Shown: piece after piece, positions 1 to 64,000 of the stretch
How positions within the stretch are numbered: the first letter of the stretch is position 1
How the letters are laid out: each line of letters begins with the position of its first letter
Virus record (IMG/VR): IMGVR_UViG_3300031957_002643
Location: 186,001 to 250,000 of that record
Direction: 5' to 3' (one strand)
DNA length: 64,000 bases
Position numbers and translations under genes: made by a program
The notes under the pieces: generated by a model
Told to the model about the DNA's origin: nothing
The model's input: the letters and a program-made list of their open reading frames with translations, nothing else
The model's database searches: none

Positions 1-2
1 CT

Positions 3-1019
3 ACAGATAATACTGTGGAATGGTTCACCAAGTTCTGTGACCAAAATGGAATTAATGGTGTTTGTCATTCTATTACGATTGATCCATGGCGTTTTGATCA
101 TGCTAGAAACGCCGGTCAAGCTTTGATCCCTAATGATGTAGATTGGGTGATTGATCTTGATTTGGATGAGGTGTTGGTTGATGGATGGCGGCAAGAATTA
201 GAAAAATCGATTGAAGAACAGCCACATGCTACACGCTTCAGATATCAGTTTGTGTGGTCATGGAATGATGATGGCACACCAGCAGTTCAATTCAATTCTG
301 ATAAAATCAGAACTCGAAAGAATTATTTTTGGAAGCATCCAGTACATGAATGTCTATACTTCTGGTCTAATGATGAGCGGCAAATAGAGTCATTTGGAAA
401 TACAGGGGTCAAGATTTACCATTTCCCTGATGAAACAAAACCGCGAAGTCAGTATATTGATTTGTTGAAGCATGCGGTAACGGAACAACCCAATGATGAT
501 CGAATGGCTCATTATTATGCTCGCGAATTGTATTTTTATAATCGATTTGTTGAGGCCATGCCTGAGTTCGAACGTCATCTGACGTTGGGTAAATGGGAAC
601 CTGAGCGTGCCATGAGTATGTGTTATATGGCGCGAATCTATCACGCATGGAAGCAACCCGACAAGGCAATCAAGACTGCACGTTTAGCGGTGGCTGAAAA
701 TCCGAATGCCCGTGAAACATGGATGACCATGGCTGATGTTTCTCATTTTAATGGCCAGCATATGGATTGCTTCCATGCAGTTGTGCAGGCTTTACGAATA
801 ACGGAACATCCAATGCTGTATATGAGTGATCCCAAAGCGTGGGGGTCTCATTTATATGATATCGGGTCTGTCAGTGCGTATAGTGTTGGAAATTTAACGG
901 TTGCCATTGATTGGTGTTCCAAGGCATTATCTTTGGACCCGAATAATGATAGAATCAAGATGAATTTGGAAAAGCTGGAAGGGGAAAAGAATGATCGAAA
1001 TAACCCTGAAGAGAGTTGA
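3..1019 (+). CDS. Glycosyltransferase family 2 with C-terminal TPR-like repeats (5' truncated by window edge)
   Basis: Frame is open from base 3 (TDNTVE, the end of the GT2 DxGSTDxT motif). Contains FDHARN, a DLDE (DxD) motif and W..PVHE, then helical TPR-like segments. Confidence 0.8.
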   Translation, partial: TDNTVEWFTKFCDQNGINGVCHSITIDPWRFDHARNAGQALIPNDVDWVIDLDLDEVLVDGWRQELEKSIEEQPHATRFRYQFVWSWNDDGTPAVQFNSDKIRTRKNYFWKHPVHECLYFWSNDERQIESFGNTGVKIYHFPDETKPRSQYIDLLKHAVTEQPNDDRMAHYYARELYFYNRFVEAMPEFERHLTLGKWEPERAMSMCYMARIYHAWKQPDKAIKTARLAVAENPNARETWMTMADVSHFNGQHMDCFHAVVQALRITEHPMLYMSDPKAWGSHLYDIGSVSAYSVGNLTVAIDWCSKALSLDPNNDRIKMNLEKLEGEKNDRNNPEES

Positions 1020-1182
1020 GCGCGAAATCAACCACCAGATGGATGACAAAGGAATGACTCGTGATGAGGCAAAAGTGTTTGTCACGAAAATGATCGCCAC
1101 AGTTCCACCCGGTCTTATTGAATTTGTCGATGATAGAGACCTCATTATAGAATATTTGGATAATTCTCGCGTCATTCATTGA
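991..1182 (+). CDS. Hypothetical protein
   Basis: 63-aa ORF overlapping the end of the previous gene, with GGAAGGGG upstream. Confidence 0.55.
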   Translation: MIEITLKRVEREINHQMDDKGMTRDEAKVFVTKMIATVPPGLIEFVDDRDLIIEYLDNSRVIH

Positions 1183-1280
1183 TTGTATCTATGTATCTCA
1201 ACGGATGGGACTATTGACAAGTTGGGTGTCTGGTCCCAAATTTAGAACTTCTGATGAAGCCAAAGGCATGGAGGAGACAT

Positions 1281-1520
1281 ATGAGTCTCAAATTGCAATC
1301 CGCAGACACCAACCAAATTGAAGTCATGATCGATGAATTTCGTTCTCTTTCAGAAGAGGCCGGATTGATTGGAATGGTGTCATCGGATGATGGTGGTGTT
1401 AGAAACTATTTGGATGACACCGAAGATGGTCGTCGTCTATCTGCGCAGCTAACTACTGTTCAAACCATGTGCAATGAGGTTGCTACTGCACTGGAAGAGC
1501 AGGTTCAAAAGGCTGAGTAA
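1281..1520 (+). CDS. Hypothetical protein
   Basis: Strong SD GGAGGAG before ATG 1281. Confidence 0.7.
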   Translation: MSLKLQSADTNQIEVMIDEFRSLSEEAGLIGMVSSDDGGVRNYLDDTEDGRRLSAQLTTVQTMCNEVATALEEQVQKAE

Positions 1521-1571
1521 CAAAATAGTTACTTCTGACCCGTTCGACAACTACACTGATCGGTTGCTCAT

Positions 1572-1579
1572 GATAAATA
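1572..1579 (+). promoter_or_regulatory. T4-late-like promoter GATAAATA
   Basis: TAAATA core 6 nt before ATG 1586; the same core recurs before many structural genes. Confidence 0.5.
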
Positions 1580-1585
1580 TACATC

Positions 1586-1987
1586 ATGAGCAACCGATTT
1601 ATTTCATTAGAGCAGAAGTTCAAAGCTGCCGCACAGTATGTGAAATCATTACATGCTGATCGTCAGGTCGATATTGATTCAAATGGCGAACCTGTTGTTA
1701 TTGGCATTGAAGAGATAGCTGATCAGCCAAATCTAATTCGCGTATTCATTAAGCGAAACAACAAAAAAGAAAATTTTGTCATCAGTAAGCGTGCTCGTAA
1801 GGCAGAGCCGATCAAGAAATCATTTGATTCTGATGATGGGTTTCGTAGAAGCGATTCCCGCCCTGTTGAAAAGAAAAAAGAGCCAGCGACTAATGAAGAA
1901 AAGTCTAATGGTGAAAGAAGTTACCGCGTGAGTAATAGTGAAGACTATGAAGAGTTGATCCGCACATTAATGAGGAATAACGACTAA
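1586..1987 (+). CDS. Hypothetical protein, basic and charged
   Basis: 133-aa ORF, coupled to the next gene by TAATG. Confidence 0.7.
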   Translation: MSNRFISLEQKFKAAAQYVKSLHADRQVDIDSNGEPVVIGIEEIADQPNLIRVFIKRNNKKENFVISKRARKAEPIKKSFDSDDGFRRSDSRPVEKKKEPATNEEKSNGERSYRVSNSEDYEELIRTLMRNND

Positions 1988-2757
1988 TGGTTACGAAGCA
2001 AGAGTGGACCAACAACGCAGCACTCGCTTTGATGACCAAAGCTCCAAACTATGATTATGATAGTGCGGTTGTTGAAATTGAAACATATTTGGCGAATACG
2101 GCTGGTGGATGGAATCCTGATGATGGTGGTGACCCTCTTGGTGATGGTGAACCAACTAACGCAGATAGTCCCGATGATGCAGCTACCGCAATTTATAATA
2201 CACAAGTGTCAGACACTAAAACAATCACATCTACAGTGGATTGTTCTATTAAATTGACTCACACTGGTTCTTTTCCTACCGGAACATCAACTGCAACTAT
2301 TCTTGCTGCATTGAAAGATGCTATGGAAGCTAGAATTGCAGCAGAGTTCAGTTTGTATGGCGGTGTGGACTTTATTGATGCAGATTGGGATAATGCCTCT
2401 TCATCGACAAGATTTACCGGCGCTTTGTCTCAAGCGGTTCGTCAGGAAGTAGAAAATTCGATTACTACCGACACGGTTTTGATCGATCCGGCAGCGATTG
2501 CCACCAATTATGTCCGAAACACTTATTCACTCGATAATACGTGGGTTGCGAAAATTGTTTATAATAGAAGCACGGATTATCCTATCATTGTAACAGTAGG
2601 GAAATATACGACATCCGCGTATGGAACCGAAGATGTAAGTTATATTGATGGTGATGATACTGTGACCTATCCCGGTTATGTTGTCCAAGTCGATAAAGAT
2701 ACACATCGTGTCCAGACCTGTAGTGTGTTCCCTGCTGAGACGAGAACACCAACATAA
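1987..2757 (+). CDS. Hypothetical protein, possibly virion-associated
   Basis: 256 aa, Thr/Asp/Ala-rich like the neighbouring structural proteins. Confidence 0.6.
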   Translation: MVTKQEWTNNAALALMTKAPNYDYDSAVVEIETYLANTAGGWNPDDGGDPLGDGEPTNADSPDDAATAIYNTQVSDTKTITSTVDCSIKLTHTGSFPTGTSTATILAALKDAMEARIAAEFSLYGGVDFIDADWDNASSSTRFTGALSQAVRQEVENSITTDTVLIDPAAIATNYVRNTYSLDNTWVAKIVYNRSTDYPIIVTVGKYTTSAYGTEDVSYIDGDDTVTYPGYVVQVDKDTHRVQTCSVFPAETRTPT

Positions 2758-2773
2758 ATTGTGTTAGGATAAA

Positions 2774-3307
2774 ATGACACCTAAACTACATTTCTTGACG
2801 TACAATCGGCGCAAGTCGGTTGATCGTTTCGTCCTTCAGGTTCAACCTTGGAACAAAGATAGCCAAGTTCATGCTGGCTTCGATGTTACTGAAATCATGC
2901 AAGAAGCTCTTCAAGAAGATAAGAAGCGCGGATTTGATTTCATGACTGGTCCTGCGTTTGGACATGAAGTATATCGTGCACTTGAATGTGGAAATGCCCA
3001 TGTTGGTATTTCTAATGCTTGGATTACGTCTGTGAAGACGCAAGACGAGAGCTTTATGGGATTTGTCGAGTCCTATATGCAGAATGCATATTCTGCACCT
3101 GCGTTTTTTGAATCGATTGACAAATTCAGAGAAAGACAAAATCTTCCTCGAAAGAGCATGATTCAAATGTCTGATGTTGATGTCTTGGATTTCAGACCAA
3201 TGATCAGATATCGTGGTAACTGGAAGAACTTCCGTAGCGAAAACGTAAATATCAAAAAGACGTATGACTATGGAACCTTCTTTAAAGATCAGCGAGACAG
3301 AAAGTAA
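2774..3307 (+). CDS. Hypothetical protein
   Basis: 177-aa ORF with AGGA SD. Confidence 0.7.
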   Translation: MTPKLHFLTYNRRKSVDRFVLQVQPWNKDSQVHAGFDVTEIMQEALQEDKKRGFDFMTGPAFGHEVYRALECGNAHVGISNAWITSVKTQDESFMGFVESYMQNAYSAPAFFESIDKFRERQNLPRKSMIQMSDVDVLDFRPMIRYRGNWKNFRSENVNIKKTYDYGTFFKDQRDRK

Positions 3308-3533
3308 ACCACTTTCTCAGTGTTCTCGATCAGAAACGGAAAAGCTGCTTAACACCTTGTTAGAAAAGCAAGGTCAAGCAGCTTTTCTGCCTCATGATAC
3401 CATTTACATGCAATTACAAGGCATGATCGACCAAGTTGAGTTCAGACTTGGACTGTTCGATAGTGGTTATTTGAAAGATACAAGTGCTTCAAAGAAAATT
3501 AGAAGACGCATCTCATTAATTGATGACGATTAG
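3264..3533 (+). CDS. Hypothetical protein
   Basis: 89-aa ORF filling the gap before the large gene; start uncertain. Confidence 0.5.
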   Translation: MTMEPSLKISETESKPLSQCSRSETEKLLNTLLEKQGQAAFLPHDTIYMQLQGMIDQVEFRLGLFDSGYLKDTSASKKIRRRISLIDDD

Positions 3534-3568
3534 CCTAATAAATAACATAAAAGGCTTATTCGGAATCG

Positions 3569-6500
3569 ATGACTGAACGTAGAGTATTTTCCCTATTACC
3601 AAAGTATTTTCAAACAGATGTCAATAAGCGCCTGCTTGGTGCTACTGATGATCTAGTATTTGAACCTGAAGATTTTGAGCGCATCGAAGGACAAATCGGT
3701 GACGATACAGATGTGTCCGAGTCTGATAAGGCTCGCTCTCCGTTCCTTCCAAATCTAAATCCAGAAGATGACAGATATCAACTTGCTCCATGTGTTGTGA
3801 CGTACAACAAAGATGGATCAGTTGCGAATGGATCATTCTATTCTGATTTGGTCGGTCATATTCTTGCTAATGGTGGTATCACGACCGATGAGTCTCGGTT
3901 ATTTGAATGTGAATATTTTTCATTCAATCCTCCTATCGTTGTTGATCATTGGGTTAATTTTTCCAAGTACTTCTGGACCGGTGACGGGACTGCCGCCGAC
4001 AACGGTGTCTATTTTGTAAAAGAACCAACGGCATCACAAACTGTTCTCTACTACGTCGAGACAGATGGATCAACGACGAAGAAATCTGTGATTTTGGATT
4101 CAAGCGGCCTTTTGGGTGCAGGCGCGACATATAATCCTTCTGGAAACACGACTGGCGCATTACGAGAAGATTGTACTGATGCAGAAAGAGCGATTTATCG
4201 TTGGGATGGTTCAGCATGGCAAATTGTTAATCTCTATCCGATTGATGATTTGGATAATCTACCAGCAGGAATTAATGCTGGTACCTACGTATATGTCGCT
4301 CGGGTCGGCAAAGAGTTTCAAAGACCAGTCATTTTTCACTACAGTTCGAAAGCCGGAAGATGGATTTCGAAGACACCAGTGATCGCCAACGTTGAACCGA
4401 CTAATCCAGTTGAGGGAATGATCTGGGAAGATTCGAGAACAGGCTCAACACGTAAGTTCTTGATTTACGATAACGAAAGTTGGGTTCCACTGACTTATAG
4501 TCATGTGACCACGATGACCGGAATTGGTACACCGGGAGAAGGTGATAATGTATATCGCTATTCTGCAAATGATTTCAGTGCGAGTGATGACCCGTGGCAG
4601 AAAGAAAGCTGGTGGGTGCATTACGAGGACTTCTCACCAACAGACAAATCCAAATATGCTGGAAACCAATCATCAAGACCTATTATCAAATTTTGGTCTA
4701 GTATTGAACAATACAATTTGTCGGATGCAATTGCCCAATATAATATCTATGGACTGAATACTAAAAACAATCCACTAAGAAAGCCGTTGTTTGAAGTATA
4801 CATGTTGGATGATGGTGCTATTGCAAAAGTCAGTACTTTGACTAATACTGATAGTACGCCTATTACTTTCAATGGTAATTCTATTTTTGAATACAAGGTC
4901 ACATCTTCCAATGTTGAAGATGAGATACTAAATCTGAAGCCAACTTATGACTCCACCGGGGAATTAGTATTTGATCTTACACTTGATAGTGCTCAATACT
5001 ACAAAGATAATGCACTGATCAAAGGATATCGTTTCTTTAAAGACACGTGGACGAATAAAATTCATTCTGTGTGGACGAAATCAGTTGATACTCTCTCATA
5101 TGATCAGAGTTCCAAGACTGTTCCTTTGAACTTGAGCAACAACCCAAACCACGACAATATTACCTCAATTAGTAGAAGTAATATTATCAACCATTACAGA
5201 AACATCATTTCATCTAACTCTACGGGTATTCCACTCGGTGATAACAGTTATAGATGGACCGATCATGATCCGGTCAACGGTGCCACTATTATTGATACTG
5301 AAGGGTCACTACTAATTCCAATGGCATTGGTTCAGGACGATCAATATGATCTTGCAGAATCGATCAGAATGATGGCTTTCGAGTACAATAGATTCATGCG
5401 CAGGTTCCACAATAGATTGAAAACATTGTGGAATTCTGGAAGCTATTCTACACCTGATGGAGTTTTGAGTGGAGTAACCGCAACCCAAATGGTTGATAAG
5501 GTCATTTCTGCGGTCACTCTTTTTTCCGATAGCAGTACGCCATTTTGGAATTCTGATATGGGAACCTATGTTGACGAAACGACATCAACGACGAAACCAA
5601 TTCTAATTCCACCATCAGTGTCACGGGTGGGGGCTGGTCCTGCGTATGCTCCTAGAAAATACACAACCGGGTCGATTACCTATATTCTATGCCATGATGG
5701 TACTGTATTGACGGCATATGGCGATGATCGTGATGATGTGATCCTGAATTTGGAAAACAGATTCTATGCCAAGGTTACAGCTAAGCGCAAGTTGGAAACA
5801 GTTAGCGAAAGTGCATTCCTTGATGGACACCAATTCTCATTGAGAAATTTCGTCGGTAATAGAACACCAGACACTAATATTGATGCTGTGGATGATATCG
5901 TAAACGATTATACGGCAGTCGTTTCACCGGCAGCAGACGATAGATATTATTCTAAAACTCATGGCTCATATGTTACGTACAATGGAAGTTCATGGGTCGT
6001 TAGAAAGGCTATCGCTGGTGATGTGTTCTTAGATAATGACGAAAACAAGACATACATCTTCAATGGTTTCGATATTTTTGAACTGAAAACGTATAACCGA
6101 AATGGATCGTTTGATTATTCCACAACCGATTACTATGCTGTCATTAGACGAGAATTTGAGAGATGGTACGTCGATCAAGGATTGGACCCAATAAGCAATT
6201 CTTCATACGATAGTTCGGACGAATGGACGTGGAATTATCACTCATTCGGATTTGAAGGGAATTGGGCCGGACTTTACAAGCGGGTCTATGGGACAGATCG
6301 TCCGCATGTTGCTCCATGGGAGATTCTAGGCTTTACTATAGAGCCTGAGTGGTGGACTGATGCTTATACGGCAGACAGCACGGACAGTGATGGTAATAAG
6401 CGGTACAATGCTTCAAACGGAATGTGGGCTGATTTAAAAACTGGAACATTGATTGCCGCTGAAGGCGTCGAAATCCCCACGAAGTTTCTTTTGAATAGTG

Positions 6501-9500
6501 ATGCTCCTGTTCCGGTGGATGCATCGGGGAATTTGGTTGATCCAATCACATCAGGATTAGTTTCACTTGACCAAGTATTAAACCCAGAACGGGATTGGAA
6601 CTATGGTGATTATAGTCCAATCGAACAACAGTTTAATAATTCATATCTGGGACCATATGCATATGCTCTGGCGGGTTATTTGATGAAGCCTGCCCGGTTT
6701 GTTGAATTCCTATGGTCAGATTATTCATTCACTATCGGTATGGACCAAAGTCTATTTGGTGGCCCTATCACAGTTGACGATGAAACACTAAAAAGACCGA
6801 AACTATCTGATCTAAAAATTCATTCTGAGGAAGAGAACCTTTCTAATCCCGGCATTAATGCATGGATTGCAGAGACATTGAACCTTTCACGCATTTCTCC
6901 CGTTGCATTTGGGGATATGTTGAGAAATACAAATGTTTCTCTTGGGTGGAAGACGAATGGGTTTATTGATAAGAAGTCAACAATAATCAAGACACCTTCT
7001 GGTGTCGAAATTCCATTCGAAGATGTACAATTGGCAGTCCATAAGGGTCTACCGGTTGAAAGTAAATTCCATTCTGGTGTCCAAATCCTAAAGCGCGGGT
7101 CAAAGTACCAAGTGTATGGCTATGATTACACCAATCCATTCTTCAAAATCAATTATTCAGCGAGACCATCTATAGGCGGCAGAACGACTATTGAAGAAAC
7201 CTATACGTCACAAGATGGTATTACATCATTTACCCTGACCAAGTTCAAAGTCGGAAGTGAAAATGATATCGCTAAGTTCACAGTTTTGATTGATGGTTTC
7301 AAGGTAGATTCTAAGTACATCAACATCACGAGCGCGACAACGTTTGAAATCTTTGATCCAAAATTATCATCAGGCCAACAAGTTTCTGCACAGTTAACAA
7401 CGACTTATACCAATCCAAGTACGAGAAGTCGCAAATTTAGTATAGGTGATACTGATTACTTCTATTACACATATAGAACCAACACTATCATTGAATACCC
7501 ATATGGTCATCAGTTCAACAGTCCACAGGAAGTAGTTGAGTTTTTAGCTGATCACGGAAACTATATGGAAGATCAAGGCTGGGAGTATGTTGCCGGTGAT
7601 GATTGGGTTGATGTGGCTAAGCGCTTTGCTTCATGGTCACAAACTGCAACCAATAATCAGATTTTCGTAGATGTACCCTCTGGTTTGGAATTAACACTGA
7701 AATCAAGCTTTGGTCATTTGGCCAATATTGAAAAACTGGTATATGGCGGATATAGCTTATTAGATATTGCTGCTCTTCCGATCAAAGAATTTGATACGTA
7801 CAGATTCGATGACAAGGTTACGGTCAAAACATCTGAATTGATTTTTGGACTACGTGCCAACATTGTTGATTACCAGCATGCAGTGTTTATTTCGAACAAA
7901 ACTCGCTTCAATGATTTGGTTTATGATCCATTCACGGGACTTAGACAGAAGAGATTAGAGATCAAATCATTACGAACCAAAGAATGGGCAGGCCGTATTG
8001 AGACGCCCGGATATGTCATTCTGGACGATGCACTAATTCCGAATTTTGAGAAATATACCAAAGACTTCATTCGTTATTATGACATGCATAACCCTGTATC
8101 TGATCCAAAATTCAGAGATCAGGCGTTCAATCTTTATGGATGGTACTATAAAGACTATATGCGTGAGATGAATATTAATGACATTCAAGCGTTGAAGTTT
8201 CACAAGAGTGCTATCCGTGAAAAGGGGACCAGACGTGCGGTTTCCGGTTTCTCTGTGGCCAAAGATAATGAAGCACCATTAGAAATTTATGAATGCTGGG
8301 CATGGAAAGAGGGCGAATTTGGCAAGACTCCTTATGATAATCCGATCCGGTTCAGCTTATTCGAAAGTGATTTCAGAAATAGAATTCAAGGCGTCAAGTT
8401 TGGAACAACTGACGAAAGCAATGTCATTGAGGTGACTAATTATGACCGCAGTGCATCTCATGACCGCTGGGTGGTAGCTCCACGTGGAACCAATTTCGAA
8501 TTCCCAATGACCGGAGATATCCCAAGCTCAGACTATGATATTAGACTGGTTGTATTGGAAGACGAAACAGTCAGCAAGAAAATGTTCCATTTTGATCCAT
8601 CTAACGGATTACACGAGCCGAATGCATATTCTCAGATTGATATTGAAACAGCATTTGATCCTGCATACTACAACAAGGGTACTGCTCGTACAGGAGAAGG
8701 GTTCGAATGGGCTGAAACTCGTGTTGGAACCATTTGGTGGGATACGACATACCGAGAATACGCGGACTATCACAACACCTCTCTCACGATTAAAGAAGCA
8801 GCAGAGCTATGGGGATCGTTGAAGAAGTTTTCTATCTCTAATACAACATTTGCTAATAGTTCTACCAAGCTTACATCTACGGTAGAGGCCGGACACAATT
8901 TTGTTGTTGATCAGGCAATTATTGTTGAAAACAAAGAGGGAAGAAGACTTAATGGTGTTATTGATGGTGTCAGTGGTAACTCAATAACTTACACCCTGTT
9001 TGATGGTCCAGAAACGATTGCTATTCTAAACAATCCTATTCTATTGTCGAACCTAGTCTCGATGACGAACCGTAGTATTGATGTTTATGAGTGGATAGAA
9101 TCCAAAGTTCCACCATCACAATTCACGTCAGAAGATGGTGACGTGAGTGTTTACAATCCATTGGACCCTTCATACACCGAAGTCACAAGATCGGATAATT
9201 CAAAGAGGTACTATTTTTGGGTCACGAACAGAAAAACAGTAGCTAATGGGAAATTCTTATCGATTTACCAGATTTCTAATCAGTTGAGAGACCCAACATC
9301 AAATCTTCTTCCATGGTTTGGTGTATTGAATAAGAATTCTATGATTTTCAATGCTTCATCGCTTGAGACTAGAAATGATCTATCCATTCAGGTGTTCACT
9401 TATCCAAAACAACACGAAGAACACGATCAGTGGGCCATTTTGGTCGAAGACGACAACCGTTCATACGTCAATGAATCGACCGTCGAAAAGATCATCGATA

Positions 9501-12442
9501 GTTTACAAGGATCAGACTATTATGGAAATACTGTACCGGCAGATTTCAGAACTGATCTGGACAAATATGGTTCTGAAGTAGGTCAGATCATTTTCAGTGA
9601 TGTGGATACGGCAAAAACAGTTTTCTTGAGTTCATTGAATCGAAATCTGAAGAAATACGATAAGGCACAGACATTAGGTTTCACAACTGCATTCCCGGCA
9701 GCGAGCAAATACCCAACATCATCCACCGGATATTGGGAAGAGACTCTTTATGACCTTGTTAACATCCCGCCTTCTCAGATTGTTAATTCTATATCCGAAC
9801 GTGATGCACTGATTGATTTGTTCATTGGTGATATAGTCAAAGTAAACACAAACCCATATGAAGTGTATCAGTACACATCTACAGGATGGGAGAAAGTACA
9901 AGCCGAAAATTCGTCTGCAAAAGTGAATTCCAACATTTTCACTTCACTTAGAAGTATAATGGAGCTGATCAAGGAATTCTTGTCTATCCAAGATTATAAT
10001 CGTGTTATGTTCGATATGATTTATGAGATGATGCGCCAACGCAATAATTGTAATTGGTGTTTCAAGACGAGTTATATTGATGTGATCAATACCGTCAATA
10101 CTGGCCAACCAAGCAGTACACCATTCGACGAAATGGACGTTGTTATCAAATCTGTAAATGATATGAAGCCATATCATTCAAAAATCAGACGAGCCATTGC
10201 ATCGCACGTGATCAATAATGGTGATGATGCTTTTGATTTAGCTGATATGACTGTCACGGACCAGAATTACACCAAAACCACGATTTTCACTGATAGATTA
10301 AGCTTCAATACATTTGATGACAATGCGTTTGATACGGAGCCATTCGATGTTAAAGAATTTGATTATCAGACATGGGATCGATCCGTTTTAGGTACTGATA
10401 ACTATGAAATCATTTCTACTTTCCAGAAAAATGGAAATCAGAAACGCTTCTACATTGGTAAGACCTTCCCGTACCTAGAACATTACATTACAGGAACAAA
10501 CCAAACAACTGGAAGATCAGAATTAGTCCCAATTTACAATCTTCTGTTTGACAATGAGGAATTGACGGTAGTATTCGAGACTGCACCGCCTAGTGGTGTC
10601 ACTTATCGGGTATATCGTGCGTTTGGTTATGCTTCACCGGGACTAATCACAAAAACAACTATTGATGATGATTTTGAAACTATCGATGCCACCTATCGTC
10701 ATGCCGTAGCTGTTGCGGGAGTTGGCTGGCAGGATATTGCCGGTGATGGGGTAGATGTTGATGATTTGGATGGTGGTGATGCGGACGAACGCATCAGAAG
10801 TGAAGTTTCTGATAAATCCATAATCGAAACAACGACTTACTACACCGGATTGTATGCTGGTTTTGATGCTGTGCCGCTTGATACCGCGCCATATGATACC
10901 GCACTGATGCCTACGGCAGAAACTATGTTCAGTGAAAACATCAACAATGATTATCAGTCATTGAGTTTGACCGAAACAATTAATCCTGTTCAAACAATCA
11001 CACTTGCCTCAGACACAAATAGCGGCGCAGTGTTTATGTTTACAGATGGCAGATTTACAGTTGGGCGAGTTCAAATCGATACAGGTTCAGGATATTCAGA
11101 TGTCGATTCTGCTGATTATGATGTTTTTGAAAACAATGCAATACGATTGTACCAAGCATTGTCATCTGGTGACAAGGTTAGGCTAAGAGCATCAAGAATT
11201 AATTTGAAATCAAACTTCTTCAGAATCGCCAACAATGATTTTGATGATTATGAAATTGATAATTCCGTTTTCATTATCAATGACTTACAGTACGCTAATG
11301 GTGCATCATTCGATATAGAATATTATCAGGATTCGTTGTACTCGTTGCGTGGTTCGAATGAATTATTTGGAACCAGACCAAATACAGTCGATGACATTCA
11401 GGATGATTACACACAACTCACGTCAACTACCAATTTGGTTGTCGGATACACAGTCATTAATAGAGCCGATAATAGAATTTATACTTGGGGTGGATCATCA
11501 TGGACCAGTGTTGCTGCCGGGGCTGGTTCATCATTCTGTGTAAGAAGTGAATTGCAGAGATATTACTTTGATGGTTCTGCTTGGGACGTGACGTACACGA
11601 TTGGGGATGGGACTGAAAATCTTATCTACAAATATAATGGTATTACGACAGCAAGTATCCTTGGTGGATCGGATTATGCCGTTGATTACAACTTGGCCTC
11701 ATGGAAAATCCAGCATATTTCTCCTCCAACCAACACCGACGACATAATGGGGTATTGGAATTTCAATTCCATCAAGGGGGAAGGTTATAATGGTGATATC
11801 TTCTATTGGGCTGATGCTTCCGGTAATGGAAACAATTTGATCCAATTGGATGATACCAAAACTCCAACCTATACTGAAAATAATGATCCAACGACCAATA
11901 CAGTTGATTTCACATCTGGAAAAACGTTCGTGGTCAACGATGCATCTTTAACAGGTGCATTTTCGTCCGATGGTGAACTAATTATTTCATTTTCTGTCAC
12001 TAGTGTTTCCTCGTTTACTCTTTTGAATAAAGCGAGCGAATGGGCCATCAGTATTGATACGGGTTCAGCAGGTGATTACAAAGTGATATTCACACACTTG
12101 TTTGATGGTACTAATGGTACTTGGGAAATTGAAGATACCGAACTCGCCACCGGCGACATCATAACAATAAAAATTACATATGATTCGAGTTCTGTGAATA
12201 ATAATCCAATCATCAATTTGAATGGTGTGAACAAGACATCAACTCAGACCTCAACCCCCGCTGGGACAGCAGGATCGGCAACATCTGATCTAACATTCAA
12301 TAATACTGGATCATTCAAATTAGTAAGTGTTCTAATTCTTGGTGTACCGGCAGAATATGAGAATATTATTTCAAATACTCAGATCACAACTGAGGATGGA
12401 AATACATTAAATACTGAAGACGATAACACGATTATTACATAA
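3569..12442 (+). CDS. Very large virion structural protein (baseplate wedge/hub-like) with C-terminal LamG/concanavalin-like domain
   Basis: 2957 aa. N-terminal LLPKYFQTDVNKRLL, repeated Y.WDG..W motifs, FD..PFD acidic repeats and a C-terminal W.DASGNGN beta-sandwich. Preceded by AATAAATA (3537-3544) and followed by baseplate/fibre genes. Confidence 0.7.
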   Translation: MTERRVFSLLPKYFQTDVNKRLLGATDDLVFEPEDFERIEGQIGDDTDVSESDKARSPFLPNLNPEDDRYQLAPCVVTYNKDGSVANGSFYSDLVGHILANGGITTDESRLFECEYFSFNPPIVVDHWVNFSKYFWTGDGTAADNGVYFVKEPTASQTVLYYVETDGSTTKKSVILDSSGLLGAGATYNPSGNTTGALREDCTDAERAIYRWDGSAWQIVNLYPIDDLDNLPAGINAGTYVYVARVGKEFQRPVIFHYSSKAGRWISKTPVIANVEPTNPVEGMIWEDSRTGSTRKFLIYDNESWVPLTYSHVTTMTGIGTPGEGDNVYRYSANDFSASDDPWQKESWWVHYEDFSPTDKSKYAGNQSSRPIIKFWSSIEQYNLSDAIAQYNIYGLNTKNNPLRKPLFEVYMLDDGAIAKVSTLTNTDSTPITFNGNSIFEYKVTSSNVEDEILNLKPTYDSTGELVFDLTLDSAQYYKDNALIKGYRFFKDTWTNKIHSVWTKSVDTLSYDQSSKTVPLNLSNNPNHDNITSISRSNIINHYRNIISSNSTGIPLGDNSYRWTDHDPVNGATIIDTEGSLLIPMALVQDDQYDLAESIRMMAFEYNRFMRRFHNRLKTLWNSGSYSTPDGVLSGVTATQMVDKVISAVTLFSDSSTPFWNSDMGTYVDETTSTTKPILIPPSVSRVGAGPAYAPRKYTTGSITYILCHDGTVLTAYGDDRDDVILNLENRFYAKVTAKRKLETVSESAFLDGHQFSLRNFVGNRTPDTNIDAVDDIVNDYTAVVSPAADDRYYSKTHGSYVTYNGSSWVVRKAIAGDVFLDNDENKTYIFNGFDIFELKTYNRNGSFDYSTTDYYAVIRREFERWYVDQGLDPISNSSYDSSDEWTWNYHSFGFEGNWAGLYKRVYGTDRPHVAPWEILGFTIEPEWWTDAYTADSTDSDGNKRYNASNGMWADLKTGTLIAAEGVEIPTKFLLNSDAPVPVDASGNLVDPITSGLVSLDQVLNPERDWNYGDYSPIEQQFNNSYLGPYAYALAGYLMKPARFVEFLWSDYSFTIGMDQSLFGGPITVDDETLKRPKLSDLKIHSEEENLSNPGINAWIAETLNLSRISPVAFGDMLRNTNVSLGWKTNGFIDKKSTIIKTPSGVEIPFEDVQLAVHKGLPVESKFHSGVQILKRGSKYQVYGYDYTNPFFKINYSARPSIGGRTTIEETYTSQDGITSFTLTKFKVGSENDIAKFTVLIDGFKVDSKYINITSATTFEIFDPKLSSGQQVSAQLTTTYTNPSTRSRKFSIGDTDYFYYTYRTNTIIEYPYGHQFNSPQEVVEFLADHGNYMEDQGWEYVAGDDWVDVAKRFASWSQTATNNQIFVDVPSGLELTLKSSFGHLANIEKLVYGGYSLLDIAALPIKEFDTYRFDDKVTVKTSELIFGLRANIVDYQHAVFISNKTRFNDLVYDPFTGLRQKRLEIKSLRTKEWAGRIETPGYVILDDALIPNFEKYTKDFIRYYDMHNPVSDPKFRDQAFNLYGWYYKDYMREMNINDIQALKFHKSAIREKGTRRAVSGFSVAKDNEAPLEIYECWAWKEGEFGKTPYDNPIRFSLFESDFRNRIQGVKFGTTDESNVIEVTNYDRSASHDRWVVAPRGTNFEFPMTGDIPSSDYDIRLVVLEDETVSKKMFHFDPSNGLHEPNAYSQIDIETAFDPAYYNKGTARTGEGFEWAETRVGTIWWDTTYREYADYHNTSLTIKEAAELWGSLKKFSISNTTFANSSTKLTSTVEAGHNFVVDQAIIVENKEGRRLNGVIDGVSGNSITYTLFDGPETIAILNNPILLSNLVSMTNRSIDVYEWIESKVPPSQFTSEDGDVSVYNPLDPSYTEVTRSDNSKRYYFWVTNRKTVANGKFLSIYQISNQLRDPTSNLLPWFGVLNKNSMIFNASSLETRNDLSIQVFTYPKQHEEHDQWAILVEDDNRSYVNESTVEKIIDSLQGSDYYGNTVPADFRTDLDKYGSEVGQIIFSDVDTAKTVFLSSLNRNLKKYDKAQTLGFTTAFPAASKYPTSSTGYWEETLYDLVNIPPSQIVNSISERDALIDLFIGDIVKVNTNPYEVYQYTSTGWEKVQAENSSAKVNSNIFTSLRSIMELIKEFLSIQDYNRVMFDMIYEMMRQRNNCNWCFKTSYIDVINTVNTGQPSSTPFDEMDVVIKSVNDMKPYHSKIRRAIASHVINNGDDAFDLADMTVTDQNYTKTTIFTDRLSFNTFDDNAFDTEPFDVKEFDYQTWDRSVLGTDNYEIISTFQKNGNQKRFYIGKTFPYLEHYITGTNQTTGRSELVPIYNLLFDNEELTVVFETAPPSGVTYRVYRAFGYASPGLITKTTIDDDFETIDATYRHAVAVAGVGWQDIAGDGVDVDDLDGGDADERIRSEVSDKSIIETTTYYTGLYAGFDAVPLDTAPYDTALMPTAETMFSENINNDYQSLSLTETINPVQTITLASDTNSGAVFMFTDGRFTVGRVQIDTGSGYSDVDSADYDVFENNAIRLYQALSSGDKVRLRASRINLKSNFFRIANNDFDDYEIDNSVFIINDLQYANGASFDIEYYQDSLYSLRGSNELFGTRPNTVDDIQDDYTQLTSTTNLVVGYTVINRADNRIYTWGGSSWTSVAAGAGSSFCVRSELQRYYFDGSAWDVTYTIGDGTENLIYKYNGITTASILGGSDYAVDYNLASWKIQHISPPTNTDDIMGYWNFNSIKGEGYNGDIFYWADASGNGNNLIQLDDTKTPTYTENNDPTTNTVDFTSGKTFVVNDASLTGAFSSDGELIISFSVTSVSSFTLLNKASEWAISIDTGSAGDYKVIFTHLFDGTNGTWEIEDTELATGDIITIKITYDSSSVNNNPIINLNGVNKTSTQTSTPAGTAGSATSDLTFNNTGSFKLVSVLILGVPAEYENIISNTQITTEDGNTLNTEDDNTIIT

Positions 12443-12454
12443 AGGCGAATTCAT

Positions 12455-13033
12455 ATGGCTGACATAAAAATTTCTGCATTACCATTGGCAACTTCTACAA
12501 ATGGAAGTGACGTAGTTCCTATTGTTCAAGGCGGTGCAACAAAGAAAGTACAGATTGATGATCTGATCAATCCGGTTACAGGTTGGGCTAATTATGCAGA
12601 TACACAATACACATCAGGAAGTCCTTTTCTTTTAGCGGCGGATACCGATACTGTCCTACCTAACAATGCTGGATCGGTTCTGGATACCCAAAAACCAGAT
12701 GATGTAACCACCTTTTATGATGGGTCTGTGATTACGGGAAGAAATGGTGATGGTATCTGTATTACCGTCGATATGGAGGTTATCCCGACTTCTGCCGGTA
12801 CCACTCTTTTGGAAGTTTGGTTTGATATCGGTGGCGCGGTTGGTGAGCTATATCGTCGTCCAATTTCATTCCCAAAAGGACAAGGCGTAGTCAGGCATGT
12901 TAATTTCACAGTGACCGGATACACCCTTGATACATGGGAAGCAAACGGTGCAAGTGTCTATGTTAGGGCAAATGGTACTGCAAGTATATATGGTGTTCGA
13001 TATGTCGTTACAAGAACACACAAAGCTAGGTAA
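12455..13033 (+). CDS. Tail fibre/appendage-type structural protein
   Basis: N-terminal MADIKISALP..T.....DVVPIVQGGATKK motif typical of phage fibre/appendage proteins. Confidence 0.6.
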   Translation: MADIKISALPLATSTNGSDVVPIVQGGATKKVQIDDLINPVTGWANYADTQYTSGSPFLLAADTDTVLPNNAGSVLDTQKPDDVTTFYDGSVITGRNGDGICITVDMEVIPTSAGTTLLEVWFDIGGAVGELYRRPISFPKGQGVVRHVNFTVTGYTLDTWEANGASVYVRANGTASIYGVRYVVTRTHKAR

Positions 13034-13041
13034 ATACTGAT

Positions 13042-13626
13042 ATGAAGTTTTCTGAAGATTTGAATCTAACAATTGAAGGCCATGTGCTGATCACATCTTA
13101 TTCGGATGAGAATGGTTCTGACCCTGTAATTTTGCTCAATAAGCGTAATGCTGTGCATAAAGAAAACATGAGCTTAGCAATTGCTAGATCATTATCTGGA
13201 AGTGATTCGGGACACGTTTATTCTATGCACTTCGGTACCGGTGGTGCGACTGTAGATGAGGTGGGTGCTATTTCCTACTCAGACCCTAACGTTAGTGGTT
13301 CTGCTGACCTGAACGTCCCTTCTTACTCTGAAATTGTTGATGCTACTCGTGGTGCCCCATCTGGAAACCAAACCGGCGTTAGGCACGTCAACGGAACTGT
13401 GTTTTCTGATGTTGAAATTCGGTGTGTTCTCGATAAAGGAGAACCAATTGGTCAAGCAGCATTCGATAATTTATCCGCAAACATTAACGGAACATATGTG
13501 TTCGATGAAATTGCGTTAAAAACTGATGACAACCTTCTACTAACGCATATTGTCTTCAATCCTATTGAAAAAACGGCCAATCGCGTCATCGAAGTTGTGT
13601 ATACATTACGAATTAGATTGGTCTAA
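13042..13626 (+). CDS. Baseplate/fibre-attachment structural protein
   Basis: KRNAVH.ENMS, FDEIAL and THIVFNPIEKTANR...YTLRI motifs typical of baseplate proteins; GGTAAATA 5 nt upstream. Confidence 0.65.
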   Translation: MKFSEDLNLTIEGHVLITSYSDENGSDPVILLNKRNAVHKENMSLAIARSLSGSDSGHVYSMHFGTGGATVDEVGAISYSDPNVSGSADLNVPSYSEIVDATRGAPSGNQTGVRHVNGTVFSDVEIRCVLDKGEPIGQAAFDNLSANINGTYVFDEIALKTDDNLLLTHIVFNPIEKTANRVIEVVYTLRIRLV

Positions 13627-13647
13627 ATATATTAAAGGTAACATGAA

Positions 13648-14307
13648 ATGGCAGTACAAACAGATACAGTAGTCACAAACACTAGAGCATCCACTGTTGC
13701 AACAGTCACAGCAGGTACGGTCAATACGACAGCATCGCCTATCACATTGATTGGTAAGGGATATTCTGGATATTCAAAGGCGATTGCTGAGAATTATTAT
13801 CACATTTTGGAAAATTTTGCGGACAATTCACCACCATCAAATCCAGTGGAAGGTCAGCATTGGTATGATACGTCAACCGGAATGAAATATTACAATGGTT
13901 CCTCGTGGGTTCCATTAGCTACTGGTTCTACGACTGATATTGTATTGACCAGACTCCCGACTGCAACTGGTGTTGATTTTACATCAACAGGTCAGGTCAA
14001 TATTCACACGGGTGCTGCTGGTGTCGATACCGTTGTAAGCAGCATGATCATTATCCCCTCATCCATCACGATTGGTGCTGATAATGAGGCGATTTGTTCA
14101 CTCGAAGTAGCGAACAATACCGGTGATATCATCGATAGGTTCCAGTTAGTTGGATTGGATGCATCAACCAAATTCTTCCGTGTTGATGTTTCTGGTGCAA
14201 ATAGAATTACTGCGGCCTCTGAAACCATAAAACTCAATATTATTCAAGCAGTTGCGGGTGGTGATACCCTGACCGCTGACATTTATCTACTAGGGACAAC
14301 ATTCTAA
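13648..14307 (+). CDS. Baseplate wedge-like structural protein
   Basis: LIGKGYSGY...ENYYHILENFA...P.NPVEGQHWYDT motif seen in large myovirus baseplate proteins. Confidence 0.65.
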   Translation: MAVQTDTVVTNTRASTVATVTAGTVNTTASPITLIGKGYSGYSKAIAENYYHILENFADNSPPSNPVEGQHWYDTSTGMKYYNGSSWVPLATGSTTDIVLTRLPTATGVDFTSTGQVNIHTGAAGVDTVVSSMIIIPSSITIGADNEAICSLEVANNTGDIIDRFQLVGLDASTKFFRVDVSGANRITAASETIKLNIIQAVAGGDTLTADIYLLGTTF

Positions 14308-15431
14308 TGGCTAGATTTATTCCATCAGGTCAGCTTACAGATGGTTCGCGCGGTCTTCCAATCGACAAGACTTCAAACTTGCCAACTGCTGCTGCTATTG
14401 AAATTCTGGATACACTTCCATCTGTCGCATCAACTGACAATTATCCGGGTAGAACTGTATTCCTAACGACTGCTGCTAACCTCTACATGTTTAACGATGA
14501 TCCATCTGATGAATGGATCGCGGTTAAAGAAGGCGTTGTTGAAGTTGCAGCACCAGCCCCATCTGCTTCTGATCCAGAGGGAACTCTCTATTATTCGACA
14601 GATACAGACATTCTTTACATTCGTGTGGGATCACTGTGGGTGCCGATTGCCGGTGAAAGGGGTGCCGGTGTCATTTGGAGACATTATACAGGCGATGGAG
14701 CTACAGATACGTTTGCTACCGGATCAAATCAGCAACCACCTGTAGAATTCGTTCAAGTCTATATTGATGGTGCTGTACAGCAACCCGGCTCGAATGGTGT
14801 TCGTGATTATTACATGATTGGTAATGACGTTAAGATGAACTCTGTGCCGTCCAATGGTACTGCCATTTCTGTCAGAACCCTTACCTATACCAATGTTTCT
14901 AGAAATTCTCAATTCTTTGCATTGCGCCATGTTGCCGATGGTATTGAGACCGAGTTTGATGCTGGTGGACAGCAGATGAACGCAGGTCAAGTCATGGTCA
15001 CTCTTGATGGTGTTGTTCAGGTTTGTGATACTGGTGGTGGCAACGGGACGTATGATTATAAAATTGAATCCGCAGATAATACTATTTCAAATCTAACATC
15101 ATCTGGTACCACTGCAACAGCTACTACTACTGCTGCGCACGGAAAATCAGTCAGTGATCCAATCACGATTGCTGGCGTTGCTCAATCGGAATACAATGGA
15201 ACGTTCACGATTGCTTCTGTGCCTACATCAACTTCATTCACTTATACCATGGCTTCTGATCCGGGCGTTTCACCAGCAACTACGGCTTCTGGTGATGTGA
15301 TGCGTTTTGGTCCTGTAGAGGTCAACGATAAAGTCAAATTCTATAACTCATCTGGTGTTGCTACTGCGCCGTCAAATGGACTTATCGTATACATCCAAGC
15401 AGTAGAGAATTTGATTGCATCGTTTAACTAA
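14307..15431 (+). CDS. Structural protein (baseplate/tail fibre associated)
   Basis: GDG.T..F and V.IDG.VQ.P..DY repeats plus a HG...D.ITIAG...EYNGTFTI domain. Confidence 0.6.
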   Translation: MARFIPSGQLTDGSRGLPIDKTSNLPTAAAIEILDTLPSVASTDNYPGRTVFLTTAANLYMFNDDPSDEWIAVKEGVVEVAAPAPSASDPEGTLYYSTDTDILYIRVGSLWVPIAGERGAGVIWRHYTGDGATDTFATGSNQQPPVEFVQVYIDGAVQQPGSNGVRDYYMIGNDVKMNSVPSNGTAISVRTLTYTNVSRNSQFFALRHVADGIETEFDAGGQQMNAGQVMVTLDGVVQVCDTGGGNGTYDYKIESADNTISNLTSSGTTATATTTAAHGKSVSDPITIAGVAQSEYNGTFTIASVPTSTSFTYTMASDPGVSPATTASGDVMRFGPVEVNDKVKFYNSSGVATAPSNGLIVYIQAVENLIASFN

Positions 15432-16690
15432 TGACAACTAAAGTTACCAAAGGCCTACTAGCAGACGACAGTGTTGGAACAGATCAAATCGAAGCAGGAG
15501 CGGTCGATACTTCGGAACTTGCAGATGATGCTGTTACTACTGCTAAAATCGCAGATGATCAAGTCACTCAGCCAAAAATTGGACCGGGCGCGGTTGGATC
15601 AACTGAACTTGCAGATGATGCCGTTACGGCAAACAAGTATGCTGATGCTTCAATTCCACTCGCTGCGATTCCTGATGCAACTATCACTGGTGCAAAACTA
15701 GTAAACCTTACAGTAACTTCAACTAAGATTGCAACACAAGCTATCACCACATCAAAGCTTGGACTTCAGTCTGTTGATACAACGAATTATAAAGCTGGTA
15801 GTATCAATTCAACTGCGTTGGGCGATGCTTCGGTTGTTACTGATAAATTAGATGACAATGCCGTTACCTTGGCCAAACTTCAACAGGGAACAGAAGGTTC
15901 TTTCATTACATTTGATAATTCATCAGATGCAACGCTTTTAGCGCCCGGCGCTGAAGGTGAGGTACTATCCATCCAAAATGGTGTTCCTGCATGGGGCGGA
16001 TCAACCATTCCAGTAGGAACCATTATTGATTATTTTGGACAATCTGCTCCAATTGGATGGCTTATTGCTGATGGTAGAACGATTGGTTCTGCTGCCTCTG
16101 GTGCCGACTTTTCTAGTGCAACTGCCGAAAATCTATATTATCATTTGTGGAACAATTTTACGAACTCTATTATTGCTGTTGCTGGTGGTAGGGGGGCATC
16201 TGCAAACGCGGATTGGTCCGCTGATAAGGTAATGACGCTGCCAGATTTCACAGGTCGTGTTTGTGTTATGGCGGATTTAGATACAGCAAATCCGGGTACA
16301 ACGATTACTTCGTCCACGTTCTCTAGTGGAATTTCAACTGTCGGCGCTACTGGTGGTACTGAGAAGGTAACATTGACGGAAGCGAATATCCCAGACCATA
16401 GACACCATATGTTTAGGGCGGCTACTGCAACAAACCCACTATGGGATAGTCAACCAGCAACTATTCCGACCTCAACGGTCAACCAACAAGTCACCAAATG
16501 GAATGGTAGCTTGACGGACGAAGAAAGACATCAACATTCATACCGAATGTATTACAACAACAGCTTTATTAATCCGACCGCTGGTATGACTTCTTCTCCG
16601 GTTGATACGTCAGGTGCAGCCATCTCTACTGGTACTGCTGTGAACAAAATGCAGCCGTCGATTCTTGTTGTTAAATTACTGAAATTGTAA
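15431..16690 (+). CDS. Tail fibre with tail-collar domain (short-fibre type)
   Basis: 10-aa ADDAVT.AK[IL] repeats, collar motif PVGTII..G..APIGWLIADG and LPDFTGR, tip motif GGTEKVTLTEANIPDHRH, ending MQPSILVVKLLK. Confidence 0.8.
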   Translation: MTTKVTKGLLADDSVGTDQIEAGAVDTSELADDAVTTAKIADDQVTQPKIGPGAVGSTELADDAVTANKYADASIPLAAIPDATITGAKLVNLTVTSTKIATQAITTSKLGLQSVDTTNYKAGSINSTALGDASVVTDKLDDNAVTLAKLQQGTEGSFITFDNSSDATLLAPGAEGEVLSIQNGVPAWGGSTIPVGTIIDYFGQSAPIGWLIADGRTIGSAASGADFSSATAENLYYHLWNNFTNSIIAVAGGRGASANADWSADKVMTLPDFTGRVCVMADLDTANPGTTITSSTFSSGISTVGATGGTEKVTLTEANIPDHRHHMFRAATATNPLWDSQPATIPTSTVNQQVTKWNGSLTDEERHQHSYRMYYNNSFINPTAGMTSSPVDTSGAAISTGTAVNKMQPSILVVKLLKL

Positions 16691-16719
16691 TTGACTATGT
16701 AGCTCGTTGGCCTTATATG
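16691..16719 (+). promoter_or_regulatory. Sigma70-like promoter, probably giving a leaderless transcript
   Basis: TTGACT, 16-17 nt spacer, TTATAT/TATATG; ATG 16726 lies 6-7 nt downstream. Confidence 0.5.
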
Positions 16720-16725
16720 GAAGGC

Positions 16726-17097
16726 ATGAGCTACATTCTATTTCTTGATGATGTCAGAGCCGTACCAGATTGGATCAAAAATGATCCTCTGGGCTATAAG
16801 GTATGCCGATCTGCCTATGATTTCGTGCATTGTTTGAAGGACCACGGGTGTCCGCAGCATATCGCATTCGATCATGATCTTGGTCTCGAAAGTCTTGGGA
16901 CTGGTTATGATATGGCAAAGGAATTTGGAAATGAAATCCTGAGTGGAGAATTTCTTCTCCCGGCGAAGTTTTCATATTCCGTGCATAGTGCAAATCCTGT
17001 AGGTGCAGAAAATATCCGCACCTACATGCAAAACCTAATTGCTGAATGTACTAAACGTGGTCTTATTCAGGGAACCGAGGACCAGCGTCCTTCTTAG
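16726..17097 (+). CDS. Cyclic-phosphate processing receiver-domain (cREC-type) protein
   Basis: LFLDDVR, FDHDLG, TGYD and HSANPVG motifs. Confidence 0.8.
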   Translation: MSYILFLDDVRAVPDWIKNDPLGYKVCRSAYDFVHCLKDHGCPQHIAFDHDLGLESLGTGYDMAKEFGNEILSGEFLLPAKFSYSVHSANPVGAENIRTYMQNLIAECTKRGLIQGTEDQRPS

Positions 17098-18520
17098 GTG
17101 CTGGACGAGAGCGGACAGCCTTATCTCTCTTGTCTGCACCGTTACGGTCTACTGATTTTTCTGCATTGGAACCCGGTGCAGCTTTTGGGCTGTACACGGT
17201 CGCACCCTGATCACGCTTTTTGGATGGAGCCTTCATCTTATCAACTTTTGGCTTCTTTGGCTCGTGACGCTTGGTATCCTTGTATCCAAAGCCCGCATCC
17301 TTAAAGCCTTCTGGCATGTCATCAAACGACAATGCCTTGGAAAGAAGACTATCAGCGTTTTCAGCTACGATCTTTTTCGAACCAATGTATGCGTGGTTCA
17401 AACGGGCACGTGGTCCTAGTTCTGATGCAATCTCGTCCATTGCATTATGCATTGCAACGTCTTCGTTAATTGCACGAGTAACGACATCAATGATTTCGAC
17501 ACCATGTGGTGTTTTAACATTCATGGTGATTTCGAATGGTTCCATGTGTGCTTCGTAGATTTTCTTGAAATCTGAGTAAGCCTGCTTATACGCAGGTGCA
17601 ACACACTCTTTAATCCATTCCTTCTTTGAGCGATTGTGGAATGGGATATACTGACCTTCGAGTAGTTCCATGAGACGCTTGTAGGATTCTGCGATCTTGT
17701 CTTTGTGGATTTCGTCAACATCGAGGATTTTCGAGTGGATTGCTTCTAGAAGGGATGTGACGAATTTCTTGTCGCTGTATGATTCTCGTAGACCGACCTT
17801 AACATCAATCTGAATGTCTTGTCCAACATTGGCATAGTTTTCAGCCATTCTGGAAAGCATTGAAACGGATGCTGCCTCAAATACATGAGTTCTGGAACCG
17901 ACACGAACTGTCGTAGTTCCATTGATGACGCCTTCTTTGACGGGCTTCATTGAAGCCTTTACGGCCTTCATCTGGTGTGACTGACTACACTTAATGGTAT
18001 CACCTGTTGGAACAATACCATATTCAACATTTGGTTTCGATACATTGAATGTGATTTTCTTAACGGAATCTTGTGTCAGACCTTTAAGAACAGAGCCAAT
18101 CAGTTTGTTTGTGTTGGAGTCAGATGAAGCAGACCACTTAACTGGTTCCGCTTTTGAACGCTGTACCTTGTTTGCATCAAGAAATGCGCTCTTTGAATTC
18201 TTTACAGAAACCTTTAGATCAGGAGCCTTAACCTGACCGCCTTTTTTCTGCGAATTGGATGCAGGAATGCGCTTGCTAGAAGGCGCTGCTTCTGGACCAG
18301 AATTAGCAGATGGATTTCTATTCTTCATTTTGCCGGGAAGTGATGGCTTAGTTCTTTGGCGCTTCGACATTTTGTCATATGATGGGGTTGATAGTGAACC
18401 CGATGCTGATCCCTTGATTTTCACCGGAGCAGCTTGCTCAGATTCACGTGGGTATTTCGCTTGTGGCATATCTTCCATCAAAGCTTTTGAAATTTGATTA
18501 AGGCTTAACTTCTTAGTCAT
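17063..18520 (-). CDS. Hypothetical Lys/Ser/Pro-rich protein, probably late or head-associated
   Basis: Long ORF with disordered basic termini; SD GAGG and TATAAATA (18550-18557, minus strand) upstream. Confidence 0.65.
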   Translation of the reverse strand: MTKKLSLNQISKALMEDMPQAKYPRESEQAAPVKIKGSASGSLSTPSYDKMSKRQRTKPSLPGKMKNRNPSANSGPEAAPSSKRIPASNSQKKGGQVKAPDLKVSVKNSKSAFLDANKVQRSKAEPVKWSASSDSNTNKLIGSVLKGLTQDSVKKITFNVSKPNVEYGIVPTGDTIKCSQSHQMKAVKASMKPVKEGVINGTTTVRVGSRTHVFEAASVSMLSRMAENYANVGQDIQIDVKVGLRESYSDKKFVTSLLEAIHSKILDVDEIHKDKIAESYKRLMELLEGQYIPFHNRSKKEWIKECVAPAYKQAYSDFKKIYEAHMEPFEITMNVKTPHGVEIIDVVTRAINEDVAMHNAMDEIASELGPRARLNHAYIGSKKIVAENADSLLSKALSFDDMPEGFKDAGFGYKDTKRHEPKKPKVDKMKAPSKKRDQGATVYSPKAAPGSNAEKSVDRNGADKRDKAVRSRPAPKKDAGPRFPE

Positions 18521-18570
18521 GAAAATTCCTCGACATAACAATCCTATAGTATTTATATGAAAGGGACAAA

Positions 18571-19110
18571 GTGATGAGTAAAAAGATAATTCATTTGTCA
18601 GATCGTCATATAACTACGAATGGTGAAGTTGTTTTCACCTATGACGGGCTATTAAAACTCGCCAGAGATGGTAGAAACTTCCATGATTATTTAGTCGAAA
18701 AAGACAAGTATACTGATCTTTACAACAAGTACGGCTCAACACCTCTTTCATATTACGAAGAAGGAGAAAATGAAACATTTCCAAGTGTTGACTTATATCA
18801 ATGGAACACCCCCGAACCGTATTCTTCCATTGATCTAGAAGAATACTGTGCCGAACAGTTGGTTAATCACGATCTGACTAATGATCAATATCTGGAACGC
18901 CTGAGTATCGAATTGCAAGAATTCGAGGCACGCGGCATGGTCGAACTAACCCGACACCTGATTTACTTGAAGGACCATTTTGTTTCAAATGGTGTTGTTT
19001 GGGGGGTCGGCAGAGGATCAAGCTGTGCCAGCTTGGTATTGTATCTATTAGGAATCAATAAAATTGATCCTATTCTGTATGATATTCCGATGAATGAGTT
19101 TTTGAGATGA
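18571..19110 (+). CDS. DNA polymerase III alpha (DnaE)-like fragment
   Basis: Y.ERL..EL and GVGRGSSCASLVLYLLGI.KIDPI.Y.....EFL match the DnaE GRGS region; the ORF ends before the PDID catalytic motif. Confidence 0.8.
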   Translation: MMSKKIIHLSDRHITTNGEVVFTYDGLLKLARDGRNFHDYLVEKDKYTDLYNKYGSTPLSYYEEGENETFPSVDLYQWNTPEPYSSIDLEEYCAEQLVNHDLTNDQYLERLSIELQEFEARGMVELTRHLIYLKDHFVSNGVVWGVGRGSSCASLVLYLLGINKIDPILYDIPMNEFLR

Positions 19111-19769
19111 ATAGCTACGAAGTTGATGACAATGAAGTATTCCATGAAGTATTGAAATACTTGGAAGAAGAAATTTATGATGATAGAACAGGATTGTTTT
19201 ATAAAAGATCAGTAGAATTCTTCGAAACCTTGCTAAAACAATATCTTCAGATTAAATCTGGCAGTTGTAATGATGATCCTTTGTACGAACATATCAGAAA
19301 TCTATTAGAGAATGATCCGCCTTACACTATAAAAAATAGCATCGTCAAAAATGAGATAGCCACAGATTTGTATTGTGGAATGGAAGCGCTAAAGTCTGAT
19401 TTGAAGGAAGAGGCCGCAGAAGTGCCTATCTCATTCGTTGATGAAATAGAAATGGATATGTTTGATGCTGGGAGATTGAGAAGTCCTTCCAATTTCGTCC
19501 TCGAACCACAACAGACCGTGTTTTTAGATATGAAAATGAAGTTCGTGATCCCATCTGGATACGGATTATCGGTATTTTCGATTGACGATGATGTGATTAT
19601 TCACAATCCCCTATTCATGCCAGATCATGATGGTAAAATTCATCTCAAGTTCCTGATGTTTAATACTAAGCCCTCTACAATGATAAGTATATCTAAAGGT
19701 AGTCAAGTGGCTACCGCACGTCTTATCAAGCTTACAGAAATGACGAAGGTTGATATGGACTTAACTTAA
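19107..19769 (+). CDS. Protein with degenerate dUTPase-like C-terminal domain
   Basis: DAG.LRSP..FVLEP.QT......IPSGY and ISKGSQVA follow the trimeric dUTPase pattern, but RSG, G.ID.DY and motif V are absent. Confidence 0.55.
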   Translation: MNSYEVDDNEVFHEVLKYLEEEIYDDRTGLFYKRSVEFFETLLKQYLQIKSGSCNDDPLYEHIRNLLENDPPYTIKNSIVKNEIATDLYCGMEALKSDLKEEAAEVPISFVDEIEMDMFDAGRLRSPSNFVLEPQQTVFLDMKMKFVIPSGYGLSVFSIDDDVIIHNPLFMPDHDGKIHLKFLMFNTKPSTMISISKGSQVATARLIKLTEMTKVDMDLT

Positions 19770-19787
19770 TCATAAGAGGACATAATA

Positions 19788-20021
19788 ATGGCAAGGAGAG
19801 ATTGGTCATCAATCAAATCAGCCCATGCTTACATTTTACAATATTTGAGCGAGCATGAAACTGCGACCGAAAATTTATTAAATACACGTCACGATCCAGC
19901 GATTGTGAGTCAGTGTTTACAGCTTCTTGTGGAACGCGGAGTACTATTGTTGAAATTTGATGATAGGAAAACCGGAGTGGCGAGAAGAGTTTATACATTA
20001 GCTGAAGGAGTAAAAGTATAA
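19788..20021 (+). CDS. Hypothetical protein, possible winged-helix
   Basis: SD GAGGA; helix-LVERGVL-strand-RRVYTL pattern. Confidence 0.6.
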   Translation: MARRDWSSIKSAHAYILQYLSEHETATENLLNTRHDPAIVSQCLQLLVERGVLLLKFDDRKTGVARRVYTLAEGVKV

Positions 20022-20275
20022 TGGCTATTAGAAGTGCAAAAGGCAAAATGGTAGATTTCGATGATCTAAAAGCACGCGCAAACGCTCGTGCTCAACAAGA
20101 TGAGCAGGCAAATGAAAGTGCAGGACTATCGCGCCCAAGTGACACCTTCATTCCACCACAAGGAAATGCTACAGCGAGACCGGCAGTCAAAAAGCCCGTT
20201 CAAAAAGCCAAAGCAAAGAAATCCGAGAGCGATGTTGCTTCAGAAATCTTGGACGAACTGAAAACAAAAGATTGA
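20021..20275 (+). CDS. Hypothetical protein
   Basis: MAIRSAKGKMVDFDDL N-terminus; TAATG coupling. Confidence 0.7.
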   Translation: MAIRSAKGKMVDFDDLKARANARAQQDEQANESAGLSRPSDTFIPPQGNATARPAVKKPVQKAKAKKSESDVASEILDELKTKD

Positions 20276-20299
20276 CAGACTAACTATCTGTGATATCAT
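20272..20299 (+). promoter_or_regulatory. Sigma70-like promoter, leaderless
   Basis: TTGACA-16-TATCAT; ATG 20306 is 6 nt downstream with no SD. Confidence 0.6.
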
Positions 20300-20305
20300 A
20301 ACAAT

Positions 20306-21133
20306 ATGATTTATTATGCCATCGGTGACATACATGGAATGTATGATCATCTTCAATCAATGTTGTCTAGAATCAAACTTCATCACGGGCGTGAGTATCC
20401 GAATGAAGAATATCAAATTGTGCTTCTCGGAGACTATGTTGACCGGGGGGCACAATCAAAACAAGTCATTGATTATCTGATTGAACATCAGGAGAAAGAC
20501 AATCTCATCGTTCTGCCCGGAAATCATGAGCAAATGATGCTTGGTATGATTGAAGAATATGATGATGGTAGTTTTGAAAAATATATGATCTGGTGGGCTA
20601 GAAATGGTGGCTTTCGGACCCTTCAGTCATATTTCCCAGAAGATCACCCATCAAGAACGCCCGCCAACTGGATGAGCAGACAAAATTGTCGTGATTGGTC
20701 CGATGAGTGGAAGAACAAGTTCCCAGAACATCACAAATTCTTGGAAACCGTCTTGTTTGGTGGGTATTCGCCAAACAAGACGGTGTATTTTCTAGATTAT
20801 GAAGATCGCATCATGTTTGTACATGCTGGTGTTATTCCGGCCAAAGAACTCAGCCAGCACAATGGGCAAGAATTGCTTTGGTCTCGGGACGCCAGCTTCT
20901 TGACAGATTCAGTAAAATGGATCGAAGAAACCGTAGACATGGTTGTCCATGGTCATACGCCGATGGTGGAGACCGCACGATTTGGCGCTCATCGTTCTGG
21001 TCTCGATGCTGGTGTGTTCTCGACTGGTGAATTGTGCTGTGGTGTGTTTGTAGACGGGGAGCGGGTGGACACTCTGTATGTAGAAGGCCCACCCGCGAAT
21101 TATCATCCGCCGTCAGAGTTTACGAGATACTAA
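20306..21133 (+). CDS. Calcineurin-like metallophosphoesterase (lambda-PP/PrpA Ser/Thr phosphatase type)
   Basis: GDIHG, GDYVDRG, GNHE, FVHAG and HGHTP motifs. Confidence 0.9.
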   Translation: MIYYAIGDIHGMYDHLQSMLSRIKLHHGREYPNEEYQIVLLGDYVDRGAQSKQVIDYLIEHQEKDNLIVLPGNHEQMMLGMIEEYDDGSFEKYMIWWARNGGFRTLQSYFPEDHPSRTPANWMSRQNCRDWSDEWKNKFPEHHKFLETVLFGGYSPNKTVYFLDYEDRIMFVHAGVIPAKELSQHNGQELLWSRDASFLTDSVKWIEETVDMVVHGHTPMVETARFGAHRSGLDAGVFSTGELCCGVFVDGERVDTLYVEGPPANYHPPSEFTRY

Positions 21134-21527
21134 TCTTCTTGGCTGAAGATTTAGGCTCTACTCGCTCAAGACTAATGGTAAGAATACCATTTTCGAAAGT
21201 CGCGGCCGCGACAACGATATCATTCATGAGTCGGAATACACTCTTGAACGATCTGTTTGCAATGCCTTGATGAATATATTCATCGGAAGACACGCCATCA
21301 TCTGTTGACGCCTTTTCGATGACCAACAGTCCCTTATCTTCGGTAATGTTGATATCATCCTGATCATATCCAGCTAGAGCCATTTCAATGGAATAATTGG
21401 TATCGTTGTGTCTGATCAGGTTGTAAGGTGGGAAATTTGGGCTTTTACCGTAAGGGAAACCCGTGATGTTGTTGTCGAAACCAATAAAATGCTTCAACAG
21501 TTCATCAGTAGTAAGTGATCTTGTCAT
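21120..21527 (-). CDS. Small heat shock protein (Hsp20/IbpA family)
   Basis: FIGFD, NFPPYNL, IEMALAG, YIHQGIANRSF and A.FENGILTI; start at 21527 behind SD AAGGAG. Confidence 0.9.
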   Translation of the reverse strand: MTRSLTTDELLKHFIGFDNNITGFPYGKSPNFPPYNLIRHNDTNYSIEMALAGYDQDDINITEDKGLLVIEKASTDDGVSSDEYIHQGIANRSFKSVFRLMNDIVVAAATFENGILTISLERVEPKSSAKKISIS

Positions 21528-21589
21528 GTTTATAATTCTCCTTTGAGCAATTATCACCAGAACGCCTTCAGTAAGCGCGTCCCATGTCA
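21528..21589 (-). promoter_or_regulatory. ROSE-like RNA thermometer in hsp20 5' UTR
   Basis: Minus strand UUGCUC-AAAG-GAGAA hairpin (21536-21550) pairs the SD with a bulged G; TATAAATA at 21590-21597. Confidence 0.65.
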
Positions 21590-21627
21590 TATTTATAGGG
21601 TGAGACGCACGAATACTAGAGGAACCT

Positions 21628-21978
21628 ATGAATAATTTTCCAGTAGAACCAGTAAGCAATTGGATCGCTGTCGATCTAATAGATACAGGCGCTAAAGTAC
21701 TACAAAGTGGGATCATCATCCAAGATGATGACATGAAAAAGCATGGCATCAGACCACGCTGGGCGAAAGTTATTGCCGTTGGGCCAGATGTCCACAAAGA
21801 GGGAGACATCAATCCGGGCAATTTTCTTTTGTTGGAGCATTTGGGATGGACCCGTGCTATTGATGTTGATATGGACGGTGAAGACACCAAGGTATATTGG
21901 ACCATTCCCGAAAAAGTGGTTCTGATCTCGGATGAGACGGATGAAAAGAAACTTCCTCTAGTAACGGCAGAGCAATGA
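21628..21978 (+). CDS. GroES-like co-chaperonin
   Basis: VEPVSNWIAV, SGIII, AKVIAVGP and INPGNFLL match the Cpn10 pattern. Confidence 0.75.
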   Translation: MNNFPVEPVSNWIAVDLIDTGAKVLQSGIIIQDDDMKKHGIRPRWAKVIAVGPDVHKEGDINPGNFLLLEHLGWTRAIDVDMDGEDTKVYWTIPEKVVLISDETDEKKLPLVTAEQ

Positions 21979-22892
21979 TTCCTGATCTTTGGGTAGACAA
22001 ATACAAACCTATGACGATTGACGATTATGTCTTTCAGAATGAAGAAGATCGTCAACGTATCAAGGAATGGATCAAACAGGGTTGGACCGATAACCTGATC
22101 CTTGCTGGTCCTCCCGGCACAGGAAAAACCTCTCTCATTCGTGTAGTGCTGAATGAGATTGGTGTTGATCATGATGACTTCTTAAAAATCAACGCCGCTC
22201 GTGCCGGTACTGTTGATACCATCAAAGGCACAATCACAGACTTCATTCAAACAGGCGGATGGTCTTCCCTGTATCGTTATATCGTATTGAATGAGGCTGA
22301 CGGTATGACGGCAGTTGCACAGCCGATGTTGAATGACGACATGGAAGAGTATTCGGATACTATTCGATGGATGCTCACGACAAACAAGCTGCACAAAATC
22401 ATTAATCCCGTTCAAGATAGATGCACAGTAATCAAAATCGATGCTCCTGATCAGGAACAATTGATCAATCGTATGCTCTTCATTTTGGAGCAAGAGAAGA
22501 TACCAGTGGATGATGATTCACTGGCTATTGTGGCGGACATCATCGATAACAATTATCCGTCTGTCCGAAAATGCGTTCGTGCCCTACAAAATTCTGTGGT
22601 CAATGGTCGTTTGCAATTGATCAAGCAGGAGGTTGTTGACGAAACATGGAAGCATGAGATTGTTGATGCGTTCAAATCCAATGATCTTCAATACGCCCGA
22701 AACATGATCCGTCAAAACATGACTCGTGATGATATCGAAGGCTATATCGTGTGGCTCGCAAATCATCTAGAGTTGTTTGATAATCAACTGATGGCTCTCG
22801 GTAAACTGAGAGAAGCACTAATTGCTAATCCTACAGTAGCAGACCCGGAAATCAATCTTTCTGCAACTTTGGGATTAATTACACAAGGATAA
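21975..22892 (+). CDS. Clamp loader AAA+ subunit (T4 gp44/RFC small-like)
   Basis: LWVDKYKP, GPPGTGKT, NEAD and DRC (SRC-like) motifs. Confidence 0.9.
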   Translation: MIPDLWVDKYKPMTIDDYVFQNEEDRQRIKEWIKQGWTDNLILAGPPGTGKTSLIRVVLNEIGVDHDDFLKINAARAGTVDTIKGTITDFIQTGGWSSLYRYIVLNEADGMTAVAQPMLNDDMEEYSDTIRWMLTTNKLHKIINPVQDRCTVIKIDAPDQEQLINRMLFILEQEKIPVDDDSLAIVADIIDNNYPSVRKCVRALQNSVVNGRLQLIKQEVVDETWKHEIVDAFKSNDLQYARNMIRQNMTRDDIEGYIVWLANHLELFDNQLMALGKLREALIANPTVADPEINLSATLGLITQG

Positions 22893-22897
22893 CAACC

Positions 22898-23320
22898 ATG
22901 CATAAAAATACCACAACATATGTGTCTTACCTTTATCCCGGTTCATTCTTTCCAGAAACCCAAACCGAACAGGTCGAACGAAGAGAACCAGAAGAGCTAA
23001 TCAAGAACATGAAAAATGGATGCTACGCATTCTTTTATCATGATCGTACTACGGTTGTTGATGACGAGGGGAACGAGTTCGTAGGAGAAACAGAGAACCG
23101 CTCAAAGAGATACGTGTTTGTGGATAGCATCTATAACACTGATGACATTAAGAAAATGAATACATCTGGTCGGCACGACATTCTATTAGGAAATATGAAG
23201 TCTAATGGTTGGGATAAGGTAGTCAAAACCAATCAAGGAAATTTCCAACCGTTTGATAGTACTGAAGAATACATAATGATGGAGAAGGTATCGTTTATTA
23301 GACCGGGATTGTATGGGTAA
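22898..23320 (+). CDS. Hypothetical protein
   Basis: 140-aa ORF with SD AAGGA. Confidence 0.7.
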   Translation: MHKNTTTYVSYLYPGSFFPETQTEQVERREPEELIKNMKNGCYAFFYHDRTTVVDDEGNEFVGETENRSKRYVFVDSIYNTDDIKKMNTSGRHDILLGNMKSNGWDKVVKTNQGNFQPFDSTEEYIMMEKVSFIRPGLYG

Positions 23321-23367
23321 AGAGAATACTAATACCTACTAAGTATATGGATACGGAGAATATTGAT

Positions 23368-23634
23368 ATGTCAAAATCAACAATTAACAATAGTTTGTAT
23401 GATGGTTTAACACCCTCGGAAGCTTTGAGAAAGTTGAATAGAAGATATATTAGAAAAGAAGAGTGTAAAGATATGCTTGATAAAGTGGCTGAGTATATCG
23501 AAGAATTGGAATCTCGTTCTATCGGAAATGATACTGATCACAAGATTGATCGTCTTACTAAAACGATTACTTCTGTATCTTCCCAACTGGAAGATATCGA
23601 ACTTACCTTAGAAAATCTTCAAGAAGCAAGCTAA
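23368..23634 (+). CDS. Hypothetical coiled-coil protein
   Basis: SD GGAG before ATG 23368 (alternative start 23347). Confidence 0.6.
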   Translation: MSKSTINNSLYDGLTPSEALRKLNRRYIRKEECKDMLDKVAEYIEELESRSIGNDTDHKIDRLTKTITSVSSQLEDIELTLENLQEAS

Positions 23635-23668
23635 TATTCCTATTACTGATTTGACATATTGTTAAATA

Positions 23669-23750
23669 AATTTGTGAGCAGAAAAGTCGTAAACCTCTAT
23701 CGCGGCAAAAAACAATCCTTCACCTCTCCCCTGAAGGACGCTCACAAAAT
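23669..23750 (+). ncRNA. Candidate structured RNA (three-way junction) upstream of phoH
   Basis: TTTGTGAGC/GCTCACAAA closing stem with two inner hairpins whose loops both contain CCTCT. Confidence 0.5.
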
Positions 23751-23778
23751 TGACTCTCAGAAAATAAGGAAATCCGAT

Positions 23779-24453
23779 ATGTCAAAGAAAAAAGCCGCTC
23801 GTGCTTTGCGCGAGGACACGTCGCTATGCGTCATTACCCCAAGAACCCGCAGTCAGAAGAAATTCATGGACTCAATTAATGAGAACAAGATCACATTCGG
23901 TACAGGCTCAGCAGGTTCAGGTAAAACATATATTGCGGCGATGATGGCGGCGGATGCATTACAACGCGGGTTGTGTCGCAAGATTATTGTCTGCCGACCA
24001 ATTATTGAAGCTGGTGGTGAAAAGCTTGGTTTCCTTCCGGGCGATCTGGAAGAAAAGTGTGAGCCATACTTGAAGCCGCTCTTTGATGTGTTTGAATTAT
24101 ATTGGTATAAATCAAACGGTCACTTTAGGAATTTGATGAACAGTGGTCGAATTGAAATCTGCCCACTTGCTTACATGCGTGGGCGTAACTTTGAAGACGT
24201 GTGGATTCTATGTGACGAAGCACAGAACATGAACGCCAATATGATGAAAATGCTTCTAACTCGTATCTCTACGGGTTCAAAGCTCATCATTACAGGTGAC
24301 CCAAGGCAACGTGACCGCGCAGATGCCGATGGCTTTGAGATGGCAACGAACAGGTTGGACGATTGTCCAGAAATCGGGTTCGTGAAATTCCATCACGAAG
24401 ACGTACAGCGAGAAGAAGTCGTTAAAAACATTCTTGATCGCTGGGAAGATTAA
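23779..24453 (+). CDS. phoH: PhoH family ATPase
   Basis: GSAGSGKT, RP.IEAG.EKLGFLPGDL.EK, LAYMRGR, DEAQN and GDPRQ; SD AAGGA before 23779. Confidence 0.93.
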   Translation: MSKKKAARALREDTSLCVITPRTRSQKKFMDSINENKITFGTGSAGSGKTYIAAMMAADALQRGLCRKIIVCRPIIEAGGEKLGFLPGDLEEKCEPYLKPLFDVFELYWYKSNGHFRNLMNSGRIEICPLAYMRGRNFEDVWILCDEAQNMNANMMKMLLTRISTGSKLIITGDPRQRDRADADGFEMATNRLDDCPEIGFVKFHHEDVQREEVVKNILDRWED

Positions 24454-24459
24454 GAGATT

Positions 24460-24491
24460 ATGGGCCGGGTGTTTCTCATCCGGCCCATTTT
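24460..24491 (+). terminator. Rho-independent terminator
   Basis: ATGGGCCGGGTG-TTTCT-CATCCGGCCCAT followed by TTT, directly after phoH. Confidence 0.8.
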
Positions 24492-24493
24492 AC

Positions 24494-24501
24494 TATAAAT
24501 A
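24494..24501 (+). promoter_or_regulatory. T4-late-type promoter TATAAATA
   Basis: Exact T4 late consensus right after a terminator, 5 nt before ATG 24507. Confidence 0.7.
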
Positions 24502-24506
24502 TCTTC

Positions 24507-25022
24507 ATGGAAGATTTTGATATACTAATCGAAGCACTTACTAATGGTGCTCCTGAAGATGAAGTAACCGATATTCTCAATGAGAATAAATTCGATGAAG
24601 AGCATCGGGAGACCCAAAGTTATTACCTGCTTCTATTTGAACAATACATAGATGAGTGTTCTGCATACTCCTTTAAAGGATGGGATGACCTCAAAGTCTA
24701 TGGTGAACCAAAAATTGAAAAATTCTGGTTTGAAGTTAAGCTGTTAGCGCCTGACAATATTGATTACGAGAGCGGTATTAAGCGCATCCTTGGTCAGTAT
24801 AAACAAAACAAAGCAGTAATGAAGACCATTAACAATGGTTCTAAAATAATAAAAATAAGAATTCTTCGGTCCATTCTTGATGAACTCGAAGACAGAAATA
24901 GAAAACTCGCTAGAAAAGAAGCCGAAGATCAAGGTTATGCACCGCAGGAGGAGCCACCACAGGACAATCAACAGGGTGGTGATGAATTTGGTGGTGATGA
25001 ATTTGGTCAGGAAAGTTTCTAA
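24507..25022 (+). CDS. Hypothetical acidic protein
   Basis: 171-aa ORF. Confidence 0.7.
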   Translation: MEDFDILIEALTNGAPEDEVTDILNENKFDEEHRETQSYYLLLFEQYIDECSAYSFKGWDDLKVYGEPKIEKFWFEVKLLAPDNIDYESGIKRILGQYKQNKAVMKTINNGSKIIKIRILRSILDELEDRNRKLARKEAEDQGYAPQEEPPQDNQQGGDEFGGDEFGQESF

Positions 25023-25034
25023 TGGAGGATTTGG

Positions 25035-25610
25035 ATGATCGAAATCAAAGAGAACAAATTTTACATCAAGTCTGTAAACACGGGCGAAGCAACCTTCAAT
25101 AAATCATTCGATACATTTGGTGCTGCGACATCCTTCATTAAAAAACAAGTTCTTAGTGAATTCTTTGAAGTTGATTTCAATCATCCAAGCCAACGAATTA
25201 GAAGAATGCTGACCGAAGGACTAGGACAAGGCGATCTAATCGATCTTCTAATGCCTAGAATTTCGTTTGATGAGTATGTTTCAAACAATGATAATAACAA
25301 TATTGTTTTGGCCTTCTTCGTCCTTAATGAACCACTGGCTGTGGAACCATTAGAGAAGTTTTGTTCGAAGATACCGGGAGTAGTTGATGTGGACTCGTCC
25401 GATTCCGACACCATCTCAAATGCTAGTATCGTTTATGTCGAATTCAAGAGAGAAGATGATTCTAAAGAACAAATCAAGGGACTGATTGAAGATATTTCAA
25501 AGGTTTCAAATATACCATTAGAAGATTTTGGTGTTTCGTTTCCTAGTAGGGAAGAAAGGTTTCCATATAGTGAAGAGTTGATCGATCTGTATTTTATGAA
25601 AATGGTGTAG
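25035..25610 (+). CDS. Hypothetical protein
   Basis: 191-aa ORF with SD GGAGG. Confidence 0.7.
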   Translation: MIEIKENKFYIKSVNTGEATFNKSFDTFGAATSFIKKQVLSEFFEVDFNHPSQRIRRMLTEGLGQGDLIDLLMPRISFDEYVSNNDNNNIVLAFFVLNEPLAVEPLEKFCSKIPGVVDVDSSDSDTISNASIVYVEFKREDDSKEQIKGLIEDISKVSNIPLEDFGVSFPSREERFPYSEELIDLYFMKMV

Positions 25611-25612
25611 TT

Positions 25613-26074
25613 ATGGGTATTGGAATGTTATTAGGTTTGTTTGGGAGAATACCCTATGCTGGTAGGTTCTTGGGCAGTAAATGGTTTTGGATCATATTGT
25701 TAGTTGGCGGAACCATTTGGTTCGTGGATAATACCATTGATGAGTACGGAGATCGTATTCGTGAACAGATTACAACTCAGATTCGCGCCAACGAATATAA
25801 GAATGAGGTTGACAGATTGAATTTGGAGCGAGAAAGTCTCATTGAATTGCAACAAGCACAAGATGAACGAATTGAAGAGTTGACAAGACAACGAGAAAGT
25901 GATCGAATTGCATTTCAGCGTCGTCTAAACGATCTTAGAAATTCTGGTCTTGACGGTGGAACGATTGGACCATACCTTTCCGAAGCAGCCCGTCAGGCAA
26001 CTAGGCCTGATGGACTTGCATACGAAGATGTAATTATGGGACTTGAACATAATGGTTCGCAACCTGAAAATTAG
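25613..26074 (+). CDS. Putative inner-membrane spanin (Rz-like)
   Basis: N-terminal TM segment then a coiled coil; overlaps a downstream lipoprotein gene. Confidence 0.65.
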   Translation: MGIGMLLGLFGRIPYAGRFLGSKWFWIILLVGGTIWFVDNTIDEYGDRIREQITTQIRANEYKNEVDRLNLERESLIELQQAQDERIEELTRQRESDRIAFQRRLNDLRNSGLDGGTIGPYLSEAARQATRPDGLAYEDVIMGLEHNGSQPEN

Positions 26075-26435
26075 TATTATCGCCCTATCATGTATCGCCC
26101 TAACTGGATGCGGAACACTGTCAGGACTATTTGAAAGACCAGAAGAACCCGCAATCATTTATAGAACACAATACCGACCGGTGATTGTGCCTGATTCATT
26201 TTTCCAAGGATGTCCTCGTTATGTGAACCCGCCCCGCAGTGTTGCTGATGCAAGTACTGATAGTGAGCAAGAAGAAATCGAATTGGGCAATTGGATGACC
26301 ATAAACGAACAACGTTATGGTCAATGTGAAAGAACTATTGATGATATCAGAAACGAGCAGGATAGAATTGCCCAAACTATCGATGATTTGAATGCCACAT
26401 TGCAGGCTGTTCAAACCCAAGACAAAAACAGATAA
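26052..26435 (+). CDS. Putative outer-membrane spanin lipoprotein (Rz1-like)
   Basis: Signal peptide with lipobox ALTG-C; Pro-rich, with two further Cys. Confidence 0.65.
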   Translation: MVRNLKISIIALSCIALTGCGTLSGLFERPEEPAIIYRTQYRPVIVPDSFFQGCPRYVNPPRSVADASTDSEQEEIELGNWMTINEQRYGQCERTIDDIRNEQDRIAQTIDDLNATLQAVQTQDKNR

Positions 26436-26477
26436 CTTCACCCCGTTTGTCCTATAATCATACTACCACAGATCGCC

Positions 26478-27119
26478 ATGGAGAATATAATGGACGATAA
26501 GACCCGGATGATCCCAAGCAACTATCGTACTCCTGTTATCTTCGAAGCAGGAAAATACGGTGAACAAGCATGGGATGTCTTTTCTTGGCTTGCTCAAAAA
26601 CACAACAAAATTTACATTGATTCGGTAATCAATGATGAAATGGCCAATATGGTCTCTGGACAATTGTTTGCCTTCTCGTACAAAGGTACGAGCGAAGTTG
26701 AACTGGTAATCAATTCACCGGGTGGTAGTGTTGTGAGCCTTTTCACAATTCTTGATTGTATTGATCTTATCCGTAAAGGTAAGGCCAATATGACAATCAA
26801 AACCTCGTGCGTCGGTATGGCGGCATCTGCTGCTGCTGTTCTGCTGGCATATGGTGACAAGGGACATCGTTTGGCATCTAAACGTTCAACTATTATGTTG
26901 CATGATATGTCATATGGTATTGGTGGTACTCACAAAGATGTTGAATGTCAGCGAAAGCTTTCACTGCGTTTGCGTGAAGAAATCAAAGACGTTCTCTTAA
27001 ACAAGACCAACATCACAAAAGAACGTTTAGAACCTGAATTCATGGATCGTGATAATTATCTTGATCCTTTTGAAGCCAAGCAGTATGGTATCATCGACGG
27101 CATCAAGGAGAGCTTCTAA
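26478..27119 (+). CDS. clpP: ClpP-type protease subunit
   Basis: INSPGGSV, GMAASAAA, IMLH and RDNYL...EAKQYGIID. Confidence 0.9.
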   Translation: MENIMDDKTRMIPSNYRTPVIFEAGKYGEQAWDVFSWLAQKHNKIYIDSVINDEMANMVSGQLFAFSYKGTSEVELVINSPGGSVVSLFTILDCIDLIRKGKANMTIKTSCVGMAASAAAVLLAYGDKGHRLASKRSTIMLHDMSYGIGGTHKDVECQRKLSLRLREEIKDVLLNKTNITKERLEPEFMDRDNYLDPFEAKQYGIIDGIKESF

Positions 27120-27496
27120 TGGCCGATAATGATTTCGAAGTAGATGACGATTTTTGGGATAAAGTTGGAGAAGACAACGATCCCAAGAAAGTCTTTGGTA
27201 AAGCACTGAAAAATTGTGGTGCAATTTTCACGGAAACCGAAGATGGATATATCCGTGTAGAAAATTCTTGTCCGAACCTTGTTATGCACAAGGACGAGAA
27301 TTTCATGGAAATTTTCTGTACTAAATGCAGTGTGTCTGTTTCCGTTAGTGATATTAGAAATCTATCCGGTGAAGACCTTGGTCTTGATGATACTGATGTG
27401 TCCGAGAATGTAACGTCTGAAGCCAAAGATGGTGAATCCGACGACTTGGATGAATTTCTCGGTCTCGTCGAAAAAGGTGATGATAATATCTTCTGA
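27119..27496 (+). CDS. Hypothetical acidic protein with CxxC
   Basis: Coupled on both sides (TAATG, TGATG). Confidence 0.65.
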   Translation: MADNDFEVDDDFWDKVGEDNDPKKVFGKALKNCGAIFTETEDGYIRVENSCPNLVMHKDENFMEIFCTKCSVSVSVSDIRNLSGEDLGLDDTDVSENVTSEAKDGESDDLDEFLGLVEKGDDNIF

Positions 27497-29103
27497 TGCA
27501 AAATCTGGAAAAATACTTTCCGTATGACCAGATTCGACCACAACAGAAAGAAATTCTTAATTTCATCGAGCAAAATGCCGACAAGAAAGTCTTTCTGATC
27601 AATGCACCGACAGGTGTAGGTAAATCTGGTATTGCTATGGCCATTGCTCGTGCTTGCACGGGCAAGGCTTGGCTTTTGACGGAAACGAAAGCGCTACAAG
27701 ATCAATATTCTGACGAATTTACAGACGAAGTTGTTTCCCTAAAAGGCAAAAACTCGTACACTTGTAATTTGCAACCGTCTGTGCGTGCAGATGAAGCACC
27801 GTGTATTGGTCATAAAGAAACAAAGGCATTGTGCGTTTTGCGCAAGGCCTGCGATTATTATATGACGTTTCAGAAAGGCATGGACTCGAAAATCCTAGCC
27901 ACCAATTACAACTATGCTCTAGGTTTCTCTGAAACTCGTAATCCTCTCGCAATGCGCGAAGTTACTATTTGTGATGAAGGTCACGTGATTGAAGATAAGT
28001 TGGTTGAACAGGCAGCATTTGATATTAATCCAAAGATGTTGCATGAGAGATACCGAGTAGAAATTGATCCGGCTCTTCCCTTTGAAGATTTCGAAACAGT
28101 AGAAAATATTTGCGAATATGTTTCTGATCAAATCACAAAACGCTGTGAGGCTGTTCGAGAAGAAATCGATCAACTTCCTCATAAATTCAATTCTGAAGGA
28201 CAGAAGACCAATGTCGATCCCCGTGAAAAGGCATTAAATCGGGTTTTGGATTCATTAACCCGTCATCTCAAGAGAATTGAAAACTATTTGTTTGATCCTG
28301 AAGATAATTGGGTAACTGATATTTCTGATGATCTGGCGGTGATTACTATTCAGCCGTTGAAATCAAATGGGTTATTCAAGAAATACTTCATGGATAACCT
28401 GACGGAACAATTCGGTCAGATATTCATTATGTCTGCATCGCTTGGTGATTTTGACACAGTGATTAGTGAATTCGGTTTGTCAGAAGATGAAGTTGCTTGT
28501 ATCGATGTCGATACTCCGTTTGATCCTAACAAATCACCAGTCGTAATCATGCCTTCGGTGAAATTGGGATACAAAGACTTCAATGCATCCAAAGCAGAAC
28601 TTATTAGCGTTATCGATTCACTCTTGGATGAACACCCGGATCAAAAAGGGATCATCCATAGCGGGAATTACAAGACTGCCGAACACATTGCTTTGAAATC
28701 GAAACACCAAAAACGATTAGTGTTCAAAAGCGCTGATGAAAAGAAAACATCTAACACTGATCTATTCGCCGTACATTCGATTCGGGATGATGGATCAGTG
28801 CTGCTGTCTCCATCAATGCATACTGGTGTAGACCTTAAGGGGAGTTTGGCTGAGTTTCAAATTATTGCCAAACTACCTTTTGCAAATCTGCGCGATGCCC
28901 GTGTAAAGGCTAAAATGGAAGATGATCCTTTGTGGTATTCTAATGCTACATGGCAAAAGATCATTCAGGCATGTGGCCGGGCGACCAGAAATATGGATGA
29001 TAGTTCAATAACTTACATTATTGATGCTGCTGCTAAGAGACAATATTCACAATTCAAAAAGCATCTTCCTACATGGTTCTTGAATCGAGTGATATTCGTA
29101 TGA
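27496..29103 (+). CDS. DinG/XPD-family SF2 helicase
   Basis: RPQQ Q-motif, APTGVGKS, four Cys (Fe-S region), DEGH, MSAS, GVDL and QACGRATR. Confidence 0.85.
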   Translation: MQNLEKYFPYDQIRPQQKEILNFIEQNADKKVFLINAPTGVGKSGIAMAIARACTGKAWLLTETKALQDQYSDEFTDEVVSLKGKNSYTCNLQPSVRADEAPCIGHKETKALCVLRKACDYYMTFQKGMDSKILATNYNYALGFSETRNPLAMREVTICDEGHVIEDKLVEQAAFDINPKMLHERYRVEIDPALPFEDFETVENICEYVSDQITKRCEAVREEIDQLPHKFNSEGQKTNVDPREKALNRVLDSLTRHLKRIENYLFDPEDNWVTDISDDLAVITIQPLKSNGLFKKYFMDNLTEQFGQIFIMSASLGDFDTVISEFGLSEDEVACIDVDTPFDPNKSPVVIMPSVKLGYKDFNASKAELISVIDSLLDEHPDQKGIIHSGNYKTAEHIALKSKHQKRLVFKSADEKKTSNTDLFAVHSIRDDGSVLLSPSMHTGVDLKGSLAEFQIIAKLPFANLRDARVKAKMEDDPLWYSNATWQKIIQACGRATRNMDDSSITYIIDAAAKRQYSQFKKHLPTWFLNRVIFV

Positions 29104-29639
29104 CGCCAGAACTAGAAAAAATTTTACGATATCCTGCATCTGACACTGATTCGTTTGTGAAGGTGTGGGGATGGGACATAGCGTTTCTTAGAATGGCCAG
29201 AGAGATTGCTTCATGGTCGAAAGACCCTAAAAGAAAAGTTGGCTGTGTCATCGTGGACAATGAGCGCAAGCCAGTAAGTTACGGATACAACGGTCTACCC
29301 TCATCAATTGAAGATCATGAATTGATTCTACAAAATGATGATTTGCGTCGAAAGCTGATGATACACGCAGAACAGAATGCGATTTATAATGCTAATCGCT
29401 CTTTAGAAGGAACCAGCATCTATATTTGGCCATTCCTGCCGTGTCCATCATGCGCATCTAGTATTCTCGCTAACAAATTCAAGCGAGTTATCACTACAAA
29501 GTATACGCCCGATCATTGGGCAGAAGACTTTGAATTGTCTAAACTTATTCTGAAAAGCAGATTAGAATTAAACAGATACGAAATGTCAAAAATCAGAAAA
29601 GAAACTACTGAATACGATCCGGCTGATCCTAAAAACTAG
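29100..29639 (+). CDS. dCMP deaminase
   Basis: SKDP..KVGCVIV, GYNG, HAEQNA and PCPSC; ATGA overlap with the helicase stop. Confidence 0.9.
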   Translation: MTPELEKILRYPASDTDSFVKVWGWDIAFLRMAREIASWSKDPKRKVGCVIVDNERKPVSYGYNGLPSSIEDHELILQNDDLRRKLMIHAEQNAIYNANRSLEGTSIYIWPFLPCPSCASSILANKFKRVITTKYTPDHWAEDFELSKLILKSRLELNRYEMSKIRKETTEYDPADPKN

Positions 29640-29668
29640 TTGACAAGAACTTGCTTTTCGTGTAAGAT
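29640..29668 (+). promoter_or_regulatory. Sigma70-like promoter, leaderless
   Basis: TTGACA-17-TAAGAT; ATG 29675 is 6 nt downstream with no SD. Confidence 0.65.
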
Positions 29669-29674
29669 ATAATC

Positions 29675-30670
29675 ATGAAAAGTATTTTTGGAACCGTCGC
29701 AGGGTCATTCCTGTTTGGAACATCTGTAGAGCGTAGCGATATCGATATTCGCGGCGTTTATATTCCGTCACTGAATGACATTGTGATGCAGCGTGTGAAA
29801 GTCGATAACGCGCCCCTTCGAGAACTCGATACTGCTGCTATCTATAAGCAAGCACGCGGTATCGCCATGCGTTATGGCTTCGGAACACCTGAAGATGGTG
29901 ATGATGTCAACTCTATGCCGTTGCATCATTTCCTTTCGTTGGTTGCGTCTGGTGAAGTCACTACAACTGAACTCATGTTTGCTCCGAACCATTTCTGGAT
30001 TACGGACATGACTGATTATTTCGTGTGGCTGGAAGTCCAGAAGATTCGTTCCAAGATCGTCACGAAACAAATCAAACGTGCAGTCGGTTTCTGTAATGGC
30101 ATCTACATGCAGTTCGGAGTACGTGCTGAACGCCTATCAGCGGCCATTGAAGCACGTGATCTGATTAAGGGACTGGTAGATAGTCATTCTCATAATGCTC
30201 TTCTGGGAGCCTATGAGCGCGATTTCTTGCCACTCACCGAATTGGATCATATCGAACTGGATTCAGATGACCACAACATCAAGATGCTCCGTGTTTGTGG
30301 TCGAGGCCTTCAATACACGGCGACAGTCGGCAATGCATTGAACGTCCTTGAAGGAGCGGTTGCTTCTTATGGCAAGCGTGCGAATGCATCCTTGAACCCG
30401 GAACGCAAGGATTGGAAGTCAGTAATGCATGCGCTCCGAGTGTCAGAACAAACGATTGAACTCCTGAAGGACGGAGAAATTCGTTTCATCCGTCCTAATT
30501 CGGGATATCTTCGTGAAGTTCGTTCGGGTGAACGACCGATGGATGAAGTTACGGCAAAGATCGATGAAAACATGGCAGTCATGAACGAATTGGTCGAAAC
30601 TTCTGATTTGCCGGAAACCGCAGACATGAATGCAATCGAAGAACTGGTCAAGGAACTGTATTTGAGATAG
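29675..30670 (+). CDS. Pol-beta superfamily nucleotidyltransferase (RlaP / T4 NrdC.11-like)
   Basis: GSFLFGT....SDIDIRGVY, DWKSVMHALR, ELL..GEI and S.LPE..D. Confidence 0.85.
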   Translation: MKSIFGTVAGSFLFGTSVERSDIDIRGVYIPSLNDIVMQRVKVDNAPLRELDTAAIYKQARGIAMRYGFGTPEDGDDVNSMPLHHFLSLVASGEVTTTELMFAPNHFWITDMTDYFVWLEVQKIRSKIVTKQIKRAVGFCNGIYMQFGVRAERLSAAIEARDLIKGLVDSHSHNALLGAYERDFLPLTELDHIELDSDDHNIKMLRVCGRGLQYTATVGNALNVLEGAVASYGKRANASLNPERKDWKSVMHALRVSEQTIELLKDGEIRFIRPNSGYLREVRSGERPMDEVTAKIDENMAVMNELVETSDLPETADMNAIEELVKELYLR

Positions 30671-30687
30671 GGAGAAATCCCTATCTC
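30664..30687. terminator. Hairpin between convergent genes
   Basis: GAGATAGGGA-GAAA-TCCCTATCTC, a perfect 10-bp stem with GNRA loop. Confidence 0.7.
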
Positions 30688-30864
30688 TCATTTTTGACCA
30701 GTATACGAAAGTGCATCGTATTCACCTGTCAAAACCTTCCAAGCCACCTTAGCTCTCCATAAGAATGGCCATCTCATGGGTTTTGCAGCAACCCATCTTC
30801 CGTCTGGAAGTTCTCTGGTTGTAGTAATGCCATCTTTAACAAGGTTATCAATATTATAGATCAT
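30688..30864 (-). CDS. Small hypothetical protein
   Basis: ATGA overlap with the ligase stop; DGRWVAAKP...AWKVLTG. Confidence 0.65.
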   Translation of the reverse strand: MIYNIDNLVKDGITTTRELPDGRWVAAKPMRWPFLWRAKVAWKVLTGEYDALSYTGQK

Positions 30865-32159
30865 TTGTCTTCTCTCACACATTTGAATCTTGGGAAACGG
30901 AGAGAGAAATGTTCTCCATTTTCCGCTTTGGTAATACTATCTGCTTCAATTTCTACGATATGATCCATGATCAAGTTCGGATCATCCCACCATTCGCGTC
31001 TTATATCATCGGTCAAGCCACTACCAACATTGCATCGGATGAATTTGTCATCTACAAATCCCTCAACCACCAGCGCACCGAGTAATCCTTCGTATTTGGA
31101 ACCCGGCTTGCCTTCTTCTAATCCAACAACACGAAGATCAAAAGTGTCAGTTGGTTTGATCTTGAGCCACGATTTATCTCGCTTGAAATTGTACGTAGAG
31201 TTTGCATCCTTGATCATGATTCCTTCAAAGCCCGCCTGAAGCTGTTCTTCGAACATTTCCATGATCTGATCTTGACACGTTTTGGCGTTGACACCCTTTT
31301 CTGCATATGAAAGCTCGACAGGAGCTTCGGGGTCAACCGATTTATGATATGCAACAATATCCTCAAGAATGGCTCTTCGGTCCTTCAGAGGAAGTGATAC
31401 ATTACGACTCCAAAATTCATTGGCATCCATCACATCGAACACCAATGCAGTGCCATGGAAGCTCACGTCTGTTTTACGTCTGGCCTGCTTCATGAGTGCT
31501 TGGAAGTTTTCTGAAATCACTTCACTGTCAATCACAATACCGTCTTCTGGAAAATTCGGAAATGACTTAATGTGATCTAGTGAGGATGCAATGTTCTGGA
31601 AATTGTGAAACTCCTTGCCGTTTCTGGAAAAGCATCTGGTATCATCACCCGGCTTGATGAACCAAAGTGCTCTGGTTCCATCGTACTTCGCCTCAATGAA
31701 TGCATCTTCCGGCATAGCATCTGTCTTAACCTTCTTGGCATCAGTAGCAAGCTGACAATCGAAGGTTTTGATCTGGTGATCACTAGGTGCGGCGTTATTC
31801 AGTGTGGATACAGCGGTACCGGCACTGAAGTCTTTTGATAGAATGCGTTTGTACCAGTAAAGCCACTGTTCCTCAGTACAAGAGCCTGCAAGGGCAAGAA
31901 CTGTTTCCTTGGCTACATTACCGGTGATCTCGCGATTGGAAAGCGCTAGTAGAAGTTTCTCGAAAGTAACCCATTTGACACCCGTTGAATAATATTCCGG
32001 GTTAGGTAGTTTCTTAATGAAGAAATTTATGAACGGATCGTATGCATATTGCGCGCCCAACCAGAATTCATCTCCTTCTGGAATGGACTTAAGAATATCT
32101 AACTTATCGTTTCTGGCGGATGTCTGTTCAAGTTGAGCTATAATTTCCCAAGGTCTCAT
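30861..32159 (-). CDS. ATP-dependent DNA ligase
   Basis: EAKYDGTR, SRNGK, IDSE, FEGIMIKD, WLKIKP, VGSG and SLRFPRF..REDK. Confidence 0.95.
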   Translation of the reverse strand: MRPWEIIAQLEQTSARNDKLDILKSIPEGDEFWLGAQYAYDPFINFFIKKLPNPEYYSTGVKWVTFEKLLLALSNREITGNVAKETVLALAGSCTEEQWLYWYKRILSKDFSAGTAVSTLNNAAPSDHQIKTFDCQLATDAKKVKTDAMPEDAFIEAKYDGTRALWFIKPGDDTRCFSRNGKEFHNFQNIASSLDHIKSFPNFPEDGIVIDSEVISENFQALMKQARRKTDVSFHGTALVFDVMDANEFWSRNVSLPLKDRRAILEDIVAYHKSVDPEAPVELSYAEKGVNAKTCQDQIMEMFEEQLQAGFEGIMIKDANSTYNFKRDKSWLKIKPTDTFDLRVVGLEEGKPGSKYEGLLGALVVEGFVDDKFIRCNVGSGLTDDIRREWWDDPNLIMDHIVEIEADSITKAENGEHFSLRFPRFKCVREDK

Positions 32160-32523
32160 TAATTAATCTCTCTGAATATTTCTTGATAATTTTCTTAAAA
32201 TCGCTAGACACGATTTGTTTTGCAATACGACGATCATAACCCTCATCACAGAGGCGAGATACCTCATTCTCATCAACATAATCATTCCAAGCTTGGTACA
32301 TGATCCAATCGAGGGATGAAAACGAAGTGAGATCGCTTAGCCGAAATGCCGACTGTGCAGTGATGCGACGATTGCCTTTGAGGATATCATATAGAACTGC
32401 TCTATTGATTCCCGACTTAGTAATGATATACTCAATATTGACGCCTTCTTCACGGATTTTTTCGTAAAGAAGGTCGCCAATGCTCATTCCTGCATATGTT
32501 TTGTCAAAGCTAAAGGATTTCAT
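32128..32523 (-). CDS. HigA/VapI-like XRE HTH protein
   Basis: GINRAVLYDILKGNRRITAQSAFRLS......DW..YQ matches the HigA antitoxin pattern. Confidence 0.7.
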   Translation of the reverse strand: MKSFSFDKTYAGMSIGDLLYEKIREEGVNIEYIITKSGINRAVLYDILKGNRRITAQSAFRLSDLTSFSSLDWIMYQAWNDYVDENEVSRLCDEGYDRRIAKQIVSSDFKKIIKKYSERLINETLGNYSST

Positions 32524-35234
32524 TACCAATCAAATACTTCGTTAGCGGTGGTGTCTGGTGGTTCAAGTTCCCAATTAAACACCCCAAAGATGTTATTGAG
32601 TTTCTTGGTTACCAGACTATCATATGCGCGATTTACGTTTAGTGGAAGATTTTTAATCCACTCACTCTTAACGTTCAGTCCCACAGGAATTGCAATATTT
32701 TTGAAGCCCTTGGGATTGTTTGTCAAGTCCTTCTCATTCAAGTAGATGATTTCAATCTTGTCCCCATCGCGAATTGGTGGAACATCCTTATCATCAAAGA
32801 ATTCCAAATATTCGTTGAAATTCATTGATGCCTGCACAGTATAGTAAACACGTGGCTTTTCTGCCGCGAGGTTATTATTGTACATCGTCAAGTCTTTCAT
32901 GGTTCTTTGCATGTCCTTCAAACGCTTGGGACTTCCAAGGGTCCAAGGATCGCGATCATAAAAGAGTGTTCTGAAACCGATAATCTTTTCAACAAGATCG
33001 GGTTCTGGCTTACCTTCTTGCACAACCATGGTCAAACATTCATGAAGAAACTCTTGAATCCATTTGGGCGTATCGGAACGCTGTGTTTCCATACCCATAA
33101 TTTTCAGTTTTTCAACATTCTTGCCTTCATCATCTACAACAAATAGAGCGTACTTCTTCTTGGTTTCGTGCTTGAAGATGCCGCGCTGGGCAACAACTTC
33201 TCTACCGGACTGAATGATTTCACCATTCTTGCGTGGAACAAAGAACGATTCCATCATTTTATCTGGATAGGACTCGTTGATCAAATTACCGATCTCATCA
33301 GCGATAAGAACGATATCAGTAAGGGACATCTCCTCATTGATGATCTTTTTCATAGTCATATACACGGAGTCGGTATCCGAATAGATGGCGGACTCACCGA
33401 ATTCATACTTCCCATCAATCAATTCAGATGCTTTTCGAATCATGTGCTTGGTGACAACGCGACCAGAAAGAGTAACAGATTGACCAAAACGAGTATCATA
33501 GAAGCGGAACCATTCATTAAGAAGGGCACCATATGTGGAGTTCAAGAACAGCTTACGTGCTTGTTGGATTGTATCCCAATATTCAGCTAGTTCTTTATTT
33601 CCTTCTTTGTCGAATTCCTTAGACTTCTTTTTGAATTCAACACGTTCGTTATACCATTTTTCAAGACAGTATGGAATAATGCCCTGATTGTCTTGGTGGA
33701 ATACTGTCCCGTTTGCTGTTATAGAACAATTGGTTTCTCTAAACCATTCTTTCCATTCTTCACCGTCCATGGTGATATTCTCACCATCTTCCAACATCAA
33801 GGTCAGGTCTTCAAATGAATTTCCTTCTTGAACATCATGATACTCAAGAACGCCAGTGAAATGGTGCCATGCCTCCGTAACAGTCTTGACCTGTTTGGTT
33901 TCAAGTAGGTTGTCAATCTTTGTCATAGTTCGGTCTAGATTAAATTGACCGACAACCGTTTCAGGAGAAATGTTGAGCATTCGGATGACCGATGGATATA
34001 GAGAGTTAATATCGAATGATGTAATCCATTCATACATACCCCCAACTGGCAGCTTGACGAAAGCACCAGCCACTTTGCCTTCTTTTTCAGATTGACCCTT
34101 GTCTGGTGCAACCTTCTTCTGCTTATGAAGTTCGCATAAAATAGCGTGTTCAATGATGGTAACCGATCCAAGCGTGTCTTTCAGAAGAACACACGCAGTG
34201 TGTGCCATCTGATTTGCTAGATTGATGAATTTACGACGATCATCTACTTTACTGAGACCAACGGTATCTTGTCGGTTATATTCGGTGAATAGTCGGAAAT
34301 CATATCTCCACAAATCATCTAGAGAGCCATCATATGCAACTTTCTTTTCTCCGATCTCAACTTCCAGAACATAATCAAGAGCATAACTATGAAGCTCGTT
34401 GAAGCTGAATTTCATATAGAGTTCTAGATAATCGAGATGAACTTTACCTTTGAGTGCAAAACACCACTCCTCGCCGCCCCATCGTTCGACCTTGCGAGGC
34501 GTTGGGATTTCGTCGAAAAGGCAGAGGCGTGATAGATGCTCTCGGGATTGCTCTGGTGGATTGTAGTCGTCCAGATTTGCAACATCATCCAAGTCTTCAC
34601 CACCCAACACGATACGAATGCGTTGGATGATCATTGGTATATCGTAGAATTCGCTGTTCCATCCTGTGATGACATCGGCGTCATCAAGAAGGTCCAGTGT
34701 CATTTTGAGAAGTTCGGCTTCAGTTTCAACGATGAAAGTATTCTCAATGCCATTCGTTTCTTCTATAGCTTCCTCAAGCGTCATGGTTGGCGGTCTAACG
34801 CAAATGGTTACCGCTTCATTTAACCACTTACAATCAACAGTGATTGCATTAATGATGGCATATGGGAAGTCCACACGAGAGAACCCTATATCCCGATCTC
34901 TGTCAGATTCAATATCGAGAACTGCAATGTTGAGCTTCGGTGGCACAGAGCCAACAAAATTGTCTTCTAGAAAGCGGTATTCGGGTTTGATATCAGATTC
35001 AAATGTTGTAAATCCGCTATCTTGGTAATCTGAAATAGTCAGACTGTGTTTATGGTATGTTGGACTTGAAACTCTTTTAAGCTTCTGTCCAAACATTGAT
35101 TTGAATTTGCCTTGTTCGTCTTCAACGTAAAAATAGAAGGGTGCAGGGGCTTTTCTAGCCACCCGCACCCCATCTTCGCGCCGCTCCGACACGTAGATAT
35201 CATTTCCACGTCTAAATGCGTCAATGTATGTCAT
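32523..35234 (-). CDS. Family B DNA polymerase with 3'-5' exonuclease
   Basis: DIE, GWNSEFYD, YNRQD, FDINSLYPS, K..LNSTYG, YSDTDS and KKKY. Confidence 0.96.
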   Translation of the reverse strand: MTYIDAFRRGNDIYVSERREDGVRVARKAPAPFYFYVEDEQGKFKSMFGQKLKRVSSPTYHKHSLTISDYQDSGFTTFESDIKPEYRFLEDNFVGSVPPKLNIAVLDIESDRDRDIGFSRVDFPYAIINAITVDCKWLNEAVTICVRPPTMTLEEAIEETNGIENTFIVETEAELLKMTLDLLDDADVITGWNSEFYDIPMIIQRIRIVLGGEDLDDVANLDDYNPPEQSREHLSRLCLFDEIPTPRKVERWGGEEWCFALKGKVHLDYLELYMKFSFNELHSYALDYVLEVEIGEKKVAYDGSLDDLWRYDFRLFTEYNRQDTVGLSKVDDRRKFINLANQMAHTACVLLKDTLGSVTIIEHAILCELHKQKKVAPDKGQSEKEGKVAGAFVKLPVGGMYEWITSFDINSLYPSVIRMLNISPETVVGQFNLDRTMTKIDNLLETKQVKTVTEAWHHFTGVLEYHDVQEGNSFEDLTLMLEDGENITMDGEEWKEWFRETNCSITANGTVFHQDNQGIIPYCLEKWYNERVEFKKKSKEFDKEGNKELAEYWDTIQQARKLFLNSTYGALLNEWFRFYDTRFGQSVTLSGRVVTKHMIRKASELIDGKYEFGESAIYSDTDSVYMTMKKIINEEMSLTDIVLIADEIGNLINESYPDKMMESFFVPRKNGEIIQSGREVVAQRGIFKHETKKKYALFVVDDEGKNVEKLKIMGMETQRSDTPKWIQEFLHECLTMVVQEGKPEPDLVEKIIGFRTLFYDRDPWTLGSPKRLKDMQRTMKDLTMYNNNLAAEKPRVYYTVQASMNFNEYLEFFDDKDVPPIRDGDKIEIIYLNEKDLTNNPKGFKNIAIPVGLNVKSEWIKNLPLNVNRAYDSLVTKKLNNIFGVFNWELEPPDTTANEVFDW

Positions 35235-35278
35235 GAATAATCCTTTGTGAGTCTAGGAATATGACATATGATTATCGA

Positions 35279-35449
35279 TTACAGGTCGATATAGATATTT
35301 TCCGCCAAAGACATCAATTCGACCTCATCATTATCTAGTGAAATCAGTGGAACAATCTCACCTCCAATGTCAATGTTTTGCTGTTCGCGAACGAAATCAC
35401 AAATAGCATTGATAACATCATCTTTATCAAGAGTAATTCTTACTTTCAT
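35279..35449 (-). CDS. Small hypothetical protein
   Basis: ATGA overlap with the upstream gene stop. Confidence 0.55.
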   Translation of the reverse strand: MKVRITLDKDDVINAICDFVREQQNIDIGGEIVPLISLDNDEVELMSLAENIYIDL

Positions 35450-37104
35450 GGTTTTGCTCTCCATTTTGTATCACGCATGGTGATGATTGCACGCTTGCCG
35501 TTCTCGTATGTCACGATCAGCGAGCGAGACCAACTGGATGGACCAGTATTGTAGTCCATGTCCAGATTTGCCATAACACCAGACTGGTAGGCACCATGCA
35601 TGATGCCTGCTGAGTGACTATGACCTATGTTTACCTTGTTTCCGCTCTTCGCGAGGTTTGAAATGGAGCCTCTTGATCCATTCGGACCATTGTCACCATG
35701 CAAGCCGCACTCAATACCATGAACGAGGTAATTTTCATCAGTTCTTAGGAAACGCATCCCTTCTGGAATGCCCATAAGCTCCATCGCATATTCAAATAGA
35801 TGGAAATTTGCTTCCTTCTTGAACTTCGCTTCATAGATTCGTTTCTGAAGCGTCAAGAAAATCAATGCATTAGGCGGATCGTATGCATATGCATCTGGTT
35901 TGTCTTTAAGCCATCTTCGGAGATGGTCATCGTGATTAGAATGAATGACAACCATTTGCATCCAATCACGATGCATTTCTTGGAAGAACTCTGCGACATC
36001 ACGAAGTTCATCTTCTACATTATCGCAGCCGTTGATGAATTTTTCGAAATTCTTATGATGATCCTTGGCGTCGTGGTGGGATCGGGAGTTGAAATCCAAA
36101 CAATCATGCAAATGCAATTCGTTTGGTCTCAAGGTATCGACCATTTCCGCCAAAGAAAGACGGTATTTGTCTTCTAATTGATCAACGTGAATGTCACCCG
36201 GTGTAAGAACATCGATCTCACCGGCTGTTTCCACCTTGTTATTTCGGACTTTATAATTCAGGTCTTGGAAAGACCCATCTTCATCACGTGCCGAAATTTG
36301 ACGGACGAACCAATCACCATCGCTATCAACTTCAACAATGACGGCACCATAGACATGGTTCCAACTACCGTTGTAACCGGTTTTAGTTTTGGTGTAATTT
36401 CTTTGTGTGATGCATCCCGTGGTATACAAGAACTTAGTTGGATCAAATTTACCTGTTGGGATAGACGTTAGTGCGATTTTGGTCGATGGTAGAATGAGCG
36501 AATTACATCCTCTATAATCTTGAAACCCGGATGCTGGATTTCTGACAGTAGGAAGAATTTGTTGCTCACCGCACCAGATCAGACCCGGCGCAAGTTCGAT
36601 TGGATCATCTGAAATGTAATCTCTGATGTTGGGATCGAACCATGTGACATCATCGGTAGCATTATTGTCAATTGCGTCCGGCTTTTCTGATCCCTGCCAT
36701 TTTCTATAGGCCTGAATATTGTATTGGAAGCGAGCAACATGAATTTCAGCTTCTAGAAATTTTGCATAGGCTTCTAGATTGCGAATAAATTCGTGATGGA
36801 CCGTTGTATTGTTCTGGGCTGATGTCAGAATATACCGATACACTTGTCCTTTCGGCGGAAGTGATCGTTTTTCTGGTTCATCAAATGCAATTGAACCTTG
36901 AACCAATGGTTTTCCATCGATCTTTTCAATTTTTTGACCTTCTTCAGTAGGATCGATGCCTGCTTTCTTAAGGTGTTCAGCGATTGTTGATTTCGCCATA
37001 CCCAAAGCTCGTGCCGCAGCGCGACACGAGCCATAGGTGTAGAATGCTTCAATTGCTCTCTGACGCGGAGTCAGATGATCAAATCTATCGTTTTTAAAAC
37101 TCAT
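35446..37104 (-). CDS. HTH plus calcineurin-like phosphoesterase, resembling T5 A1 family
   Basis: N-terminal HTH (AAARALGMAKSTI), ILTSAQNNT, GDIH, HD..DF, SNHD, HGD and GHSH; 552 aa. Confidence 0.65.
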   Translation of the reverse strand: MSFKNDRFDHLTPRQRAIEAFYTYGSCRAAARALGMAKSTIAEHLKKAGIDPTEEGQKIEKIDGKPLVQGSIAFDEPEKRSLPPKGQVYRYILTSAQNNTTVHHEFIRNLEAYAKFLEAEIHVARFQYNIQAYRKWQGSEKPDAIDNNATDDVTWFDPNIRDYISDDPIELAPGLIWCGEQQILPTVRNPASGFQDYRGCNSLILPSTKIALTSIPTGKFDPTKFLYTTGCITQRNYTKTKTGYNGSWNHVYGAVIVEVDSDGDWFVRQISARDEDGSFQDLNYKVRNNKVETAGEIDVLTPGDIHVDQLEDKYRLSLAEMVDTLRPNELHLHDCLDFNSRSHHDAKDHHKNFEKFINGCDNVEDELRDVAEFFQEMHRDWMQMVVIHSNHDDHLRRWLKDKPDAYAYDPPNALIFLTLQKRIYEAKFKKEANFHLFEYAMELMGIPEGMRFLRTDENYLVHGIECGLHGDNGPNGSRGSISNLAKSGNKVNIGHSHSAGIMHGAYQSGVMANLDMDYNTGPSSWSRSLIVTYENGKRAIITMRDTKWRAKP

Positions 37105-37127
37105 CTAAAATACACTCTTTGGTTAAA

Positions 37128-37445
37128 TTATTCGTCGTCACTCTCAATAGCATGTTTGTTTACTTTTGAGAGAAGGATATCAACCATCTCATTTTCGTAA
37201 CGAATGTCATCAACCTTGTTGTTGGCCCAAATCGTTGCGGCTTTACGAACAGTCTTTTTGATTTGTGCGGCAGAACCTTTGTCGGCCTTCAATTCATCAC
37301 AGAGACTATCAAGAGTCTCCTTGATGGCTTCACCGACTTCTTTTTTCTCGATATTGTAGTTTGCCAGAATGGCAACAGCATTGACGACTTTCTTGAAGTC
37401 ATCTGCATCCATGGTTTCGAAATCGATAGGTTGGACATCTGACAT
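37128..37445 (-). CDS. Small helical protein, possibly T4 DsbA-like dsDNA-binding protein
   Basis: 105-aa helical protein (E.IKE..D....EL...KK.VRK.A) near clamp and RNase H genes; SD AAGGAG. Confidence 0.45.
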   Translation of the reverse strand: MSDVQPIDFETMDADDFKKVVNAVAILANYNIEKKEVGEAIKETLDSLCDELKADKGSAAQIKKTVRKAATIWANNKVDDIRYENEMVDILLSKVNKHAIESDDE

Positions 37446-37517
37446 GGTTTAAGCTCCTTAGTAATTATCCAAAGTGATGGACGCGCACTGTAAGGATGCG
37501 CGATATGTCCTATTAAT

Positions 37518-38324
37518 ATGACACCAGCAGAATTATTGGAGCAGCCCGTGAAAAATGTACTCAAGTCGGTCCTACATGACATGACACAGTATAAAACTTT
37601 GGAATTCATCATCATTAAGAACAATGATGATGGTAGAACAATCGCCACCGGCATTGATACCAACCGTGGAATGATGATTACCGCTGATATGGGCACATTT
37701 TCCGAGTTCGATAAGATGATATGTCTGAGCAACTTGAACTTCCTGAAGAAAATTCTCGATCAGGAACAAATTATGGGTGCAAAGGGCAAGATGGAGTTGG
37801 TTGAAGGTGAGAGTTTTACCGGAGAAGACATTTTCACTGGTATTGATTTCTCTGGACCTCGCCTCTCTATCAAATACAGTGCGGTTGATCCGCGTGTGGT
37901 TCAAGACAAGGCGCGCAATAAAAAATTCCCACCAACTATTAATGAAATAAATAGTGATATCGAATTTTCTGTTGAAGATACACTGGCAGAAGACTTTAGA
38001 CAGGCCGTTCAACTACAGAAAATGATGGCGATCAAGGAAGACGCCCTTGTTTATGTTAAGACCGTAGACGGTAACCTTGTGTTTGGATTCCCTTATGGAA
38101 AAAACGGCATTGATCTGGTTATGCGTGAAAATATTGATGAAAACTCAATTGCAATGGACCTTAAATTCGATTCCGAAAAGTTGGAACGGGCATTCGTTTC
38201 GCTGATGAATCGTGCAGAAGGAAAAATCTTATTAGGTGCCTCCTTCATGGATATCAAATACAAAGATGAAGACGTTGCATACCATATCCGTCTTCCCAAG
38301 AAGAGTGTGGCTAAGAAATTATGA
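37518..38324 (+). CDS. Putative sliding clamp
   Basis: 268-aa acidic two-fold beta/alpha pattern ending YHIRLP; replication context with clamp loader and PolB in the window. Confidence 0.55.
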   Translation: MTPAELLEQPVKNVLKSVLHDMTQYKTLEFIIIKNNDDGRTIATGIDTNRGMMITADMGTFSEFDKMICLSNLNFLKKILDQEQIMGAKGKMELVEGESFTGEDIFTGIDFSGPRLSIKYSAVDPRVVQDKARNKKFPPTINEINSDIEFSVEDTLAEDFRQAVQLQKMMAIKEDALVYVKTVDGNLVFGFPYGKNGIDLVMRENIDENSIAMDLKFDSEKLERAFVSLMNRAEGKILLGASFMDIKYKDEDVAYHIRLPKKSVAKKL

Positions 38325-38659
38325 GCAAAGAAGATAGTGTAGACCTACCTTTCAAGAAGAGAATTCAAAAATTCTTCTGTAATATATTTGGCAGACCATT
38401 TATCTATGTTGAGTTCGACTACGAACACAATACAGAAATGTTGGCCGTTCTGTTTGATTACAACAACCCGATGCTAAACCGAATTCGCCAAGCAGGGTAT
38501 GACGATGATGATCCAGATGATGCCATGCGGCATTACATTCAGCATGTCATGATCGTTAATAGTGATATGCTTTATGAGGACGGTGACGCGGATGATGGAA
38601 CCGATCCCGATTATGACGAAGAGTATGACGGCGAATATATTCATTCCAGAGGCAACTGA
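38321..38659 (+). CDS. Hypothetical acidic protein
   Basis: ATGA-coupled ORF. Confidence 0.65.
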   Translation: MSKEDSVDLPFKKRIQKFFCNIFGRPFIYVEFDYEHNTEMLAVLFDYNNPMLNRIRQAGYDDDDPDDAMRHYIQHVMIVNSDMLYEDGDADDGTDPDYDEEYDGEYIHSRGN

Positions 38660-39708
38660 TGAAGTACTGTATTATTGATGCAACTAATTTGATTCATAGA
38701 GCGAGACGTGTACAAGGAACGAATGATGTAGACATTGTTGTTCCGCTGTCTATTCAGACAGTGTTCCAATCTATGAACAAGGTTTTCAATAAATTCAATG
38801 CAGAACATGCGGTCGTATGTTTTGACGGATCATCATGGCGTAAAATCTTCTATGAGAAATACAAAGCACATCGCGAAGAGAATGTAACGCGGTTGGAACA
38901 AAAAATTAGAGACAGTATCACTACGGTCGTCAATGATTTAGAAGCGTTTTTACGAAAGAGTACAAATACGACAGTTCTTCGTAATCAGTTGATCGAGGCT
39001 GATGATTTCATCGCTAGATGGATTTTGCTTCATCCAAATGATGAACATGTGATCGTGTCTGCTGATGGTGATTTCAAGCAGTTGGTTTCTGAAAACGTAG
39101 TTCTCTATAACGGGGTGGCAAACGAGTTGACTACTCTTGATGGTATTTTCTTCCAAGACGGTCAGCCTGATCCGAAAAAGAAATATCCACGTGTTCAAAT
39201 GTACGGCGAAACATGGAAACAAAAACTCGTCAAAGAAAAAAACATCATCACTGACGAACCGGTTAAGGTAGAACCCAAGTGGGAACTATTCCTCAAAACT
39301 ATGAAGGGAGATGTTTCGGATAATATTCCTGCTGCGCATATTCCTAGATATCGAACTAAAAAGATTCGTGAAGCATTTGAAAATCCGGGCGGTGCTGCTT
39401 GGACGGACATGATGAATGCGATCAAGGAACGAGAAGTCTATGAAGAAGATGGCGTCAAGATGATTCGAGATGTCACTGTTCATGATTTGTATGAGAGAAA
39501 TACACTTCTGGTCGATTTGACCAAACAGCCAGAAGAAATAATAGAACTGATAGATCAGACTATTGAAGAAGCTGTCAGTGAAGAACCCAAGAAAATGATT
39601 GGGGTAGAATTTAGACGCTACTGTGGTCGTAATAAACTAATTCGACTAGGTGAGTTTGCGCATTTGTATGCTGATTTGTTGTCACGGAGATATAATCATG
39701 CGGTATAG
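38659..39708 (+). CDS. 5'-3' exonuclease / T4 RNase H-like (FEN family)
   Basis: IDATN, FDG.SWRK..Y..YK..R, EADD, SADGDF.QL and GD.SDNIP. Confidence 0.9.
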   Translation: MKYCIIDATNLIHRARRVQGTNDVDIVVPLSIQTVFQSMNKVFNKFNAEHAVVCFDGSSWRKIFYEKYKAHREENVTRLEQKIRDSITTVVNDLEAFLRKSTNTTVLRNQLIEADDFIARWILLHPNDEHVIVSADGDFKQLVSENVVLYNGVANELTTLDGIFFQDGQPDPKKKYPRVQMYGETWKQKLVKEKNIITDEPVKVEPKWELFLKTMKGDVSDNIPAAHIPRYRTKKIREAFENPGGAAWTDMMNAIKEREVYEEDGVKMIRDVTVHDLYERNTLLVDLTKQPEEIIELIDQTIEEAVSEEPKKMIGVEFRRYCGRNKLIRLGEFAHLYADLLSRRYNHAV

Positions 39709-40279
39709 TATTGGATTTAATACAAATTATTCCCTCATAAAGCAAAAATTTGAAAGCAGATACTTCCTGTCACAACACGGGATGATAGATGATTGTGAAA
39801 TTTTAGATCGGCGTGTCGAGTTCAAAGATATAGAAAAAGCAAAATTCTTTGATGATTGGTTTTCTAAACTTGAGCAGACTGAAACTATTCTTCCGTCTGC
39901 AATAGAATTAAATAAAATCAACTCATTCTCTATCAAAGCGTCTGTTGCCGTTCCAAAAGACAAACACATTAATGTGTATTGCTCGTCCGATGGAGGAGAC
40001 GCAGCATATGAAATTTGGAAGCTGTTCAAATTACTGAATGGCCGATTTTGGCTCGTCGAAACTACGGACACTCGATTTGGAAGTATTGCTTTTCAAACTG
40101 TCTTATTAGAAGATGAATCTGATACCTGTACTGTCATGTGTATCTTTGATGGTTTAAAGTCTGATCATGAATTGAGTGGACGTTTTTCAATCGCTGTTAA
40201 TTCCGCATCACTTCGCGCCAATACAATTAGTTCAGGTTCGTTAACGGTTGCAAATAATGGGAATCTGTGTTTTTCATAA
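39698..40279 (+). CDS. Hypothetical protein
   Basis: SD GGAG before ATG 39698. Confidence 0.6.
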   Translation: MRYSIGFNTNYSLIKQKFESRYFLSQHGMIDDCEILDRRVEFKDIEKAKFFDDWFSKLEQTETILPSAIELNKINSFSIKASVAVPKDKHINVYCSSDGGDAAYEIWKLFKLLNGRFWLVETTDTRFGSIAFQTVLLEDESDTCTVMCIFDGLKSDHELSGRFSIAVNSASLRANTISSGSLTVANNGNLCFS

Positions 40280-40320
40280 TTTCTCTTTACAAATGATTTC
40301 GATCCGTATATAAAAACATT

Positions 40321-40836
40321 ATGACCCGTCGTCCTCACTTCATTATGCTTGGTGGTGTCCCCGCTACTGGCAAATCAACCCATCGCGCAACGTTGATGGA
40401 GAAGTATCCTGATGCCTTCGTGTATTCCACGGATGATCGTCTGAAGGAAATTGCTGCAAGCCGTGGCGTTTCTTATGGCGATCTCCCGATGAAGGAACAC
40501 AAGCAGGCAAAGGCCCATATGAACGCCAAATTGAAAGAGGCGATCAATAAGGGTATGGATATTATTTGGGATCAGACTAACTTTTTGGCTCATGTTCGCC
40601 GCAATCGACATGATATGATTCCGAATACCTATACGAAGGAATTGTTTTTCTTCCATTGTCGTGACGATGAAGAAATTAAGCGTCGTATTTCCGAACGCAC
40701 GGAACAGCAGGTGCCATGGCATGTCGTTGCAAACATGATCGAACGTCTGGAACTTCCGGGCGGCGATGATGAGGTGTTCGAAAAATTCGAACTTATCGAT
40801 ACTACGCCTTCATCGACGGATGGTAATAGCGAATAA
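40321..40836 (+). CDS. P-loop kinase (AAA_33 / polynucleotide kinase-like)
   Basis: GVPATGKST, STDD and WDQTN...R.R; preceded by TTTACA-17-TATAAA and 6 nt (leaderless). Confidence 0.85.
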   Translation: MTRRPHFIMLGGVPATGKSTHRATLMEKYPDAFVYSTDDRLKEIAASRGVSYGDLPMKEHKQAKAHMNAKLKEAINKGMDIIWDQTNFLAHVRRNRHDMIPNTYTKELFFFHCRDDEEIKRRISERTEQQVPWHVVANMIERLELPGGDDEVFEKFELIDTTPSSTDGNSE

Positions 40837-41389
40837 CTGGATCGGTGGCATCATGTCGCCAGTGAAACCATGCATAATTGTGGCGTGGCGAACTGTCACC
40901 ATCTCGTTTTTCGAACCACCTTGGTCGTTTGGTTAGAACGATTTTCCCGGCATAAAAATCACAATCCCCAAACAGGGCACGCCTAGTGTGTGCGCAGTCC
41001 CATTCGTTTCGCATGAGAACAGATACGGATTTAATATCGCCTGTAGCCACCATGTCAACAGCACGTCTAACGAATGGTTCTGAAATTTCTCGCTCATAGG
41101 GCGGATTAGTTACGATGTGATCCCCGCGTGGTTCAGCATCCATGAAATCTTCTACCGAACCGTATCCCCAATCATAAATGTCTGAACTGGTGACATTTGG
41201 ATTGTATTGTTTGATCCCTTCAGCCATCAAACCGGAACCACAAGCCGGTTCCCAAATTTGACCGCTGAAATGATCAGGAGTATCCTTGAAGGTTTCAAAC
41301 AAGGCTTCAGTGCACCACTCTTCAATTGTGAAGTATGCATCGTTTGCGATCCGGTCATAACCAGATGTTGACATGGCTTTATCTTTCAT
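40802..41389 (-). CDS. Amino-DNA methyltransferase (N6-A/N4-C)
   Basis: D.YFT, WEPACGSG (motif I) and TNPPY (motif IV); start uncertain (41374/41389/41416). Confidence 0.85.
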   Translation of the reverse strand: MKDKAMSTSGYDRIANDAYFTIEEWCTEALFETFKDTPDHFSGQIWEPACGSGLMAEGIKQYNPNVTSSDIYDWGYGSVEDFMDAEPRGDHIVTNPPYEREISEPFVRRAVDMVATGDIKSVSVLMRNEWDCAHTRRALFGDCDFYAGKIVLTKRPRWFEKRDGDSSPRHNYAWFHWRHDATDPVIRYYHPSMKA

Positions 41390-41422
41390 GTTAATAGTTA
41401 TTGGCCGGATCGGCATTTACCA

Positions 41423-41653
41423 ATGGGATGGACTATGGATATTTTTTCTTTCATTGCTGCATTGATCATCACGATCCTTGCTTTTGTGGGACGTTTTGTC
41501 TTTTATAAAAAAGGCGAGTATCATCATATTTCAATTGCTTGTGCTGTAGTTGGTTCCATTTCTATTATGGTATTTGGAATTTCGACAATTGTACTGATGG
41601 TTAACTTTCTGTTGACCCATGACTTTATTACTGTGACTGAAATTAACAGTTGA
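41423..41653 (+). CDS. Small membrane protein (2 TM)
   Basis: Two hydrophobic segments. Confidence 0.55.
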   Translation: MGWTMDIFSFIAALIITILAFVGRFVFYKKGEYHHISIACAVVGSISIMVFGISTIVLMVNFLLTHDFITVTEINS

Positions 41654-41696
41654 CAAATGCTTCTCTCCCGTGTATAAAGGACATAACACGGGAGAG
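41650..41696 (+). promoter_or_regulatory. Sigma70-like promoter with embedded RBS-occluding inverted repeat
   Basis: TTGACA-17-TATAAA; CTCTCCCGTGT (41663-41673) pairs with ACACGGGAGAG (41686-41696). Confidence 0.65.
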
Positions 41697-41702
41697 GACA
41701 TT

Positions 41703-42287
41703 ATGGTGCCGCATATTTCTACGCTGCAAAATCGTGATACTGCTCAACTCGCAGCAGAAGAACTTGCCCGTCAGGAAGTTACGGTCGATTGGCTCTATGA
41801 CTCCAAGGATGCATGGAGCGCTATCCAACGGGTTTTCTGCTGGACGAGCGATGATGCAGAATCCATGGGTTTAGACCCGTGGCGTTTCAATCCTGATCTG
41901 GACGCGGCTCAAGAGCGTGGTTGGCGATTCTTCGTACAAGTTTCCGATCTGCCCGAACGCGATCAGATTATTTTCCGCATCTGTAAAATGATTCGTCCTT
42001 ACATGTGGCGTTCTGGTTACGTTGAATCTGGTCTCGATTCCAAGGATCATATTTCGATTTGGGTTCCGAAACGCTTTATGGAGCACGCTCCCGACGATGA
42101 GGGCAGCAGCGATGAACTTGATGGGTTCGTTATCAAAATGATAGAAGGCATTACGTTCAATGGTCCAATCGTGGAAACGTGGGTGGGCATGTCAACACTC
42201 GGTTGGGGCGATCTTCCTCTGGAAGACCTGAAGCTGGTCGAACAATGGGTCACCGAAGAAATCGACAAACTCAAGAAGGGAAATTGA
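41703..42287 (+). CDS. Hypothetical protein
   Basis: SD GGAGAGGA before ATG 41703. Confidence 0.7.
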   Translation: MVPHISTLQNRDTAQLAAEELARQEVTVDWLYDSKDAWSAIQRVFCWTSDDAESMGLDPWRFNPDLDAAQERGWRFFVQVSDLPERDQIIFRICKMIRPYMWRSGYVESGLDSKDHISIWVPKRFMEHAPDDEGSSDELDGFVIKMIEGITFNGPIVETWVGMSTLGWGDLPLEDLKLVEQWVTEEIDKLKKGN

Positions 42288-42288
42288 A

Positions 42289-42615
42289 ATGACCAAGAAA
42301 GAAGCAATGGAACGTTGGGCGGGCCTCAAACCCAATCAAAAGGTTTTGCCGCATATGACGCCGCTGCCTGCGGCTTCTGAAGGCTCGACGTATGGCGCCT
42401 GTGGTATCCGCATCACCGGTAACCCGGAATTCGTGGACGCGGTTCTGTCCCGACTGAAGGACCTTCTGGAAGCCGAAGGCGAAACCACTCGTCTGCATCT
42501 GGCTCGTGCTCCGATCAAGGACACCAGTGAGAAGCAATTCCACAATCGGGATGGTGGTGCGGAAAGCTGCTACATTCAGGTCCGCGAACGAGCACGACCG
42601 AAACCGCCCCGTTAA
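42289..42615 (+). CDS. Hypothetical protein
   Basis: 108-aa ORF directly after the previous stop. Confidence 0.7.
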   Translation: MTKKEAMERWAGLKPNQKVLPHMTPLPAASEGSTYGACGIRITGNPEFVDAVLSRLKDLLEAEGETTRLHLARAPIKDTSEKQFHNRDGGAESCYIQVRERARPKPPR

Positions 42616-43082
42616 CGATTAGAGTTTATATTCACTAGAATTTCACGGGGTCGAGGTAGATGGTCTACCTCGATTTCCGTTTCTGAAGATGCCGAAGACG
42701 AAACTTCGATCTTACCGACATTCAGAATTCTTTGCCAAAATGTTTGCTGACACCGAAACTTGGTAATGTCCTGCAAAAAGATTTGAGTGACTTCCTTATC
42801 AAAGATACCGTTCGTCACTCGGATATATGTATTAGTTATCAGAACATCAGTACTTTTGATGTTGTATAACCATCCGGCAAAGCTTAACAGAACCATCACA
42901 AACACACCAATTGCAATAGCTAGACTTTGGATGACAAACCAAGGTAGTATCAGCGCTGCAACCAAAAGCGCGACGAGCAATGCGAAATGGAACGGCTTTG
43001 ATCTGATCATAGCCGGATTCGCGTGATACAGAATCTTTTTGTCTGCCCGCTTCTCTATATTTTCGTTTCCATTTTCGAACAT
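42612..43082 (-). CDS. Membrane protein with bacterial PH (bPH_2) domain
   Basis: 2 TM, then ITN..I....GIF....I.L.DI.....QTFWQRILNVG.I. Confidence 0.8.
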   Translation of the reverse strand: MFENGNENIEKRADKKILYHANPAMIRSKPFHFALLVALLVAALILPWFVIQSLAIAIGVFVMVLLSFAGWLYNIKSTDVLITNTYIRVTNGIFDKEVTQIFLQDITKFRCQQTFWQRILNVGKIEVSSSASSETEIEVDHLPRPREILVNINSNR

Positions 43083-43142
43083 GAAATTGCTCCTTATGAT
43101 AAGTATATTATGTATTAACCTACATTACAAGAGAAAATTGTC

Positions 43143-43376
43143 ATGGACGCTACCAAGCAGAAAATCGAAAACATCCTTTTAGAAGCAGAAGAATTGACGG
43201 AATACAATAAATCCGACAAAGTTGCAAACTGGAAGGCGAAATTCATGCGTGATAACAAACACATCGGCAGTAAGACATATCACATGACCAAACGAAGTGT
43301 AGCCGTATCCAAAGCAGAGAAACTTGCGAACCGTGTCGGTGCCACTGTTTATGATTTTGCTCAAACGTTTATCTGA
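43143..43376 (+). CDS. Hypothetical protein
   Basis: 77-aa ORF, divergent from the PH-domain gene. Confidence 0.6.
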   Translation: MDATKQKIENILLEAEELTEYNKSDKVANWKAKFMRDNKHIGSKTYHMTKRSVAVSKAEKLANRVGATVYDFAQTFI

Positions 43377-43431
43377 CTTGACATAAGCTCACATATCTGT
43401 TTATGTGTGGTCTCGTATAATAGAGAGCCGC

Positions 43432-43770
43432 ATGTCAGATGATCCCCAGACATATGATTTCGTCCAACCACCACGTACTGGTGGTGAGGCTAGAGCACGA
43501 TTATGTCCCTTTAAGGTTTCAACCTATTGTATGGTGAATGGCTGTATGGCGTGGATGACTCTTTCTGATACTGAAGAAATTGCAGACAAACCAATATCCC
43601 ATATCGAGGTTACGGACAATGATGGAAACGGTCAGCAAATTCAAAAGAAAATGAATATTACTAACACTTGGAAAGAAATCGAAATTGACGGTACGATCAA
43701 ATACGAAAGAAGATTGAGATGGCAAGAGCTTGTTGGTATTTGTATGCGTTTGGAGAAAAATAATGGATAG
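43432..43770 (+). CDS. 4-Cys protein, paralogue 1
   Basis: EARARLCPF..C....CMAW...G.C. Confidence 0.7.
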   Translation: MSDDPQTYDFVQPPRTGGEARARLCPFKVSTYCMVNGCMAWMTLSDTEEIADKPISHIEVTDNDGNGQQIQKKMNITNTWKEIEIDGTIKYERRLRWQELVGICMRLEKNNG

Positions 43771-44053
43771 TGATTCTGTTATCGGTTCCCCGTTACGCTC
43801 CAGAAAGGAAATGGCCAATAAGTTATGTCCATTCAAGCTTGCGTCGGGTACGGGGTTCACTGCTTGCGAAACCCTACAATGTGCTGCATGGCAAACGGTG
43901 GTGAGCGAATTAGAAGTCAAAGCTGAAGACCTCCCATTATATCAAGATAGTGCAGCACAGGTGAAGCCACTGTCAGGTGGAATGTTTCATGTTACGTTGA
44001 AGCGTAATGAGTGTTTGGGTGTTTGTCATATGCTTCATGGGGTCAAGGTATGA
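43763..44053 (+). CDS. 4-Cys protein, paralogue 2
   Basis: EMANKLCPF...C....CAAW...GVC; SD GGAG. Confidence 0.7.
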   Translation: MDSDSVIGSPLRSRKEMANKLCPFKLASGTGFTACETLQCAAWQTVVSELEVKAEDLPLYQDSAAQVKPLSGGMFHVTLKRNECLGVCHMLHGVKV

Positions 44054-44463
44054 AGCTTACACCAGACAATATAAAGCAACCGATCCTTAACGAAAACGAA
44101 GCCAAGAAGAAAAATTGTTTTAAAGCAAACGGACACAATTGTTGTGCTAACAATTGTATGGCTTGGATTCGTTTGAATGATAAAATCATTATTGATGAAA
44201 TGCCCGAAGAGCCAACTGAAGGCATAACACATCGAACCATTCGGCAACGGCGTTATAACGGGTATTATGGCGATAATAGTATCATAGACACCTATCGTCA
44301 AAATATTGAATGGGAAGAACACGTTGATGGTGATGGGAACACTTATTTCTCTCGCCCACCATCAGCCGACATTAAGGATTTCAATAAAATATATGGTTTT
44401 TGTCTTGCATTAGAAGAAATAATGTGTAATATCCAAGCTTCCATGTCAGAACCCAAGGAGTAA
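44050..44463 (+). CDS. 4-Cys protein, paralogue 3
   Basis: EAKKKNCF...C....CMAW...GFC; ATGA overlap. Confidence 0.7.
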   Translation: MKLTPDNIKQPILNENEAKKKNCFKANGHNCCANNCMAWIRLNDKIIIDEMPEEPTEGITHRTIRQRRYNGYYGDNSIIDTYRQNIEWEEHVDGDGNTYFSRPPSADIKDFNKIYGFCLALEEIMCNIQASMSEPKE

Positions 44464-44466
44464 TTC

Positions 44467-45102
44467 ATGAAACTCTGGCAAGTCAAAAGAGGCACCGCCC
44501 TTCATGGGTTACTACAAGGTGCTGTCAATCTGAATGCAACCGCATTCGAACCAACATACTTCGATGATGGGAAATACAGCCCCCTTCTTCGTCGTTTCCG
44601 TGGCAATATGATGAACTTCTGCGAGGTATCACGACATGTGATCCTCTGGACGCCTCTGTATCTTCTGGTACATGTGCTTATGATTGCCATGCCGCTGACC
44701 GCAATCTTCGTTTATCCGGTCATGCGTTTCGGTGTAACACCCATCATGTGGTATTTCATTGTTGCTGCTGGTGTTGCTGCTGTCATTATTGCGTTGATGT
44801 TCTTAGTCAGAACAACTGAGAAAATCACGGATGCACGGCGAGCAGCAAAAGAAGAAAAACGAGCAGCGGAGCAACATGCTGAGCCGGTCGTCAAGAAAGA
44901 GAACAAGTTCTTCAAATGGCTTGTCAATTTCATGGTCAACGGTGTCTTTAAGTTCATCGGCAGAACCCTTCTGTTGTTCGGACTGATCCCCGCGATCTTC
45001 AAATTCATCGCCATGCTCTATACCATGTTCAAGGACAATTTCTGTCCGATGGTTGAGATCGTTGACGATGAAACCGAAACCACAGAAGAAGGAGCAGAGT
45101 AA
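44467..45102 (+). CDS. Membrane protein
   Basis: Several hydrophobic segments, N-terminal NFC and C-terminal FCP; SD AAGGAG. Confidence 0.7.
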   Translation: MKLWQVKRGTALHGLLQGAVNLNATAFEPTYFDDGKYSPLLRRFRGNMMNFCEVSRHVILWTPLYLLVHVLMIAMPLTAIFVYPVMRFGVTPIMWYFIVAAGVAAVIIALMFLVRTTEKITDARRAAKEEKRAAEQHAEPVVKKENKFFKWLVNFMVNGVFKFIGRTLLLFGLIPAIFKFIAMLYTMFKDNFCPMVEIVDDETETTEEGAE

Positions 45103-45443
45103 TGAAGCTTTCTGATTTTCTCCTCAAGCGCAAGAACATCATTCCTGCCCTTGGCGTGTCCCTTCTCTTTAGCCTTGTATGGGTTTGGGTTGTTGTTTTC
45201 TTGATCCCGAATCTGTCTGGCGAATGGGAAACCGTTTCGACCGAAGAATGTCCAGTGACGGTTCAGGTTCGAGATAATGGCTCTCCGTATCTAACTGCGA
45301 CATGTGATGATGAGACGATCAATATCATTAGCTCTTCGCAAGTAGCGAGAGCGCTATATGACAATACTGATACTGCGCAATGCACGATCAGTCGTCATTC
45401 TCACAGTGGTGATACAAATTACTCTTGCAGAATTTCTTCTTGA
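45102..45443 (+). CDS. Membrane-anchored protein with 4 Cys in a probable periplasmic domain
   Basis: One TM followed by a Cys-containing domain. Confidence 0.65.
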   Translation: MKLSDFLLKRKNIIPALGVSLLFSLVWVWVVVFLIPNLSGEWETVSTEECPVTVQVRDNGSPYLTATCDDETINIISSSQVARALYDNTDTAQCTISRHSHSGDTNYSCRISS

Positions 45444-45475
45444 CAACTCAATAAAAACCGTATAACTATACGGTT
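45440..45475 (+). promoter_or_regulatory. Sigma70-like promoter with perfect palindrome over -10 region
   Basis: TTGACA at 45440; AACCGTATA-AC-TATACGGTT (45456-45475) abuts ATG 45476. Confidence 0.55.
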
Positions 45476-46267
45476 ATGAAAAGAGAACTGTCAAAAGAAC
45501 TTCCGCTCCGAGTGATCGGTGACGTGCACGGTGGCTTCGAGGAATTCGAAGCCATCGTTCGTCATGGTCTGGAACAAGGCCGCTTCATTGTGTGCCTTGG
45601 CGATCCTGAAGACCGTGGCCCGAACCCGGCCAAAGTGATCGAACTCATCATGGACCTTTATGATGAGGGCAAGGCCGACGAAGTTATGTCCAATCACAAA
45701 TGGAAGCACTATCGGTATTACGATGGTCGTCCGGTGATGCTCAATGACGAGCACAAGAAGACTCGTCGTGATATCAACTCCATGGGCCGTGAATTCGTTG
45801 AACGTTATCTTGAGTTCTGTAAACGAGTTCCGTGGTTTATCCGTCATGGTGATAACTTCTTCGCCCATGCATCATATCATCCGATTGCCTGTGAAGAAGC
45901 ACCGAGCCGGAAGTATCGCAAGATTCTTCAGGAACGCCTGATCTATGGCCAAACGAGTGGACGTATGGAAGGTGGATTACCAGTGCGACTGTTGGATTGG
46001 ATTGACCGTGTTCCTGAAAGCATGAATGTGTTTGTCGGTCACCACATCCTGTCAACCGAAGAAATCCTTCAGTTCCAAACGACTGGTGGGAAGGTCCACT
46101 TTGTTGACCTTGGTTGTCAGTCGCGTGAAGGTGGTCAACTGGCCTATGTTGACATCGATGAAGGAAAGATCACAGGTTCGTCCCATGATATCTCCTTCAA
46201 AGATGATCCTTCGGAATTTGGCGATTATCGTTTGAACGTTTCTGAGAGCAATGCGAATGGCGAGTAA
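45476..46267 (+). CDS. Metallophosphoesterase (PrpE / bacterial Pnkp phosphatase-domain-like)
   Basis: GDVHG, GD..DRGP, SNH..K..RY..GR.V, HA, IYGQT.G....G.PVR..W, VGH and DLGC...GG.L. Confidence 0.85.
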   Translation: MKRELSKELPLRVIGDVHGGFEEFEAIVRHGLEQGRFIVCLGDPEDRGPNPAKVIELIMDLYDEGKADEVMSNHKWKHYRYYDGRPVMLNDEHKKTRRDINSMGREFVERYLEFCKRVPWFIRHGDNFFAHASYHPIACEEAPSRKYRKILQERLIYGQTSGRMEGGLPVRLLDWIDRVPESMNVFVGHHILSTEEILQFQTTGGKVHFVDLGCQSREGGQLAYVDIDEGKITGSSHDISFKDDPSEFGDYRLNVSESNANGE

Positions 46268-46605
46268 AGACGGAACATCATCCGTTCTCTGAATTCGCTT
46301 GCTCCAAAAATTTCAATCATTAATCCCAACCGCGATCCTTCTGGACGCCCGGTTAGTACCAAATACACATCTCGAAAGAACGAACGGAGCCGTTCCTTTC
46401 CGTAGTGTTCCTTGCCAACCGCATAACAGATGGTCATATATTCTTCGGAAGTGTGACCATCTTCTAATTGCGGAAGAAGATCGTTCATTGCACCAATAAA
46501 AATGCGAGCACGCTCATGCAACTCGGCCACTGGTGCGTCGAGTTCAAAGGTATCGTCACTATAGTCAATTAGTGCGAAATAAGCTGCAAGTTCTCTGTAA
46601 TCCAT
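46225..46605 (-). CDS. Stand-alone class I lysyl-tRNA synthetase anticodon-binding-domain-like protein
   Basis: EEYMTICYAVGKEH....LRSFFRDVYLVLTG...GSRLG..I..FG matches the LysRS-I C-terminal pattern; no HIGH/KMSK catalytic domain. Confidence 0.75.
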   Translation of the reverse strand: MDYRELAAYFALIDYSDDTFELDAPVAELHERARIFIGAMNDLLPQLEDGHTSEEYMTICYAVGKEHYGKERLRSFFRDVYLVLTGRPEGSRLGLMIEIFGASEFRERMMFRLYSPFALLSETFKR

Positions 46606-46612
46606 AAATCGG

Positions 46613-46640
46613 ATTATACGTCATTTAGTGGGAAAGTCAA
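46613..46640 (-). promoter_or_regulatory. Sigma70-like promoter, leaderless
   Basis: TTGACT-16-TATAAT, 7 nt before ATG 46605. Confidence 0.7.
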
Positions 46641-46759
46641 CTGATCCGGTAACCAATTAACCAGCAATCGATTCTAAAGAACCATTTGCCATCTTTCTTA
46701 CCGGCCCCAATACGGATCATTCGATTATTTTGATCCAATTCGATCACATCAATTTTCAT
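46637..46759 (-). CDS. 40-aa hypothetical protein (below ORF-track cutoff)
   Basis: MKIDVIELDQNNRMIRIGAGKKDGKWFFRIDCWLIGYRIS fills the gap downstream of the tRNA. Confidence 0.55.
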   Translation of the reverse strand: MKIDVIELDQNNRMIRIGAGKKDGKWFFRIDCWLIGYRIS

Positions 46760-46777
46760 TTTAATATCTCAGGAAAA

Positions 46778-46854
<77 letters not shown>

Positions 46855-46883
46855 ATGACTATATTTATAGTATAAACGTATAC

Positions 46884-47288
46884 TTAAGTCAAATGGTTTT
46901 TCTGTAAAATCTCATCAACCATGTGATCTCTGACGTTTTGATACATCATGAAACCTGCTGCCCCTTTGAAATTCAAAGGGGCAGCAGTACAATCCAGACC
47001 AATGGTATAAAGACTAGTCCCTTCCATGGCGTGCGAGAAACCAGACCAACTTTGGATACCAGATGATTCTGCATCAACAACGATGTGCTTTTCGCCAGCT
47101 AATGCTAATTTGAAGTTTTTCTTCAAGGTGGCATATTCGGCTTTCGTATCTCTCAGATATTCATAATCTGAGAAGTGCAAGAAGTGTGCAGTTATGTGAT
47201 TGGAATCAACATTAAGCAATTCCTTCAGTCGTGCAATAACAGGAAGACGAACCTCGTTGGGTCCGCGTGTCAAAATTACAGTTCGCAT
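46884..47288 (-). CDS. Hypothetical protein, degenerate P-loop-kinase-like
   Basis: VILTRGP and HIVVD follow AAA_33 topology but GKS/T is missing. Confidence 0.5.
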   Translation of the reverse strand: MRTVILTRGPNEVRLPVIARLKELLNVDSNHITAHFLHFSDYEYLRDTKAEYATLKKNFKLALAGEKHIVVDAESSGIQSWSGFSHAMEGTSLYTIGLDCTAAPLNFKGAAGFMMYQNVRDHMVDEILQKNHLT

Positions 47289-47289
47289 A

Positions 47290-47592
47290 TCATATGTCCT
47301 CGTAAGTCAATGATAGGTTAATTTTGTCCCCTGTTACAATAATATCCATAATAATTTCATCGGTTGCTAATGATGTGACATGTACATCGTGACCGGGGAA
47401 CAGTTTCATGACTTGTGTTTCTACGTCTTCATCAAACATGTTCCATAAATCTAGAGAGATTAGCAAACTCATCAAATCCCTAATTGGATTTTGGTTTGAA
47501 TATTGATCTTCTGTGAGCCGGATCATGTACCTATTGTCTGGAAACAATTCGTACATGGGGATCATGGTTACTTCTTCTTCACGGTATTCCAT
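47290..47592 (-). CDS. Hypothetical protein
   Basis: 100-aa ORF with SD GAGGA. Confidence 0.6.
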   Translation of the reverse strand: MEYREEEVTMIPMYELFPDNRYMIRLTEDQYSNQNPIRDLMSLLISLDLWNMFDEDVETQVMKLFPGHDVHVTSLATDEIIMDIIVTGDKINLSLTYEDI

Positions 47593-48269
47593 TTCAATAT
47601 GTCCTCGTATAAGATATCATCATTTGTGTTGCTTTTGAATGCTTCTAGTGTCTTCTGGGAGTTTTTATCGTCTACTGCATCCTTTCCTTTTTTCACGTTA
47701 TGATTTTGTCGAATATGTCTTGCAAAATCTGACGTAAAGAATGGGAATGATCTCAATGCTCTGTTGAGATGTTTACAAACAATGCCTCGCTGTTTCGGGT
47801 TTCTGACATTTGGCGGTCTATCTTCTGGAACGATTGCAGCATCAATCTGTGTCAAAAGATACTGGTACCCCCAAAATAAAAACGAAGGACATGTACAATG
47901 AAGCATCAAGTCTCCTTGAAGCATCATTAATCTGGCTCTGTCGATTGGACTGAACTCGGTTTCATCAATGAAGGCATCCCAATCATTGATCTTGAATTGG
48001 TTCAAATATGTAATGTTGTTATCTTTGTGTTGGGAGGATTTGATGTTAAAAATCAATGAGTTCTCGTCAAATCCCTTCAACCGGACACCCTCAAGCGCAT
48101 TAGCACGAACACGCTGTTTAAGAAAATCATTGTCGATAAACATTTGAATTTCTTTGTATGTCGCTTCCTTGATGATCTCATTATCTGGTTTATCCAAATG
48201 ATGATGTTCACAAAGGGAGTGATAGTTCGTGACTAAAAAGGGTTTTCCGTCTACTAGTTTAACGTTCAT
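47568..48269 (-). CDS. SWIM-like Zn-finger protein
   Basis: HCTCPSF....Y and P..RNP...G.VCKHL. Confidence 0.7.
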   Translation of the reverse strand: MNVKLVDGKPFLVTNYHSLCEHHHLDKPDNEIIKEATYKEIQMFIDNDFLKQRVRANALEGVRLKGFDENSLIFNIKSSQHKDNNITYLNQFKINDWDAFIDETEFSPIDRARLMMLQGDLMLHCTCPSFLFWGYQYLLTQIDAAIVPEDRPPNVRNPKQRGIVCKHLNRALRSFPFFTSDFARHIRQNHNVKKGKDAVDDKNSQKTLEAFKSNTNDDILYEDILKWNTVKKK

Positions 48270-48597
48270 CTACCGATGGTCCTGCTGGCGCTTCTGGCGT
48301 TCTTGGCAGGGCGGTAGGAGCATTCTCAGACTTATGGAAAATGTACCTACGCCATGCATAGTTCAACATTGTAGCTGCTGCGGATACGGACGCACCGATA
48401 ACGGCAACGATCTGGTCTGGGTGATAGACCATGACGTATGCTACAACGACGATATTTATCCATACTAGAAGCTTTGACAAACTTAGAACTGTTCTTCCCG
48501 GCTCTAAAAGATTAAGAAATCTCAATAGTTTGAAAACAAAATTATTCTTCCAGTAAAGACCTTCTTCTTCTGGTGTTGGTAATCCTGATGTAGACAT
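48259..48597 (-). CDS. Putative holin-like membrane protein
   Basis: 2 TM segments and a basic patch, directly downstream of the amidase. Confidence 0.5.
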   Translation of the reverse strand: MSTSGLPTPEEEGLYWKNNFVFKLLRFLNLLEPGRTVLSLSKLLVWINIVVVAYVMVYHPDQIVAVIGASVSAAATMLNYAWRRYIFHKSENAPTALPRTPEAPAGPSVDER

Positions 48598-48609
48598 GTG
48601 TGTGATCCT

Positions 48610-49455
48610 TTAACGTTGGAACAAACGGCTAAACCATCCTCGTTTGTTCGACGTAGTATTTACGGGATCAGACACAACGGCAGGTTCATCTTCAACTACC
48701 CGTGGGGGGAAGTTGATAGGTTCATCTGCCTCATCATTATCGCGGCCAGCGATCATTTCTCTCATACGATCAATACCACTTAGTGGACCCGGATCACGTT
48801 TTCTTGATGTGATTTCGTCGTGACCAACCAATTTAGAATCATAGTGATGGCAAATCGCTTGTGATAGATTGGTCATCACATTGATTTGTTCTTTGGAATA
48901 AGGAATCCATGCCGAAGCTGGTTCGTGTAGATACATATGATGCGTCCGTTCGACAATATCTGGTCTAGCCTTGGCTTGTGGCCAGCGAGCAGTGATGATT
49001 TGATCGTTTACTTTGAGTGGATTATAGTATACATCCCCATACCATGTCTTATAAACGCCATGTTCAATAATTTCCAATGGCCCCGGATTGATTACTTCAA
49101 CACCGCACGAATAGCTATTCAATCCGTTATATCCATCATACGATGACTGACCAGCATGCCAGCATTTTTCATTTAGGGGTGCCATTTGTACTAATCGGCC
49201 ATCAGTGTCCAACACCAGATGAACATCTGCTTTGGTATCTTGATTCTTCATATAATTGACAGTTCCATCAATACCATAACGACCAGCAGTGTAATGATAG
49301 ACGAAGAATTTCACATCGATCTGTGCTCTACCAGAACGCTTATCGTGTGAAATGAATGGTACTGGCTTACCATTACGGTGAACCATATGGTTCACAATTG
49401 TAAACACATCATCGTCTGCGATGTTTTTCATTTCGGGTAAATCTTTTATAGGCAT
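48610..49455 (-). CDS. N-acetylmuramoyl-L-alanine amidase (Amidase_2), putative endolysin
   Basis: YHYTAG, H...D.DG...Q, WHAG.S, N.YS.GVE.IN, GHDEI and RK.DPGP. Confidence 0.9.
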   Translation of the reverse strand: MPIKDLPEMKNIADDDVFTIVNHMVHRNGKPVPFISHDKRSGRAQIDVKFFVYHYTAGRYGIDGTVNYMKNQDTKADVHLVLDTDGRLVQMAPLNEKCWHAGQSSYDGYNGLNSYSCGVEVINPGPLEIIEHGVYKTWYGDVYYNPLKVNDQIITARWPQAKARPDIVERTHHMYLHEPASAWIPYSKEQINVMTNLSQAICHHYDSKLVGHDEITSRKRDPGPLSGIDRMREMIAGRDNDEADEPINFPPRVVEDEPAVVSDPVNTTSNKRGWFSRLFQR

Positions 49456-49486
49456 AGTAATATTCCTTTATGGAATATTACTTATA
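49456..49486 (-). promoter_or_regulatory. Late promoter TATAAGTA inside an 11-bp hairpin masking the endolysin RBS
   Basis: AGTAATATTCC-ATAAA-GGAATATTACT-ATG on the minus strand. Confidence 0.7.
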
Positions 49487-49487
49487 A

Positions 49488-49796
49488 TCAGCCAGCAAAA
49501 TATTTAACTAACAGTCCAACAACAAGGGCGGAAATTGCACCGGCGAGGCCACCGAATAGTGAATTCCACACTTTACCGCGAGTTTCTTGAATCACCAATC
49601 TCTTTTCTAGAGATGAGATTTTTCCTTCTGCGTTTTTGATCGAGACAGTGTAATCGGGTAGCGATTTCAGACGTTCATCAATACGAGCAACAGAGATAGC
49701 CATCATATTGACTTGCTCTTCCATCTTACTAATTTTGCTGTCCATCTTTTCCATGATAGAGGCCTGTTGTCTAAAAAGTTCTAGTTCGGTGGTCAT
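49488..49796 (-). CDS. Coiled-coil protein with C-terminal TM (XhlA-like lysis-cassette membrane protein)
   Basis: Heptad repeat (ARIDERL, LEKRL) then a Gly/Ala-rich TM. Confidence 0.6.
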   Translation of the reverse strand: MTTELELFRQQASIMEKMDSKISKMEEQVNMMAISVARIDERLKSLPDYTVSIKNAEGKISSLEKRLVIQETRGKVWNSLFGGLAGAISALVVGLLVKYFAG

Positions 49797-49798
49797 AT

Positions 49799-50242
49799 TT
49801 ATTCAGGCCCCTTGTCATCCTCGTCCCAATCTGGGGGTAATACAGCACCAATACCGGCAACATAGCTTTGGTCTTTAGACGTAAAATACCATTTCCATCC
49901 TTCGAAATATCCACATGCTTTTGTTCTCGGTGAATGGAATTTTTCTTTAACGAAAACCTGACCTATAGTCATAGCTTCGAGGTCATTTTTTCTAAATTGT
50001 TCGGCAATATGCTCTGGCCAAAATACCGAATCTGGCTGATTGATATAATCGCCTTCCCATGGACCAACAATATGTCGCATATACGCATTAGACAGCTCGA
50101 CCATAATAAAACGATCTGTGTTTTTATCGTAACGCTTGATCCAAGCCAAACCGGGGAATGTTTGAATAAATGTTCGAAGAGCCGAAATATGGTAATCGGT
50201 CTCTTCGATCATCTTTTTGAATTCTTCTAAATCTTGTTTCAT
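49799..50242 (-). CDS. Stand-alone PAS-domain protein
   Basis: LRTFIQTFPGLAWIK, N.AY, DYINQPD..FWPEHIAEQFRKND..AM..G and terminal VAGIG match the PAS_4 pattern. Confidence 0.75.
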   Translation of the reverse strand: MKQDLEEFKKMIEETDYHISALRTFIQTFPGLAWIKRYDKNTDRFIMVELSNAYMRHIVGPWEGDYINQPDSVFWPEHIAEQFRKNDLEAMTIGQVFVKEKFHSPRTKACGYFEGWKWYFTSKDQSYVAGIGAVLPPDWDEDDKGPE

Positions 50243-50332
50243 TTCTTCTCTGTTGGCTTATACCTGTCAATAGTATTTACCACAGGACTATATAACCAAT
50301 GAGAATAAATGGTTGTCGGGTATTAGAAATTA

Positions 50333-50569
50333 CTAATACGAAGTATTAAGATATTCTATAAGTTCCGTATACCCACCAACATACTTGTCATTATCAAAGA
50401 TTTGGGGGACCGTTCTTGGCATAGGTGCGCCCGAATTAATAACCTTCTCGACCAGTAGGTCTTTATTTCCAACAGCATCAACCACTTCGAATTGAATGCC
50501 GCGCTCGCTGAGTACGGATTTTGCTTTTACACAGAACCCGCAATTGTCTTTTGAATAAACTGTAAACAT
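50333..50569 (-). CDS. Glutaredoxin
   Basis: CGFC, RTVPQIF and YVGGY. Confidence 0.93.
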   Translation of the reverse strand: MFTVYSKDNCGFCVKAKSVLSERGIQFEVVDAVGNKDLLVEKVINSGAPMPRTVPQIFDNDKYVGGYTELIEYLNTSY

Positions 50570-50578
50570 TTTAACCTC

Positions 50579-51736
50579 TTATAATTCAAAATCACTAAAA
50601 CTATCTTCATCGATGTCTTTATTAACCTTACCGATGACATAGGACTCAATCTCTGATTCCTGTGGTGCAACCTGACGACTTTTAGAAGCGATCCAAGATT
50701 CCGTCCATGGAAGAGGATTGTTTGTCGGGCTTTCGTGTCTTGGTTTCAATCCAACAGCACGGATACGTTGGGTTCCAATCCAATCCACATAATCACAAAG
50801 AAGTTTCTCATTGAGACCAAGAATAGAACCATCCTTGAACAAATAGGATGCCCACTCTTTTTCTTGGCGCATCGCCACTTCATACATTTTAAGGCATTCT
50901 TTTTCAGTCTCCTTTTTAATTTTGGAGAATGTTGGATCATCTTGAATGAGTGCAGTTCTCAGAAGTTTCTGAGAAATAGACAGATGCAAATTTTCATCAC
51001 GTGCAATCAGCTTGATTAGCTTGGCGTTGCCTTCCATCTTCTTATTCTCGGCAAATGCCCAAGAGCATGCAAAGCTGACATAAAAGCGAATACCTTCAAG
51101 GATATTAATAGCCGTCACACATAACCAGAACTTCTTCTTTAGTTCGTATTCGCTGATGGTAAAGTTTTCATTGGTGTATTCGTTTGCTCTTTTGGAAGAT
51201 CGAACCTCATGATTTCCTTCACCGAACAATTCCCACAGTTTTGCATACTTGATGAAATCATCATAATATTTTGTGATATCATCAGAACATTCCACAATCT
51301 GTTTGACATCCATCATTCCGTCGAACACAGCAGATGGATTGGGATACACATTCCGAATGATATGTGTATATGAATCACTGTGGATAGTTTCAAAGAACCC
51401 CCATGTTTCGATGAGGGGTTCCAATTCAGGGACAGAAGCATAGGGGAGTAGTGCCTGATTGACACCACGCCCCTGAATGCTATCCAACAGAATTTGTCTC
51501 TTCAGATTTGAAGTGAAGATGTGCTGTTCGTGTGGCTGAAGATTTGAGAAATCTTTTCTGTCCGTATTCAAATCAACTTCATCTGCCGTCCAAAAGAACC
51601 CTCTCATCTTTCTGTAAAGATGATCGAATTCCTTGTATTTCAGGGTTTCATATCGAGCGATGTCAACTCCACCGTTCGGATCAAAAAACAAATTGGCATC
51701 TAAGTGACTGATTTCACGTTTCTTAAAAATAGACAT
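50579..51736 (-). CDS. nrdB: Ribonucleotide reductase class Ia beta subunit
   Basis: FFW..EV, LDSIQGR, ETIHS.SY, LEGIRFYVSF, RDENLH and VAPQE.E..SY. Confidence 0.96.
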   Translation of the reverse strand: MSIFKKREISHLDANLFFDPNGGVDIARYETLKYKEFDHLYRKMRGFFWTADEVDLNTDRKDFSNLQPHEQHIFTSNLKRQILLDSIQGRGVNQALLPYASVPELEPLIETWGFFETIHSDSYTHIIRNVYPNPSAVFDGMMDVKQIVECSDDITKYYDDFIKYAKLWELFGEGNHEVRSSKRANEYTNENFTISEYELKKKFWLCVTAINILEGIRFYVSFACSWAFAENKKMEGNAKLIKLIARDENLHLSISQKLLRTALIQDDPTFSKIKKETEKECLKMYEVAMRQEKEWASYLFKDGSILGLNEKLLCDYVDWIGTQRIRAVGLKPRHESPTNNPLPWTESWIASKSRQVAPQESEIESYVIGKVNKDIDEDSFSDFEL

Positions 51737-54042
51737 TATAGGACGCAACTCTCACAGACTTCATCTTCTTGTTGTGGTTCGTCTGCAACCGTATCGGTAG
51801 CAGTTTCGATGGTTTCATCTTTCTGACCATCGTAGGTGTTATGATAGTACAACTGCTTGCCGCCGTATTTGTAGAATTCCAGCAAATCATTGATAAGCAT
51901 CTTCATAGACAATGCGCCTTCTTCGAAGTGTTCCGGGTTGTAGGAAACATTCGTTGAAATGCCCTGATCGATATATTTTTGGAGAACAGCCATCACTTGA
52001 AGATATCCCTTTGGTGACTTTTGATCCCAAAGCATGTCGTACTTGTTCTTGAGTTTGTGGATTTCAGGAACAACTTGTTTCAATACACCGTGCTTGGATA
52101 CTTTTTCAGAAACAAGACCACGAGGCGGCTCAACGCCATTTGTAGCATTGGCGATTTGTGCAGATGTTTCCGAAGGCATCAACGCCATCAATGTAGAATT
52201 ACGAATCCCATATGTCTTTAGATCACGTCTTAGTTCCTCCCATGGGAATCGCTCTTGGTGCTCGACTAAGGAATCAACATTCTTGTTGCGGGTATCAATA
52301 GGAAGCACACCATCTGCATATTTGGTCATATGCAGGCCTTCACATGCTCCCTTTTCTTTTGCCAGATCAATAGAGGCACGAATCAGATAGTAAGACCACG
52401 CTTCTGTATATTCATCCACCAAGTCGAGTGCATCAGAATCGTATTTCTTGTCGTTCTTGGCGAGGAAATACGCAAAGTTGATAATGCCTACGCCAAGAGG
52501 TCTAAACAGCCGTGTGTGGACCTCTGCGGCCTTTACAGGGTATGATTGGTAGTCGAGCATATTGTCCAATGCTCTGACTGCCAGTGCAGCCGGTCTTTCG
52601 AAATCTTCGGGCTTCTTGATCTTACCCCAATTGATTGCCGAAAGAGTACACAGTGCAATCCATCCTTCGGGATCGTCAATATGCTGTAACGGCTTCGTAG
52701 GTAGATCAATCTCCACACAAAGATTGGTTTGTTTGATTGGCGCTAGTTCTGGTTTGAACGAACCGTGATTGTTGGCATGATCGATATTCTGGATGTAGAT
52801 ACGTCCAGTTTCTTTTCTCTCGGTTGCAATGGAAGAGAAAACATCAATAGCAGACATTGACTGTTTTCTGATAGTTGGATCGTTTTCATATTTCTCATAC
52901 AACGTCTCAAAGAGATCATTATCACCGGAGTAAAAAGCTTCTGCAAGATCAGGCACATCTTCTGGCGAGAAAAAATGAATTTCTCCCTTTGAAATCAATC
53001 GCTTATAAGCAAGTCTGTTCAATTGAACGCAATAGTCCAATTGGCGAATACGGTTCATTTCGGTACCTTTATTGTTCTTGAGAACGATCAAAGACTCGAA
53101 TTCATAATGCCAGAACGGGTATGAAATTGTTGCAGCACCGCCACGAATGCCACCTTGGGAACAGCTCTTTACTGCGCTTTGAAACGAGCGGATGAAAGGT
53201 AGTAACCCTGTGGACTCAGCGTCACCGCCTCGAATTTCGGCACCAAGTGCACGGATACTTCCGACTTCAATACCAAGACCAGCGCTATTTGAGATGTAGC
53301 GATAGATTGATGACGTTGTTGCCTCAATCGATTTCATTGTGTCATCACATGAGACGAGCACGCATGATGAAAACTGGCGTGTTGGTTTTCTAGCCTTGGC
53401 CATAATCGGCGTTGGTAGAGATACCTTTTGTGTGGAAATGATGTCGTAATATTCTTTGATCAAATCCATACGAATGGATTTGTCTTCATTGATAAACATC
53501 GTAGCAGCAATGAGGAGATATGCCATTTGTGGAGTTTCAAAGAACTCATTAGTGACACGATTGCGAACAAGGTACTTGCCACGGAATTGTTCCATGGCAA
53601 CAAAGCTCAAATCAAAATCGCGCTTGTGTTTGATGATGCTTTCAAATGCTTCGAAGTCATCATCGTCATAGGATGTCAAAATATCAGAATCATATACGCC
53701 ATGCTGAACATTGCGAACTACAAGGTCTTTGACTGAAAACGGAACAGGACCGCCATATACTTCTTTGCGAAGATGGTAATTGATCAGACGCGCAGCAACA
53801 TATTGATAGTTTGGTGTATCTTCCGAAATCAAATCAGAAGCAGCACGAATGATGGTTTCGTGGATTTGTGATGTGGTGATGCCGTCAGAAAATTGTAACT
53901 GTGCACGCAGTTCGATTTCAGAAACAGAAACGCCTGTTAAATCTTCACAGGCCCAAAACAATACTTTGTGGATTTTGTCTAGATCGAGCGGTTCTTTGTT
54001 TCCGTTTCTCTTAATAACTTGAATATCAGATGCCGGTGGCAT
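51736..54042 (-). CDS. nrdA: Ribonucleotide reductase class Ia alpha subunit
   Basis: ATP cone VIKRNG, QFSSC, TNLCVEI, LMPSETS, NGVEP and terminal CESC; SD GGAG before 54042. Confidence 0.96.
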   Translation of the reverse strand: MPPASDIQVIKRNGNKEPLDLDKIHKVLFWACEDLTGVSVSEIELRAQLQFSDGITTSQIHETIIRAASDLISEDTPNYQYVAARLINYHLRKEVYGGPVPFSVKDLVVRNVQHGVYDSDILTSYDDDDFEAFESIIKHKRDFDLSFVAMEQFRGKYLVRNRVTNEFFETPQMAYLLIAATMFINEDKSIRMDLIKEYYDIISTQKVSLPTPIMAKARKPTRQFSSCVLVSCDDTMKSIEATTSSIYRYISNSAGLGIEVGSIRALGAEIRGGDAESTGLLPFIRSFQSAVKSCSQGGIRGGAATISYPFWHYEFESLIVLKNNKGTEMNRIRQLDYCVQLNRLAYKRLISKGEIHFFSPEDVPDLAEAFYSGDNDLFETLYEKYENDPTIRKQSMSAIDVFSSIATERKETGRIYIQNIDHANNHGSFKPELAPIKQTNLCVEIDLPTKPLQHIDDPEGWIALCTLSAINWGKIKKPEDFERPAALAVRALDNMLDYQSYPVKAAEVHTRLFRPLGVGIINFAYFLAKNDKKYDSDALDLVDEYTEAWSYYLIRASIDLAKEKGACEGLHMTKYADGVLPIDTRNKNVDSLVEHQERFPWEELRRDLKTYGIRNSTLMALMPSETSAQIANATNGVEPPRGLVSEKVSKHGVLKQVVPEIHKLKNKYDMLWDQKSPKGYLQVMAVLQKYIDQGISTNVSYNPEHFEEGALSMKMLINDLLEFYKYGGKQLYYHNTYDGQKDETIETATDTVADEPQQEDEVCESCVL

Positions 54043-54167
54043 TCTATGTCTCTCCGTCGATATGGGTAATAGGGTTTCATTACAAGAATAGGACATTCTC
54101 GCTTCCATTTTTTGCTCTCTTTCCATAAGTTACTTTTATAAGGTGAAAATACTTAGACCTGATCGAT

Positions 54168-54635
54168 ATGCGTAATATGAATGAAACTGCACAAGATATG
54201 GTGCGTATCAGCGCGGAAGAACACAAGATATTATTTGGATATCTTGATGGTCTTCCGAAAACTATTATGAATCAATTGTGTAGGAACAAACCACTCGAAC
54301 ATTCATCGACTGGTATCACTATTGTGAAAAATTTTTCTGTTTTGAATGTTCGACCTCCACTATTAGAACGCGAAATGACACGCTCTGATTTCTTTGAAAC
54401 AGGCGCAGTTGATTACGGTTTTCACTATAAAGCAGAGGCGATTTATATGTTTGTTCGTGACAACGAATATGGTGGGGTGGTACAAACGCCAAAGCAATCG
54501 ATCCCGCTGTATGACGTGCTGGAATCGATTGCTTTGATGACCAATGGGCGCTGGTCGGTATTTGATGATCGGATTTGGTTTGAAGATAACGAAGACGCTG
54601 ACCGTCTAAGTATCTATCTCACTTATTCATATTGA
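54168..54635 (+). CDS. Hypothetical protein
   Basis: 155-aa ORF divergent from nrdA. Confidence 0.6.
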   Translation: MRNMNETAQDMVRISAEEHKILFGYLDGLPKTIMNQLCRNKPLEHSSTGITIVKNFSVLNVRPPLLEREMTRSDFFETGAVDYGFHYKAEAIYMFVRDNEYGGVVQTPKQSIPLYDVLESIALMTNGRWSVFDDRIWFEDNEDADRLSIYLTYSY

Positions 54636-56068
54636 TCGTAGAAGATAGGTGTACCCCATGATGGCGTTGGAGGTGTACCCCAATTCTCAACGATAACCCA
54701 AATCATTTTCTTGATCCACGATTGGTGATCTTCACACCAACCTTCTCCGTAACCATCAGTGAAGAAAATGATCGCATCGTATGGATCACCATTTTCTTCT
54801 TGTTGTGCCTTCATCCATTCGAATGCAGGATGGAACAAAGTACCGCCACCACCTTGGAACGGATACTGAGTAATTTCATCTCCGTTTTCAATGTCATAAT
54901 GCTCATGGCCATATACCCGAGTATCACATGAGATGACATCGATTTCGTAGCTATCGAACTGGTTGACGATACCATAGAGTTCACCAAGAACTTTTTTGAG
55001 ATCATCAGGTCCAATAGAACCAGAGGTATCTGCAATAACTCCAATTTTACATGTTGTCTCGTGTTCAACTCCTTCGAGGGTTACACCTTGGCTGAACATC
55101 CGAGAGTCAACGCGAATGGGCGAGTAGTCACTGATACGAAGAGAGTCGAGTTCTGAAACGATCAAATCGGACCATGGTACTTTGGGCTTACGCCACTCCC
55201 CGATCAAACGCTGAACACCAGCAGGAATAGTTCCACGTGCGTTTGTAGGATCAGACTGTCTAGCCTGATTAGCCGCTTGAAGTGTTGAGTTACGGGCCGA
55301 ACGAGCAACTTCCTTTTGTTCATCTTCATCGAGTTCATCAATGATATGAACATCAAGGGTTTTGGCATCCTTGTGAAGATTACCGCCCGCGCCCTCACCA
55401 CTATTACCTTGTCCGCCACCACCCATTTGCTGGCACTCTTTTTGTTTTTTGTCGTCCTCTTCTTTGAGGATTTCATAAACCTGCTCAGCAGTCATGTTTG
55501 CGAAGCGCTCATCGTACAGGCCAACATAAGGAGCTTTTGAAACACCAAAGGCCGCTTCAAGCATTTCAATATCATCCTTGTATTCGGATGATATTTGCTT
55601 CTTCACTTGTGCGATAGCTTCATTGACTTTGGAAGTTTCCGGCATCTTGAGACCAGCATCCATCAATGTTTGATTGATGATGTAGTCAGTGGCAACATTC
55701 CACAATTGTGGATCACGCGAACCTCGACGCCCCAATGAGTCGAACACAACGTGCATGATTTCGTGACAATACACGAATACTTGTGCATCATTGTCCTTTG
55801 CCAAACCAGTTGGATTCAGCAGATGCATAAACAATGCATTGAAGAAGAAGTGTTTGCCATCAGCAGCAGCGGTATCAATCAGCGGATGGTCCGGTGCCAT
55901 AACAATTGACGGATAGGAAACCACGAAGTGACCAAAGAACGGCATCTTCGTTGAAATGGCAATCTTAACTCTCGTCAATTCGGCATAGGGATCAAACCCA
56001 AGCTTTTTGGGATCAAGCTTGGGTTGGTCCGGCGAAAGAAAGTGACGAATGATAAGTTTCGGGTCCAT
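54623..56068 (-). CDS. Metallopeptidase-like plus VWA domain protein (DUF2201-like)
   Basis: TAAADG, HEIMH (HExxH), WNVATDY.IN, MIDAS DTSGS, GGGGT.F and FTDG. Confidence 0.85.
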   Translation of the reverse strand: MDPKLIIRHFLSPDQPKLDPKKLGFDPYAELTRVKIAISTKMPFFGHFVVSYPSIVMAPDHPLIDTAAADGKHFFFNALFMHLLNPTGLAKDNDAQVFVYCHEIMHVVFDSLGRRGSRDPQLWNVATDYIINQTLMDAGLKMPETSKVNEAIAQVKKQISSEYKDDIEMLEAAFGVSKAPYVGLYDERFANMTAEQVYEILKEEDDKKQKECQQMGGGGQGNSGEGAGGNLHKDAKTLDVHIIDELDEDEQKEVARSARNSTLQAANQARQSDPTNARGTIPAGVQRLIGEWRKPKVPWSDLIVSELDSLRISDYSPIRVDSRMFSQGVTLEGVEHETTCKIGVIADTSGSIGPDDLKKVLGELYGIVNQFDSYEIDVISCDTRVYGHEHYDIENGDEITQYPFQGGGGTLFHPAFEWMKAQQEENGDPYDAIIFFTDGYGEGWCEDHQSWIKKMIWVIVENWGTPPTPSWGTPIFYDQYE

Positions 56069-57444
56069 TATCCTGCCTTCGTGACTGCAAGGTCTTGGCT
56101 GTTCACAATAGCACTCAATTTCTTGTTCATCAAGAACCATTGGCTGGTGTTATCTTTGATGAGGCGGCTAAGTGCCGCCGCCGCTTCATCGCCAGCCTTC
56201 TTGTGAACAATTACGTGCATCGTAACTTTGTTCAGCAACATCATTGCCCATTCAGCATCATCAATACGATCCGTGAGCATGAAGGTTGCTGCATATTCAC
56301 CACGTTCTTCGGTGAAATTGTTTTGAAGTTTGCTGATCAGCGACATCAAGAATGCAAACTTCAGAGAAAGAGCACGAGACTTCATCGAACGGTCTTCACC
56401 ATCCGCAGACACGTCTCGGACTACTTTTTCATAATCGATGCTCTTGATCTTGCCGTTCAATACATCTTCCGGGTCAGGAAGATGTACATAGATATCAACC
56501 CAAGCCATGAAATCAGCAGCAGTTGCTTCACCGATAGTGCCAGCAAGCAGAGCATCCATGACCAAGCGACTGGAAGCATCAGATTTATCGAACGTTGCAA
56601 TCGCGTCCGTGTAGATTTGTGATGCGAAGGCCCAAGTACGAGGTGTCGGGAAACTGGATGAACCAGTGCGGGCCGAAATGGACTTGGCATCAAAATCGAA
56701 CAAAGCTTCGGATTTGAAGTTCAGGAAACCAAGAACTTCGCTGCACACACCATTATTCATGGCCCAATCACGCCAACGATTATAAGTCGGCTCATCGATG
56801 TGAACGTGTGTCATTCGGGAAACCAGTGCTGGTGACATAGAAGTTGCACCAACCTTGTCTTCAACACGGTTGCCCGCCGCAACGATATCAACTGCATCGG
56901 GAAGAACATATTCACCCAACGAGCGGTCCAGCACAAGCTGAAGTGCTGCGCCCTGAACCAGCTTCGGTGCAAGCGACAACTCATCCATGAAGATCACAGA
57001 GAATTGGTCATGAAGACCGGTAACAATTCGAGGAAGAAGGCGATCAGTATGTTCGTCGCCATCCAATACACGCTTGATGAGTTCATCAAGTTTGGACTTG
57101 GACATAGGGAGATTGTTGGTGACCAACCATTCGGCTTCTTCCTTGTCACGATTGTATACAGGAAGACCCTTGAGATCGGTCGGGTTCATAAGAAGAAGTC
57201 GGTTGTCGTAAACCCGGCGACCGACAAATGTATTACCGCAGATGTCTTTGAATTCATTGGGGAATTTAGAAACTAGCTCCGGGTGATCGGGAATTGTGTA
57301 TTCCTGTTCGTCTGCCAGTCCCTTGATGACCTCGGATTTACCGACGCCCGGTGGACCCCAGATCATCGCAACTTTCTTTGATTTCCAGAGAACTTGGAGA
57401 ACGGCGGGAACCATGTCGATTGAAATGTGGGATAGCGATGACAT
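56068..57444 (-). CDS. MoxR-like AAA+ ATPase
   Basis: GPPGVGKS, DL.GLP, FMDEL, AAGNR, L.SR and TPRTW; TAATG-coupled to the VWA gene. Confidence 0.88.
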   Translation of the reverse strand: MSSLSHISIDMVPAVLQVLWKSKKVAMIWGPPGVGKSEVIKGLADEQEYTIPDHPELVSKFPNEFKDICGNTFVGRRVYDNRLLLMNPTDLKGLPVYNRDKEEAEWLVTNNLPMSKSKLDELIKRVLDGDEHTDRLLPRIVTGLHDQFSVIFMDELSLAPKLVQGAALQLVLDRSLGEYVLPDAVDIVAAGNRVEDKVGATSMSPALVSRMTHVHIDEPTYNRWRDWAMNNGVCSEVLGFLNFKSEALFDFDAKSISARTGSSSFPTPRTWAFASQIYTDAIATFDKSDASSRLVMDALLAGTIGEATAADFMAWVDIYVHLPDPEDVLNGKIKSIDYEKVVRDVSADGEDRSMKSRALSLKFAFLMSLISKLQNNFTEERGEYAATFMLTDRIDDAEWAMMLLNKVTMHVIVHKKAGDEAAAALSRLIKDNTSQWFLMNKKLSAIVNSQDLAVTKAG

Positions 57445-57496
57445 CTGTAACCTCATGTAAACTGTCTAACGAACATTATCACATGAGATTTGTCAG

Positions 57497-57820
57497 TCAA
57501 TCCTCTTTTTTGATTTTATTCACCATCTCGTCATGAGGCACAATATCGACCACCAAGACACAATCCATACCGATAGCAATTTGTTGAAGGGTAGTTAAAG
57601 ACAGACTTGTATTGTCATGATTTTCAATTCGACTAATTGCAGGTTGTTTGAGGCCAACCATTTCTGCAAGGTCTGATTGTTTCAAATTTGAATTCTTACG
57701 TTGTCTTTTCAATTTATCTTTGAAATTATAAAGAACCGCCTTGGTTAACAAATCCAATGCATCTTCTTTATTTTTAGTCAAACCTTCAATATTTTCAGGC
57801 AAATAGTCTTTAACACTCAT
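57497..57820 (-). CDS. XRE-family HTH regulator
   Basis: LKQSDLAEMVGLKQPAISRIEN; SD GAGGT and TATAAATA (57840-57847) upstream. Confidence 0.85.
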   Translation of the reverse strand: MSVKDYLPENIEGLTKNKEDALDLLTKAVLYNFKDKLKRQRKNSNLKQSDLAEMVGLKQPAISRIENHDNTSLSLTTLQQIAIGMDCVLVVDIVPHDEMVNKIKKED

Positions 57821-57854
57821 TTCATATACCTCACAGGTATATTTATACCGAACC

Positions 57855-58226
57855 TCAAATGAATGTAATCGGAAGTGTGGCACCCGGTCTGCGGATCATG
57901 ATATTATCTTCGCCCATAACAAAGCCAAAGTTTTCGAACTTGCGTTTCATAGATGATTTGACTTTATCAGCGACGAGTGCCAATGGAATGTTCTGTTCGT
58001 CTTGTCGTTTACATACGAACTTCAACAATTCAAACATTGCGTCTGAATAATGCTTAACGTCTTCATTAACATCAATCTGAGTAATGGTTGAATCTGTGAT
58101 GACTAATTGTGCTGCAATTTCAGGCTTTTCACCGCGAGCCGTTGCATAGAAAGAAACGGCTTCACCGTTTTTCTTTTCATCAATATCAAATTTCACATCA
58201 GATTCGAAAATGTCTTGAATACGCAT
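57855..58226 (-). CDS. Hypothetical protein with GNAT-like pattern
   Basis: MRIQDIFES start 5 nt after CATAAATA; I..I.V.E and FENFGF resemble GNAT but motif A is degenerate. Confidence 0.55.
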   Translation of the reverse strand: MRIQDIFESDVKFDIDEKKNGEAVSFYATARGEKPEIAAQLVITDSTITQIDVNEDVKHYSDAMFELLKFVCKRQDEQNIPLALVADKVKSSMKRKFENFGFVMGEDNIMIRRPGATLPITFI

Positions 58227-58267
58227 GATCTTATTTATGGGCTTGCCACAAATCATACGATTCCAAA

Positions 58268-59671
58268 TTACACTTTCAGACTTTTGAGAGCTTGAACCTC
58301 TGCGGTGAACACATCACGACGCTTGCTGTCCGAACACAGCAGTATTTTGTATTCCTTAATTTCATTTTCCAATTTTGAAATTTCATCAAGGATTTTTTTG
58401 TAAGCTTCCTTCGTCCATGAGTATGATGCACGGGCCGAAATTCGATCAGCAATGTCATCCGTAGCTTTCAAGCGATTTTTAGATGCACAATTGATGATGT
58501 CCTTTTTCATGTCAGAACGATCAGCCTTTTTCGAAATTCGATCAGGCATATTATGATCGAAACAGGCTTTGACGCAGAGAAGATACAAGATTTGATCTTC
58601 CGCCAGTTGGATCAAATTTTTGTAACGGTTCTCATATTGAGAGAAACGCCATTCGGTCCATTCGCGAAGATAACGTTCAATCGGATCAGGATATTTGTGT
58701 GACTTGTCGTAATTGTATTCGACGATCCCATCACCGGTAAAACTTGTGACAACAAAATTTTCAGAAGATTCTTTTTTGAGTTTCAAAAACTCGATTGCAT
58801 CTTCTTCCTTCCAACCGCGAGCTTGACCACGGCGAAGTTTGATTTCAACCTTGATCGTTTTAGAAGAGTGATCTTTGGCTTCCTTGATCTCGTTGGCTTC
58901 GACCATATCATTCAATTGCTCTTTGAACTTTTCAATAGTCAAATTCATTGCCGGAAGTTCAGTCACCAAAAGCGTACTGGTGTCCTTGATTTCAACCTTG
59001 CCAACGAATTCCCAAACCATGGAACCATTCTTATTGTACCCTTTGAATGTTCCACGCTGGCCATTCATATAATCGAAAGACGGCTCGATAACCGGAAGCG
59101 CGCTCTTTTGTTGTTTGGCACATTTAATGATAGCACTAATCAGGTCATTGATGTTTCTTGGAAAAATTCGTTCACTGTAACCAACACCGATGCCTTCAGC
59201 GCCATTAAGCAGGTGAGTTGGAACGAGCGGCAAGAATGTTTCCGGCATGAGCTTTGAACCATCATGGTTCTCGGTCATCGGAACGATGTCGGCATCTTTA
59301 TAAAGAAGTTCATCGGTGTACGATGGCTTCTTTACATAGGTGTATCGAGGTGAAGCATATGCAGAAGGTCGCAACAGTGAACCGAATGAACCCTGACCGA
59401 CGAGGAGAGGAATGTTATTTTTGAATGGTGCCGCCAGTTTTGAAATAGATTCGGCAGCAGCAGCATCACCGTGAACGTACAATTCTTCTGCAATCATCTG
59501 ACCAGCAAGGGCGATAGTTTTGATTTTGTCCGCCCGTCTCCGCATCAGATAAAGCGCGATGCGTTGTCCTTGTTTAAGTCCATCACGTGCGTCAGGAATG
59601 GCCCGGTTTTTATTAACATAGACCGAAAAATTCCGATACGCATCAGATAGAAAATCGACGTTGCTGGCCAT
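58268..59671 (-). CDS. Type IIA topoisomerase DNA-cleavage subunit (T4 gp52/GyrA-like)
   Basis: RAIPD.RDGLK.GQR, Y.HGD, GQGSFG, ASPRY (catalytic Tyr), LLNG..GIGVG and ITELP-like motifs. Confidence 0.93.
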   Translation of the reverse strand: MASNVDFLSDAYRNFSVYVNKNRAIPDARDGLKQGQRIALYLMRRRADKIKTIALAGQMIAEELYVHGDAAAAESISKLAAPFKNNIPLLVGQGSFGSLLRPSAYASPRYTYVKKPSYTDELLYKDADIVPMTENHDGSKLMPETFLPLVPTHLLNGAEGIGVGYSERIFPRNINDLISAIIKCAKQQKSALPVIEPSFDYMNGQRGTFKGYNKNGSMVWEFVGKVEIKDTSTLLVTELPAMNLTIEKFKEQLNDMVEANEIKEAKDHSSKTIKVEIKLRRGQARGWKEEDAIEFLKLKKESSENFVVTSFTGDGIVEYNYDKSHKYPDPIERYLREWTEWRFSQYENRYKNLIQLAEDQILYLLCVKACFDHNMPDRISKKADRSDMKKDIINCASKNRLKATDDIADRISARASYSWTKEAYKKILDEISKLENEIKEYKILLCSDSKRRDVFTAEVQALKSLKV

Positions 59672-59690
59672 AGTGTGCTGAAATCCTTGC

Positions 59691-59736
59691 TTGACAACAG
59701 ATCGATAACATTATATGATTTCGGTTCAATTGTCAA
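59691..59736. promoter_or_regulatory. Overlapping divergent sigma70-like promoters for the two topoisomerase subunits
   Basis: Plus strand TTGACA(59691)-17-TATGAT; minus strand TTGACA(59736)-17-TAATGT, with adjacent -10 boxes. Confidence 0.65.
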
Positions 59737-59749
59737 ACAGATAGTTCAT

Positions 59750-61615
59750 ATGCCCCGCACCACTACCAAATCAAACCAGCGTCAAAACCGCCAACTCACC
59801 GACTGGCAACACGTTCGACTGAGAACAGAGATGTATCTTGGTTCACGGGACGTTACGACCGAAACCATTGTCAATTATTCTGGCAAGAAACTTGAGCTTC
59901 AGGAAGTTCAATATGTTCCGGCACTGTTGACTTCATTTCGTGAACTTCTTGACAATGCGATGGATGAAGTTGTCGGTCATAAGAATGGCAATACTATTCG
60001 TGTGAACTTTGATCCCGAAACTCTTACAATGGCCGTTCAAGATAACGGTGCCGGTATTCCAATCAATCAGATCGAAATGGTTTTTTCAAAACTTCGAGCA
60101 GGTTCCAATTTCGATCAGCGACAGCAGGTTGTTGGTACTAATGGTGTTGGCGCATCAGCAGTCAACTACGTCTCTTCAAATTTCAAAGTTGACGTTTGGG
60201 CCAACGGTGTTCACTACACGCAAGAATTTGAAGAAGACAATATCAACAACGAAGAGCTTGTCACGAAGCGACCTAAAAAGGGTGTGTCTTCTCGGAAGCG
60301 CGGAACTCGTGTGCAATTCACGCCTTCCAAATCCGTGTTCCCGAACATGGTGTTGCCCGAGTCCTTGATCAAGGCTCGTATCTATGAATTGGCTTTTATC
60401 TATCCAAAAGTGAAATTCTATTACAACAATCAGATCATCAAAAAGCCTGACCTATTCAAAGGTCATGAGGTGATTTCGATTGATGTTGATGTCAAGGAGC
60501 ACAATTTTCACAATACGTTTTACATTGTTCCAAATTTCCATGAAGGGAATGAAGAACATATGCATGCGGTGGTGAACGGTATCTGTGCTTATACAGGTGG
60601 TGAGCACGTTAAAGCATTCCGCACCAAATTCTTCTCTTCTCTGCTTTCTAATATTTCCCGTGAAGCAAAGCGGAAAAAGGTTGAACCTAATCGCAGTGAT
60701 GTTGCAGCGGGCATGTTGGTTTTTGCCGTGACCCACATGGATGCACCGAATTTCAACTCACAGTCCAAACACTATTTGATCAATGCGGATGCTGCTAAAT
60801 GGATCAACAAAGGTCTGGATGAAAAAGTTTTTGCATCTATCAAGAGAAAACACCCTGAATGGGTTGAGTCTATTATCGAACGTGCAATGAGACGTTCGCA
60901 TGCCAAAGATATCAAAGATGCACAAAAGATTTCAAAGAAGGCTGTGAACACCAATGTCGCCAAATTGGTTGACGCAAACGGTCGAGATCGTTCAAAATGT
61001 GTGTTGATTATTGGTGAGGGGGATTCCGCAGTCAACCTGATTGTCGGAGAACGGGATTCTAATATTCATGGAATTTTGCCATTGCGTGGTAAAATCATGA
61101 ACGTAAATGATGTGACGCCAGCACAAGCACTGAAATCTCAAGCATTGGCTGACATCATGTCCGCGTTGGGATTGGAATATGGAAAGCCAGCGAAGCGACA
61201 TGCTCTGCGTTATGGCAAAATTTATATCGCAACTGACGAAGACCAAGATGGGTATCACATCCTTTGTCTGGTTGTGAACTTCCTGATGAAATATTGGCCA
61301 GAATTGTTTGCTGATTCTAAAAATCCCCTTGTAAACAAAATCATGACGCCATTTATTATCATGAAAAAGGGCAATCAAAGAAAATACGTCTATCAACCGG
61401 ACTATAAAACCTTCGAACCGAGTAAATACAAAGGTTGGGAGATCACCAGAGCAAAAGGTCTTGGTACTCTTGGAAGTGCCGAATGGAACGATATCCTTCA
61501 AGGTCCGCAATTGATTCCGTTCTGGGATGATGGAACTTTGAAAGCTGCCCTTGATCTGATGTTTAATCCTGATCGTGCGGATGATAGAAAGCAATGGTTG
61601 CAGGAACCGGTTTAG
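59750..61615 (+). CDS. Type IIA topoisomerase ATPase/TOPRIM subunit (T4 gp39+60/GyrB-like)
   Basis: HV.LR..MYLGS, E.LDNA.DE, DNG.GIP, G.NGVG, EGDSA, PLRGK, TDED.DG and KGLG. Confidence 0.95.
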   Translation: MPRTTTKSNQRQNRQLTDWQHVRLRTEMYLGSRDVTTETIVNYSGKKLELQEVQYVPALLTSFRELLDNAMDEVVGHKNGNTIRVNFDPETLTMAVQDNGAGIPINQIEMVFSKLRAGSNFDQRQQVVGTNGVGASAVNYVSSNFKVDVWANGVHYTQEFEEDNINNEELVTKRPKKGVSSRKRGTRVQFTPSKSVFPNMVLPESLIKARIYELAFIYPKVKFYYNNQIIKKPDLFKGHEVISIDVDVKEHNFHNTFYIVPNFHEGNEEHMHAVVNGICAYTGGEHVKAFRTKFFSSLLSNISREAKRKKVEPNRSDVAAGMLVFAVTHMDAPNFNSQSKHYLINADAAKWINKGLDEKVFASIKRKHPEWVESIIERAMRRSHAKDIKDAQKISKKAVNTNVAKLVDANGRDRSKCVLIIGEGDSAVNLIVGERDSNIHGILPLRGKIMNVNDVTPAQALKSQALADIMSALGLEYGKPAKRHALRYGKIYIATDEDQDGYHILCLVVNFLMKYWPELFADSKNPLVNKIMTPFIIMKKGNQRKYVYQPDYKTFEPSKYKGWEITRAKGLGTLGSAEWNDILQGPQLIPFWDDGTLKAALDLMFNPDRADDRKQWLQEPV

Positions 61616-61977
61616 TACGGATCAAAAAGTTTATACCTTATTTCATCAGCGAAATAAAAGATTTGGTGCTGTCTACAATACCAACAGTTGTATTTCTACC
61701 ATTAACTATCATTACGTTTAGAATGATCGTTGGTGATTATTCAACAATTCAAGATCGAAGCATGATTTTAGATTCAATCTTGTACAATGTATTGCTCGTA
61801 TCAATCTTTTTGCCGTCTGCATATCTTCTATTTCGATCTTCTCAATTTCATCCGAAGAAATTTCCAACCGGCGACAGAAGCTTCATCCGAAGTTTCTCAG
61901 CAATATGCTTCATAAGTTCATCTATTCTTTTATTTTTTGAATTACCACAACTGATTAATTATATATTTCCTTCTTGA
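61594..61977 (+). CDS. Hypothetical membrane protein
   Basis: Three hydrophobic segments; start uncertain. Confidence 0.5.
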   Translation: MVAGTGLVRIKKFIPYFISEIKDLVLSTIPTVVFLPLTIITFRMIVGDYSTIQDRSMILDSILYNVLLVSIFLPSAYLLFRSSQFHPKKFPTGDRSFIRSFSAICFISSSILLFFELPQLINYIFPS

Positions 61978-62002
61978 CAACATAATAACGTCCTGATATA
62001 GT
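61974..62002 (+). promoter_or_regulatory. Sigma70-like promoter
   Basis: TTGACA-17-TATAGT. Confidence 0.65.
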
Positions 62003-62027
62003 GTGTTTGAATTCGAGAGGATCACAC

Positions 62028-63173
62028 ATGTACGGACTTATTATTGCTGTCGGGCTTCTTATTCCGATTATTGCAAAAGTTGTTTTCCACCGTAATATTA
62101 CCATTCTTGAAATGGTGATCCAGATCACGGTCGTTATGGGTCTGGTCATTGGTGGTTACAATATCGCGAAGTGGGGTTCTCTTCAGGATACCGAAGTTTG
62201 GAATGGTGCGCTTGTCAGCCACAACCGTGTCAATGATTCTCATATGGAATCCTATTCGTGTAATTGTCGAACTGTGTGTTCTGGTTCCGGCAACACCAGA
62301 TCGTGTTCGACACATTGTGATACCTGTTGGCGTCGGCGGTATACGGTTGACTGGTATTACAATACCACGATTGGGAATTTCAGCGTTGGTCATCGTAACT
62401 CTTTGAGCAGTAGTGTTCATCGCGTTGCTGATCCTGCACACTTCGTAGATGCATGGGATGGAATGCCGGTCAGCCGTGAACATGGATACACAAATTATAT
62501 CCTTGGTGCTCGTCGTTCTTTGTTCAATGTTGATGGTACGATCATGGATCGTTGGGAAGATATGATTCCCGAATATCCCCGCGTGTATGATTACACAGAA
62601 ATCGACCGTGTTGTTCCGGGTGGATATGAGACATTCCCCAACATGTCATTCGTCCGCGAACTCGATGAAGAACTGGACAACTGTCTTCGGGAGCTTGGAC
62701 CAGAACAACAAGTCAATATCGTTGTGGTTCTTGCGAACTCACAATCGTCCAATTATGCCGACGCACTCGAAATGGAATGGAGTGGTGGTAAGAAAAATGA
62801 TGTCATCGTGGTTATCGGTGCTCCGAATTATCCCGAAATTGCATGGGTCGATACGCTCACCCTTGCTGGGAACTTCGGCAACACACTGCTCGTTGACGCC
62901 ATGGCTACCAGTCTGAATCAGATCGGTACACTTGAAGACGCACAGCTTATCTCTGAAACCATTCAGAATAACGTGCGTGAACATTTCGAACGTGTTCCGA
63001 TGGAGAATTTTGAATATCTCCGTTCGGAAGTTCGTCCAAATCCATGGGTGGTATGGACTCTGATGGTCGTATCCATTCTGGTTAGCGGTGGACTTACCAT
63101 CCTGTTCCAACGCTATGACATCAGCATCGAAGCATTCCGTAATCGCGGATACCGTCGCTATCGTCGCTGGTAA
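62028..63173 (+). CDS. Membrane protein with Cys-rich hairpin and TPM-like periplasmic domain
   Basis: 2 N-terminal TM, YSCNCR..C....R.C...CDTC, QVNIVVV...W.GGKKND.IVVIG, a C-terminal TM and an Arg tail. Confidence 0.65.
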   Translation: MYGLIIAVGLLIPIIAKVVFHRNITILEMVIQITVVMGLVIGGYNIAKWGSLQDTEVWNGALVSHNRVNDSHMESYSCNCRTVCSGSGNTRSCSTHCDTCWRRRYTVDWYYNTTIGNFSVGHRNSLSSSVHRVADPAHFVDAWDGMPVSREHGYTNYILGARRSLFNVDGTIMDRWEDMIPEYPRVYDYTEIDRVVPGGYETFPNMSFVRELDEELDNCLRELGPEQQVNIVVVLANSQSSNYADALEMEWSGGKKNDVIVVIGAPNYPEIAWVDTLTLAGNFGNTLLVDAMATSLNQIGTLEDAQLISETIQNNVREHFERVPMENFEYLRSEVRPNPWVVWTLMVVSILVSGGLTILFQRYDISIEAFRNRGYRRYRRW

Positions 63174-63201
63174 GATTCAACGTGCTAGGAGGTAATACAC
63201 T

Positions 63202-63762
63202 ATGAATCGCACTCTGCTTGTAATCGGCGCTGTTGTTGGCGTCACTGCTATCACCATGGTTGGTGGATACATCGGCACCTACACTTATGCTGTCGAGACC
63301 GAAGAAGAAATTCGGGCTGTATACGAGAACAATGAAAACGTTCTGGGACAGTTCTATCAAGAAGTGAACGAAAGCTCACAAGTCGTGCAGCAATTCACTT
63401 CCGACTACCGCGATGTCATGACGGACATCGTTCAAGGTCGATATGGTGATGATGGCATTCGAGGGCTGGCAACGTGGATCAATGAATCCGGCGTCGAACT
63501 CGATCCCCAACTGTATACCGATCTTCAACAGGTCATCACACGTGGTCGAAATGATTTTCGTGACAATCAGACGCGCCTGATCGATCTTCGTCGTCAGTAT
63601 GCTACGCATCAGCGTGGCTTCTGGAACCGAATGTTCTATTCCATGATGGCCGAACCGACATTCGACCTCGATACGGAATATCTTCCGATCCGTGTTCGCG
63701 AAGCTTCCGAAGTCTTCGACTCCGGTATCGAAGAAGAACGCCAGATTTTCAATCGAAATTAA
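63202..63762 (+). CDS. LemA-like membrane-anchored coiled-coil protein
   Basis: N-terminal TM, YI..Y..AV..EE.I, LY..LQ..I..GRN.F...Q..L.D..R.Y and FW. Confidence 0.6.
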   Translation: MNRTLLVIGAVVGVTAITMVGGYIGTYTYAVETEEEIRAVYENNENVLGQFYQEVNESSQVVQQFTSDYRDVMTDIVQGRYGDDGIRGLATWINESGVELDPQLYTDLQQVITRGRNDFRDNQTRLIDLRRQYATHQRGFWNRMFYSMMAEPTFDLDTEYLPIRVREASEVFDSGIEEERQIFNRN

Positions 63763-63788
63763 TTTTTCGATTTGAAAATTAAAAATTG

Positions 63789-63819
63789 AAATGCCCCGTG
63801 GTTCGCTGCGGGGCATTTT
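63789..63819 (+). terminator. Rho-independent terminator
   Basis: AAATGCCCCGTGG-TTCG-CTGCGGGGCATTTT. Confidence 0.85.
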
Positions 63820-63914
63820 GTTTAAATTAAGGCAACAATTCTTAAAGAAGTCTAAATGGTATCATCATGAGAACAAACTCTTAGGTTATAATTATAACCA
63901 TAGGAGATGTACCA

Positions 63915-64000
63915 ATGAAAACTCTTTTGATCGCCACGATGGTTGCCTTGTCTGGAACTTCTACTCCGACGACTGCCGATTCGAGTGACTTCATGCGGTT
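63915..64000 (+). CDS. Secreted protein, 3' truncated
   Basis: SD AGGAG; MKTLLIATMVALSG signal-like start, open to the window end. Confidence 0.6.
   Translation, partial: MKTLLIATMVALSGTSTPTTADSSDFMR

Follow-up and report, generated by a model that had tools for sequence, protein, structure and literature searches.

Promoter-abutted, SD-less start codons in an uncultured marine jumbo phage: RNA-repair-type genes as a subset of an apparently genome-wide habit

Six dispersed genes, several of RNA end-healing type, in a 64,000-nucleotide stretch (the window; positions 186,001 to 250,000 of IMG/VR record IMGVR_UViG_3300031957_002643) of a complete uncultured marine jumbo phage genome (335.5 kb, ~400 genes) raise the question of whether such enzymes are made from leaderless messages and whether they form a regulon of their own. 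A sequence-only reading of the window had claimed that each gene has a TTGACA-like -35 and a -10 ending 6-7 nt before its first ATG, with no usable SD, and this is confirmed at all six. Site strength varies: the promoters of the 20306, 29675 and 46605 (minus strand) starts are strong and that of 45476 is medium, while 16726 and 40321 have weak -10 boxes, with E. coli-type matrix scores (6.9 and 5.5) each within chance range. Two of the six sites have a weak -10 without T at -7; among the phage's own promoters T occupies the final -10 position in just 29 of 56, and TATAAA, TATAAC and TATAAG are common -10 boxes.

The promoter of a stand-alone cREC (cyclic-phosphate-processing receiver) gene (16726-17097, plus strand; 123 aa; Pfam cREC_REC, 65 bits) occupies 16691-16725 on the same strand, with TTGACT at 16691-16696, a 17-nt spacer, TATATG at 16714-16719 and 6 nt before the ATG, and it starts immediately past the stop codon of the upstream gene (15431-16690). 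Relatives share the N-terminal sequence MSYILFLDD; an alternative ATG three codons upstream is within the -10 and is not conserved. A convergent minus-strand gene (17063-18541) follows. Phosphatase 1 (20306-21133, plus strand; 275 aa; Pfam Metallophos), a PPP-family metallophosphatase, has its promoter at 20272-20305, plus strand, with TTGACA at 20272-20277, a 16-nt spacer, a TG-extended TATCAT at 20294-20299 and 6 nt to the ATG (11 of 12 positions match consensus; matrix score 13.8). Its alignment begins at residue 1 in four genomes, and tblastn places a convergent HSP20-like gene 3′ of it (~21162-21431, minus strand). With 1g5b as its top PDB match, it is lambda-phosphatase/ApaH-like and cannot with confidence be counted among RNA-repair enzymes.

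The RlaP-type Pol-beta nucleotidyltransferase gene (29675-30670, plus strand; 331 aa) is a marginal call by Pfam (24 bits, cut-off 23) and a clear one by ESM Atlas (score 0.97, TM 0.83). Its promoter (29640-29674, plus strand; matrix score 12.5) starts immediately past the dCMP deaminase stop codon and comprises TTGACA at 29640-29645, a 17-nt spacer, TAAGAT at 29663-29668 and 6 nt; a terminator hairpin (30664-30687) at the gene end precedes convergent genes that include an ATP-dependent DNA ligase. The weaker promoter of the AAA_33 P-loop kinase gene (40321-40836, plus strand; polynucleotide-kinase-like, 171 aa; Pfam AAA_33, 60 bits) lies at 40286-40320, plus strand, with TTTACA at 40286-40291, a 17-nt spacer, TATAAA at 40309-40314 and 6 nt, and is a member of the phage's own ‘ccgtaTATAA’ promoter subclass; the convergent gene here is 40802-41416 (minus strand).

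The remaining two genes are convergent on each other, with a 43-nt overlap of their 3′ ends. One, at 45476-46267 on the plus strand, encodes a Pnkp-like 2′,3′-phosphatase-type metallophosphoesterase (263 aa; Pfam Metallophos; PDB 4j6o, E=4.5e-14), and its promoter (45440-45475, plus strand) has TTGACA at 45440-45445, a 17-nt spacer, TAACTA at 45463-45468 within a 20-nt palindrome (45456-45475), and 7 nt. The other, p126 (46225-46605, minus strand), is a stand-alone domain resembling class-I LysRS/Anticodon_2 by Atlas only (feature score 0.96 and TM 0.65 against tRNA-synt_1f clusters), with a weak GluRS match in PDB and no match in a Pfam scan; its promoter (46606-46640, minus strand; 11 of 12 positions match consensus, matrix score 13.2) has TTGACT at 46640-46635, a 16-nt spacer, TATAAT at 46618-46613 and 7 nt. 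At three sites the -35 contains a stop codon: the TGA of the upstream gene at phosphatase 1 and the Pnkp-like phosphatase, and that of a small upstream ORF at p126.

All six starts are ATG, each the earliest that the preceding in-frame stop (4-18 codons away) allows, and since the catalytic motifs (GDIHG, GDVHG, GS...DID and a DD pair) start 7-17 residues after it, a downstream start would not be viable. Anti-SD pairing at the six starts has a duplex energy between -2.1 and +0.5 kcal/mol, whereas roughly one gene in two overall reaches -4 or lower, and structure in the first 40 nt of the six messages is not lower than in other genes. Every one of the units is the last gene ahead of a convergent gene, so that each would be effectively monocistronic.

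Across the genome, the spacing between -10 and start is bimodal, with a clear excess at 5-8 nt; ~10-12 genes are leaderless-configured behind sigma70-type promoters and ~45 are SD-led with leaders of 19-30 nt. Further starts of the former kind belong to peptide deformylase, HD_4, YAcAr and several ORFans. The promoters at 41650, ~57500 and 61974, which had been held up as ordinary SD-led ones, do have 16-25-nt leaders with GGAG-like boxes, that at 41650-41705 (plus strand) consisting of TTGACA, a 17-nt spacer, TATAAA and a 24-nt leader with GGGAGAGG ahead of ATG 41703.

There is a larger second class, in which a T4-late-type box, NATAAATA, stands 5 nt before the ATG of ~15-17 mostly function-unassigned genes. 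Of 70 ATAAATA 7-mers in the genome, 15 are exactly 5 nt before an ATG start, where 0.08 would be expected. One such unit falls in the interval spanned by the six genes: a terminator hairpin (24460-24488) and TATAAATA at 24494-24501 (together 24460-24506, plus strand) are followed after 5 nt by ATG 24507 of a 171-aa gene (24507-25022, plus strand) to which no function is assigned and for which a Pfam scan found no family. Two others precede function-unassigned genes of 133 and 123 aa, one at 1572-1987 (plus strand; GATAAATA, 6 nt, ATG 1586) and the other at 57855-58239 (minus strand; CATAAATA at 58239-58232, 5 nt, ATG 58226), the orthologous start in the relative G001 having GATAAATA, 5 nt and ATG. 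The box also occurs ~24 nt upstream of the SD-led starts of very large, presumably virion, genes, so both promoter classes include SD-led members with leaders of ~20-30 nt. T4-family late promoters likewise have this 8-bp box, whose first base varies, and lack a -35, with TATAAATA in T4 and KVP40 and NATAAATA in cyanomyoviruses, and the T4 box covers -13 to -6 (PMC2988020; PMC2984593). The difference here is that 15 genes have it exactly 5 nt before the ATG, from which it follows that their late transcripts would be leaderless; a literature search found no earlier report of a late-type box fused to an ATG.

Four syntenic relatives (G001 and types B, C and D among them) with 40-80% protein identity were compared. 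The geometry is kept for cREC in 4/4 (it recurs in G001, type B and type C), for the lambda-phosphatase-like gene in 4/4, and for the Pnkp-like phosphatase and p126 in 3/3 each, both being kept in G001 and type B. The gap from TTGAC to ATG is 28-30 nt in 13 of 14 orthologue cases, and pairwise identity is 82% in the -35 and 57% in the -10, against 30% in the spacer and 28% in the discriminator; the hexamers are conserved and the spacers random. A blind ORF scan of the relatives ranks the same orthologues as top leaderless-configured starts. RlaP is leaderless in just two of five genomes (here and G001), types B and C having an SD leader and type D translational coupling instead, and the kinase geometry is leaderless only in this phage, the G001 leader being ~43 nt and the gene missing from types B and C.

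Could the geometry be fortuitous, with promoter-like hexamers beside start codons arising by chance in AT-rich intergenic DNA? A simple consensus scan at 9 or more of 12 matches shows no overall excess over shuffles, and two of the six sites are weak. When a hit is a score of at least 9 with a -10 ending 5-8 nt before the ATG, though, the E. coli-type matrix finds an abutting promoter at 7 of 301 first-ATG gene starts, where the expectation is 0.89 if all ATGs are used and 0.885 if the sequence is locally shuffled (maximum 4; P=4e-5). An SD is absent from 11/11 leaderless-configured starts (Fisher P=1.3e-4), and conservation across genomes also speaks against chance, which is hardly credible and, for the class as a whole, effectively refuted; it is possible for 40321 alone. 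A quite improbable reading is that the messages are not leaderless at all but longer read-through transcripts with AU-rich or S1-dependent, SD-independent initiation, the hexamers being incidental or serving another role. Upstream co-directional genes do end in or beside the -35, making read-through transcripts probable, and five of the six window units have no preceding terminator. Yet conservation falls precisely on the -35 and -10 hexamers, spaced as in a promoter and shared with the ~45 SD-led promoters of this genome; the ATG distance is fixed at the value that places +1 on its A, and in type B the Pnkp-like unit comes after a strong terminator.

The sequence-only reading proposed instead that RNA end-healing enzymes make up an early regulon dedicated to counter-defence, whose SD-independent translation would survive host ribotoxins. 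The phage does encode a kinase, a 2′,3′-phosphatase-type esterase, cREC, RlaP, four RNA ligases (three Rnl2-type and one Rnl1-type), Thg1, HAD_SAK_2 and a CCA enzyme, and a published account of jumbo-phage RNA repair lists cREC, RlaP, polynucleotide kinases and phosphoesterases among its components (PMC7824862). RNA repair is over-represented among leaderless-configured genes, at 4/11 recognisable repair genes vs 25/386 others (Fisher P=0.005; P=1.4e-4 against the sigma70-type class alone), an enrichment that is nominal, with the category set after the fact and only ~90 proteins scanned. The conserved geometry of cREC, the Pnkp-like phosphatase and p126 would also suit a regulon, as would the HAD_SAK_2 leader of just 8 nt and the leaderless-type promoter ahead of a bicistron of deformylase (first) and the Rnl1-type ligase. 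Against it, seven repair genes (the three Rnl2-type ligases, the Rnl1-type ligase, Thg1, HAD_SAK_2 and the CCA-adding enzyme) either have an SD leader or lie inside an operon, so the claim that such genes are all leaderless is not supported, and neither is that of exclusivity, as most leaderless-configured genes, ~17 late-type ones included, are unrelated or function-unassigned; leaderless starts among unrelated genes, which that reading had itself named as telling against it, are in essence what is found. In three of the five genomes RlaP has an SD leader, and only in this phage is the kinase leaderless. The ribotoxin-proof idea is mechanistically weak, since tRNA-cleaving toxins, whose damage these enzymes repair, would stop elongation whatever the leader, and leaderless starts would give no obvious protection. 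The sequence-only interpretation is thus partly supported; a private regulon is unlikely, and the six more probably belong to a genome-wide habit. That this habit has no special function, being near-neutral intergenic compaction gained and lost via small deletions across the host or lineage, in a host that would translate leaderless mRNAs well, is possible though doubtful. It would fit one geometry in two unrelated promoter classes (~29 of ~400 genes) and the stop codons within -35 boxes, which point to extreme compaction; orthologues of RlaP, deformylase, bPH_2 and the kinase flip both ways among relatives, the first three between SD-led and leaderless, which may mean that being leaderless is almost neutral and does not support its being needed, as had been implied. 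Selection is nevertheless argued for by the four genes that hold the geometry over 40-50% protein divergence with randomised spacers, and by the 24507 arrangement of terminator, box, 5 nt and ATG in all four genomes compared; SD leaders, moreover, are found in most genes and ~80% of sigma70-type promoters.

The lambda cI message, transcribed from the sigma70 promoter PRM, is leaderless. As there, a -10 ends ~6-7 nt before the ATG and a 5′-terminal AUG would be the sole signal, with no SD, whereas here the setting is a lytic T4-like jumbo phage, not a temperate repressor gene, with ~10-12 enzyme genes and an arrangement conserved over diverged relatives. Lambda is cited as the first leaderless mRNA case, and the accepted in-silico signature of such messages is a TANNNT box ~12 nt upstream of the start (PMC3160421). 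Of two mapped transcriptomes of jumbo phages, that of phiKZ shows no leaderless messages and that of AR9 has leaders of 26-491 nt. The component types of T4 Pnk-Rnl1, bacterial Pnkp-Hen1 and the jumbo-phage repair complement (PMC7824862) are encoded here, as predicted from sequence, but in separate genes over >200 kb rather than fused or operonic. In a further departure from RNA end-healing systems, RlaP adjoins an ATP-dependent DNA ligase, not an RNA ligase. Phage morons are single accessory genes with their own promoter between core genes, and each unit here is likewise a lone accessory gene with its own promoter among core replication genes, the kinase gene being present or absent among relatives and the RlaP gene having its own terminator. 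Unlike morons, most of the units are position-conserved and without a recognisable terminator, and their promoter is fused to the ATG.

Each of the six genes seems to have a promoter running right up to its start codon and no SD, a geometry conserved in diverged relatives for four, and all are probably single-gene units of a lineage-wide, two-class habit, here joining a housekeeping (sigma70-type) promoter directly to the ATG. A -10 that ends 6-7 nt ahead of the ATG should make RNA polymerase start transcription at the A of that codon, and the resulting 5′-AUG message would be decoded, as leaderless mRNAs such as that of lambda cI are, through direct 70S/initiator-tRNA binding. On read-through from upstream co-directional genes an SD-less AUG would be poorly translated, so the expression of each unit, probably modest, would be gated by its own promoter. 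Purifying selection may act on the arrangement at cREC, the PPP phosphatase, the Pnkp-like phosphatase and the anticodon-binding-like protein, while for the RlaP and kinase genes leaderlessness would be a recent, lineage-specific state. The arrangement would then be in genome-wide use in this phage lineage and not peculiar to RNA repair.

At each of the six genes, named here by the window position of the ATG (16726, cREC; 20306, PPP phosphatase; 29675, RlaP nucleotidyltransferase; 40321, AAA_33 kinase; 45476, Pnkp-like phosphatase; and, on the minus strand, 46605, p126, a stand-alone protein resembling the LysRS anticodon domain), a TTGACA-type hexamer is followed by a 16–17-nt spacer, a TA-initial hexamer, 6–7 nt and then the ORF's first ATG. 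Going 5′ from each of these ATGs, an in-frame stop codon is reached after 4–18 codons, and the anti-Shine-Dalgarno (anti-SD) duplex energies range from −2.1 to +0.5 kcal/mol. That a promoter abuts an SD-less ATG at all six was the sequence-only reading, and inspection of every site confirms it, as it does for the comparison promoters at 41650, ~57500 and 61974, which have leaders of 16–25 nt with GGAG-like boxes; the interpretation placed on this observation is partly supported. SD is absent from 11/11 genes with a leaderless-type promoter (Fisher P=1.3e-4), that is, one so close to the ATG that the message is predicted to begin at AUG. The predicted promoters are of sigma70 type, with a TTGACA-like −35, a 16–18-nt spacer and a TATAAT-like −10, and ATG is the start codon of the six genes and of all their orthologues, as is expected of leaderless mRNA.

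With 10–11 of 12 consensus matches, the sites at 20306, 29675 and 46605 (minus) are among the region's best sigma70 matches. The in-silico leaderless signature, a TANNNT-type −10 about 12 nt 5′ of the start (PMC3160421), is present at the same three, and its final T is absent at 16726, 40321 and 45476. Having no T at −7, 16726 (TATATG) and 40321 (TTTACA...TATAAA) score low with an E. coli-type matrix. Their weak −10 boxes are less damaging because the phage's own promoters are often without this T: among 56 TTGAC-N16-18-TA promoters adjoining gene starts, the final −10 base is T in 29 and another base in 27, and a ‘ccgtaTATAA(C/A)’ subclass is common in the phage. A near-identical promoter-leader cassette, consisting of TTGACA, a spacer ending ccgtaTATAA(C/A), a leader ending caacGGGAGAGAACATT and the ATG, precedes unrelated genes at genome positions 123,860, 126,764, 148,267, 149,890 and ~267,960 and at window 41650; two of the copies, those at 41650 and 268 kb, have a promoter spacer complementary to the leader's SD region. 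The 45476 site is of intermediate strength, and its −10 lies inside a 20-nt palindrome, AACCGTATAACTATACGGTT (within window 45456–45494). Over this palindrome there is a minus-strand 11/12 promoter match (TTGACA 45494–45489, TATAGT 45470–45465), overlapped also by a terminator-like minus-strand reading, and the combination could be an operator or antisense element; the minus-strand TTGACA is not kept in G001, a syntenic relative.

Genome-wide, the distances from −10 to start have a spike at 5–8 nt and a broad peak at 15–30 nt that contains SD. Promoters scoring at least 9 are found at 5–8 nt from 7/301 first-ATG starts, where all ATGs predict 0.89 and local shuffles 0.885, no shuffle giving more than 4 (P=4e-5). 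With the second promoter class, the predicted leaderless-configured total is about 29 of ~400 genes. The candidate at 59083 was downgraded for a poor −35 and for the overlap of its ATG with the upstream stop (ATGA coupling), and those at 180984 (GTG) and 281458 (TTG) were dropped for their non-AUG starts. The 5′ ends are not less structured than those of other genes: their first 40 nt fold with a mean energy of −4.4 kcal/mol, and the value across all genes is −3.7 kcal/mol (P=0.34).

The second class has the form of T4-type late promoters, predicted from an (N)ATAAATA box occupying −13 to −6 and from the lack of a −35. There are 70 copies of the box in the genome, of which 15 precede an ATG gene start by exactly 5 nt, where 0.08 are expected per distance bin, and four more are at 4–7 nt. 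A further ~20 are 17–30 nt (mode 24) before SD-led starts, and the genes behind these include giants of 2,957, 4,535 and 1,920 aa. As the T4 late box spans −13 to −6 (PMC2988020), a 5-nt gap would put +1 on the A of the ATG; in cyanomyoviruses the late consensus is NATAAATA (PMC2984593). One such unit lies in the interval from which the six genes were flagged: a terminator hairpin (24460–24488), which occupies the −35 position, is followed by TATAAATA (24494–24501), 5 nt and the ATG at 24507 of a gene extending to 25022, an arrangement conserved in 4/4 genomes compared. Other late-type units in the window are at 1572–1987 and, on the minus strand, 57855–58239. A Pfam search with 18 late-type leaderless genes gave one match, GNAT.

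The record, of 335,552 bp with direct terminal repeats and rated complete in IMG/VR, derives from seawater metagenome assembly (GC 42%), and the runs listed for the region are two DNA metagenomes and no RNA run. Its DNA polymerase shares no more than 37% identity with Sinorhizobium, Agrobacterium, Vibrio and Rak2-like jumbo phage counterparts. Megablast against phages gave no match, and a deformylase-based scan of genome contigs found no relative. The gp32, clamp-loader and, in the relatives, gp13 families show that the core is T4-like. The six units sit within a replication module holding a Pol III alpha fragment, clamp loader, helicase, dCMP deaminase, DNA ligase, DNA polymerase B and 5′-3′ exonuclease, and in every case the next gene downstream is convergent. 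Genes were modeled with a crude codon-usage caller taking longest-ORF starts, so genome-wide SD fractions are rough. For comparison G001, the closest relative, of 52.9 kb, is syntenic with window 13–60 kb at protein identities of 40–80%, and three more syntenic lineages were obtained via RlaP homologues: type B (L039, L044, L046), type C (L041, L045) and type D (L043). A complete type B relative is available as a contig of about 317 kb. A metagenome scan for further RlaP loci returned a relative already known and one distant SD-led homologue, and nothing else.

The leaderless geometry is found in 4/4 genomes for cREC (the ORF being truncated in G001) and for PPP phosphatase, and in 3/3 for Pnkp-like phosphatase and p126. 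In 13/14 cases TTGAC and ATG are separated by 28–30 nt. Compared pairwise, the sequences are 82% identical in the −35 and 57% in the −10; the 30% of the spacer and 28% of the discriminator are at background level. When all the relatives' ORFs of at least 80 aa were scanned blind, the same orthologues were the best matches. Since conservation of the N-termini begins at residue 1 and catalytic motifs fall within the first 7–17 residues, no downstream start is viable. In the truncated G001 case (48166–48992) the cREC ORF is only 21 codons, yet has a stronger promoter, TTGACA-16-TATACT-6-ATG, and the DNA 3′ of it codes for an apparently ImmA/IrrE-like protein in which the motif HELGH is present.

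Other genes behave differently. For RlaP the leaderless configuration is shared by the window and G001 alone; a promoter of this kind also stands before the gene in types B and C, there with a 25-nt SD leader behind it, and in type D the gene is translationally coupled to the one upstream. The AAA_33 kinase (40321–40836) has a ~43-nt leader in G001 and is an insertion/deletion difference, being absent from its slot in type B (L039) and type C (L041). The bPH_2 gene is SD-led in this phage and leaderless-configured in type B. Because orthologues flip between leaderless and SD-led states, near-neutral compaction, permitted by the host, stays a serious rival; against it, the four units and that at 24507 are conserved, which speaks for selection acting on at least some.

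Promoter-type hexamers at promoter spacing are, then, fused to SD-less ATGs in two predicted promoter classes and are conserved in relatives. Initiation would be at the A of the ATG, and the 5′-AUG would be bound directly by 70S ribosomes. The same AUG would be poorly translated on read-through transcripts, making expression promoter-gated and probably modest; the sigma70 class would be early and the NATAAATA class late. A further reading, that leaderless initiation is a deliberate strategy of the lineage whose ~29 anti-SD-independent messages are usable, or even favored, when SD-dependent initiation is shut down, seems improbable. Such a set, with host-sigma and late-type promoters, could include the end-healing enzymes and the conserved anticodon-binding-like protein adjoining the Pnkp-like phosphatase, and the shutdown could be by host defense or by the phage itself during takeover. 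A search for a RegB-like SD-cutting nuclease, whose attack leaderless messages might evade, gave no match in the phage, nor in control genomes, and so says nothing either way.

From the six genes an early counter-defense RNA-repair regulon, translatable despite host ribotoxins, had been proposed. Enrichment is what stands of this: 4/11 RNA-repair genes are leaderless-configured vs 25/386 others (P=0.005). The property is neither general to RNA repair, the rest being SD-led or operon-internal (three PF09414 ligases, an Rnl1-type ligase, Thg1, HAD_SAK_2 and the CCA-adding enzyme), nor exclusive to it, as the ~25 others are unrelated or of unknown function. Sigma70-type members among the latter are peptide deformylase, a divergent 93-aa protein, HD_4, YAcAr SLOG and small ORFans. 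The deformylase gene heads a deformylase-Rnl1 bicistron at genome 169,394–171,587, where a 36-nt intergenic gap between the 93-aa ORF (minus) and the deformylase then Rnl1-type RNA ligase (plus) has two overlapping back-to-back promoters, both leaderless-configured; in more distant relatives the gap is wider and the leaders carry SD. The HAD_SAK_2 (‘Swiss-army-knife’ RNA repair) gene, genome 181,498–182,048, has TTGACA-17-TAATAT, 15 nt and ATG, an implied leader of 8 nt with GGAG 2 nt 5′ of the start. The idea of ribotoxin-proof translation finds no support here and is mechanistically weak for tRNA-cleaving toxins because these block elongation regardless of leader. The flagged genes are instead predicted from sequence to be a conserved sigma70-type subset of lineage-wide leaderless transcription units.

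RNA ligases are encoded elsewhere in the genome, namely the three PF09414 ligases and the Rnl1-type ligase. While a Pnkp-type module of kinase, binuclear metallophosphoesterase and ligase is fused or operonic, here the 40321 kinase and 45476 esterase are separate, 5 kb apart, and the ligases are 60–180 kb from them. RtcB, 2H (2_5_RNA_ligase2) and KptA families were not found, nor in five genomes was an RNA ligase beside RlaP, whose neighbor is a convergent ATP-dependent DNA_ligase_A_M; it is for proximity to an RNA ligase that the RlaP family is named. The 16726 protein is cREC_REC (PF20274; 65 bits vs a cut-off of 27), with a DD pair at residues 8–9 conserved in relatives, and the AAA_33 and two Metallophos proteins are clear Pfam calls. 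The 45476 protein matches PDB 4j6o (E=4.5e-14), which we take to be the Clostridium thermocellum Pnkp phosphatase domain. The 20306 protein is lambda-phosphatase/PP1/ApaH-like, so that any RNA-repair role is putative. For the 29675 protein, RlaP (PF10127) is matched marginally and by the N-terminal part only, at 24 bits vs a cut-off of 23 (17.5 bits in a six-frame search); in Atlas it falls in RlaP clusters (score 0.97, TM 0.83), and its homologues carry PF10127. cRec, RlaP, YAcAr, kinases and phosphoesterases have been described as jumbo-phage conflict or RNA-repair genes (PMC7824862), and RlaP adds 1–2 nucleotides to damaged RNA 3′ ends (bioRxiv 10.64898/2025.12.29.696909).

The likeness of p126 to the class-I LysRS / Anticodon_2 domain comes from Atlas only. 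Its gene and that of the 45476 phosphatase (window 45476–46605) are a convergent pair in three phage lineages, with a 43-nt 3′ overlap in the window, and the placing of a stand-alone anticodon-binding domain next to an end-healing enzyme is a hint of repair or shielding directed at tRNA. Nearby on the minus strand (46606–46892), tRNA-Pro(UGG) at 46778–46854 is served by a TTGACT-17-TATAAA promoter of its own, which ends 9 nt before the mature 5′ end, and between it and p126 is a small ORF of ~38 aa (ATG ~46758) whose TGA stop is inside the p126 −35. Within the 20306 coding region (residues ~148–160) there is a 17-pair hairpin with a T-rich tail (window 20747–20784); protein alignment at these residues reveals no insertion. 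The convergent neighbor of the 20306 unit, in an apparent gap at 21134–21627, is a minus-strand HSP20-like gene (tblastn 21431–21162, 43% identity to the type C gene), missed by simple ORF calling as it is hidden by a long spurious minus-strand ORF (21120–22172).

Leaderless mRNAs are regarded as rare curiosities in phages of SD-using hosts. Start-site maps of phiKZ contain no leaderless transcript (PMC8244752), and the leaders of AR9 are 26–491 nt (PMC5312081). Literature searches combining leaderless transcripts with jumbo phage, TATAAATA, late promoter or T4-like found nothing relevant. For the original claim the value of the present analysis is mainly corrective, the RNA-repair link being an enrichment within a broader habit and no private regulon, and for annotation it should be kept in mind that gene callers that look for ribosome-binding sites will put such starts in the wrong place. 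Should the predicted starts prove true, ~7% of the genes and nearly a third of the recognizable promoters are leaderless units; a T4-like marine jumbo-phage lineage would then be using such units from two polymerase specificities, in an arrangement kept by selection for particular accessory genes, and would offer a clean natural system in which to address the purpose of leaderless translation, be it read-through insulation, dosage, timing or robustness to attack on initiation.

What the first reader, a model, noticed from the sequence alone, without database searches (positions are those of the whole stretch)
23661..23778. Three-way-junction RNA with twin CCUCU loops upstream of phoH
Seen: a ~110-nt stretch after GTTAAATA (23661-23668) can fold into P1 TTTGTGAGC(23671-79)/GCTCACAAA(23740-48). 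It also forms a weak P2 GTCGT/GCGGC with loop AAACCTCTATC and P3 TCCTTCA/TGAAGGA with loop CCTCTCCCC. Both loops expose CCTCT, complementary to AGAGG/GGAG-like SD sequences. Known: alphaproteobacterial AbcR and cuckoo sRNAs present CU-rich anti-SD loops, and some PhoH-family proteins are RNA-dependent ATPases. Inference: an undescribed cis-regulatory leader or a processed trans-acting sRNA.
Basis: partly seen in the sequence, partly recalled or inferred. Interest (0 to 1): 0.65.

Follow-up and report, generated by a model that had tools for sequence, protein, structure and literature searches.

The report
Structured 5' leader of phage phoH mRNA
The stretch in front of phoH in this marine jumbo phage folds into a conserved RNA whose first bases pair with a downstream segment right at the predicted transcript start, probably to protect or control the mRNA, while the "anti-ribosome-site loops" that drew attention are not conserved.

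Summary
The described fold is there. P1, P2, P3 and both CCTCT loops sit at the stated coordinates, and the minimum-energy fold reproduces the junction (z -2.75). Relatives confirm an RNA structure. P1 (GUGAGC/GCUCAC) is kept in 10 clade leaders through compensatory and G.U-only changes, and each sequence has its own two inner hairpins. The CCUCU loops are not conserved, no terminator follows P1, and no Rfam family matches, so the anti-SD sRNA analogy fails.

The preceding GTTAAATA is a T4-type late promoter (core TAAATA at -11..-6). It places +1 on G23674, the first base of P1. In 118 more distant phage phoH loci, 84% have a helix starting exactly there, against 34% at control TAAATA sites.

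Best reading: a phoH-specific, cis-acting 5'-terminal structured leader that most likely protects the 5' end, enlarged here to a three-way junction. The conserved SD and ATG 23779 stay unpaired.

Complication: from GTG 23674 the leader is an open frame, in phase with phoH, in all 8 close relatives (chance about 1e-6). The neighbouring gene is clearly leaderless (TATAAATA-N5-ATG). A leaderless long PhoH isoform therefore cannot be excluded.

The parts
23632..23641 (+). Conserved TAATATTCCT block. Its TAA is the stop codon of the upstream 95-aa ORF. TATTCC lies 21 nt upstream of TTAAATA in 7 of the 8 close relatives and 22 nt in L008. Possibly the -10-like part of an earlier promoter or a factor site.
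   Evidence: Anchored alignment of 13 leaders; upstream regions. Function not tested.
23649..23653 (+). Semi-conserved ATTTG at -25..-21 relative to G23674.
   Evidence: consensus line. Function unknown.
23661..23668 (+). GTTAAATA, a T4-type late-promoter-like element with core TAAATA at 23663-68 (-11..-6).
   Evidence: TTAARTA is invariant in 13 leaders. TAAATA is present upstream of phoH in 131 of 132 distant loci. The T4 late consensus TATAAATA spans -13..-6 and Aeh1 uses CTAAATA from -12 (PMC1524935). A canonical TATAAATA-N5-ATG precedes the next, virion-protein gene.
23674..23679 (+). P1 5' strand GUGAGC. G23674 is the predicted transcription start, and GUG 23674-76 is also the conserved in-frame start codon candidate. 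TTT 23671-73 extends the helix in this phage only.
23686..23706 (+). P2 hairpin: GUCGU / GCGGC, 11-nt loop containing CCUCU. It is weak (two G.U pairs).
   Evidence: A hairpin at this place is predicted in most relatives, but with its own sequence and register. 67% of cells pair on the model-fitted alignment.
23716..23738 (+). P3 hairpin: UCCUUCA / UGAAGGA, 9-nt loop CCUCUCCCC.
   Evidence: A hairpin directly before the P1 3' strand occurs in all 8 close relatives with unrelated sequences. All 5 modelled pairs show double changes.
23740..23745 (+). P1 3' strand GCUCAC (AAA 23746-48 extends it in this phage only).
   Evidence: Compensatory changes: L008 GUGAGA/UCUCAC and L015 GUGAAC/GUUCGC. One-sided changes are all G.U on the + strand. 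L462 and L463 turn G.U pairs into Watson-Crick pairs.
23749..23765 (+). Unpaired A-rich linker between P1 and the ribosome-binding site.
   Evidence: Minimum-energy folds.
23766..23781 (+). Shine-Dalgarno AAGGA (23766-70) and the phoH start ATG (23779-81). Both are unpaired in the predicted fold.
   Evidence: An SD plus start codon is conserved in all relatives.
23674..23778 (+). Candidate 35-codon N-terminal extension (VSRKVVNLYRGKKQSFTSPLKDAHKIDSQKIRKSD), in frame with phoH and overlapping the whole RNA structure.
   Evidence: Open and in phase in 8 relatives; lengths are all multiples of 3. Three-base periodicity. Weak amino-acid constraint. Predicted disordered.
23779..24453 (+). phoH coding sequence (224 aa, PhoH-like ATPase).
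   Evidence: PF02562; PHROG 170, E = 2e-68.
24460..24488 (+). Intrinsic terminator hairpin that ends the phoH transcription unit.
   Evidence: Hairpins with different sequences sit at the same place in 8 relatives.

Best explanation
Bases 23674-23748 are the structured 5' end of a monocistronic phoH mRNA. GTTAAATA (23661-68) is a T4-type late promoter whose spacing puts the transcription start on G23674. The first six transcribed bases (GUGAGC) pair with GCUCAC 66 nt downstream (P1), and this helix encloses two variable hairpins (P2, P3). The result is a three-way junction whose closing helix is flush with the 5' end. The A-rich linker, the SD (AAGGA) and ATG 23779 stay single-stranded, so PhoH is translated from the SD-led start, and the transcript ends at the hairpin at 24460-88. 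The family-wide, phoH-specific feature is the 5'-flush helix. Its most likely role is to hide the 5' terminus from 5'-end-dependent decay (RppH/RNase E-type or RNase J-type), that is, to act as a 5' mRNA stabiliser. In this clade it has grown into a junction. Shown here: the fold, its conservation and covariation, the promoter motif and its spacing, and the specificity to phoH. Inferred: the transcription start, and stabilisation as the function. The leader's conserved in-frame GUG ORF suggests that some leaderless initiation also occurs (see the first rival).
For: The fold is reproduced with z = -2.75. The model R1 hits the window only once. In 10 clade leaders with PhoH 51-86% identical, the P1 core is paired in essentially every sequence. 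There are two compensatory double changes, and every one-sided change is G.U on the + strand. On the model-fitted alignment 79% of cells pair, against 35-47% when partners are slid. 13 of 19 pairs show double changes against 4-7 when slid, and 0 of 500 shuffles reach the observed values. Each of 7 of 8 close relatives, folded alone, gives P1 plus two hairpins. Near-identical variants L462 and L463 carry 9 leader changes; the 3 that fall in helices all convert G.U to Watson-Crick pairs and none breaks a pair. TTAARTA-N5-G is invariant. In 118 distinct distant phoH loci, 84% have a helix of 5 bp or more starting exactly at N5+1, against 34% at 274 other TAAATA sites. For 7 bp the figures are 31% and 8%. 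+1 is G in 97 of 118 against 26 of 274. The helix sequences differ widely (GUGGA, GAGUG, GUGAA, GUAAG, AUGGG and others), each with a matching partner. Extension upstream of +1 decays as chance predicts. The T4 late promoter occupies -13..-6 (PMC1524935). TATAAATA-N5 precedes the start codon of the neighbouring virion-protein gene and lies 2 nt before a tRNA. The terminator is conserved.
Against: There are no RNA data: no RNA run holds this DNA, so the transcription start is only predicted. RNAalifold on a plain alignment recovers P1 alone. Support for P2 and P3 comes from single-sequence folds and from an alignment fitted to the model. A generic stabiliser does not explain three things: why the helix is specific to phoH, why GUGAG is so conserved within the clade, or why the leader stays an open, in-phase reading frame. 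In this window the helix extends 3 bp upstream of the predicted start. Stabilisation itself is untested.
Confidence: 0.55

Rival explanations
1. The leader is coding. The late transcript is leaderless, GUG 23674 at +1 is a start codon, and the 105 nt encode a 35-residue basic, disordered N-terminal extension (long PhoH, 259 aa). ATG 23779 gives the short form. P1, which sequesters the GUG, would set the long/short ratio. This is not exclusive with the best explanation.
For: Frame 0 from the GTG has no stop in any of 10 clade leaders, while the other frames average 2-3. Dinucleotide shuffles give P(no stop) of 0.04-0.33 each, a product of about 1e-6 for the 8 in-phase sequences. Leader lengths are 102, 105, 108 or 114 nt, all multiples of 3. 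Frame 0 has the best codon score, and positions 1 and 2 are A-rich in a periodic pattern. Third positions differ most in distant pairs. The same phage clade clearly uses leaderless starts: TATAAATA-N5-ATG without an SD, conserved in 8 relatives, with three further cases in the window. Several public gene calls use this GTG (P0002, P0129, P0131, P0132).
Against: Relatives that keep the promoter and helix lack the frame. L014 and L015 are out of phase. L081 and L134 have stops after 8-9 codons. Across the wide family the +1 triplet is GAG in 35 loci and GUA in 24. dN/dS is 0.3-1.3 in the leader against 0.05-0.2 in the body. Leader synonymous sites are more conserved than body synonymous sites (pS 0.36 against 0.84 for window versus L005), which points to nucleotide-level constraint. 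In micro-variants 5 of 9 changes fall on position 3, against 62 of 72 in the body. The extension is predicted disordered, pLDDT about 40. The GUG is base-paired. By established knowledge, a 5'-terminal GUG is a poor leaderless start in E. coli. The SD-led ATG is conserved.
Confidence: 0.4
2. The junction is a regulatory operator or sensor specific to phoH. One option is a binding site through which PhoH, a putative RNA-dependent ATPase, autoregulates or spares its own mRNA. Another is a switch in which a CCUU arm trades its AAGG partner for the real SD.
For: The 5'-flush helix is specific to phoH promoters: 84% against 34% at other TAAATA sites. GUGAG/CUCAC is conserved in sequence, not only in pairing, across PhoH proteins that are only 37-43% identical. 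Five of the 8 close relatives contain a CCUU...AAGG hairpin (L004 has the related CUUCC/GGAAG) that mimics the gene's SD AAGGA and its complement.
Against: Junction and loop nucleotides are not conserved, and the inner part ranges from no hairpin to two. The SD is unpaired in every predicted fold. No alternative fold was found to be conserved. No binding data exist. The CCUU/AAGG pattern was seen by eye and not tested against chance.
Confidence: 0.15
3. One reading: a processed, trans-acting sRNA whose CCUCU loops pair with SD sequences of other mRNAs, as in AbcR/cuckoo RNAs.
For: Two CCUCU motifs do lie in predicted loops of the window's own sequence.
Against: The loops differ completely in every relative: AGCCCUGUUCA and GGUAUCA in L005, CCAG and AUC in L002, AAAACUUAAAA in L012. 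No terminator or U-run follows P1. No Rfam match, even at E <= 10. The element is always fused to phoH.
Confidence: 0.03
4. A DNA-level element: inverted repeats bound by a dimeric DNA-binding protein, or a cruciform, next to the promoter.
For: The P1 arms are an inverted repeat beside a conserved promoter block. Half-sites of a dimeric protein can also co-vary.
Against: All one-sided changes give G.U pairs on the + strand (C.A on the other strand) in L002, L004, L010, L011, L014 and L015. Arm spacing varies from 4 nt to about 66 nt across the family. The inner hairpins have no DNA-level rationale.
Confidence: 0.03

Closest known systems
5'-terminal stabiliser stem-loops of bacterial and phage mRNAs (the ompA 5' UTR hairpin type; named from established knowledge, not retrieved here)
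   Same: A helix at the extreme 5' end, followed by a single-stranded stretch and an accessible SD. Pairing matters more than sequence across the wide family. The element acts in cis on one gene.
   Different: Here it is tied to one gene (phoH) across more than 100 phage lineages and sits at a fixed distance from a T4-type late promoter. In this clade it is enlarged to a three-way junction that overlaps an in-phase ORF. A stabilising effect has not been measured.
T4 genes e, soc, 49 and I-TevI: transcript-specific RNA structures combined with late promoters (PMC3014915)
   Same: A T4-type late promoter and a conserved leader helix act together in the 5' region of a phage gene. Longer read-through transcripts and late transcripts would differ at the 5' end.
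   Different: In T4 the late promoter lies inside the 5' arm, so late transcripts lack the helix that hides the SD/AUG. Here the promoter lies upstream of both arms, the late transcript keeps the whole structure, and the SD is not paired.
Leaderless mRNAs (for example lambda cI from PRM; from established knowledge)
   Same: A start codon at +1 with no SD. This pattern is conserved for the neighbouring gene (TATAAATA-N5-ATG) and formally present at phoH (TTAAATA-N5-GTG, in frame).
   Different: The phoH +1 codon is GUG, is base-paired in P1, and is followed 105 nt later by a conserved SD-led ATG. Distant relatives have non-start triplets at +1.
AbcR / cuckoo CU-rich anti-SD sRNAs
   Same: Only that CU-rich loops appear in this one sequence.
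   Different: The loops are not conserved, there is no own terminator, no Rfam match, and the element is always part of the phoH mRNA leader.

Membership tests
AbcR/cuckoo-type anti-SD sRNA | CU-rich anti-SD loops conserved among homologues | tested here: not met
   Loops in 9 relatives are unrelated to CCUCU.
AbcR/cuckoo-type anti-SD sRNA | Independent transcript with its own terminator; match to a curated model | tested here: not met
   No terminator after P1. No Rfam hit at the gathering score or at E <= 10.
5'-terminal mRNA stabiliser stem-loop | Helix begins at, or within a few nt of, the transcript's 5' end | tested here: inconclusive
   The helix starts exactly at the start predicted from the TAAATA-N5 spacing in 84% of 118 loci, against 34% of controls. 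The 5' end itself is not mapped; no RNA runs hold this DNA.
5'-terminal mRNA stabiliser stem-loop | Lengthens mRNA half-life in cis | not testable with these tools
   Needs decay measurements with P1 mutants.
T4-type late promoter | TATAAATA-like motif at -13..-6, with variation tolerated at -13/-12 | tested here: met
   GTTAAATA with the TAAATA core is invariant. Consensus positions from PMC1524935. Canonical TATAAATA lies upstream of the adjacent virion-protein gene and a tRNA.
T4-type late promoter | Recognition by a gp55-like sigma with gp33 and gp45 | not tested
   Only a gp44-like clamp loader and a gp31-like co-chaperonin were identified near the locus. The rest of the 335-kb contig was not examined.
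Leaderless mRNA / N-terminal extension of PhoH | Start codon at +1 that opens a conserved frame in phase with the gene | tested here: inconclusive
   Met in 8 close relatives. Not met in L014, L015, L037, L081, L134 or in the wide family. Amino-acid constraint is weak.
Riboswitch | Conserved ligand-pocket nucleotides in junctions or loops, plus an expression platform | tested here: not met
   Junctions are merely A-rich and loops vary. The interior ranges from 0 to 2 hairpins. The SD is never sequestered in predicted folds.
T4 e/soc/49/I-TevI-type RBS sequestration | SD or AUG inside the helix, and the late promoter within the 5' arm | tested here: not met
   The SD and ATG are unpaired. The promoter lies upstream of both arms.

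The most novel reading that the evidence does not exclude
The element is a dual-purpose 5' module specific to phage phoH. A late promoter starts the mRNA on a GUG that is both the first base pair of a three-way junction and a leaderless start codon. Opening or closing of P1 would then decide between a long, basic-tailed PhoH and the short SD-led PhoH. Alternatively, the flush helix is the mark by which PhoH, an RNA-dependent ATPase of unknown role, recognises or spares its own message. Either reading would give the first functional handle on a gene used for years as a marine-virus marker without a known function.
Probability: 0.2. Interest if true: 0.8.

Novelty: new member of a known kind. 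Interest (0 to 1): 0.55.

Why it matters
phoH is one of the most widespread "auxiliary" genes of marine phages and a standard diversity marker, yet its role and regulation are unknown. This work defines a conserved control region: late promoter, 5'-flush helix, then SD. It is found in more than 100 distinct phage lineages and is absent from Rfam 15. That gives a concrete, testable regulatory element, and it indicates late, monocistronic expression. It also exposes conserved leaderless late genes in a T4-like jumbo phage clade, and a rare case in which a covarying RNA structure and a conserved open frame occupy the same 105 nt.

Tried and rejected
- Rfam at the gathering score on the window and on 20 related loci, and at E <= 10 on 23500-23900: only chance-level hits.
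- blastn of the locus against isolated phages: no match. tblastn finds only PhoH proteins below 50% identity.
- The metagenome-contig scan added no new close relatives.
- A scan for TTAAATA-N5-GTGAGCA returned mostly chance hits and had to be filtered by tblastn.
- RNA evidence: no RNA run holds the locus.
- GTTAAATA and TGTGAGCA are not enriched in the window. TAATATTCCT is mildly enriched, but its other copies have different contexts.
- RNAalifold on a plain MAFFT alignment recovers only P1, because the inner hairpins are not in column register.
- Contigs carrying identical proteins had identical leaders and gave no micro-variation. Only L462 and L463 helped.
- AlphaFold of the long isoform: the extension is disordered, which does not discriminate between readings.
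- A crude gene call for promoter-motif enrichment was too greedy to be useful.
- Literature searches found no paper describing a phoH leader, or one pairing TATAAATA with leaderless mRNAs.
- In one search the script chose a wrong P1 partner for the window and L011; those two rows were disregarded.

Full report
**1. What is at the coordinates**

The window is part of a 335-kb IMG/VR contig from seawater, a T4-like jumbo phage.
- Around the finding lie a gp31-like co-chaperonin, a gp44-like clamp loader and two small ORFs. Then come phoH, two virion structural protein genes, a spanin and a prohead protease.
- The upstream 95-aa ORF stops at 23634.
- phoH (224 aa, PF02562) starts at ATG 23779, behind AAGGA 23766-70, and stops at 24453. 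A terminator hairpin follows at 24460-88.
- The minimum-energy fold of 23661-23778 is that three-way junction: -23.6 kcal/mol, z = -2.75.
- The 9+9 inverted repeat is unique in the window and absent from 100 shuffles.
- No Rfam family matches.

**2. Relatives**

No isolated phage is similar at the DNA level. Protein-guided searches recovered the same locus in other metagenomic phages, with synteny clamp loader / small ORF / leader / phoH / 167-aa gene / 191-aa gene.
- The distinct leaders are L005, L002, L010 (with the near-identical L462 and L463), L011, L012, L008, L004, L014 and L015. Their PhoH proteins are 86% down to 51% identical to the window's.
- All carry [G/C/T/A]TTAA[A/G]TA, then 5 nt, then GTGA, and all have an SD plus start codon 92-114 nt further on.

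**3. The RNA structure is real**

- P1: GUGAGC pairs with GCUCAC about 66 nt downstream in every clade member.
- L008 has GUGAGA/UCUCAC and L015 has GUGAAC/GUUCGC. Both are true compensatory changes.
- All one-sided changes (L002, L004, L010, L011, L014, L015) give G.U on the + strand. This argues for RNA of this strand and against a DNA-level repeat.
- Folded alone, 7 of 8 close relatives give P1 plus two hairpins in the same places, although the hairpin sequences are unrelated.
- On an alignment fitted to a covariance model of P1/P2/P3, 79% of cells pair, against 35-47% with slid partners. 13 of 19 pairs show double changes, against 4-7 when slid. No shuffle out of 500 reaches the observed values.
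- Caveat: that alignment leans towards the model. RNAalifold on a plain alignment finds only P1, because the inner hairpins are out of register.
- Micro-evolution agrees with the structure. L462 and L463 differ from L010 at 9 leader positions. The 3 that fall in helices all turn G.U into Watson-Crick pairs, and none breaks a pair.

**4. What is not conserved**

- The CCUCU loops occur only in the window.
- They are not complementary to the gene's own SD, and P1 is followed by A-rich sequence rather than a terminator.
- The anti-SD sRNA reading therefore lacks support.

**5. The motif in front is a late promoter, and the helix starts at its +1**

- The T4 late consensus TATAAATA occupies -13..-6, and Aeh1 uses CTAAATA from -12 (PMC1524935). 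With TAAATA at 23663-68, +1 falls on G23674, the first base of P1.
- The same phage has canonical TATAAATA-N5-ATG, without an SD, before the next gene (24494-24509), which encodes a virion structural protein. The spacing is identical in all 8 relatives.
- Further TAAATA-N5-ATG cases lie at 13031 and 58237(-).
- A TATAAATA also lies so that its N5+1 position is 2 nt before the tRNA at 46854.
- TAAATA therefore behaves as a promoter with this spacing, and this clade uses leaderless late mRNAs.

**6. The element is much wider than the clade**

- A pattern scan plus tblastn found the same motif upstream of PhoH proteins only 37-43% identical (L037, L081, L134).
- Their relatives gave 160 loci, 132 of them distinct. 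131 of the 132 have TAAATA upstream of phoH.
- Of 118 distinct leaders, 84% have a helix of 5 bp or more that starts exactly at N5+1, against 34% at 274 other TAAATA sites in the same loci. For 6 bp the figures are 51% and 17%; for 7 bp, 31% and 8%.
- +1 is G in 97 of 118, against 26 of 274.
- The 5' strands differ (GUGGA, GAGUG, GUGAG, GUGAA, GAGUA, GUAGA, GUAAG, AUGGG, AUGAA and others), each with its matching partner. Pairing beyond +1 on the upstream side decays as chance predicts.
- In most lineages the leader is a simple hairpin followed about 10-20 nt later by the SD. The median distance from +1 to the SD is 32 nt.
- L134 is the minimal form, GUUGUGAG-CAGU-CUCACAAC.
- The window's clade inserted two hairpins into that loop. 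The defining, phoH-specific feature is therefore a helix flush with the predicted 5' end.

**7. The coding complication**

Evidence for translation from GTG 23674:
- From GTG 23674 the leader is open and in phase with phoH in all 8 close relatives. Lengths are 102, 105, 108 or 114 nt.
- The other two frames carry 1-8 stops each.
- Dinucleotide shuffles give a joint chance of about 1e-6 for the open frame.
- Frame 0 scores best with the phage's codon usage and shows three-base periodicity.
- Together with the leaderless neighbour gene, this makes a leaderless long isoform (259 aa) plausible.

Evidence against it as the reason the element exists:
- L014 and L015 keep the helix but are out of phase.
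- L081 and L134 have stops after 8-9 codons.
- The wide family often has GAG or GUA at +1.
- dN/dS is 0.3-1.3, against 0.05-0.2 in the body.
- Leader synonymous sites are more conserved than body synonymous sites, the signature of nucleotide-level constraint.
- The peptide is predicted disordered.
- The GUG is paired, and the SD-led ATG is conserved.

I conclude that the RNA structure is the primary, ancestral constraint. In this subclade the frame is additionally kept open, most simply because some ribosomes do start at the 5' GUG.

**8. Mechanism**

Most likely (0.55): a cis-acting 5'-terminal structure on a monocistronic late phoH mRNA (23674 to about 24490) that shields the 5' end from end-dependent decay and leaves the ribosome-binding site free.

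This role follows from established knowledge of 5'-terminal stem-loops and is not tested here. Its weakness is that it does not explain why the element is specific to phoH. For that reason I keep a gene-specific operator or autoregulation reading at 0.15 and the long-isoform reading at 0.4 (non-exclusive). The trans-sRNA and DNA-repeat readings are near 0.03 each.

**9. Comparison and novelty**

- It works like a 5' stabiliser hairpin.
- It resembles the T4 e/soc/49/I-TevI arrangement in combining a late promoter with a leader helix (PMC3014915). It fails that family's defining features: the SD is not sequestered, and the promoter lies outside the helix.
- It is not a riboswitch by conservation criteria, and it is not an AbcR-like sRNA.
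- It is absent from Rfam 15, and I found no paper describing it.
- I rate it a new member of a known kind (a cis-acting structured 5' leader), with an unusual overlap of structure and open frame.

Noticed in passing
window 24494-24509 (+); also L005, L002, L010, L011, L012, L008, L004 downstream of phoH: TATAAATA, exactly 5 nt, then the ATG of the next gene (171 aa, virion structural protein), with no SD. The spacing is identical in all 8 relatives. This implies conserved leaderless late mRNAs in a T4-like jumbo phage clade.
   Followed up: partly
window 13031-13044 (+), 58237-58224 (-), 1574-1588 (+): Further TAAATA-N5-ATG (N6 at 1574) arrangements opening ORFs of 194, 123 and 133 aa without an SD. 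These are more candidate leaderless genes.
   Followed up: no
window 46869-46781 (-): TATAAATA lies so that its N5+1 position is 2 nt before the 5' end of the only tRNA gene in the window (46854-46781). This is consistent with the promoter spacing used for phoH.
   Followed up: no
window 49457-49481: Perfect palindrome GTAATATTCC-TTTAT-GGAATATTAC in a divergent intergenic region. It shares TAATATTCC with the conserved block just upstream of the phoH promoter (23632-41). Possibly a factor binding site or a promoter element.
   Followed up: no
window 23632-23668 and the same region of 7 relatives: Fixed-spacing block TATTCC-N8-ATTTG-N8-TTAAATA (22 nt instead of 21 in L008). More distant loci have TAATAT/TATAAT-like and ATAAACAC-GTTAAAT-like motifs further upstream. 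This suggests tandem early/middle and late promoters for phoH.
   Followed up: partly
window 24460-24488 and relatives: The terminator hairpin after phoH is kept in all 8 relatives with different stem sequences (covarying). This makes phoH a monocistronic late unit.
   Followed up: partly
L308, L311, L315, L316, L318, L375, L413, L420, L427, L430, L442 (leader about 517-600): In the GUGGAC lineage the 5' strand has two possible partners, a near CCCAC and a far (GA)UCCAC. An SD-led upstream ATG opens an in-phase extension (M-x-D-P-P-x-I-K-E-x-V) whose first codons are the far partner. This may be a start-site switch.
   Followed up: no
L309, L312, L421, L429, L433 (leader): GUGAAC-AUACUGU-U-GUUCGC...ACAGUAU: the loop of the 5' hairpin is complementary to the segment after it, so an H-type pseudoknot is possible.
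   Followed up: no
window 57845-57815 (-): TAAATA-N5-GTGAGGTA, with a small hairpin UACCU-GUG-AGGUA spanning the predicted start and an ATG 13 nt downstream. It resembles the phoH start sequence, but the GAGG there probably serves as the SD.
   Followed up: no

What the first reader, a model, noticed from the sequence alone, without database searches (positions are those of the whole stretch)
43432..44463. Tandem trio of 4-Cys proteins with a conserved clasp and hypervariable insert
Seen: three overlapping genes share P-x5-E-[AM]-x4-C-[P]F-x(n)-C-x4-C-[MA]AW near the N-terminus and G-x-C-x2-L near the C-terminus. The roughly 40-75 aa between these motifs are unrelated in length and sequence. 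Inference: a Zn-binding scaffold presenting exchangeable target-binding inserts, as expected for a diversifying family of host-takeover or anti-defence adaptors.
Basis: partly seen in the sequence, partly recalled or inferred. Interest (0 to 1): 0.6.

Follow-up and report, generated by a model that had tools for sequence, protein, structure and literature searches.

The report
Tandem four-cysteine mini-proteins in jumbo phage
Three back-to-back small genes of a 335-kb marine phage are diverged copies of a very large, uncatalogued family of four-cysteine (probably metal-binding) mini-proteins, here enlarged by an acidic beta-sheet insert; their function is unknown.

Summary
Genes g1 (43432-43770, 112 aa), g2 (43763-44053, 96 aa) and g3 (44050-44463, 137 aa) overlap by 8 and 4 nt and are paralogues. 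They share four invariant Cys (C1, C2-x4-C3-x-A-W, G-x-C4).

They are not orphans. They form a long-insert branch of a family with at least 2,156 protein clusters. These are 57-115 aa phage, prophage and some chromosomal proteins with the pattern LTE-EA-x2-KWCP...C-x4-CMAWRW...GYCGLAGKP. No Pfam, PHROG, NCBIfam or PDB match was found.

Across 128 members the four Cys and one Gly are invariant and C2-C3 is always 4. The C1-C2 loop (6-45 aa) and C3-C4 loop (12-108 aa) vary freely. This fits "conserved clasp, variable insert" at family level.

Within the jumbo-phage clade, however, the inserts are homologous. They share a W-E-E-I-x-I-D-G-x3-Y hairpin that AlphaFold2 predicts with confidence.

The syntenic locus holds 1, 2 or 3 copies in related phages. 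The single-copy orthologue varies between samples only by an in-frame 27-nt repeat (1-4 copies).

Metal binding, Cys convergence and any anti-defence role remain untested: the clasp was modelled at low confidence and no coordinates were available.

The parts
43432..43770 (+). g1, 112 aa; family member with C25, C33, C38, C104
   Evidence: ORF list and JGI gene call; BLASTP to g2 and g3; profile searches
43763..44053 (+). g2, 96 aa; shortest and most diverged copy (C22, C35, C40, C88); start overlaps the g1 stop by 8 nt
   Evidence: BLASTP to g1 E 4e-6, to P0004 1e-7 and P0006 4e-7
44050..44463 (+). g3, 137 aa; longest copy (C23, C31, C36, C118, plus two extra Cys); ATGA overlap with g2
   Evidence: BLASTP to g1 2e-7, to P0007 4e-14; best window hit of the outside-only HMM
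43468..43557 (+). g1 N-terminal half of the clasp: P13...E19-A20...C25-P-F...C33-x4-C38-M-A-W41
   Evidence: invariant columns; codons TGT 43504-43506, 43528-43530, 43543-43545 read
43663..43716 (+). g1 residues 78-95: beta-hairpin W-K-E-I-E-I-D-G-T-I-K-Y-E-R inside the insert; the only confidently modelled part
   Evidence: AlphaFold2 block pLDDT 92-93, strands 78/81-85 and 88-94/95 in both runs; motif shared with g3, P0004, P0007, P0012/13
43735..43752 (+). g1 C-terminal half of the clasp: G102-I-C104-M-R-L107
   Evidence: G and C invariant in 128 sequences
43826..43891 (+). g2 clasp: C22-P-F...C35-x4-C40-A-A-W43
44018..44035 (+). g2 C-terminal G86-V-C88-H-M-L
44116..44166 (+). g3 clasp: C23-F...C31-x4-C36-M-A-W39
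44395..44412 (+). g3 C-terminal G116-F-C118-L-A-L
   Evidence: TGT 44401-44403 read

Best explanation
g1, g2 and g3 are old tandem duplicates of one gene, co-transcribed and translationally coupled. They belong to a very large, uncurated family of cytoplasmic mini-proteins. The family core is four invariant cysteines: C1 after an N-terminal E-A helix, a C2-x4-C3-x-A-W knuckle, and G-x-C4 in the last strand. The most likely reading (inferred) is that the four Cys bind one metal ion, probably Zn(II), and pin the N-terminal helix and knuckle to the C-terminal strand. The two segments between the ligands are then free to change length and sequence. In the jumbo-phage branch the C3-C4 segment has grown into a 47-108 aa acidic beta-meander with a conserved W-E-E-I-x-I-D-G-x3-Y hairpin. 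I take this to be the surface that binds a partner (inferred). The locus evolves fast by gene duplication or loss and by in-frame repeat slippage. That pattern, together with its place among accessory early or middle genes, fits a dispensable binder of a host or phage macromolecule. Shown: paralogy, family membership, invariance of the Cys, loop variability, copy-number and repeat-number variation, beta-hairpin prediction. Inferred: metal binding, clasp geometry, binding function, accessory or counter-host role.
For: Paralogy and motifs. Family: a trio-only profile finds outside members. A short-form profile finds at least 2,156 clusters, none with a Pfam domain or a name other than 'hypothetical'. 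An outside-only HMM finds g3 and g1. Invariance: four Cys and one Gly in 128 sequences; C2-C3 is always 4, C1-C2 6-45, C3-C4 12-108. No signal peptide or hydrophobic N-terminus is seen in the sequences. Insert structure: strands through residues 40-105 and a hairpin at pLDDT about 92. Inserts are acidic, pI 4.3-5.0. Locus dynamics: one copy in L006/L010/L027/L028, two in L023, three here. Flanking genes are 42-72% identical between relatives, against 25-37% for array members. Alleles with 2, 3 and 4 copies of the 27-nt repeat lie in otherwise 100% identical DNA, and a 1-copy protein variant (P0012) is also on record. Accessory character: absent from the five nearest cultured jumbo phages, with the profile that does find the trio. 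Short forms sit in clusters of small genes beside Tad2-like, Lar and HNH genes. A weak resemblance of C-x4-C-x2-W-R to the Zn knuckle of zf-CW was seen (E 0.5, a lead only).
Against: No direct evidence of metal binding. AlphaFold2 gives the Cys region pLDDT below 50 even with 128 sequences. No structural neighbour was found. Conserved aromatic residues around the Cys (KWCP, CMAWRW, GYCG) and C-P would also suit an Fe or Fe-S centre. Several members lie near RNR, ThyX, glutaredoxin or DNA polymerase genes. Chromosomal, syntenic copies in Desulfovibrionaceae argue that the family is not purely a phage weapon. There is no conserved neighbour and no known partner. Fast divergence could reflect relaxed constraint rather than an arms race. 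Repeat-number alleles come from short-read assemblies and could in part be assembly collapse.
Confidence: 0.5

Rival explanations
1. The four Cys hold an iron centre (rubredoxin-like Fe(Cys)4 or a small Fe-S cluster), and the proteins are electron carriers or redox or oxygen sensors serving phage nucleotide metabolism (RNR, ThyX) or another redox enzyme.
For: Four invariant Cys with adjacent conserved aromatics and C-P / G-x-C-G, as in many Fe-S and rubredoxin sites (motif comparison from general knowledge). The trio lies in a replication and nucleotide-metabolism region with PolB, RNR and topoisomerase II. P0009 is 0.85 kb from ThyX and RNR. The L010 orthologue is 5 kb from glutaredoxin and the RNR small subunit. 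There is a conserved chromosomal version in anaerobic Desulfovibrionaceae.
Against: No similarity to any rubredoxin, ferredoxin or HiPIP model. No conserved redox partner next to the gene in 74 bacterial loci. Highly variable loops and three paralogues are unusual for an electron carrier. Many members sit in phages without RNR or ThyX nearby.
Confidence: 0.2
2. They are nucleic-acid-binding zinc fingers that regulate phage transcription or translation. The three copies would have different DNA or RNA specificities.
For: They are small Cys4 proteins. Short forms occur in the early regions of Mu-like prophages beside Mor and GemA. P0010 is placed directly before a DNA polymerase gene.
Against: The trio and their jumbo-phage relatives are acidic overall (pI 4.7-5.5; inserts pI 4.3-5.0), which is poor for nucleic-acid binding. 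No HTH or known DNA-binding finger was detected. Short forms have median pI 6.1.
Confidence: 0.1
3. The three proteins are subunits of one hetero-oligomer, co-translated from overlapping genes, rather than alternative binders.
For: Overlapping start and stop codons suggest translational coupling. The beta-rich inserts could pair edge to edge.
Against: Related phages manage with one or two copies. Overlaps are common in phage genomes regardless of complex formation. The single g1+g3 co-fold gave no verdict either way (listed only under Tried and rejected).
Confidence: 0.1
4. The copies are decaying duplicates under relaxed constraint with no distinct functions, and the variability is neutral.
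For: g2 has the shortest insert, has lost the W-E-E-I hairpin motif and scores weakest against the family. The tree is saturated.
Against: All three keep intact frames, all four Cys, the A-W and the G-x-C. There are no frameshifts or stops. The same three proteins are found letter for letter on several contigs.
Confidence: 0.1

Closest known systems
Uncurated 'KWCP...CMAWRW...GYCGLAG' mini-protein family (57-115 aa; phages, prophages, some bacterial chromosomes)
   Same: Four invariant Cys with C2-x4-C3, A-W after C3, G-x-C4, and an N-terminal E-A-x4-C-P. Detected in both directions by profile searches.
   Different: The trio has a short C1-C2 loop (7-12 aa against a median of 24) and a long structured C3-C4 insert (47-81 aa against a median of 25). 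It has lost KW before C1 and RW after C3, and it replaces C-G-L-A-G-K-P by C-x2-L-E. It is in tandem copies, whereas 74 bacterial loci have one copy.
zf-CW zinc finger (Pfam PF07496; e.g. ZCWPW2, PDB 4z0o)
   Same: A C-x4-C-x2-W-R knuckle followed about 20 residues later by an aromatic-Cys. Both are small Cys4 domains with conserved Trp.
   Different: HMMER E is 0.5, not significant. There is no Pfam hit. zf-CW has its third and fourth Cys downstream, whereas here one ligand lies upstream of the knuckle. zf-CW is a eukaryotic histone-tail reader.
Lar (PF14354) and other small Cys4 zinc-ribbon phage accessory proteins
   Same: Small cytoplasmic Cys4 proteins encoded among early accessory genes. 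Lar genes lie within 1-3 kb of a family member in L022.
   Different: Zinc ribbons use two C-x2-C knuckles. No sequence or profile similarity was found.
WhiB-like (Wbl) 4Fe-4S proteins of actinophages
   Same: Small phage-borne proteins with four invariant Cys and a conserved Trp-containing motif.
   Different: Wbl spacing is C-x(n)-C-x2-C-x5-C with a G-[VI]-W-G-G turn, which is absent here. No Pfam hit was found.
In-frame repeat-number (contingency-type) variation in surface or effector genes
   Same: The single-copy orthologue differs between samples only in the number of a 27-nt in-frame unit.
   Different: Seen in the orthologue, not in the trio itself. It duplicates a beta-strand motif of a cytoplasmic mini-protein. 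No on/off frameshifting is involved.

Membership tests
KWCP/CMAW/GYCG four-Cys mini-protein family (defined here) | Four Cys in the order C1...C2-x4-C3...C4, with the C2-C3 spacing fixed at 4 | tested here: met
   All three genes; invariant in the 128-sequence alignment
KWCP/CMAW/GYCG four-Cys mini-protein family (defined here) | A-W two residues after C3 and Gly two residues before C4 | tested here: met
   CMAW / CAAW / CMAW and GIC / GVC / GFC
KWCP/CMAW/GYCG four-Cys mini-protein family (defined here) | Significant score against a profile built without the trio | tested here: met
   g3 E 5.6e-5 and g1 1.2e-3. g2 scores only 0.037 but is linked through g1, P0004 and P0006
KWCP/CMAW/GYCG four-Cys mini-protein family (defined here) | C-terminal C-G-L-A-G-[KR]-P tail and K-W before C1 | tested here: not met
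   The trio has R-L-C, K-L-C, K-N-C and C-x2-L-[EH], so it is a divergent subgroup
zf-CW (PF07496) | Match to the Pfam model at or above the gathering score | tested here: not met
   No zf-CW hit at E <= 1 or 0.1 for the trio or 16 relatives; PDB profile E 0.5
zf-CW (PF07496) | Both remaining Zn ligands downstream of the C-x4-C knuckle | tested here: not met
   One invariant Cys lies upstream of the knuckle
Zinc ribbon / Lar-like | Two C-x2-C knuckles | tested here: not met
   No C-x2-C pair in g1, g2 or g3
WhiB-like | C-x2-C-x5-C spacing and a G-[VI]-W-G-G turn | tested here: not met
   Absent from the sequences; no Pfam hit
Metal-binding Cys4 domain (generic) | Four thiolates converge on one metal; metal present in the protein | not testable with these tools
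   Clasp pLDDT below 50; no model coordinates returned; no wet assay
DGR variable protein | Template/variable repeat pair near the gene | tested here: not met
   No DNA repeat of 20 nt or more involving the inserts in 40000-48000. A reverse transcriptase was not searched for.
Anti-defence protein (any known family) | Similarity to a described anti-defence family, or a demonstrated effect on a defence system | tested here: inconclusive
   No PHROG or Pfam hit. Only neighbourhood to Tad2-like and Lar genes in other phages. No functional test was possible.

The most novel reading that the evidence does not exclude
The family is a previously undescribed metal-clasped mini-fold, absent from Pfam, PHROGs, NCBIfam and the PDB. 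Phages would use it as a general display scaffold whose two inter-ligand loops are free to evolve new binding specificities. The jumbo-phage trio, and the repeat-number alleles of its orthologue, would then be a snapshot of that scaffold diversifying against host targets such as defence proteins.
Probability: 0.2. Interest if true: 0.7.

Novelty: new variant of a known kind. Interest (0 to 1): 0.45.

Why it matters
A family with thousands of clusters in phages, prophages and some bacterial chromosomes has no entry in Pfam, PHROGs or NCBIfam, no solved relative and no proposed function. Its signature is very sharp: four invariant Cys, W and G. The jumbo-phage trio shows how the family changes. 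The core is kept while a loop grows into a small beta domain, genes duplicate in tandem, and a strand is multiplied by repeat slippage. If the clasp binds metal and the loops bind targets, this would be a compact natural binder scaffold and a new class of phage accessory protein. If it is an Fe centre, it would be a new small redox protein. Either outcome can be tested with one expression construct and a metal analysis.

Tried and rejected
- Pfam, PHROGs and NCBIfam scans of the trio and 16-25 relatives gave nothing usable. DUF7448, DUF3195 and WW hits at E about 0.1 were rejected as noise.
- megablast and tblastn against 50,697 phage records found no match for the trio. One weak hit was found for a short form in Pseudomonas phage Dolphis.
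- The word-based search with g1 found only itself.
- Scans of IMG/VR and JGI metagenomes with the trio alignment, exonuclease and bPH protein were empty. Two alignments were too variable for pattern scans.
- PDB sequence profiles returned only non-significant rows: FANCI at E 0.07 and zf-CW at E 0.5.
- Foldseek against the PDB had no match at E <= 0.001. VIA-align wide gave a best Z of 2.8. ESM Atlas features and structure returned unnamed clusters with TM below 0.4.
- A second AlphaFold2 run with 128 sequences did not improve the Cys region.
- Co-fold of g1 + g3 with two Zn: no verdict (score 0.02). This is neither support nor evidence against binding.
- Maximum-likelihood tree of 21 members: saturated, no supported fork, so the order of duplications cannot be inferred.
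- Neighbour clustering around 74 bacterial loci: no gene family shared by more than 6 loci.
- DGR-like or other DNA repeats around the trio: none.
- Literature searches by motif strings and by topic found nothing relevant.
- Sequencing runs: only two seawater-metagenome runs, kept as contigs and possibly the source of the record.
No alternative genetic code was used. No toxin or animal-virus sequence was involved.

Full report
**Where the window lies.** The window is bases 186001-250000 of a 335,552-bp virus record with direct terminal repeats, judged complete. The contig comes from a JGI metagenome, and the only public runs that hold it are seawater metagenomes. The window carries PolB, class I RNR, topoisomerase II subunits, a helicase and a 5'-3' exonuclease. 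PolB is 34-37% identical to that of Atu_ph07, Phosso, SCTP-2, a Vibrio jumbo phage and the 121Q group. This is therefore a marine jumbo myovirus only distantly related to cultured ones.

**The observation.**
- Three + strand genes occupy exactly 43432-44463: g1 43432-43770 (112 aa), g2 43763-44053 (96 aa) and g3 44050-44463 (137 aa). An independent gene call gives the same products.
- g1 and g2 overlap by ATGGATAG, and g2 and g3 by ATGA. The next gene starts 3 nt after g3.
- Paralogy is statistically supported. BLASTP gives g1-g2 E 4e-6 (N-terminal 43 columns) and g1-g3 E 2e-7 (115 columns, whole length). g2-g3 show no direct match.
- The genome contains only these three copies.

**The trio belongs to a large uncurated family.**
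- A profile of the trio alone, run against 1.84 billion representative proteins, found seven outside clusters at E 1.4e-5 to 8.5e-4. Some are long (114-128 aa), and some are short (60-86 aa) with the same Cys pattern.
- IMG/VR gave further short forms.
- A profile of seven short forms then found 2,156 clusters at E <= 1e-3. All are 57-115 aa, none has a Pfam domain, and all are either named 'hypothetical protein' or unnamed.
- Their consensus is M-x-LTE-x-EA-x2-KWCP...C-I-A-S-x-CMAWRW...GYCGLAGKP.
- In a 128-sequence alignment the four Cys and the Gly before C4 are invariant, and T, E, A, P, S, M, A, W, R and G are nearly so.
- C2-C3 is 4 in all 128 sequences. C1-C2 ranges 6-45 (median 24) and C3-C4 ranges 12-108 (median 25).
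- An HMM built from 117 short forms only, without the trio, ranks g3 first (E 5.6e-5), g1 second (1.2e-3) and g2 fourth (0.037) among 671 frames of the window.
- No Pfam, PHROG, NCBIfam or PDB sequence match exists for the trio or for typical members.

**The inserts are diverged homologues, not unrelated sequences.**
- g1 and g3 align through the insert.
- g1 and g2 both align through the insert with P0004 from a related phage (E 1e-11 and 1e-7).
- g1, g3, P0004, P0007, P0012/13 and the 98-aa protein of L023 share W-[EK]-E-[IH]-x-[ID]-[DG]-G-x3-[YFW] followed by a basic residue.
- AlphaFold2 of g1, with 15 and with 128 sequences, gives a mean pLDDT of 64. It predicts a run of strands through residues 40-105. 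The hairpin at 78-95 is the only part at pLDDT about 92. The Cys-bearing residues 26-42 stay below 50.
- The inserts are acidic, pI 4.3-5.0.
- No solved or predicted structure resembles the model.

**The locus in relatives.**
- Synteny with the window is seen in four other sets of contigs: the kinase, a 204-aa protein, a 108-aa protein, a bPH_2 membrane protein, a 77-aa protein and the phosphatase.
- L006/L010/L027/L028 have one family member directly before the phosphatase.
- L023 has two overlapping members, followed by a tRNA-Cys gene and the homologue of the 211-aa membrane protein.
- L024 has at least one member before the contig ends.
- Flanking proteins are 42-72% identical between these phages. 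Family members reach only 25-37% over partial lengths.
- The trio shows no DNA-level repeats, so the duplications are old. A tree is saturated and uninformative.
- The single-copy orthologue carries a 27-nt in-frame tandem repeat encoding E-V-E-R-E-W-E-E-I, which is the hairpin strand motif. It occurs with 1, 2, 3 or 4 copies in different samples. Over 600 nt the DNA of the 2-, 3- and 4-copy contigs is otherwise identical except for one G/A inside a repeat.
- Tandem gene copies were seen only here and in L023. 74 bacterial loci and all other phage loci have one copy.

**Distribution and context of the wider family.**
- The five nearest cultured jumbo phages lack the family when searched with a profile that finds the trio at E 1e-10 to 1e-6. 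It is therefore accessory.
- Short forms lie in runs of small genes near Tad2-like, Lar-type and HNH genes. Others lie before a DNA polymerase or near ThyX and RNR.
- At least 155 loci in bacterial genomes carry it, mostly Alphaproteobacteria, Desulfovibrionaceae, Nitrospirota and Magnetococcales.
- Some of these are in Mu-like prophages beside GemA and Mor. A 60-aa version in Desulfovibrionaceae is syntenic with MazG and an AI-2E transporter and looks chromosomal.
- No neighbour is conserved across the family.

**Interpretation.**
- The data show a sharply defined four-Cys core with two length-variable loops. This is best explained by one metal centre that ties the N-terminal helix and knuckle to the last strand.
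- Zn is the default for a cytoplasmic Cys4 site of this kind. A C-x4-C-x2-W-R knuckle also occurs in zf-CW fingers, but that similarity is not significant and membership fails.
- An Fe or Fe-S centre is a serious rival, given the aromatic-rich surroundings of the Cys, the frequent nucleotide-metabolism context and the Desulfovibrionaceae copies.
- In the jumbo-phage clade the C3-C4 loop has become a small acidic beta domain. It is the fastest-changing part of a fast-changing locus. I read it as a binding surface and the trio as three diverged binders.
- Nothing here identifies a partner, and a role against host defences is only one possibility.
- The co-fold of g1 with g3 gave no verdict and is not used as evidence.

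**Limits.**
- Cys convergence could not be tested, because clasp confidence was low and no coordinates were returned.
- Only one round of the exhaustive search was available.
- Repeat-number alleles rest on short-read assemblies.
- Read laying was not used, because only contigs of the probable source samples were on offer.

Noticed in passing
L006:7752-7868 (also L027, L028, L010): A 27-nt in-frame tandem repeat (E-V-E-R-E-W-E-E-I) lies inside the single-copy orthologue. It occurs in 1, 2, 3 or 4 copies in different samples, while the surrounding 600 nt of the 2-, 3- and 4-copy contigs are identical.
   Followed up: yes
L023:4741-4817 (minus strand); window 46778-46854 (minus strand): A tRNA-Cys(GCA) gene abuts and overlaps the 3' end of the second family gene in the two-copy relative. 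The window has a tRNA-Pro(TGG) 2.3 kb downstream of the trio.
   Followed up: partly
window 40321-40836 (+) and 45476-46267 (+): An AAA_33/KTI12-type kinase and a metallophosphatase flank the array. The phosphatase matches PHROG NinI-like phosphatase and, more weakly, the phosphatase part of an 'RNA ligase' PHROG. Together they resemble a split polynucleotide kinase-phosphatase (RNA repair) set.
   Followed up: no
L006:6261-6959; L010:4740-5438: A 232-aa IS605-type OrfB/TnpB fragment (HTH_OrfB_IS605, Cas12f1-like) is inserted between the 108-aa and 77-aa gene homologues in the single-copy relative. It is absent from the window.
   Followed up: no
window 3569-12442 (+): A 2,957-aa ORF has no Pfam match at E <= 1e-5.
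   Followed up: no
window 44467-45102 and 45102-45443 (+): Two predicted membrane proteins (211 and 113 aa) follow the trio without a gap. The first matches PHROG 944 'membrane protein' (E 7e-6) and is present after the array in L023 but absent in the single-copy relative.
   Followed up: partly
window 42612-43082 (minus strand): A bPH_2 (bacterial PH domain) membrane protein is encoded on the opposite strand just upstream. It is 56% identical in L023 and 49% in L024.
   Followed up: partly
L061, L069, L072, L074, L091, L097, L100 (about 4001-4183 each): A 59-60-aa version of the family (…CPFLKTSDDKM-x-FC-x4-CMMWR…GYCGLAGKPAGAM) is conserved in Desulfovibrionaceae genomes. In some of these loci MazG lies upstream and an AI-2E transporter downstream, so it looks chromosomal rather than prophage-borne.
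   Followed up: partly
window 43378-43421: The 55-nt gap before g1 holds perfect TTGACA and TATAAT hexamers, but they are 32 nt apart, so this is not a canonical sigma-70 promoter. The scan tool did not call it.
   Followed up: no
window 54623-56140 (minus strand): A 504-aa protein carries DUF2201_N (putative metallopeptidase) and a VWA-like DUF2201 domain.
   Followed up: no
G002:C1:38602-38913 (record of L012): A 43-kb phage with a short-form member may carry a second, weak copy (E 3e-4 and 1.6e-3) elsewhere in the genome.
   Followed up: no
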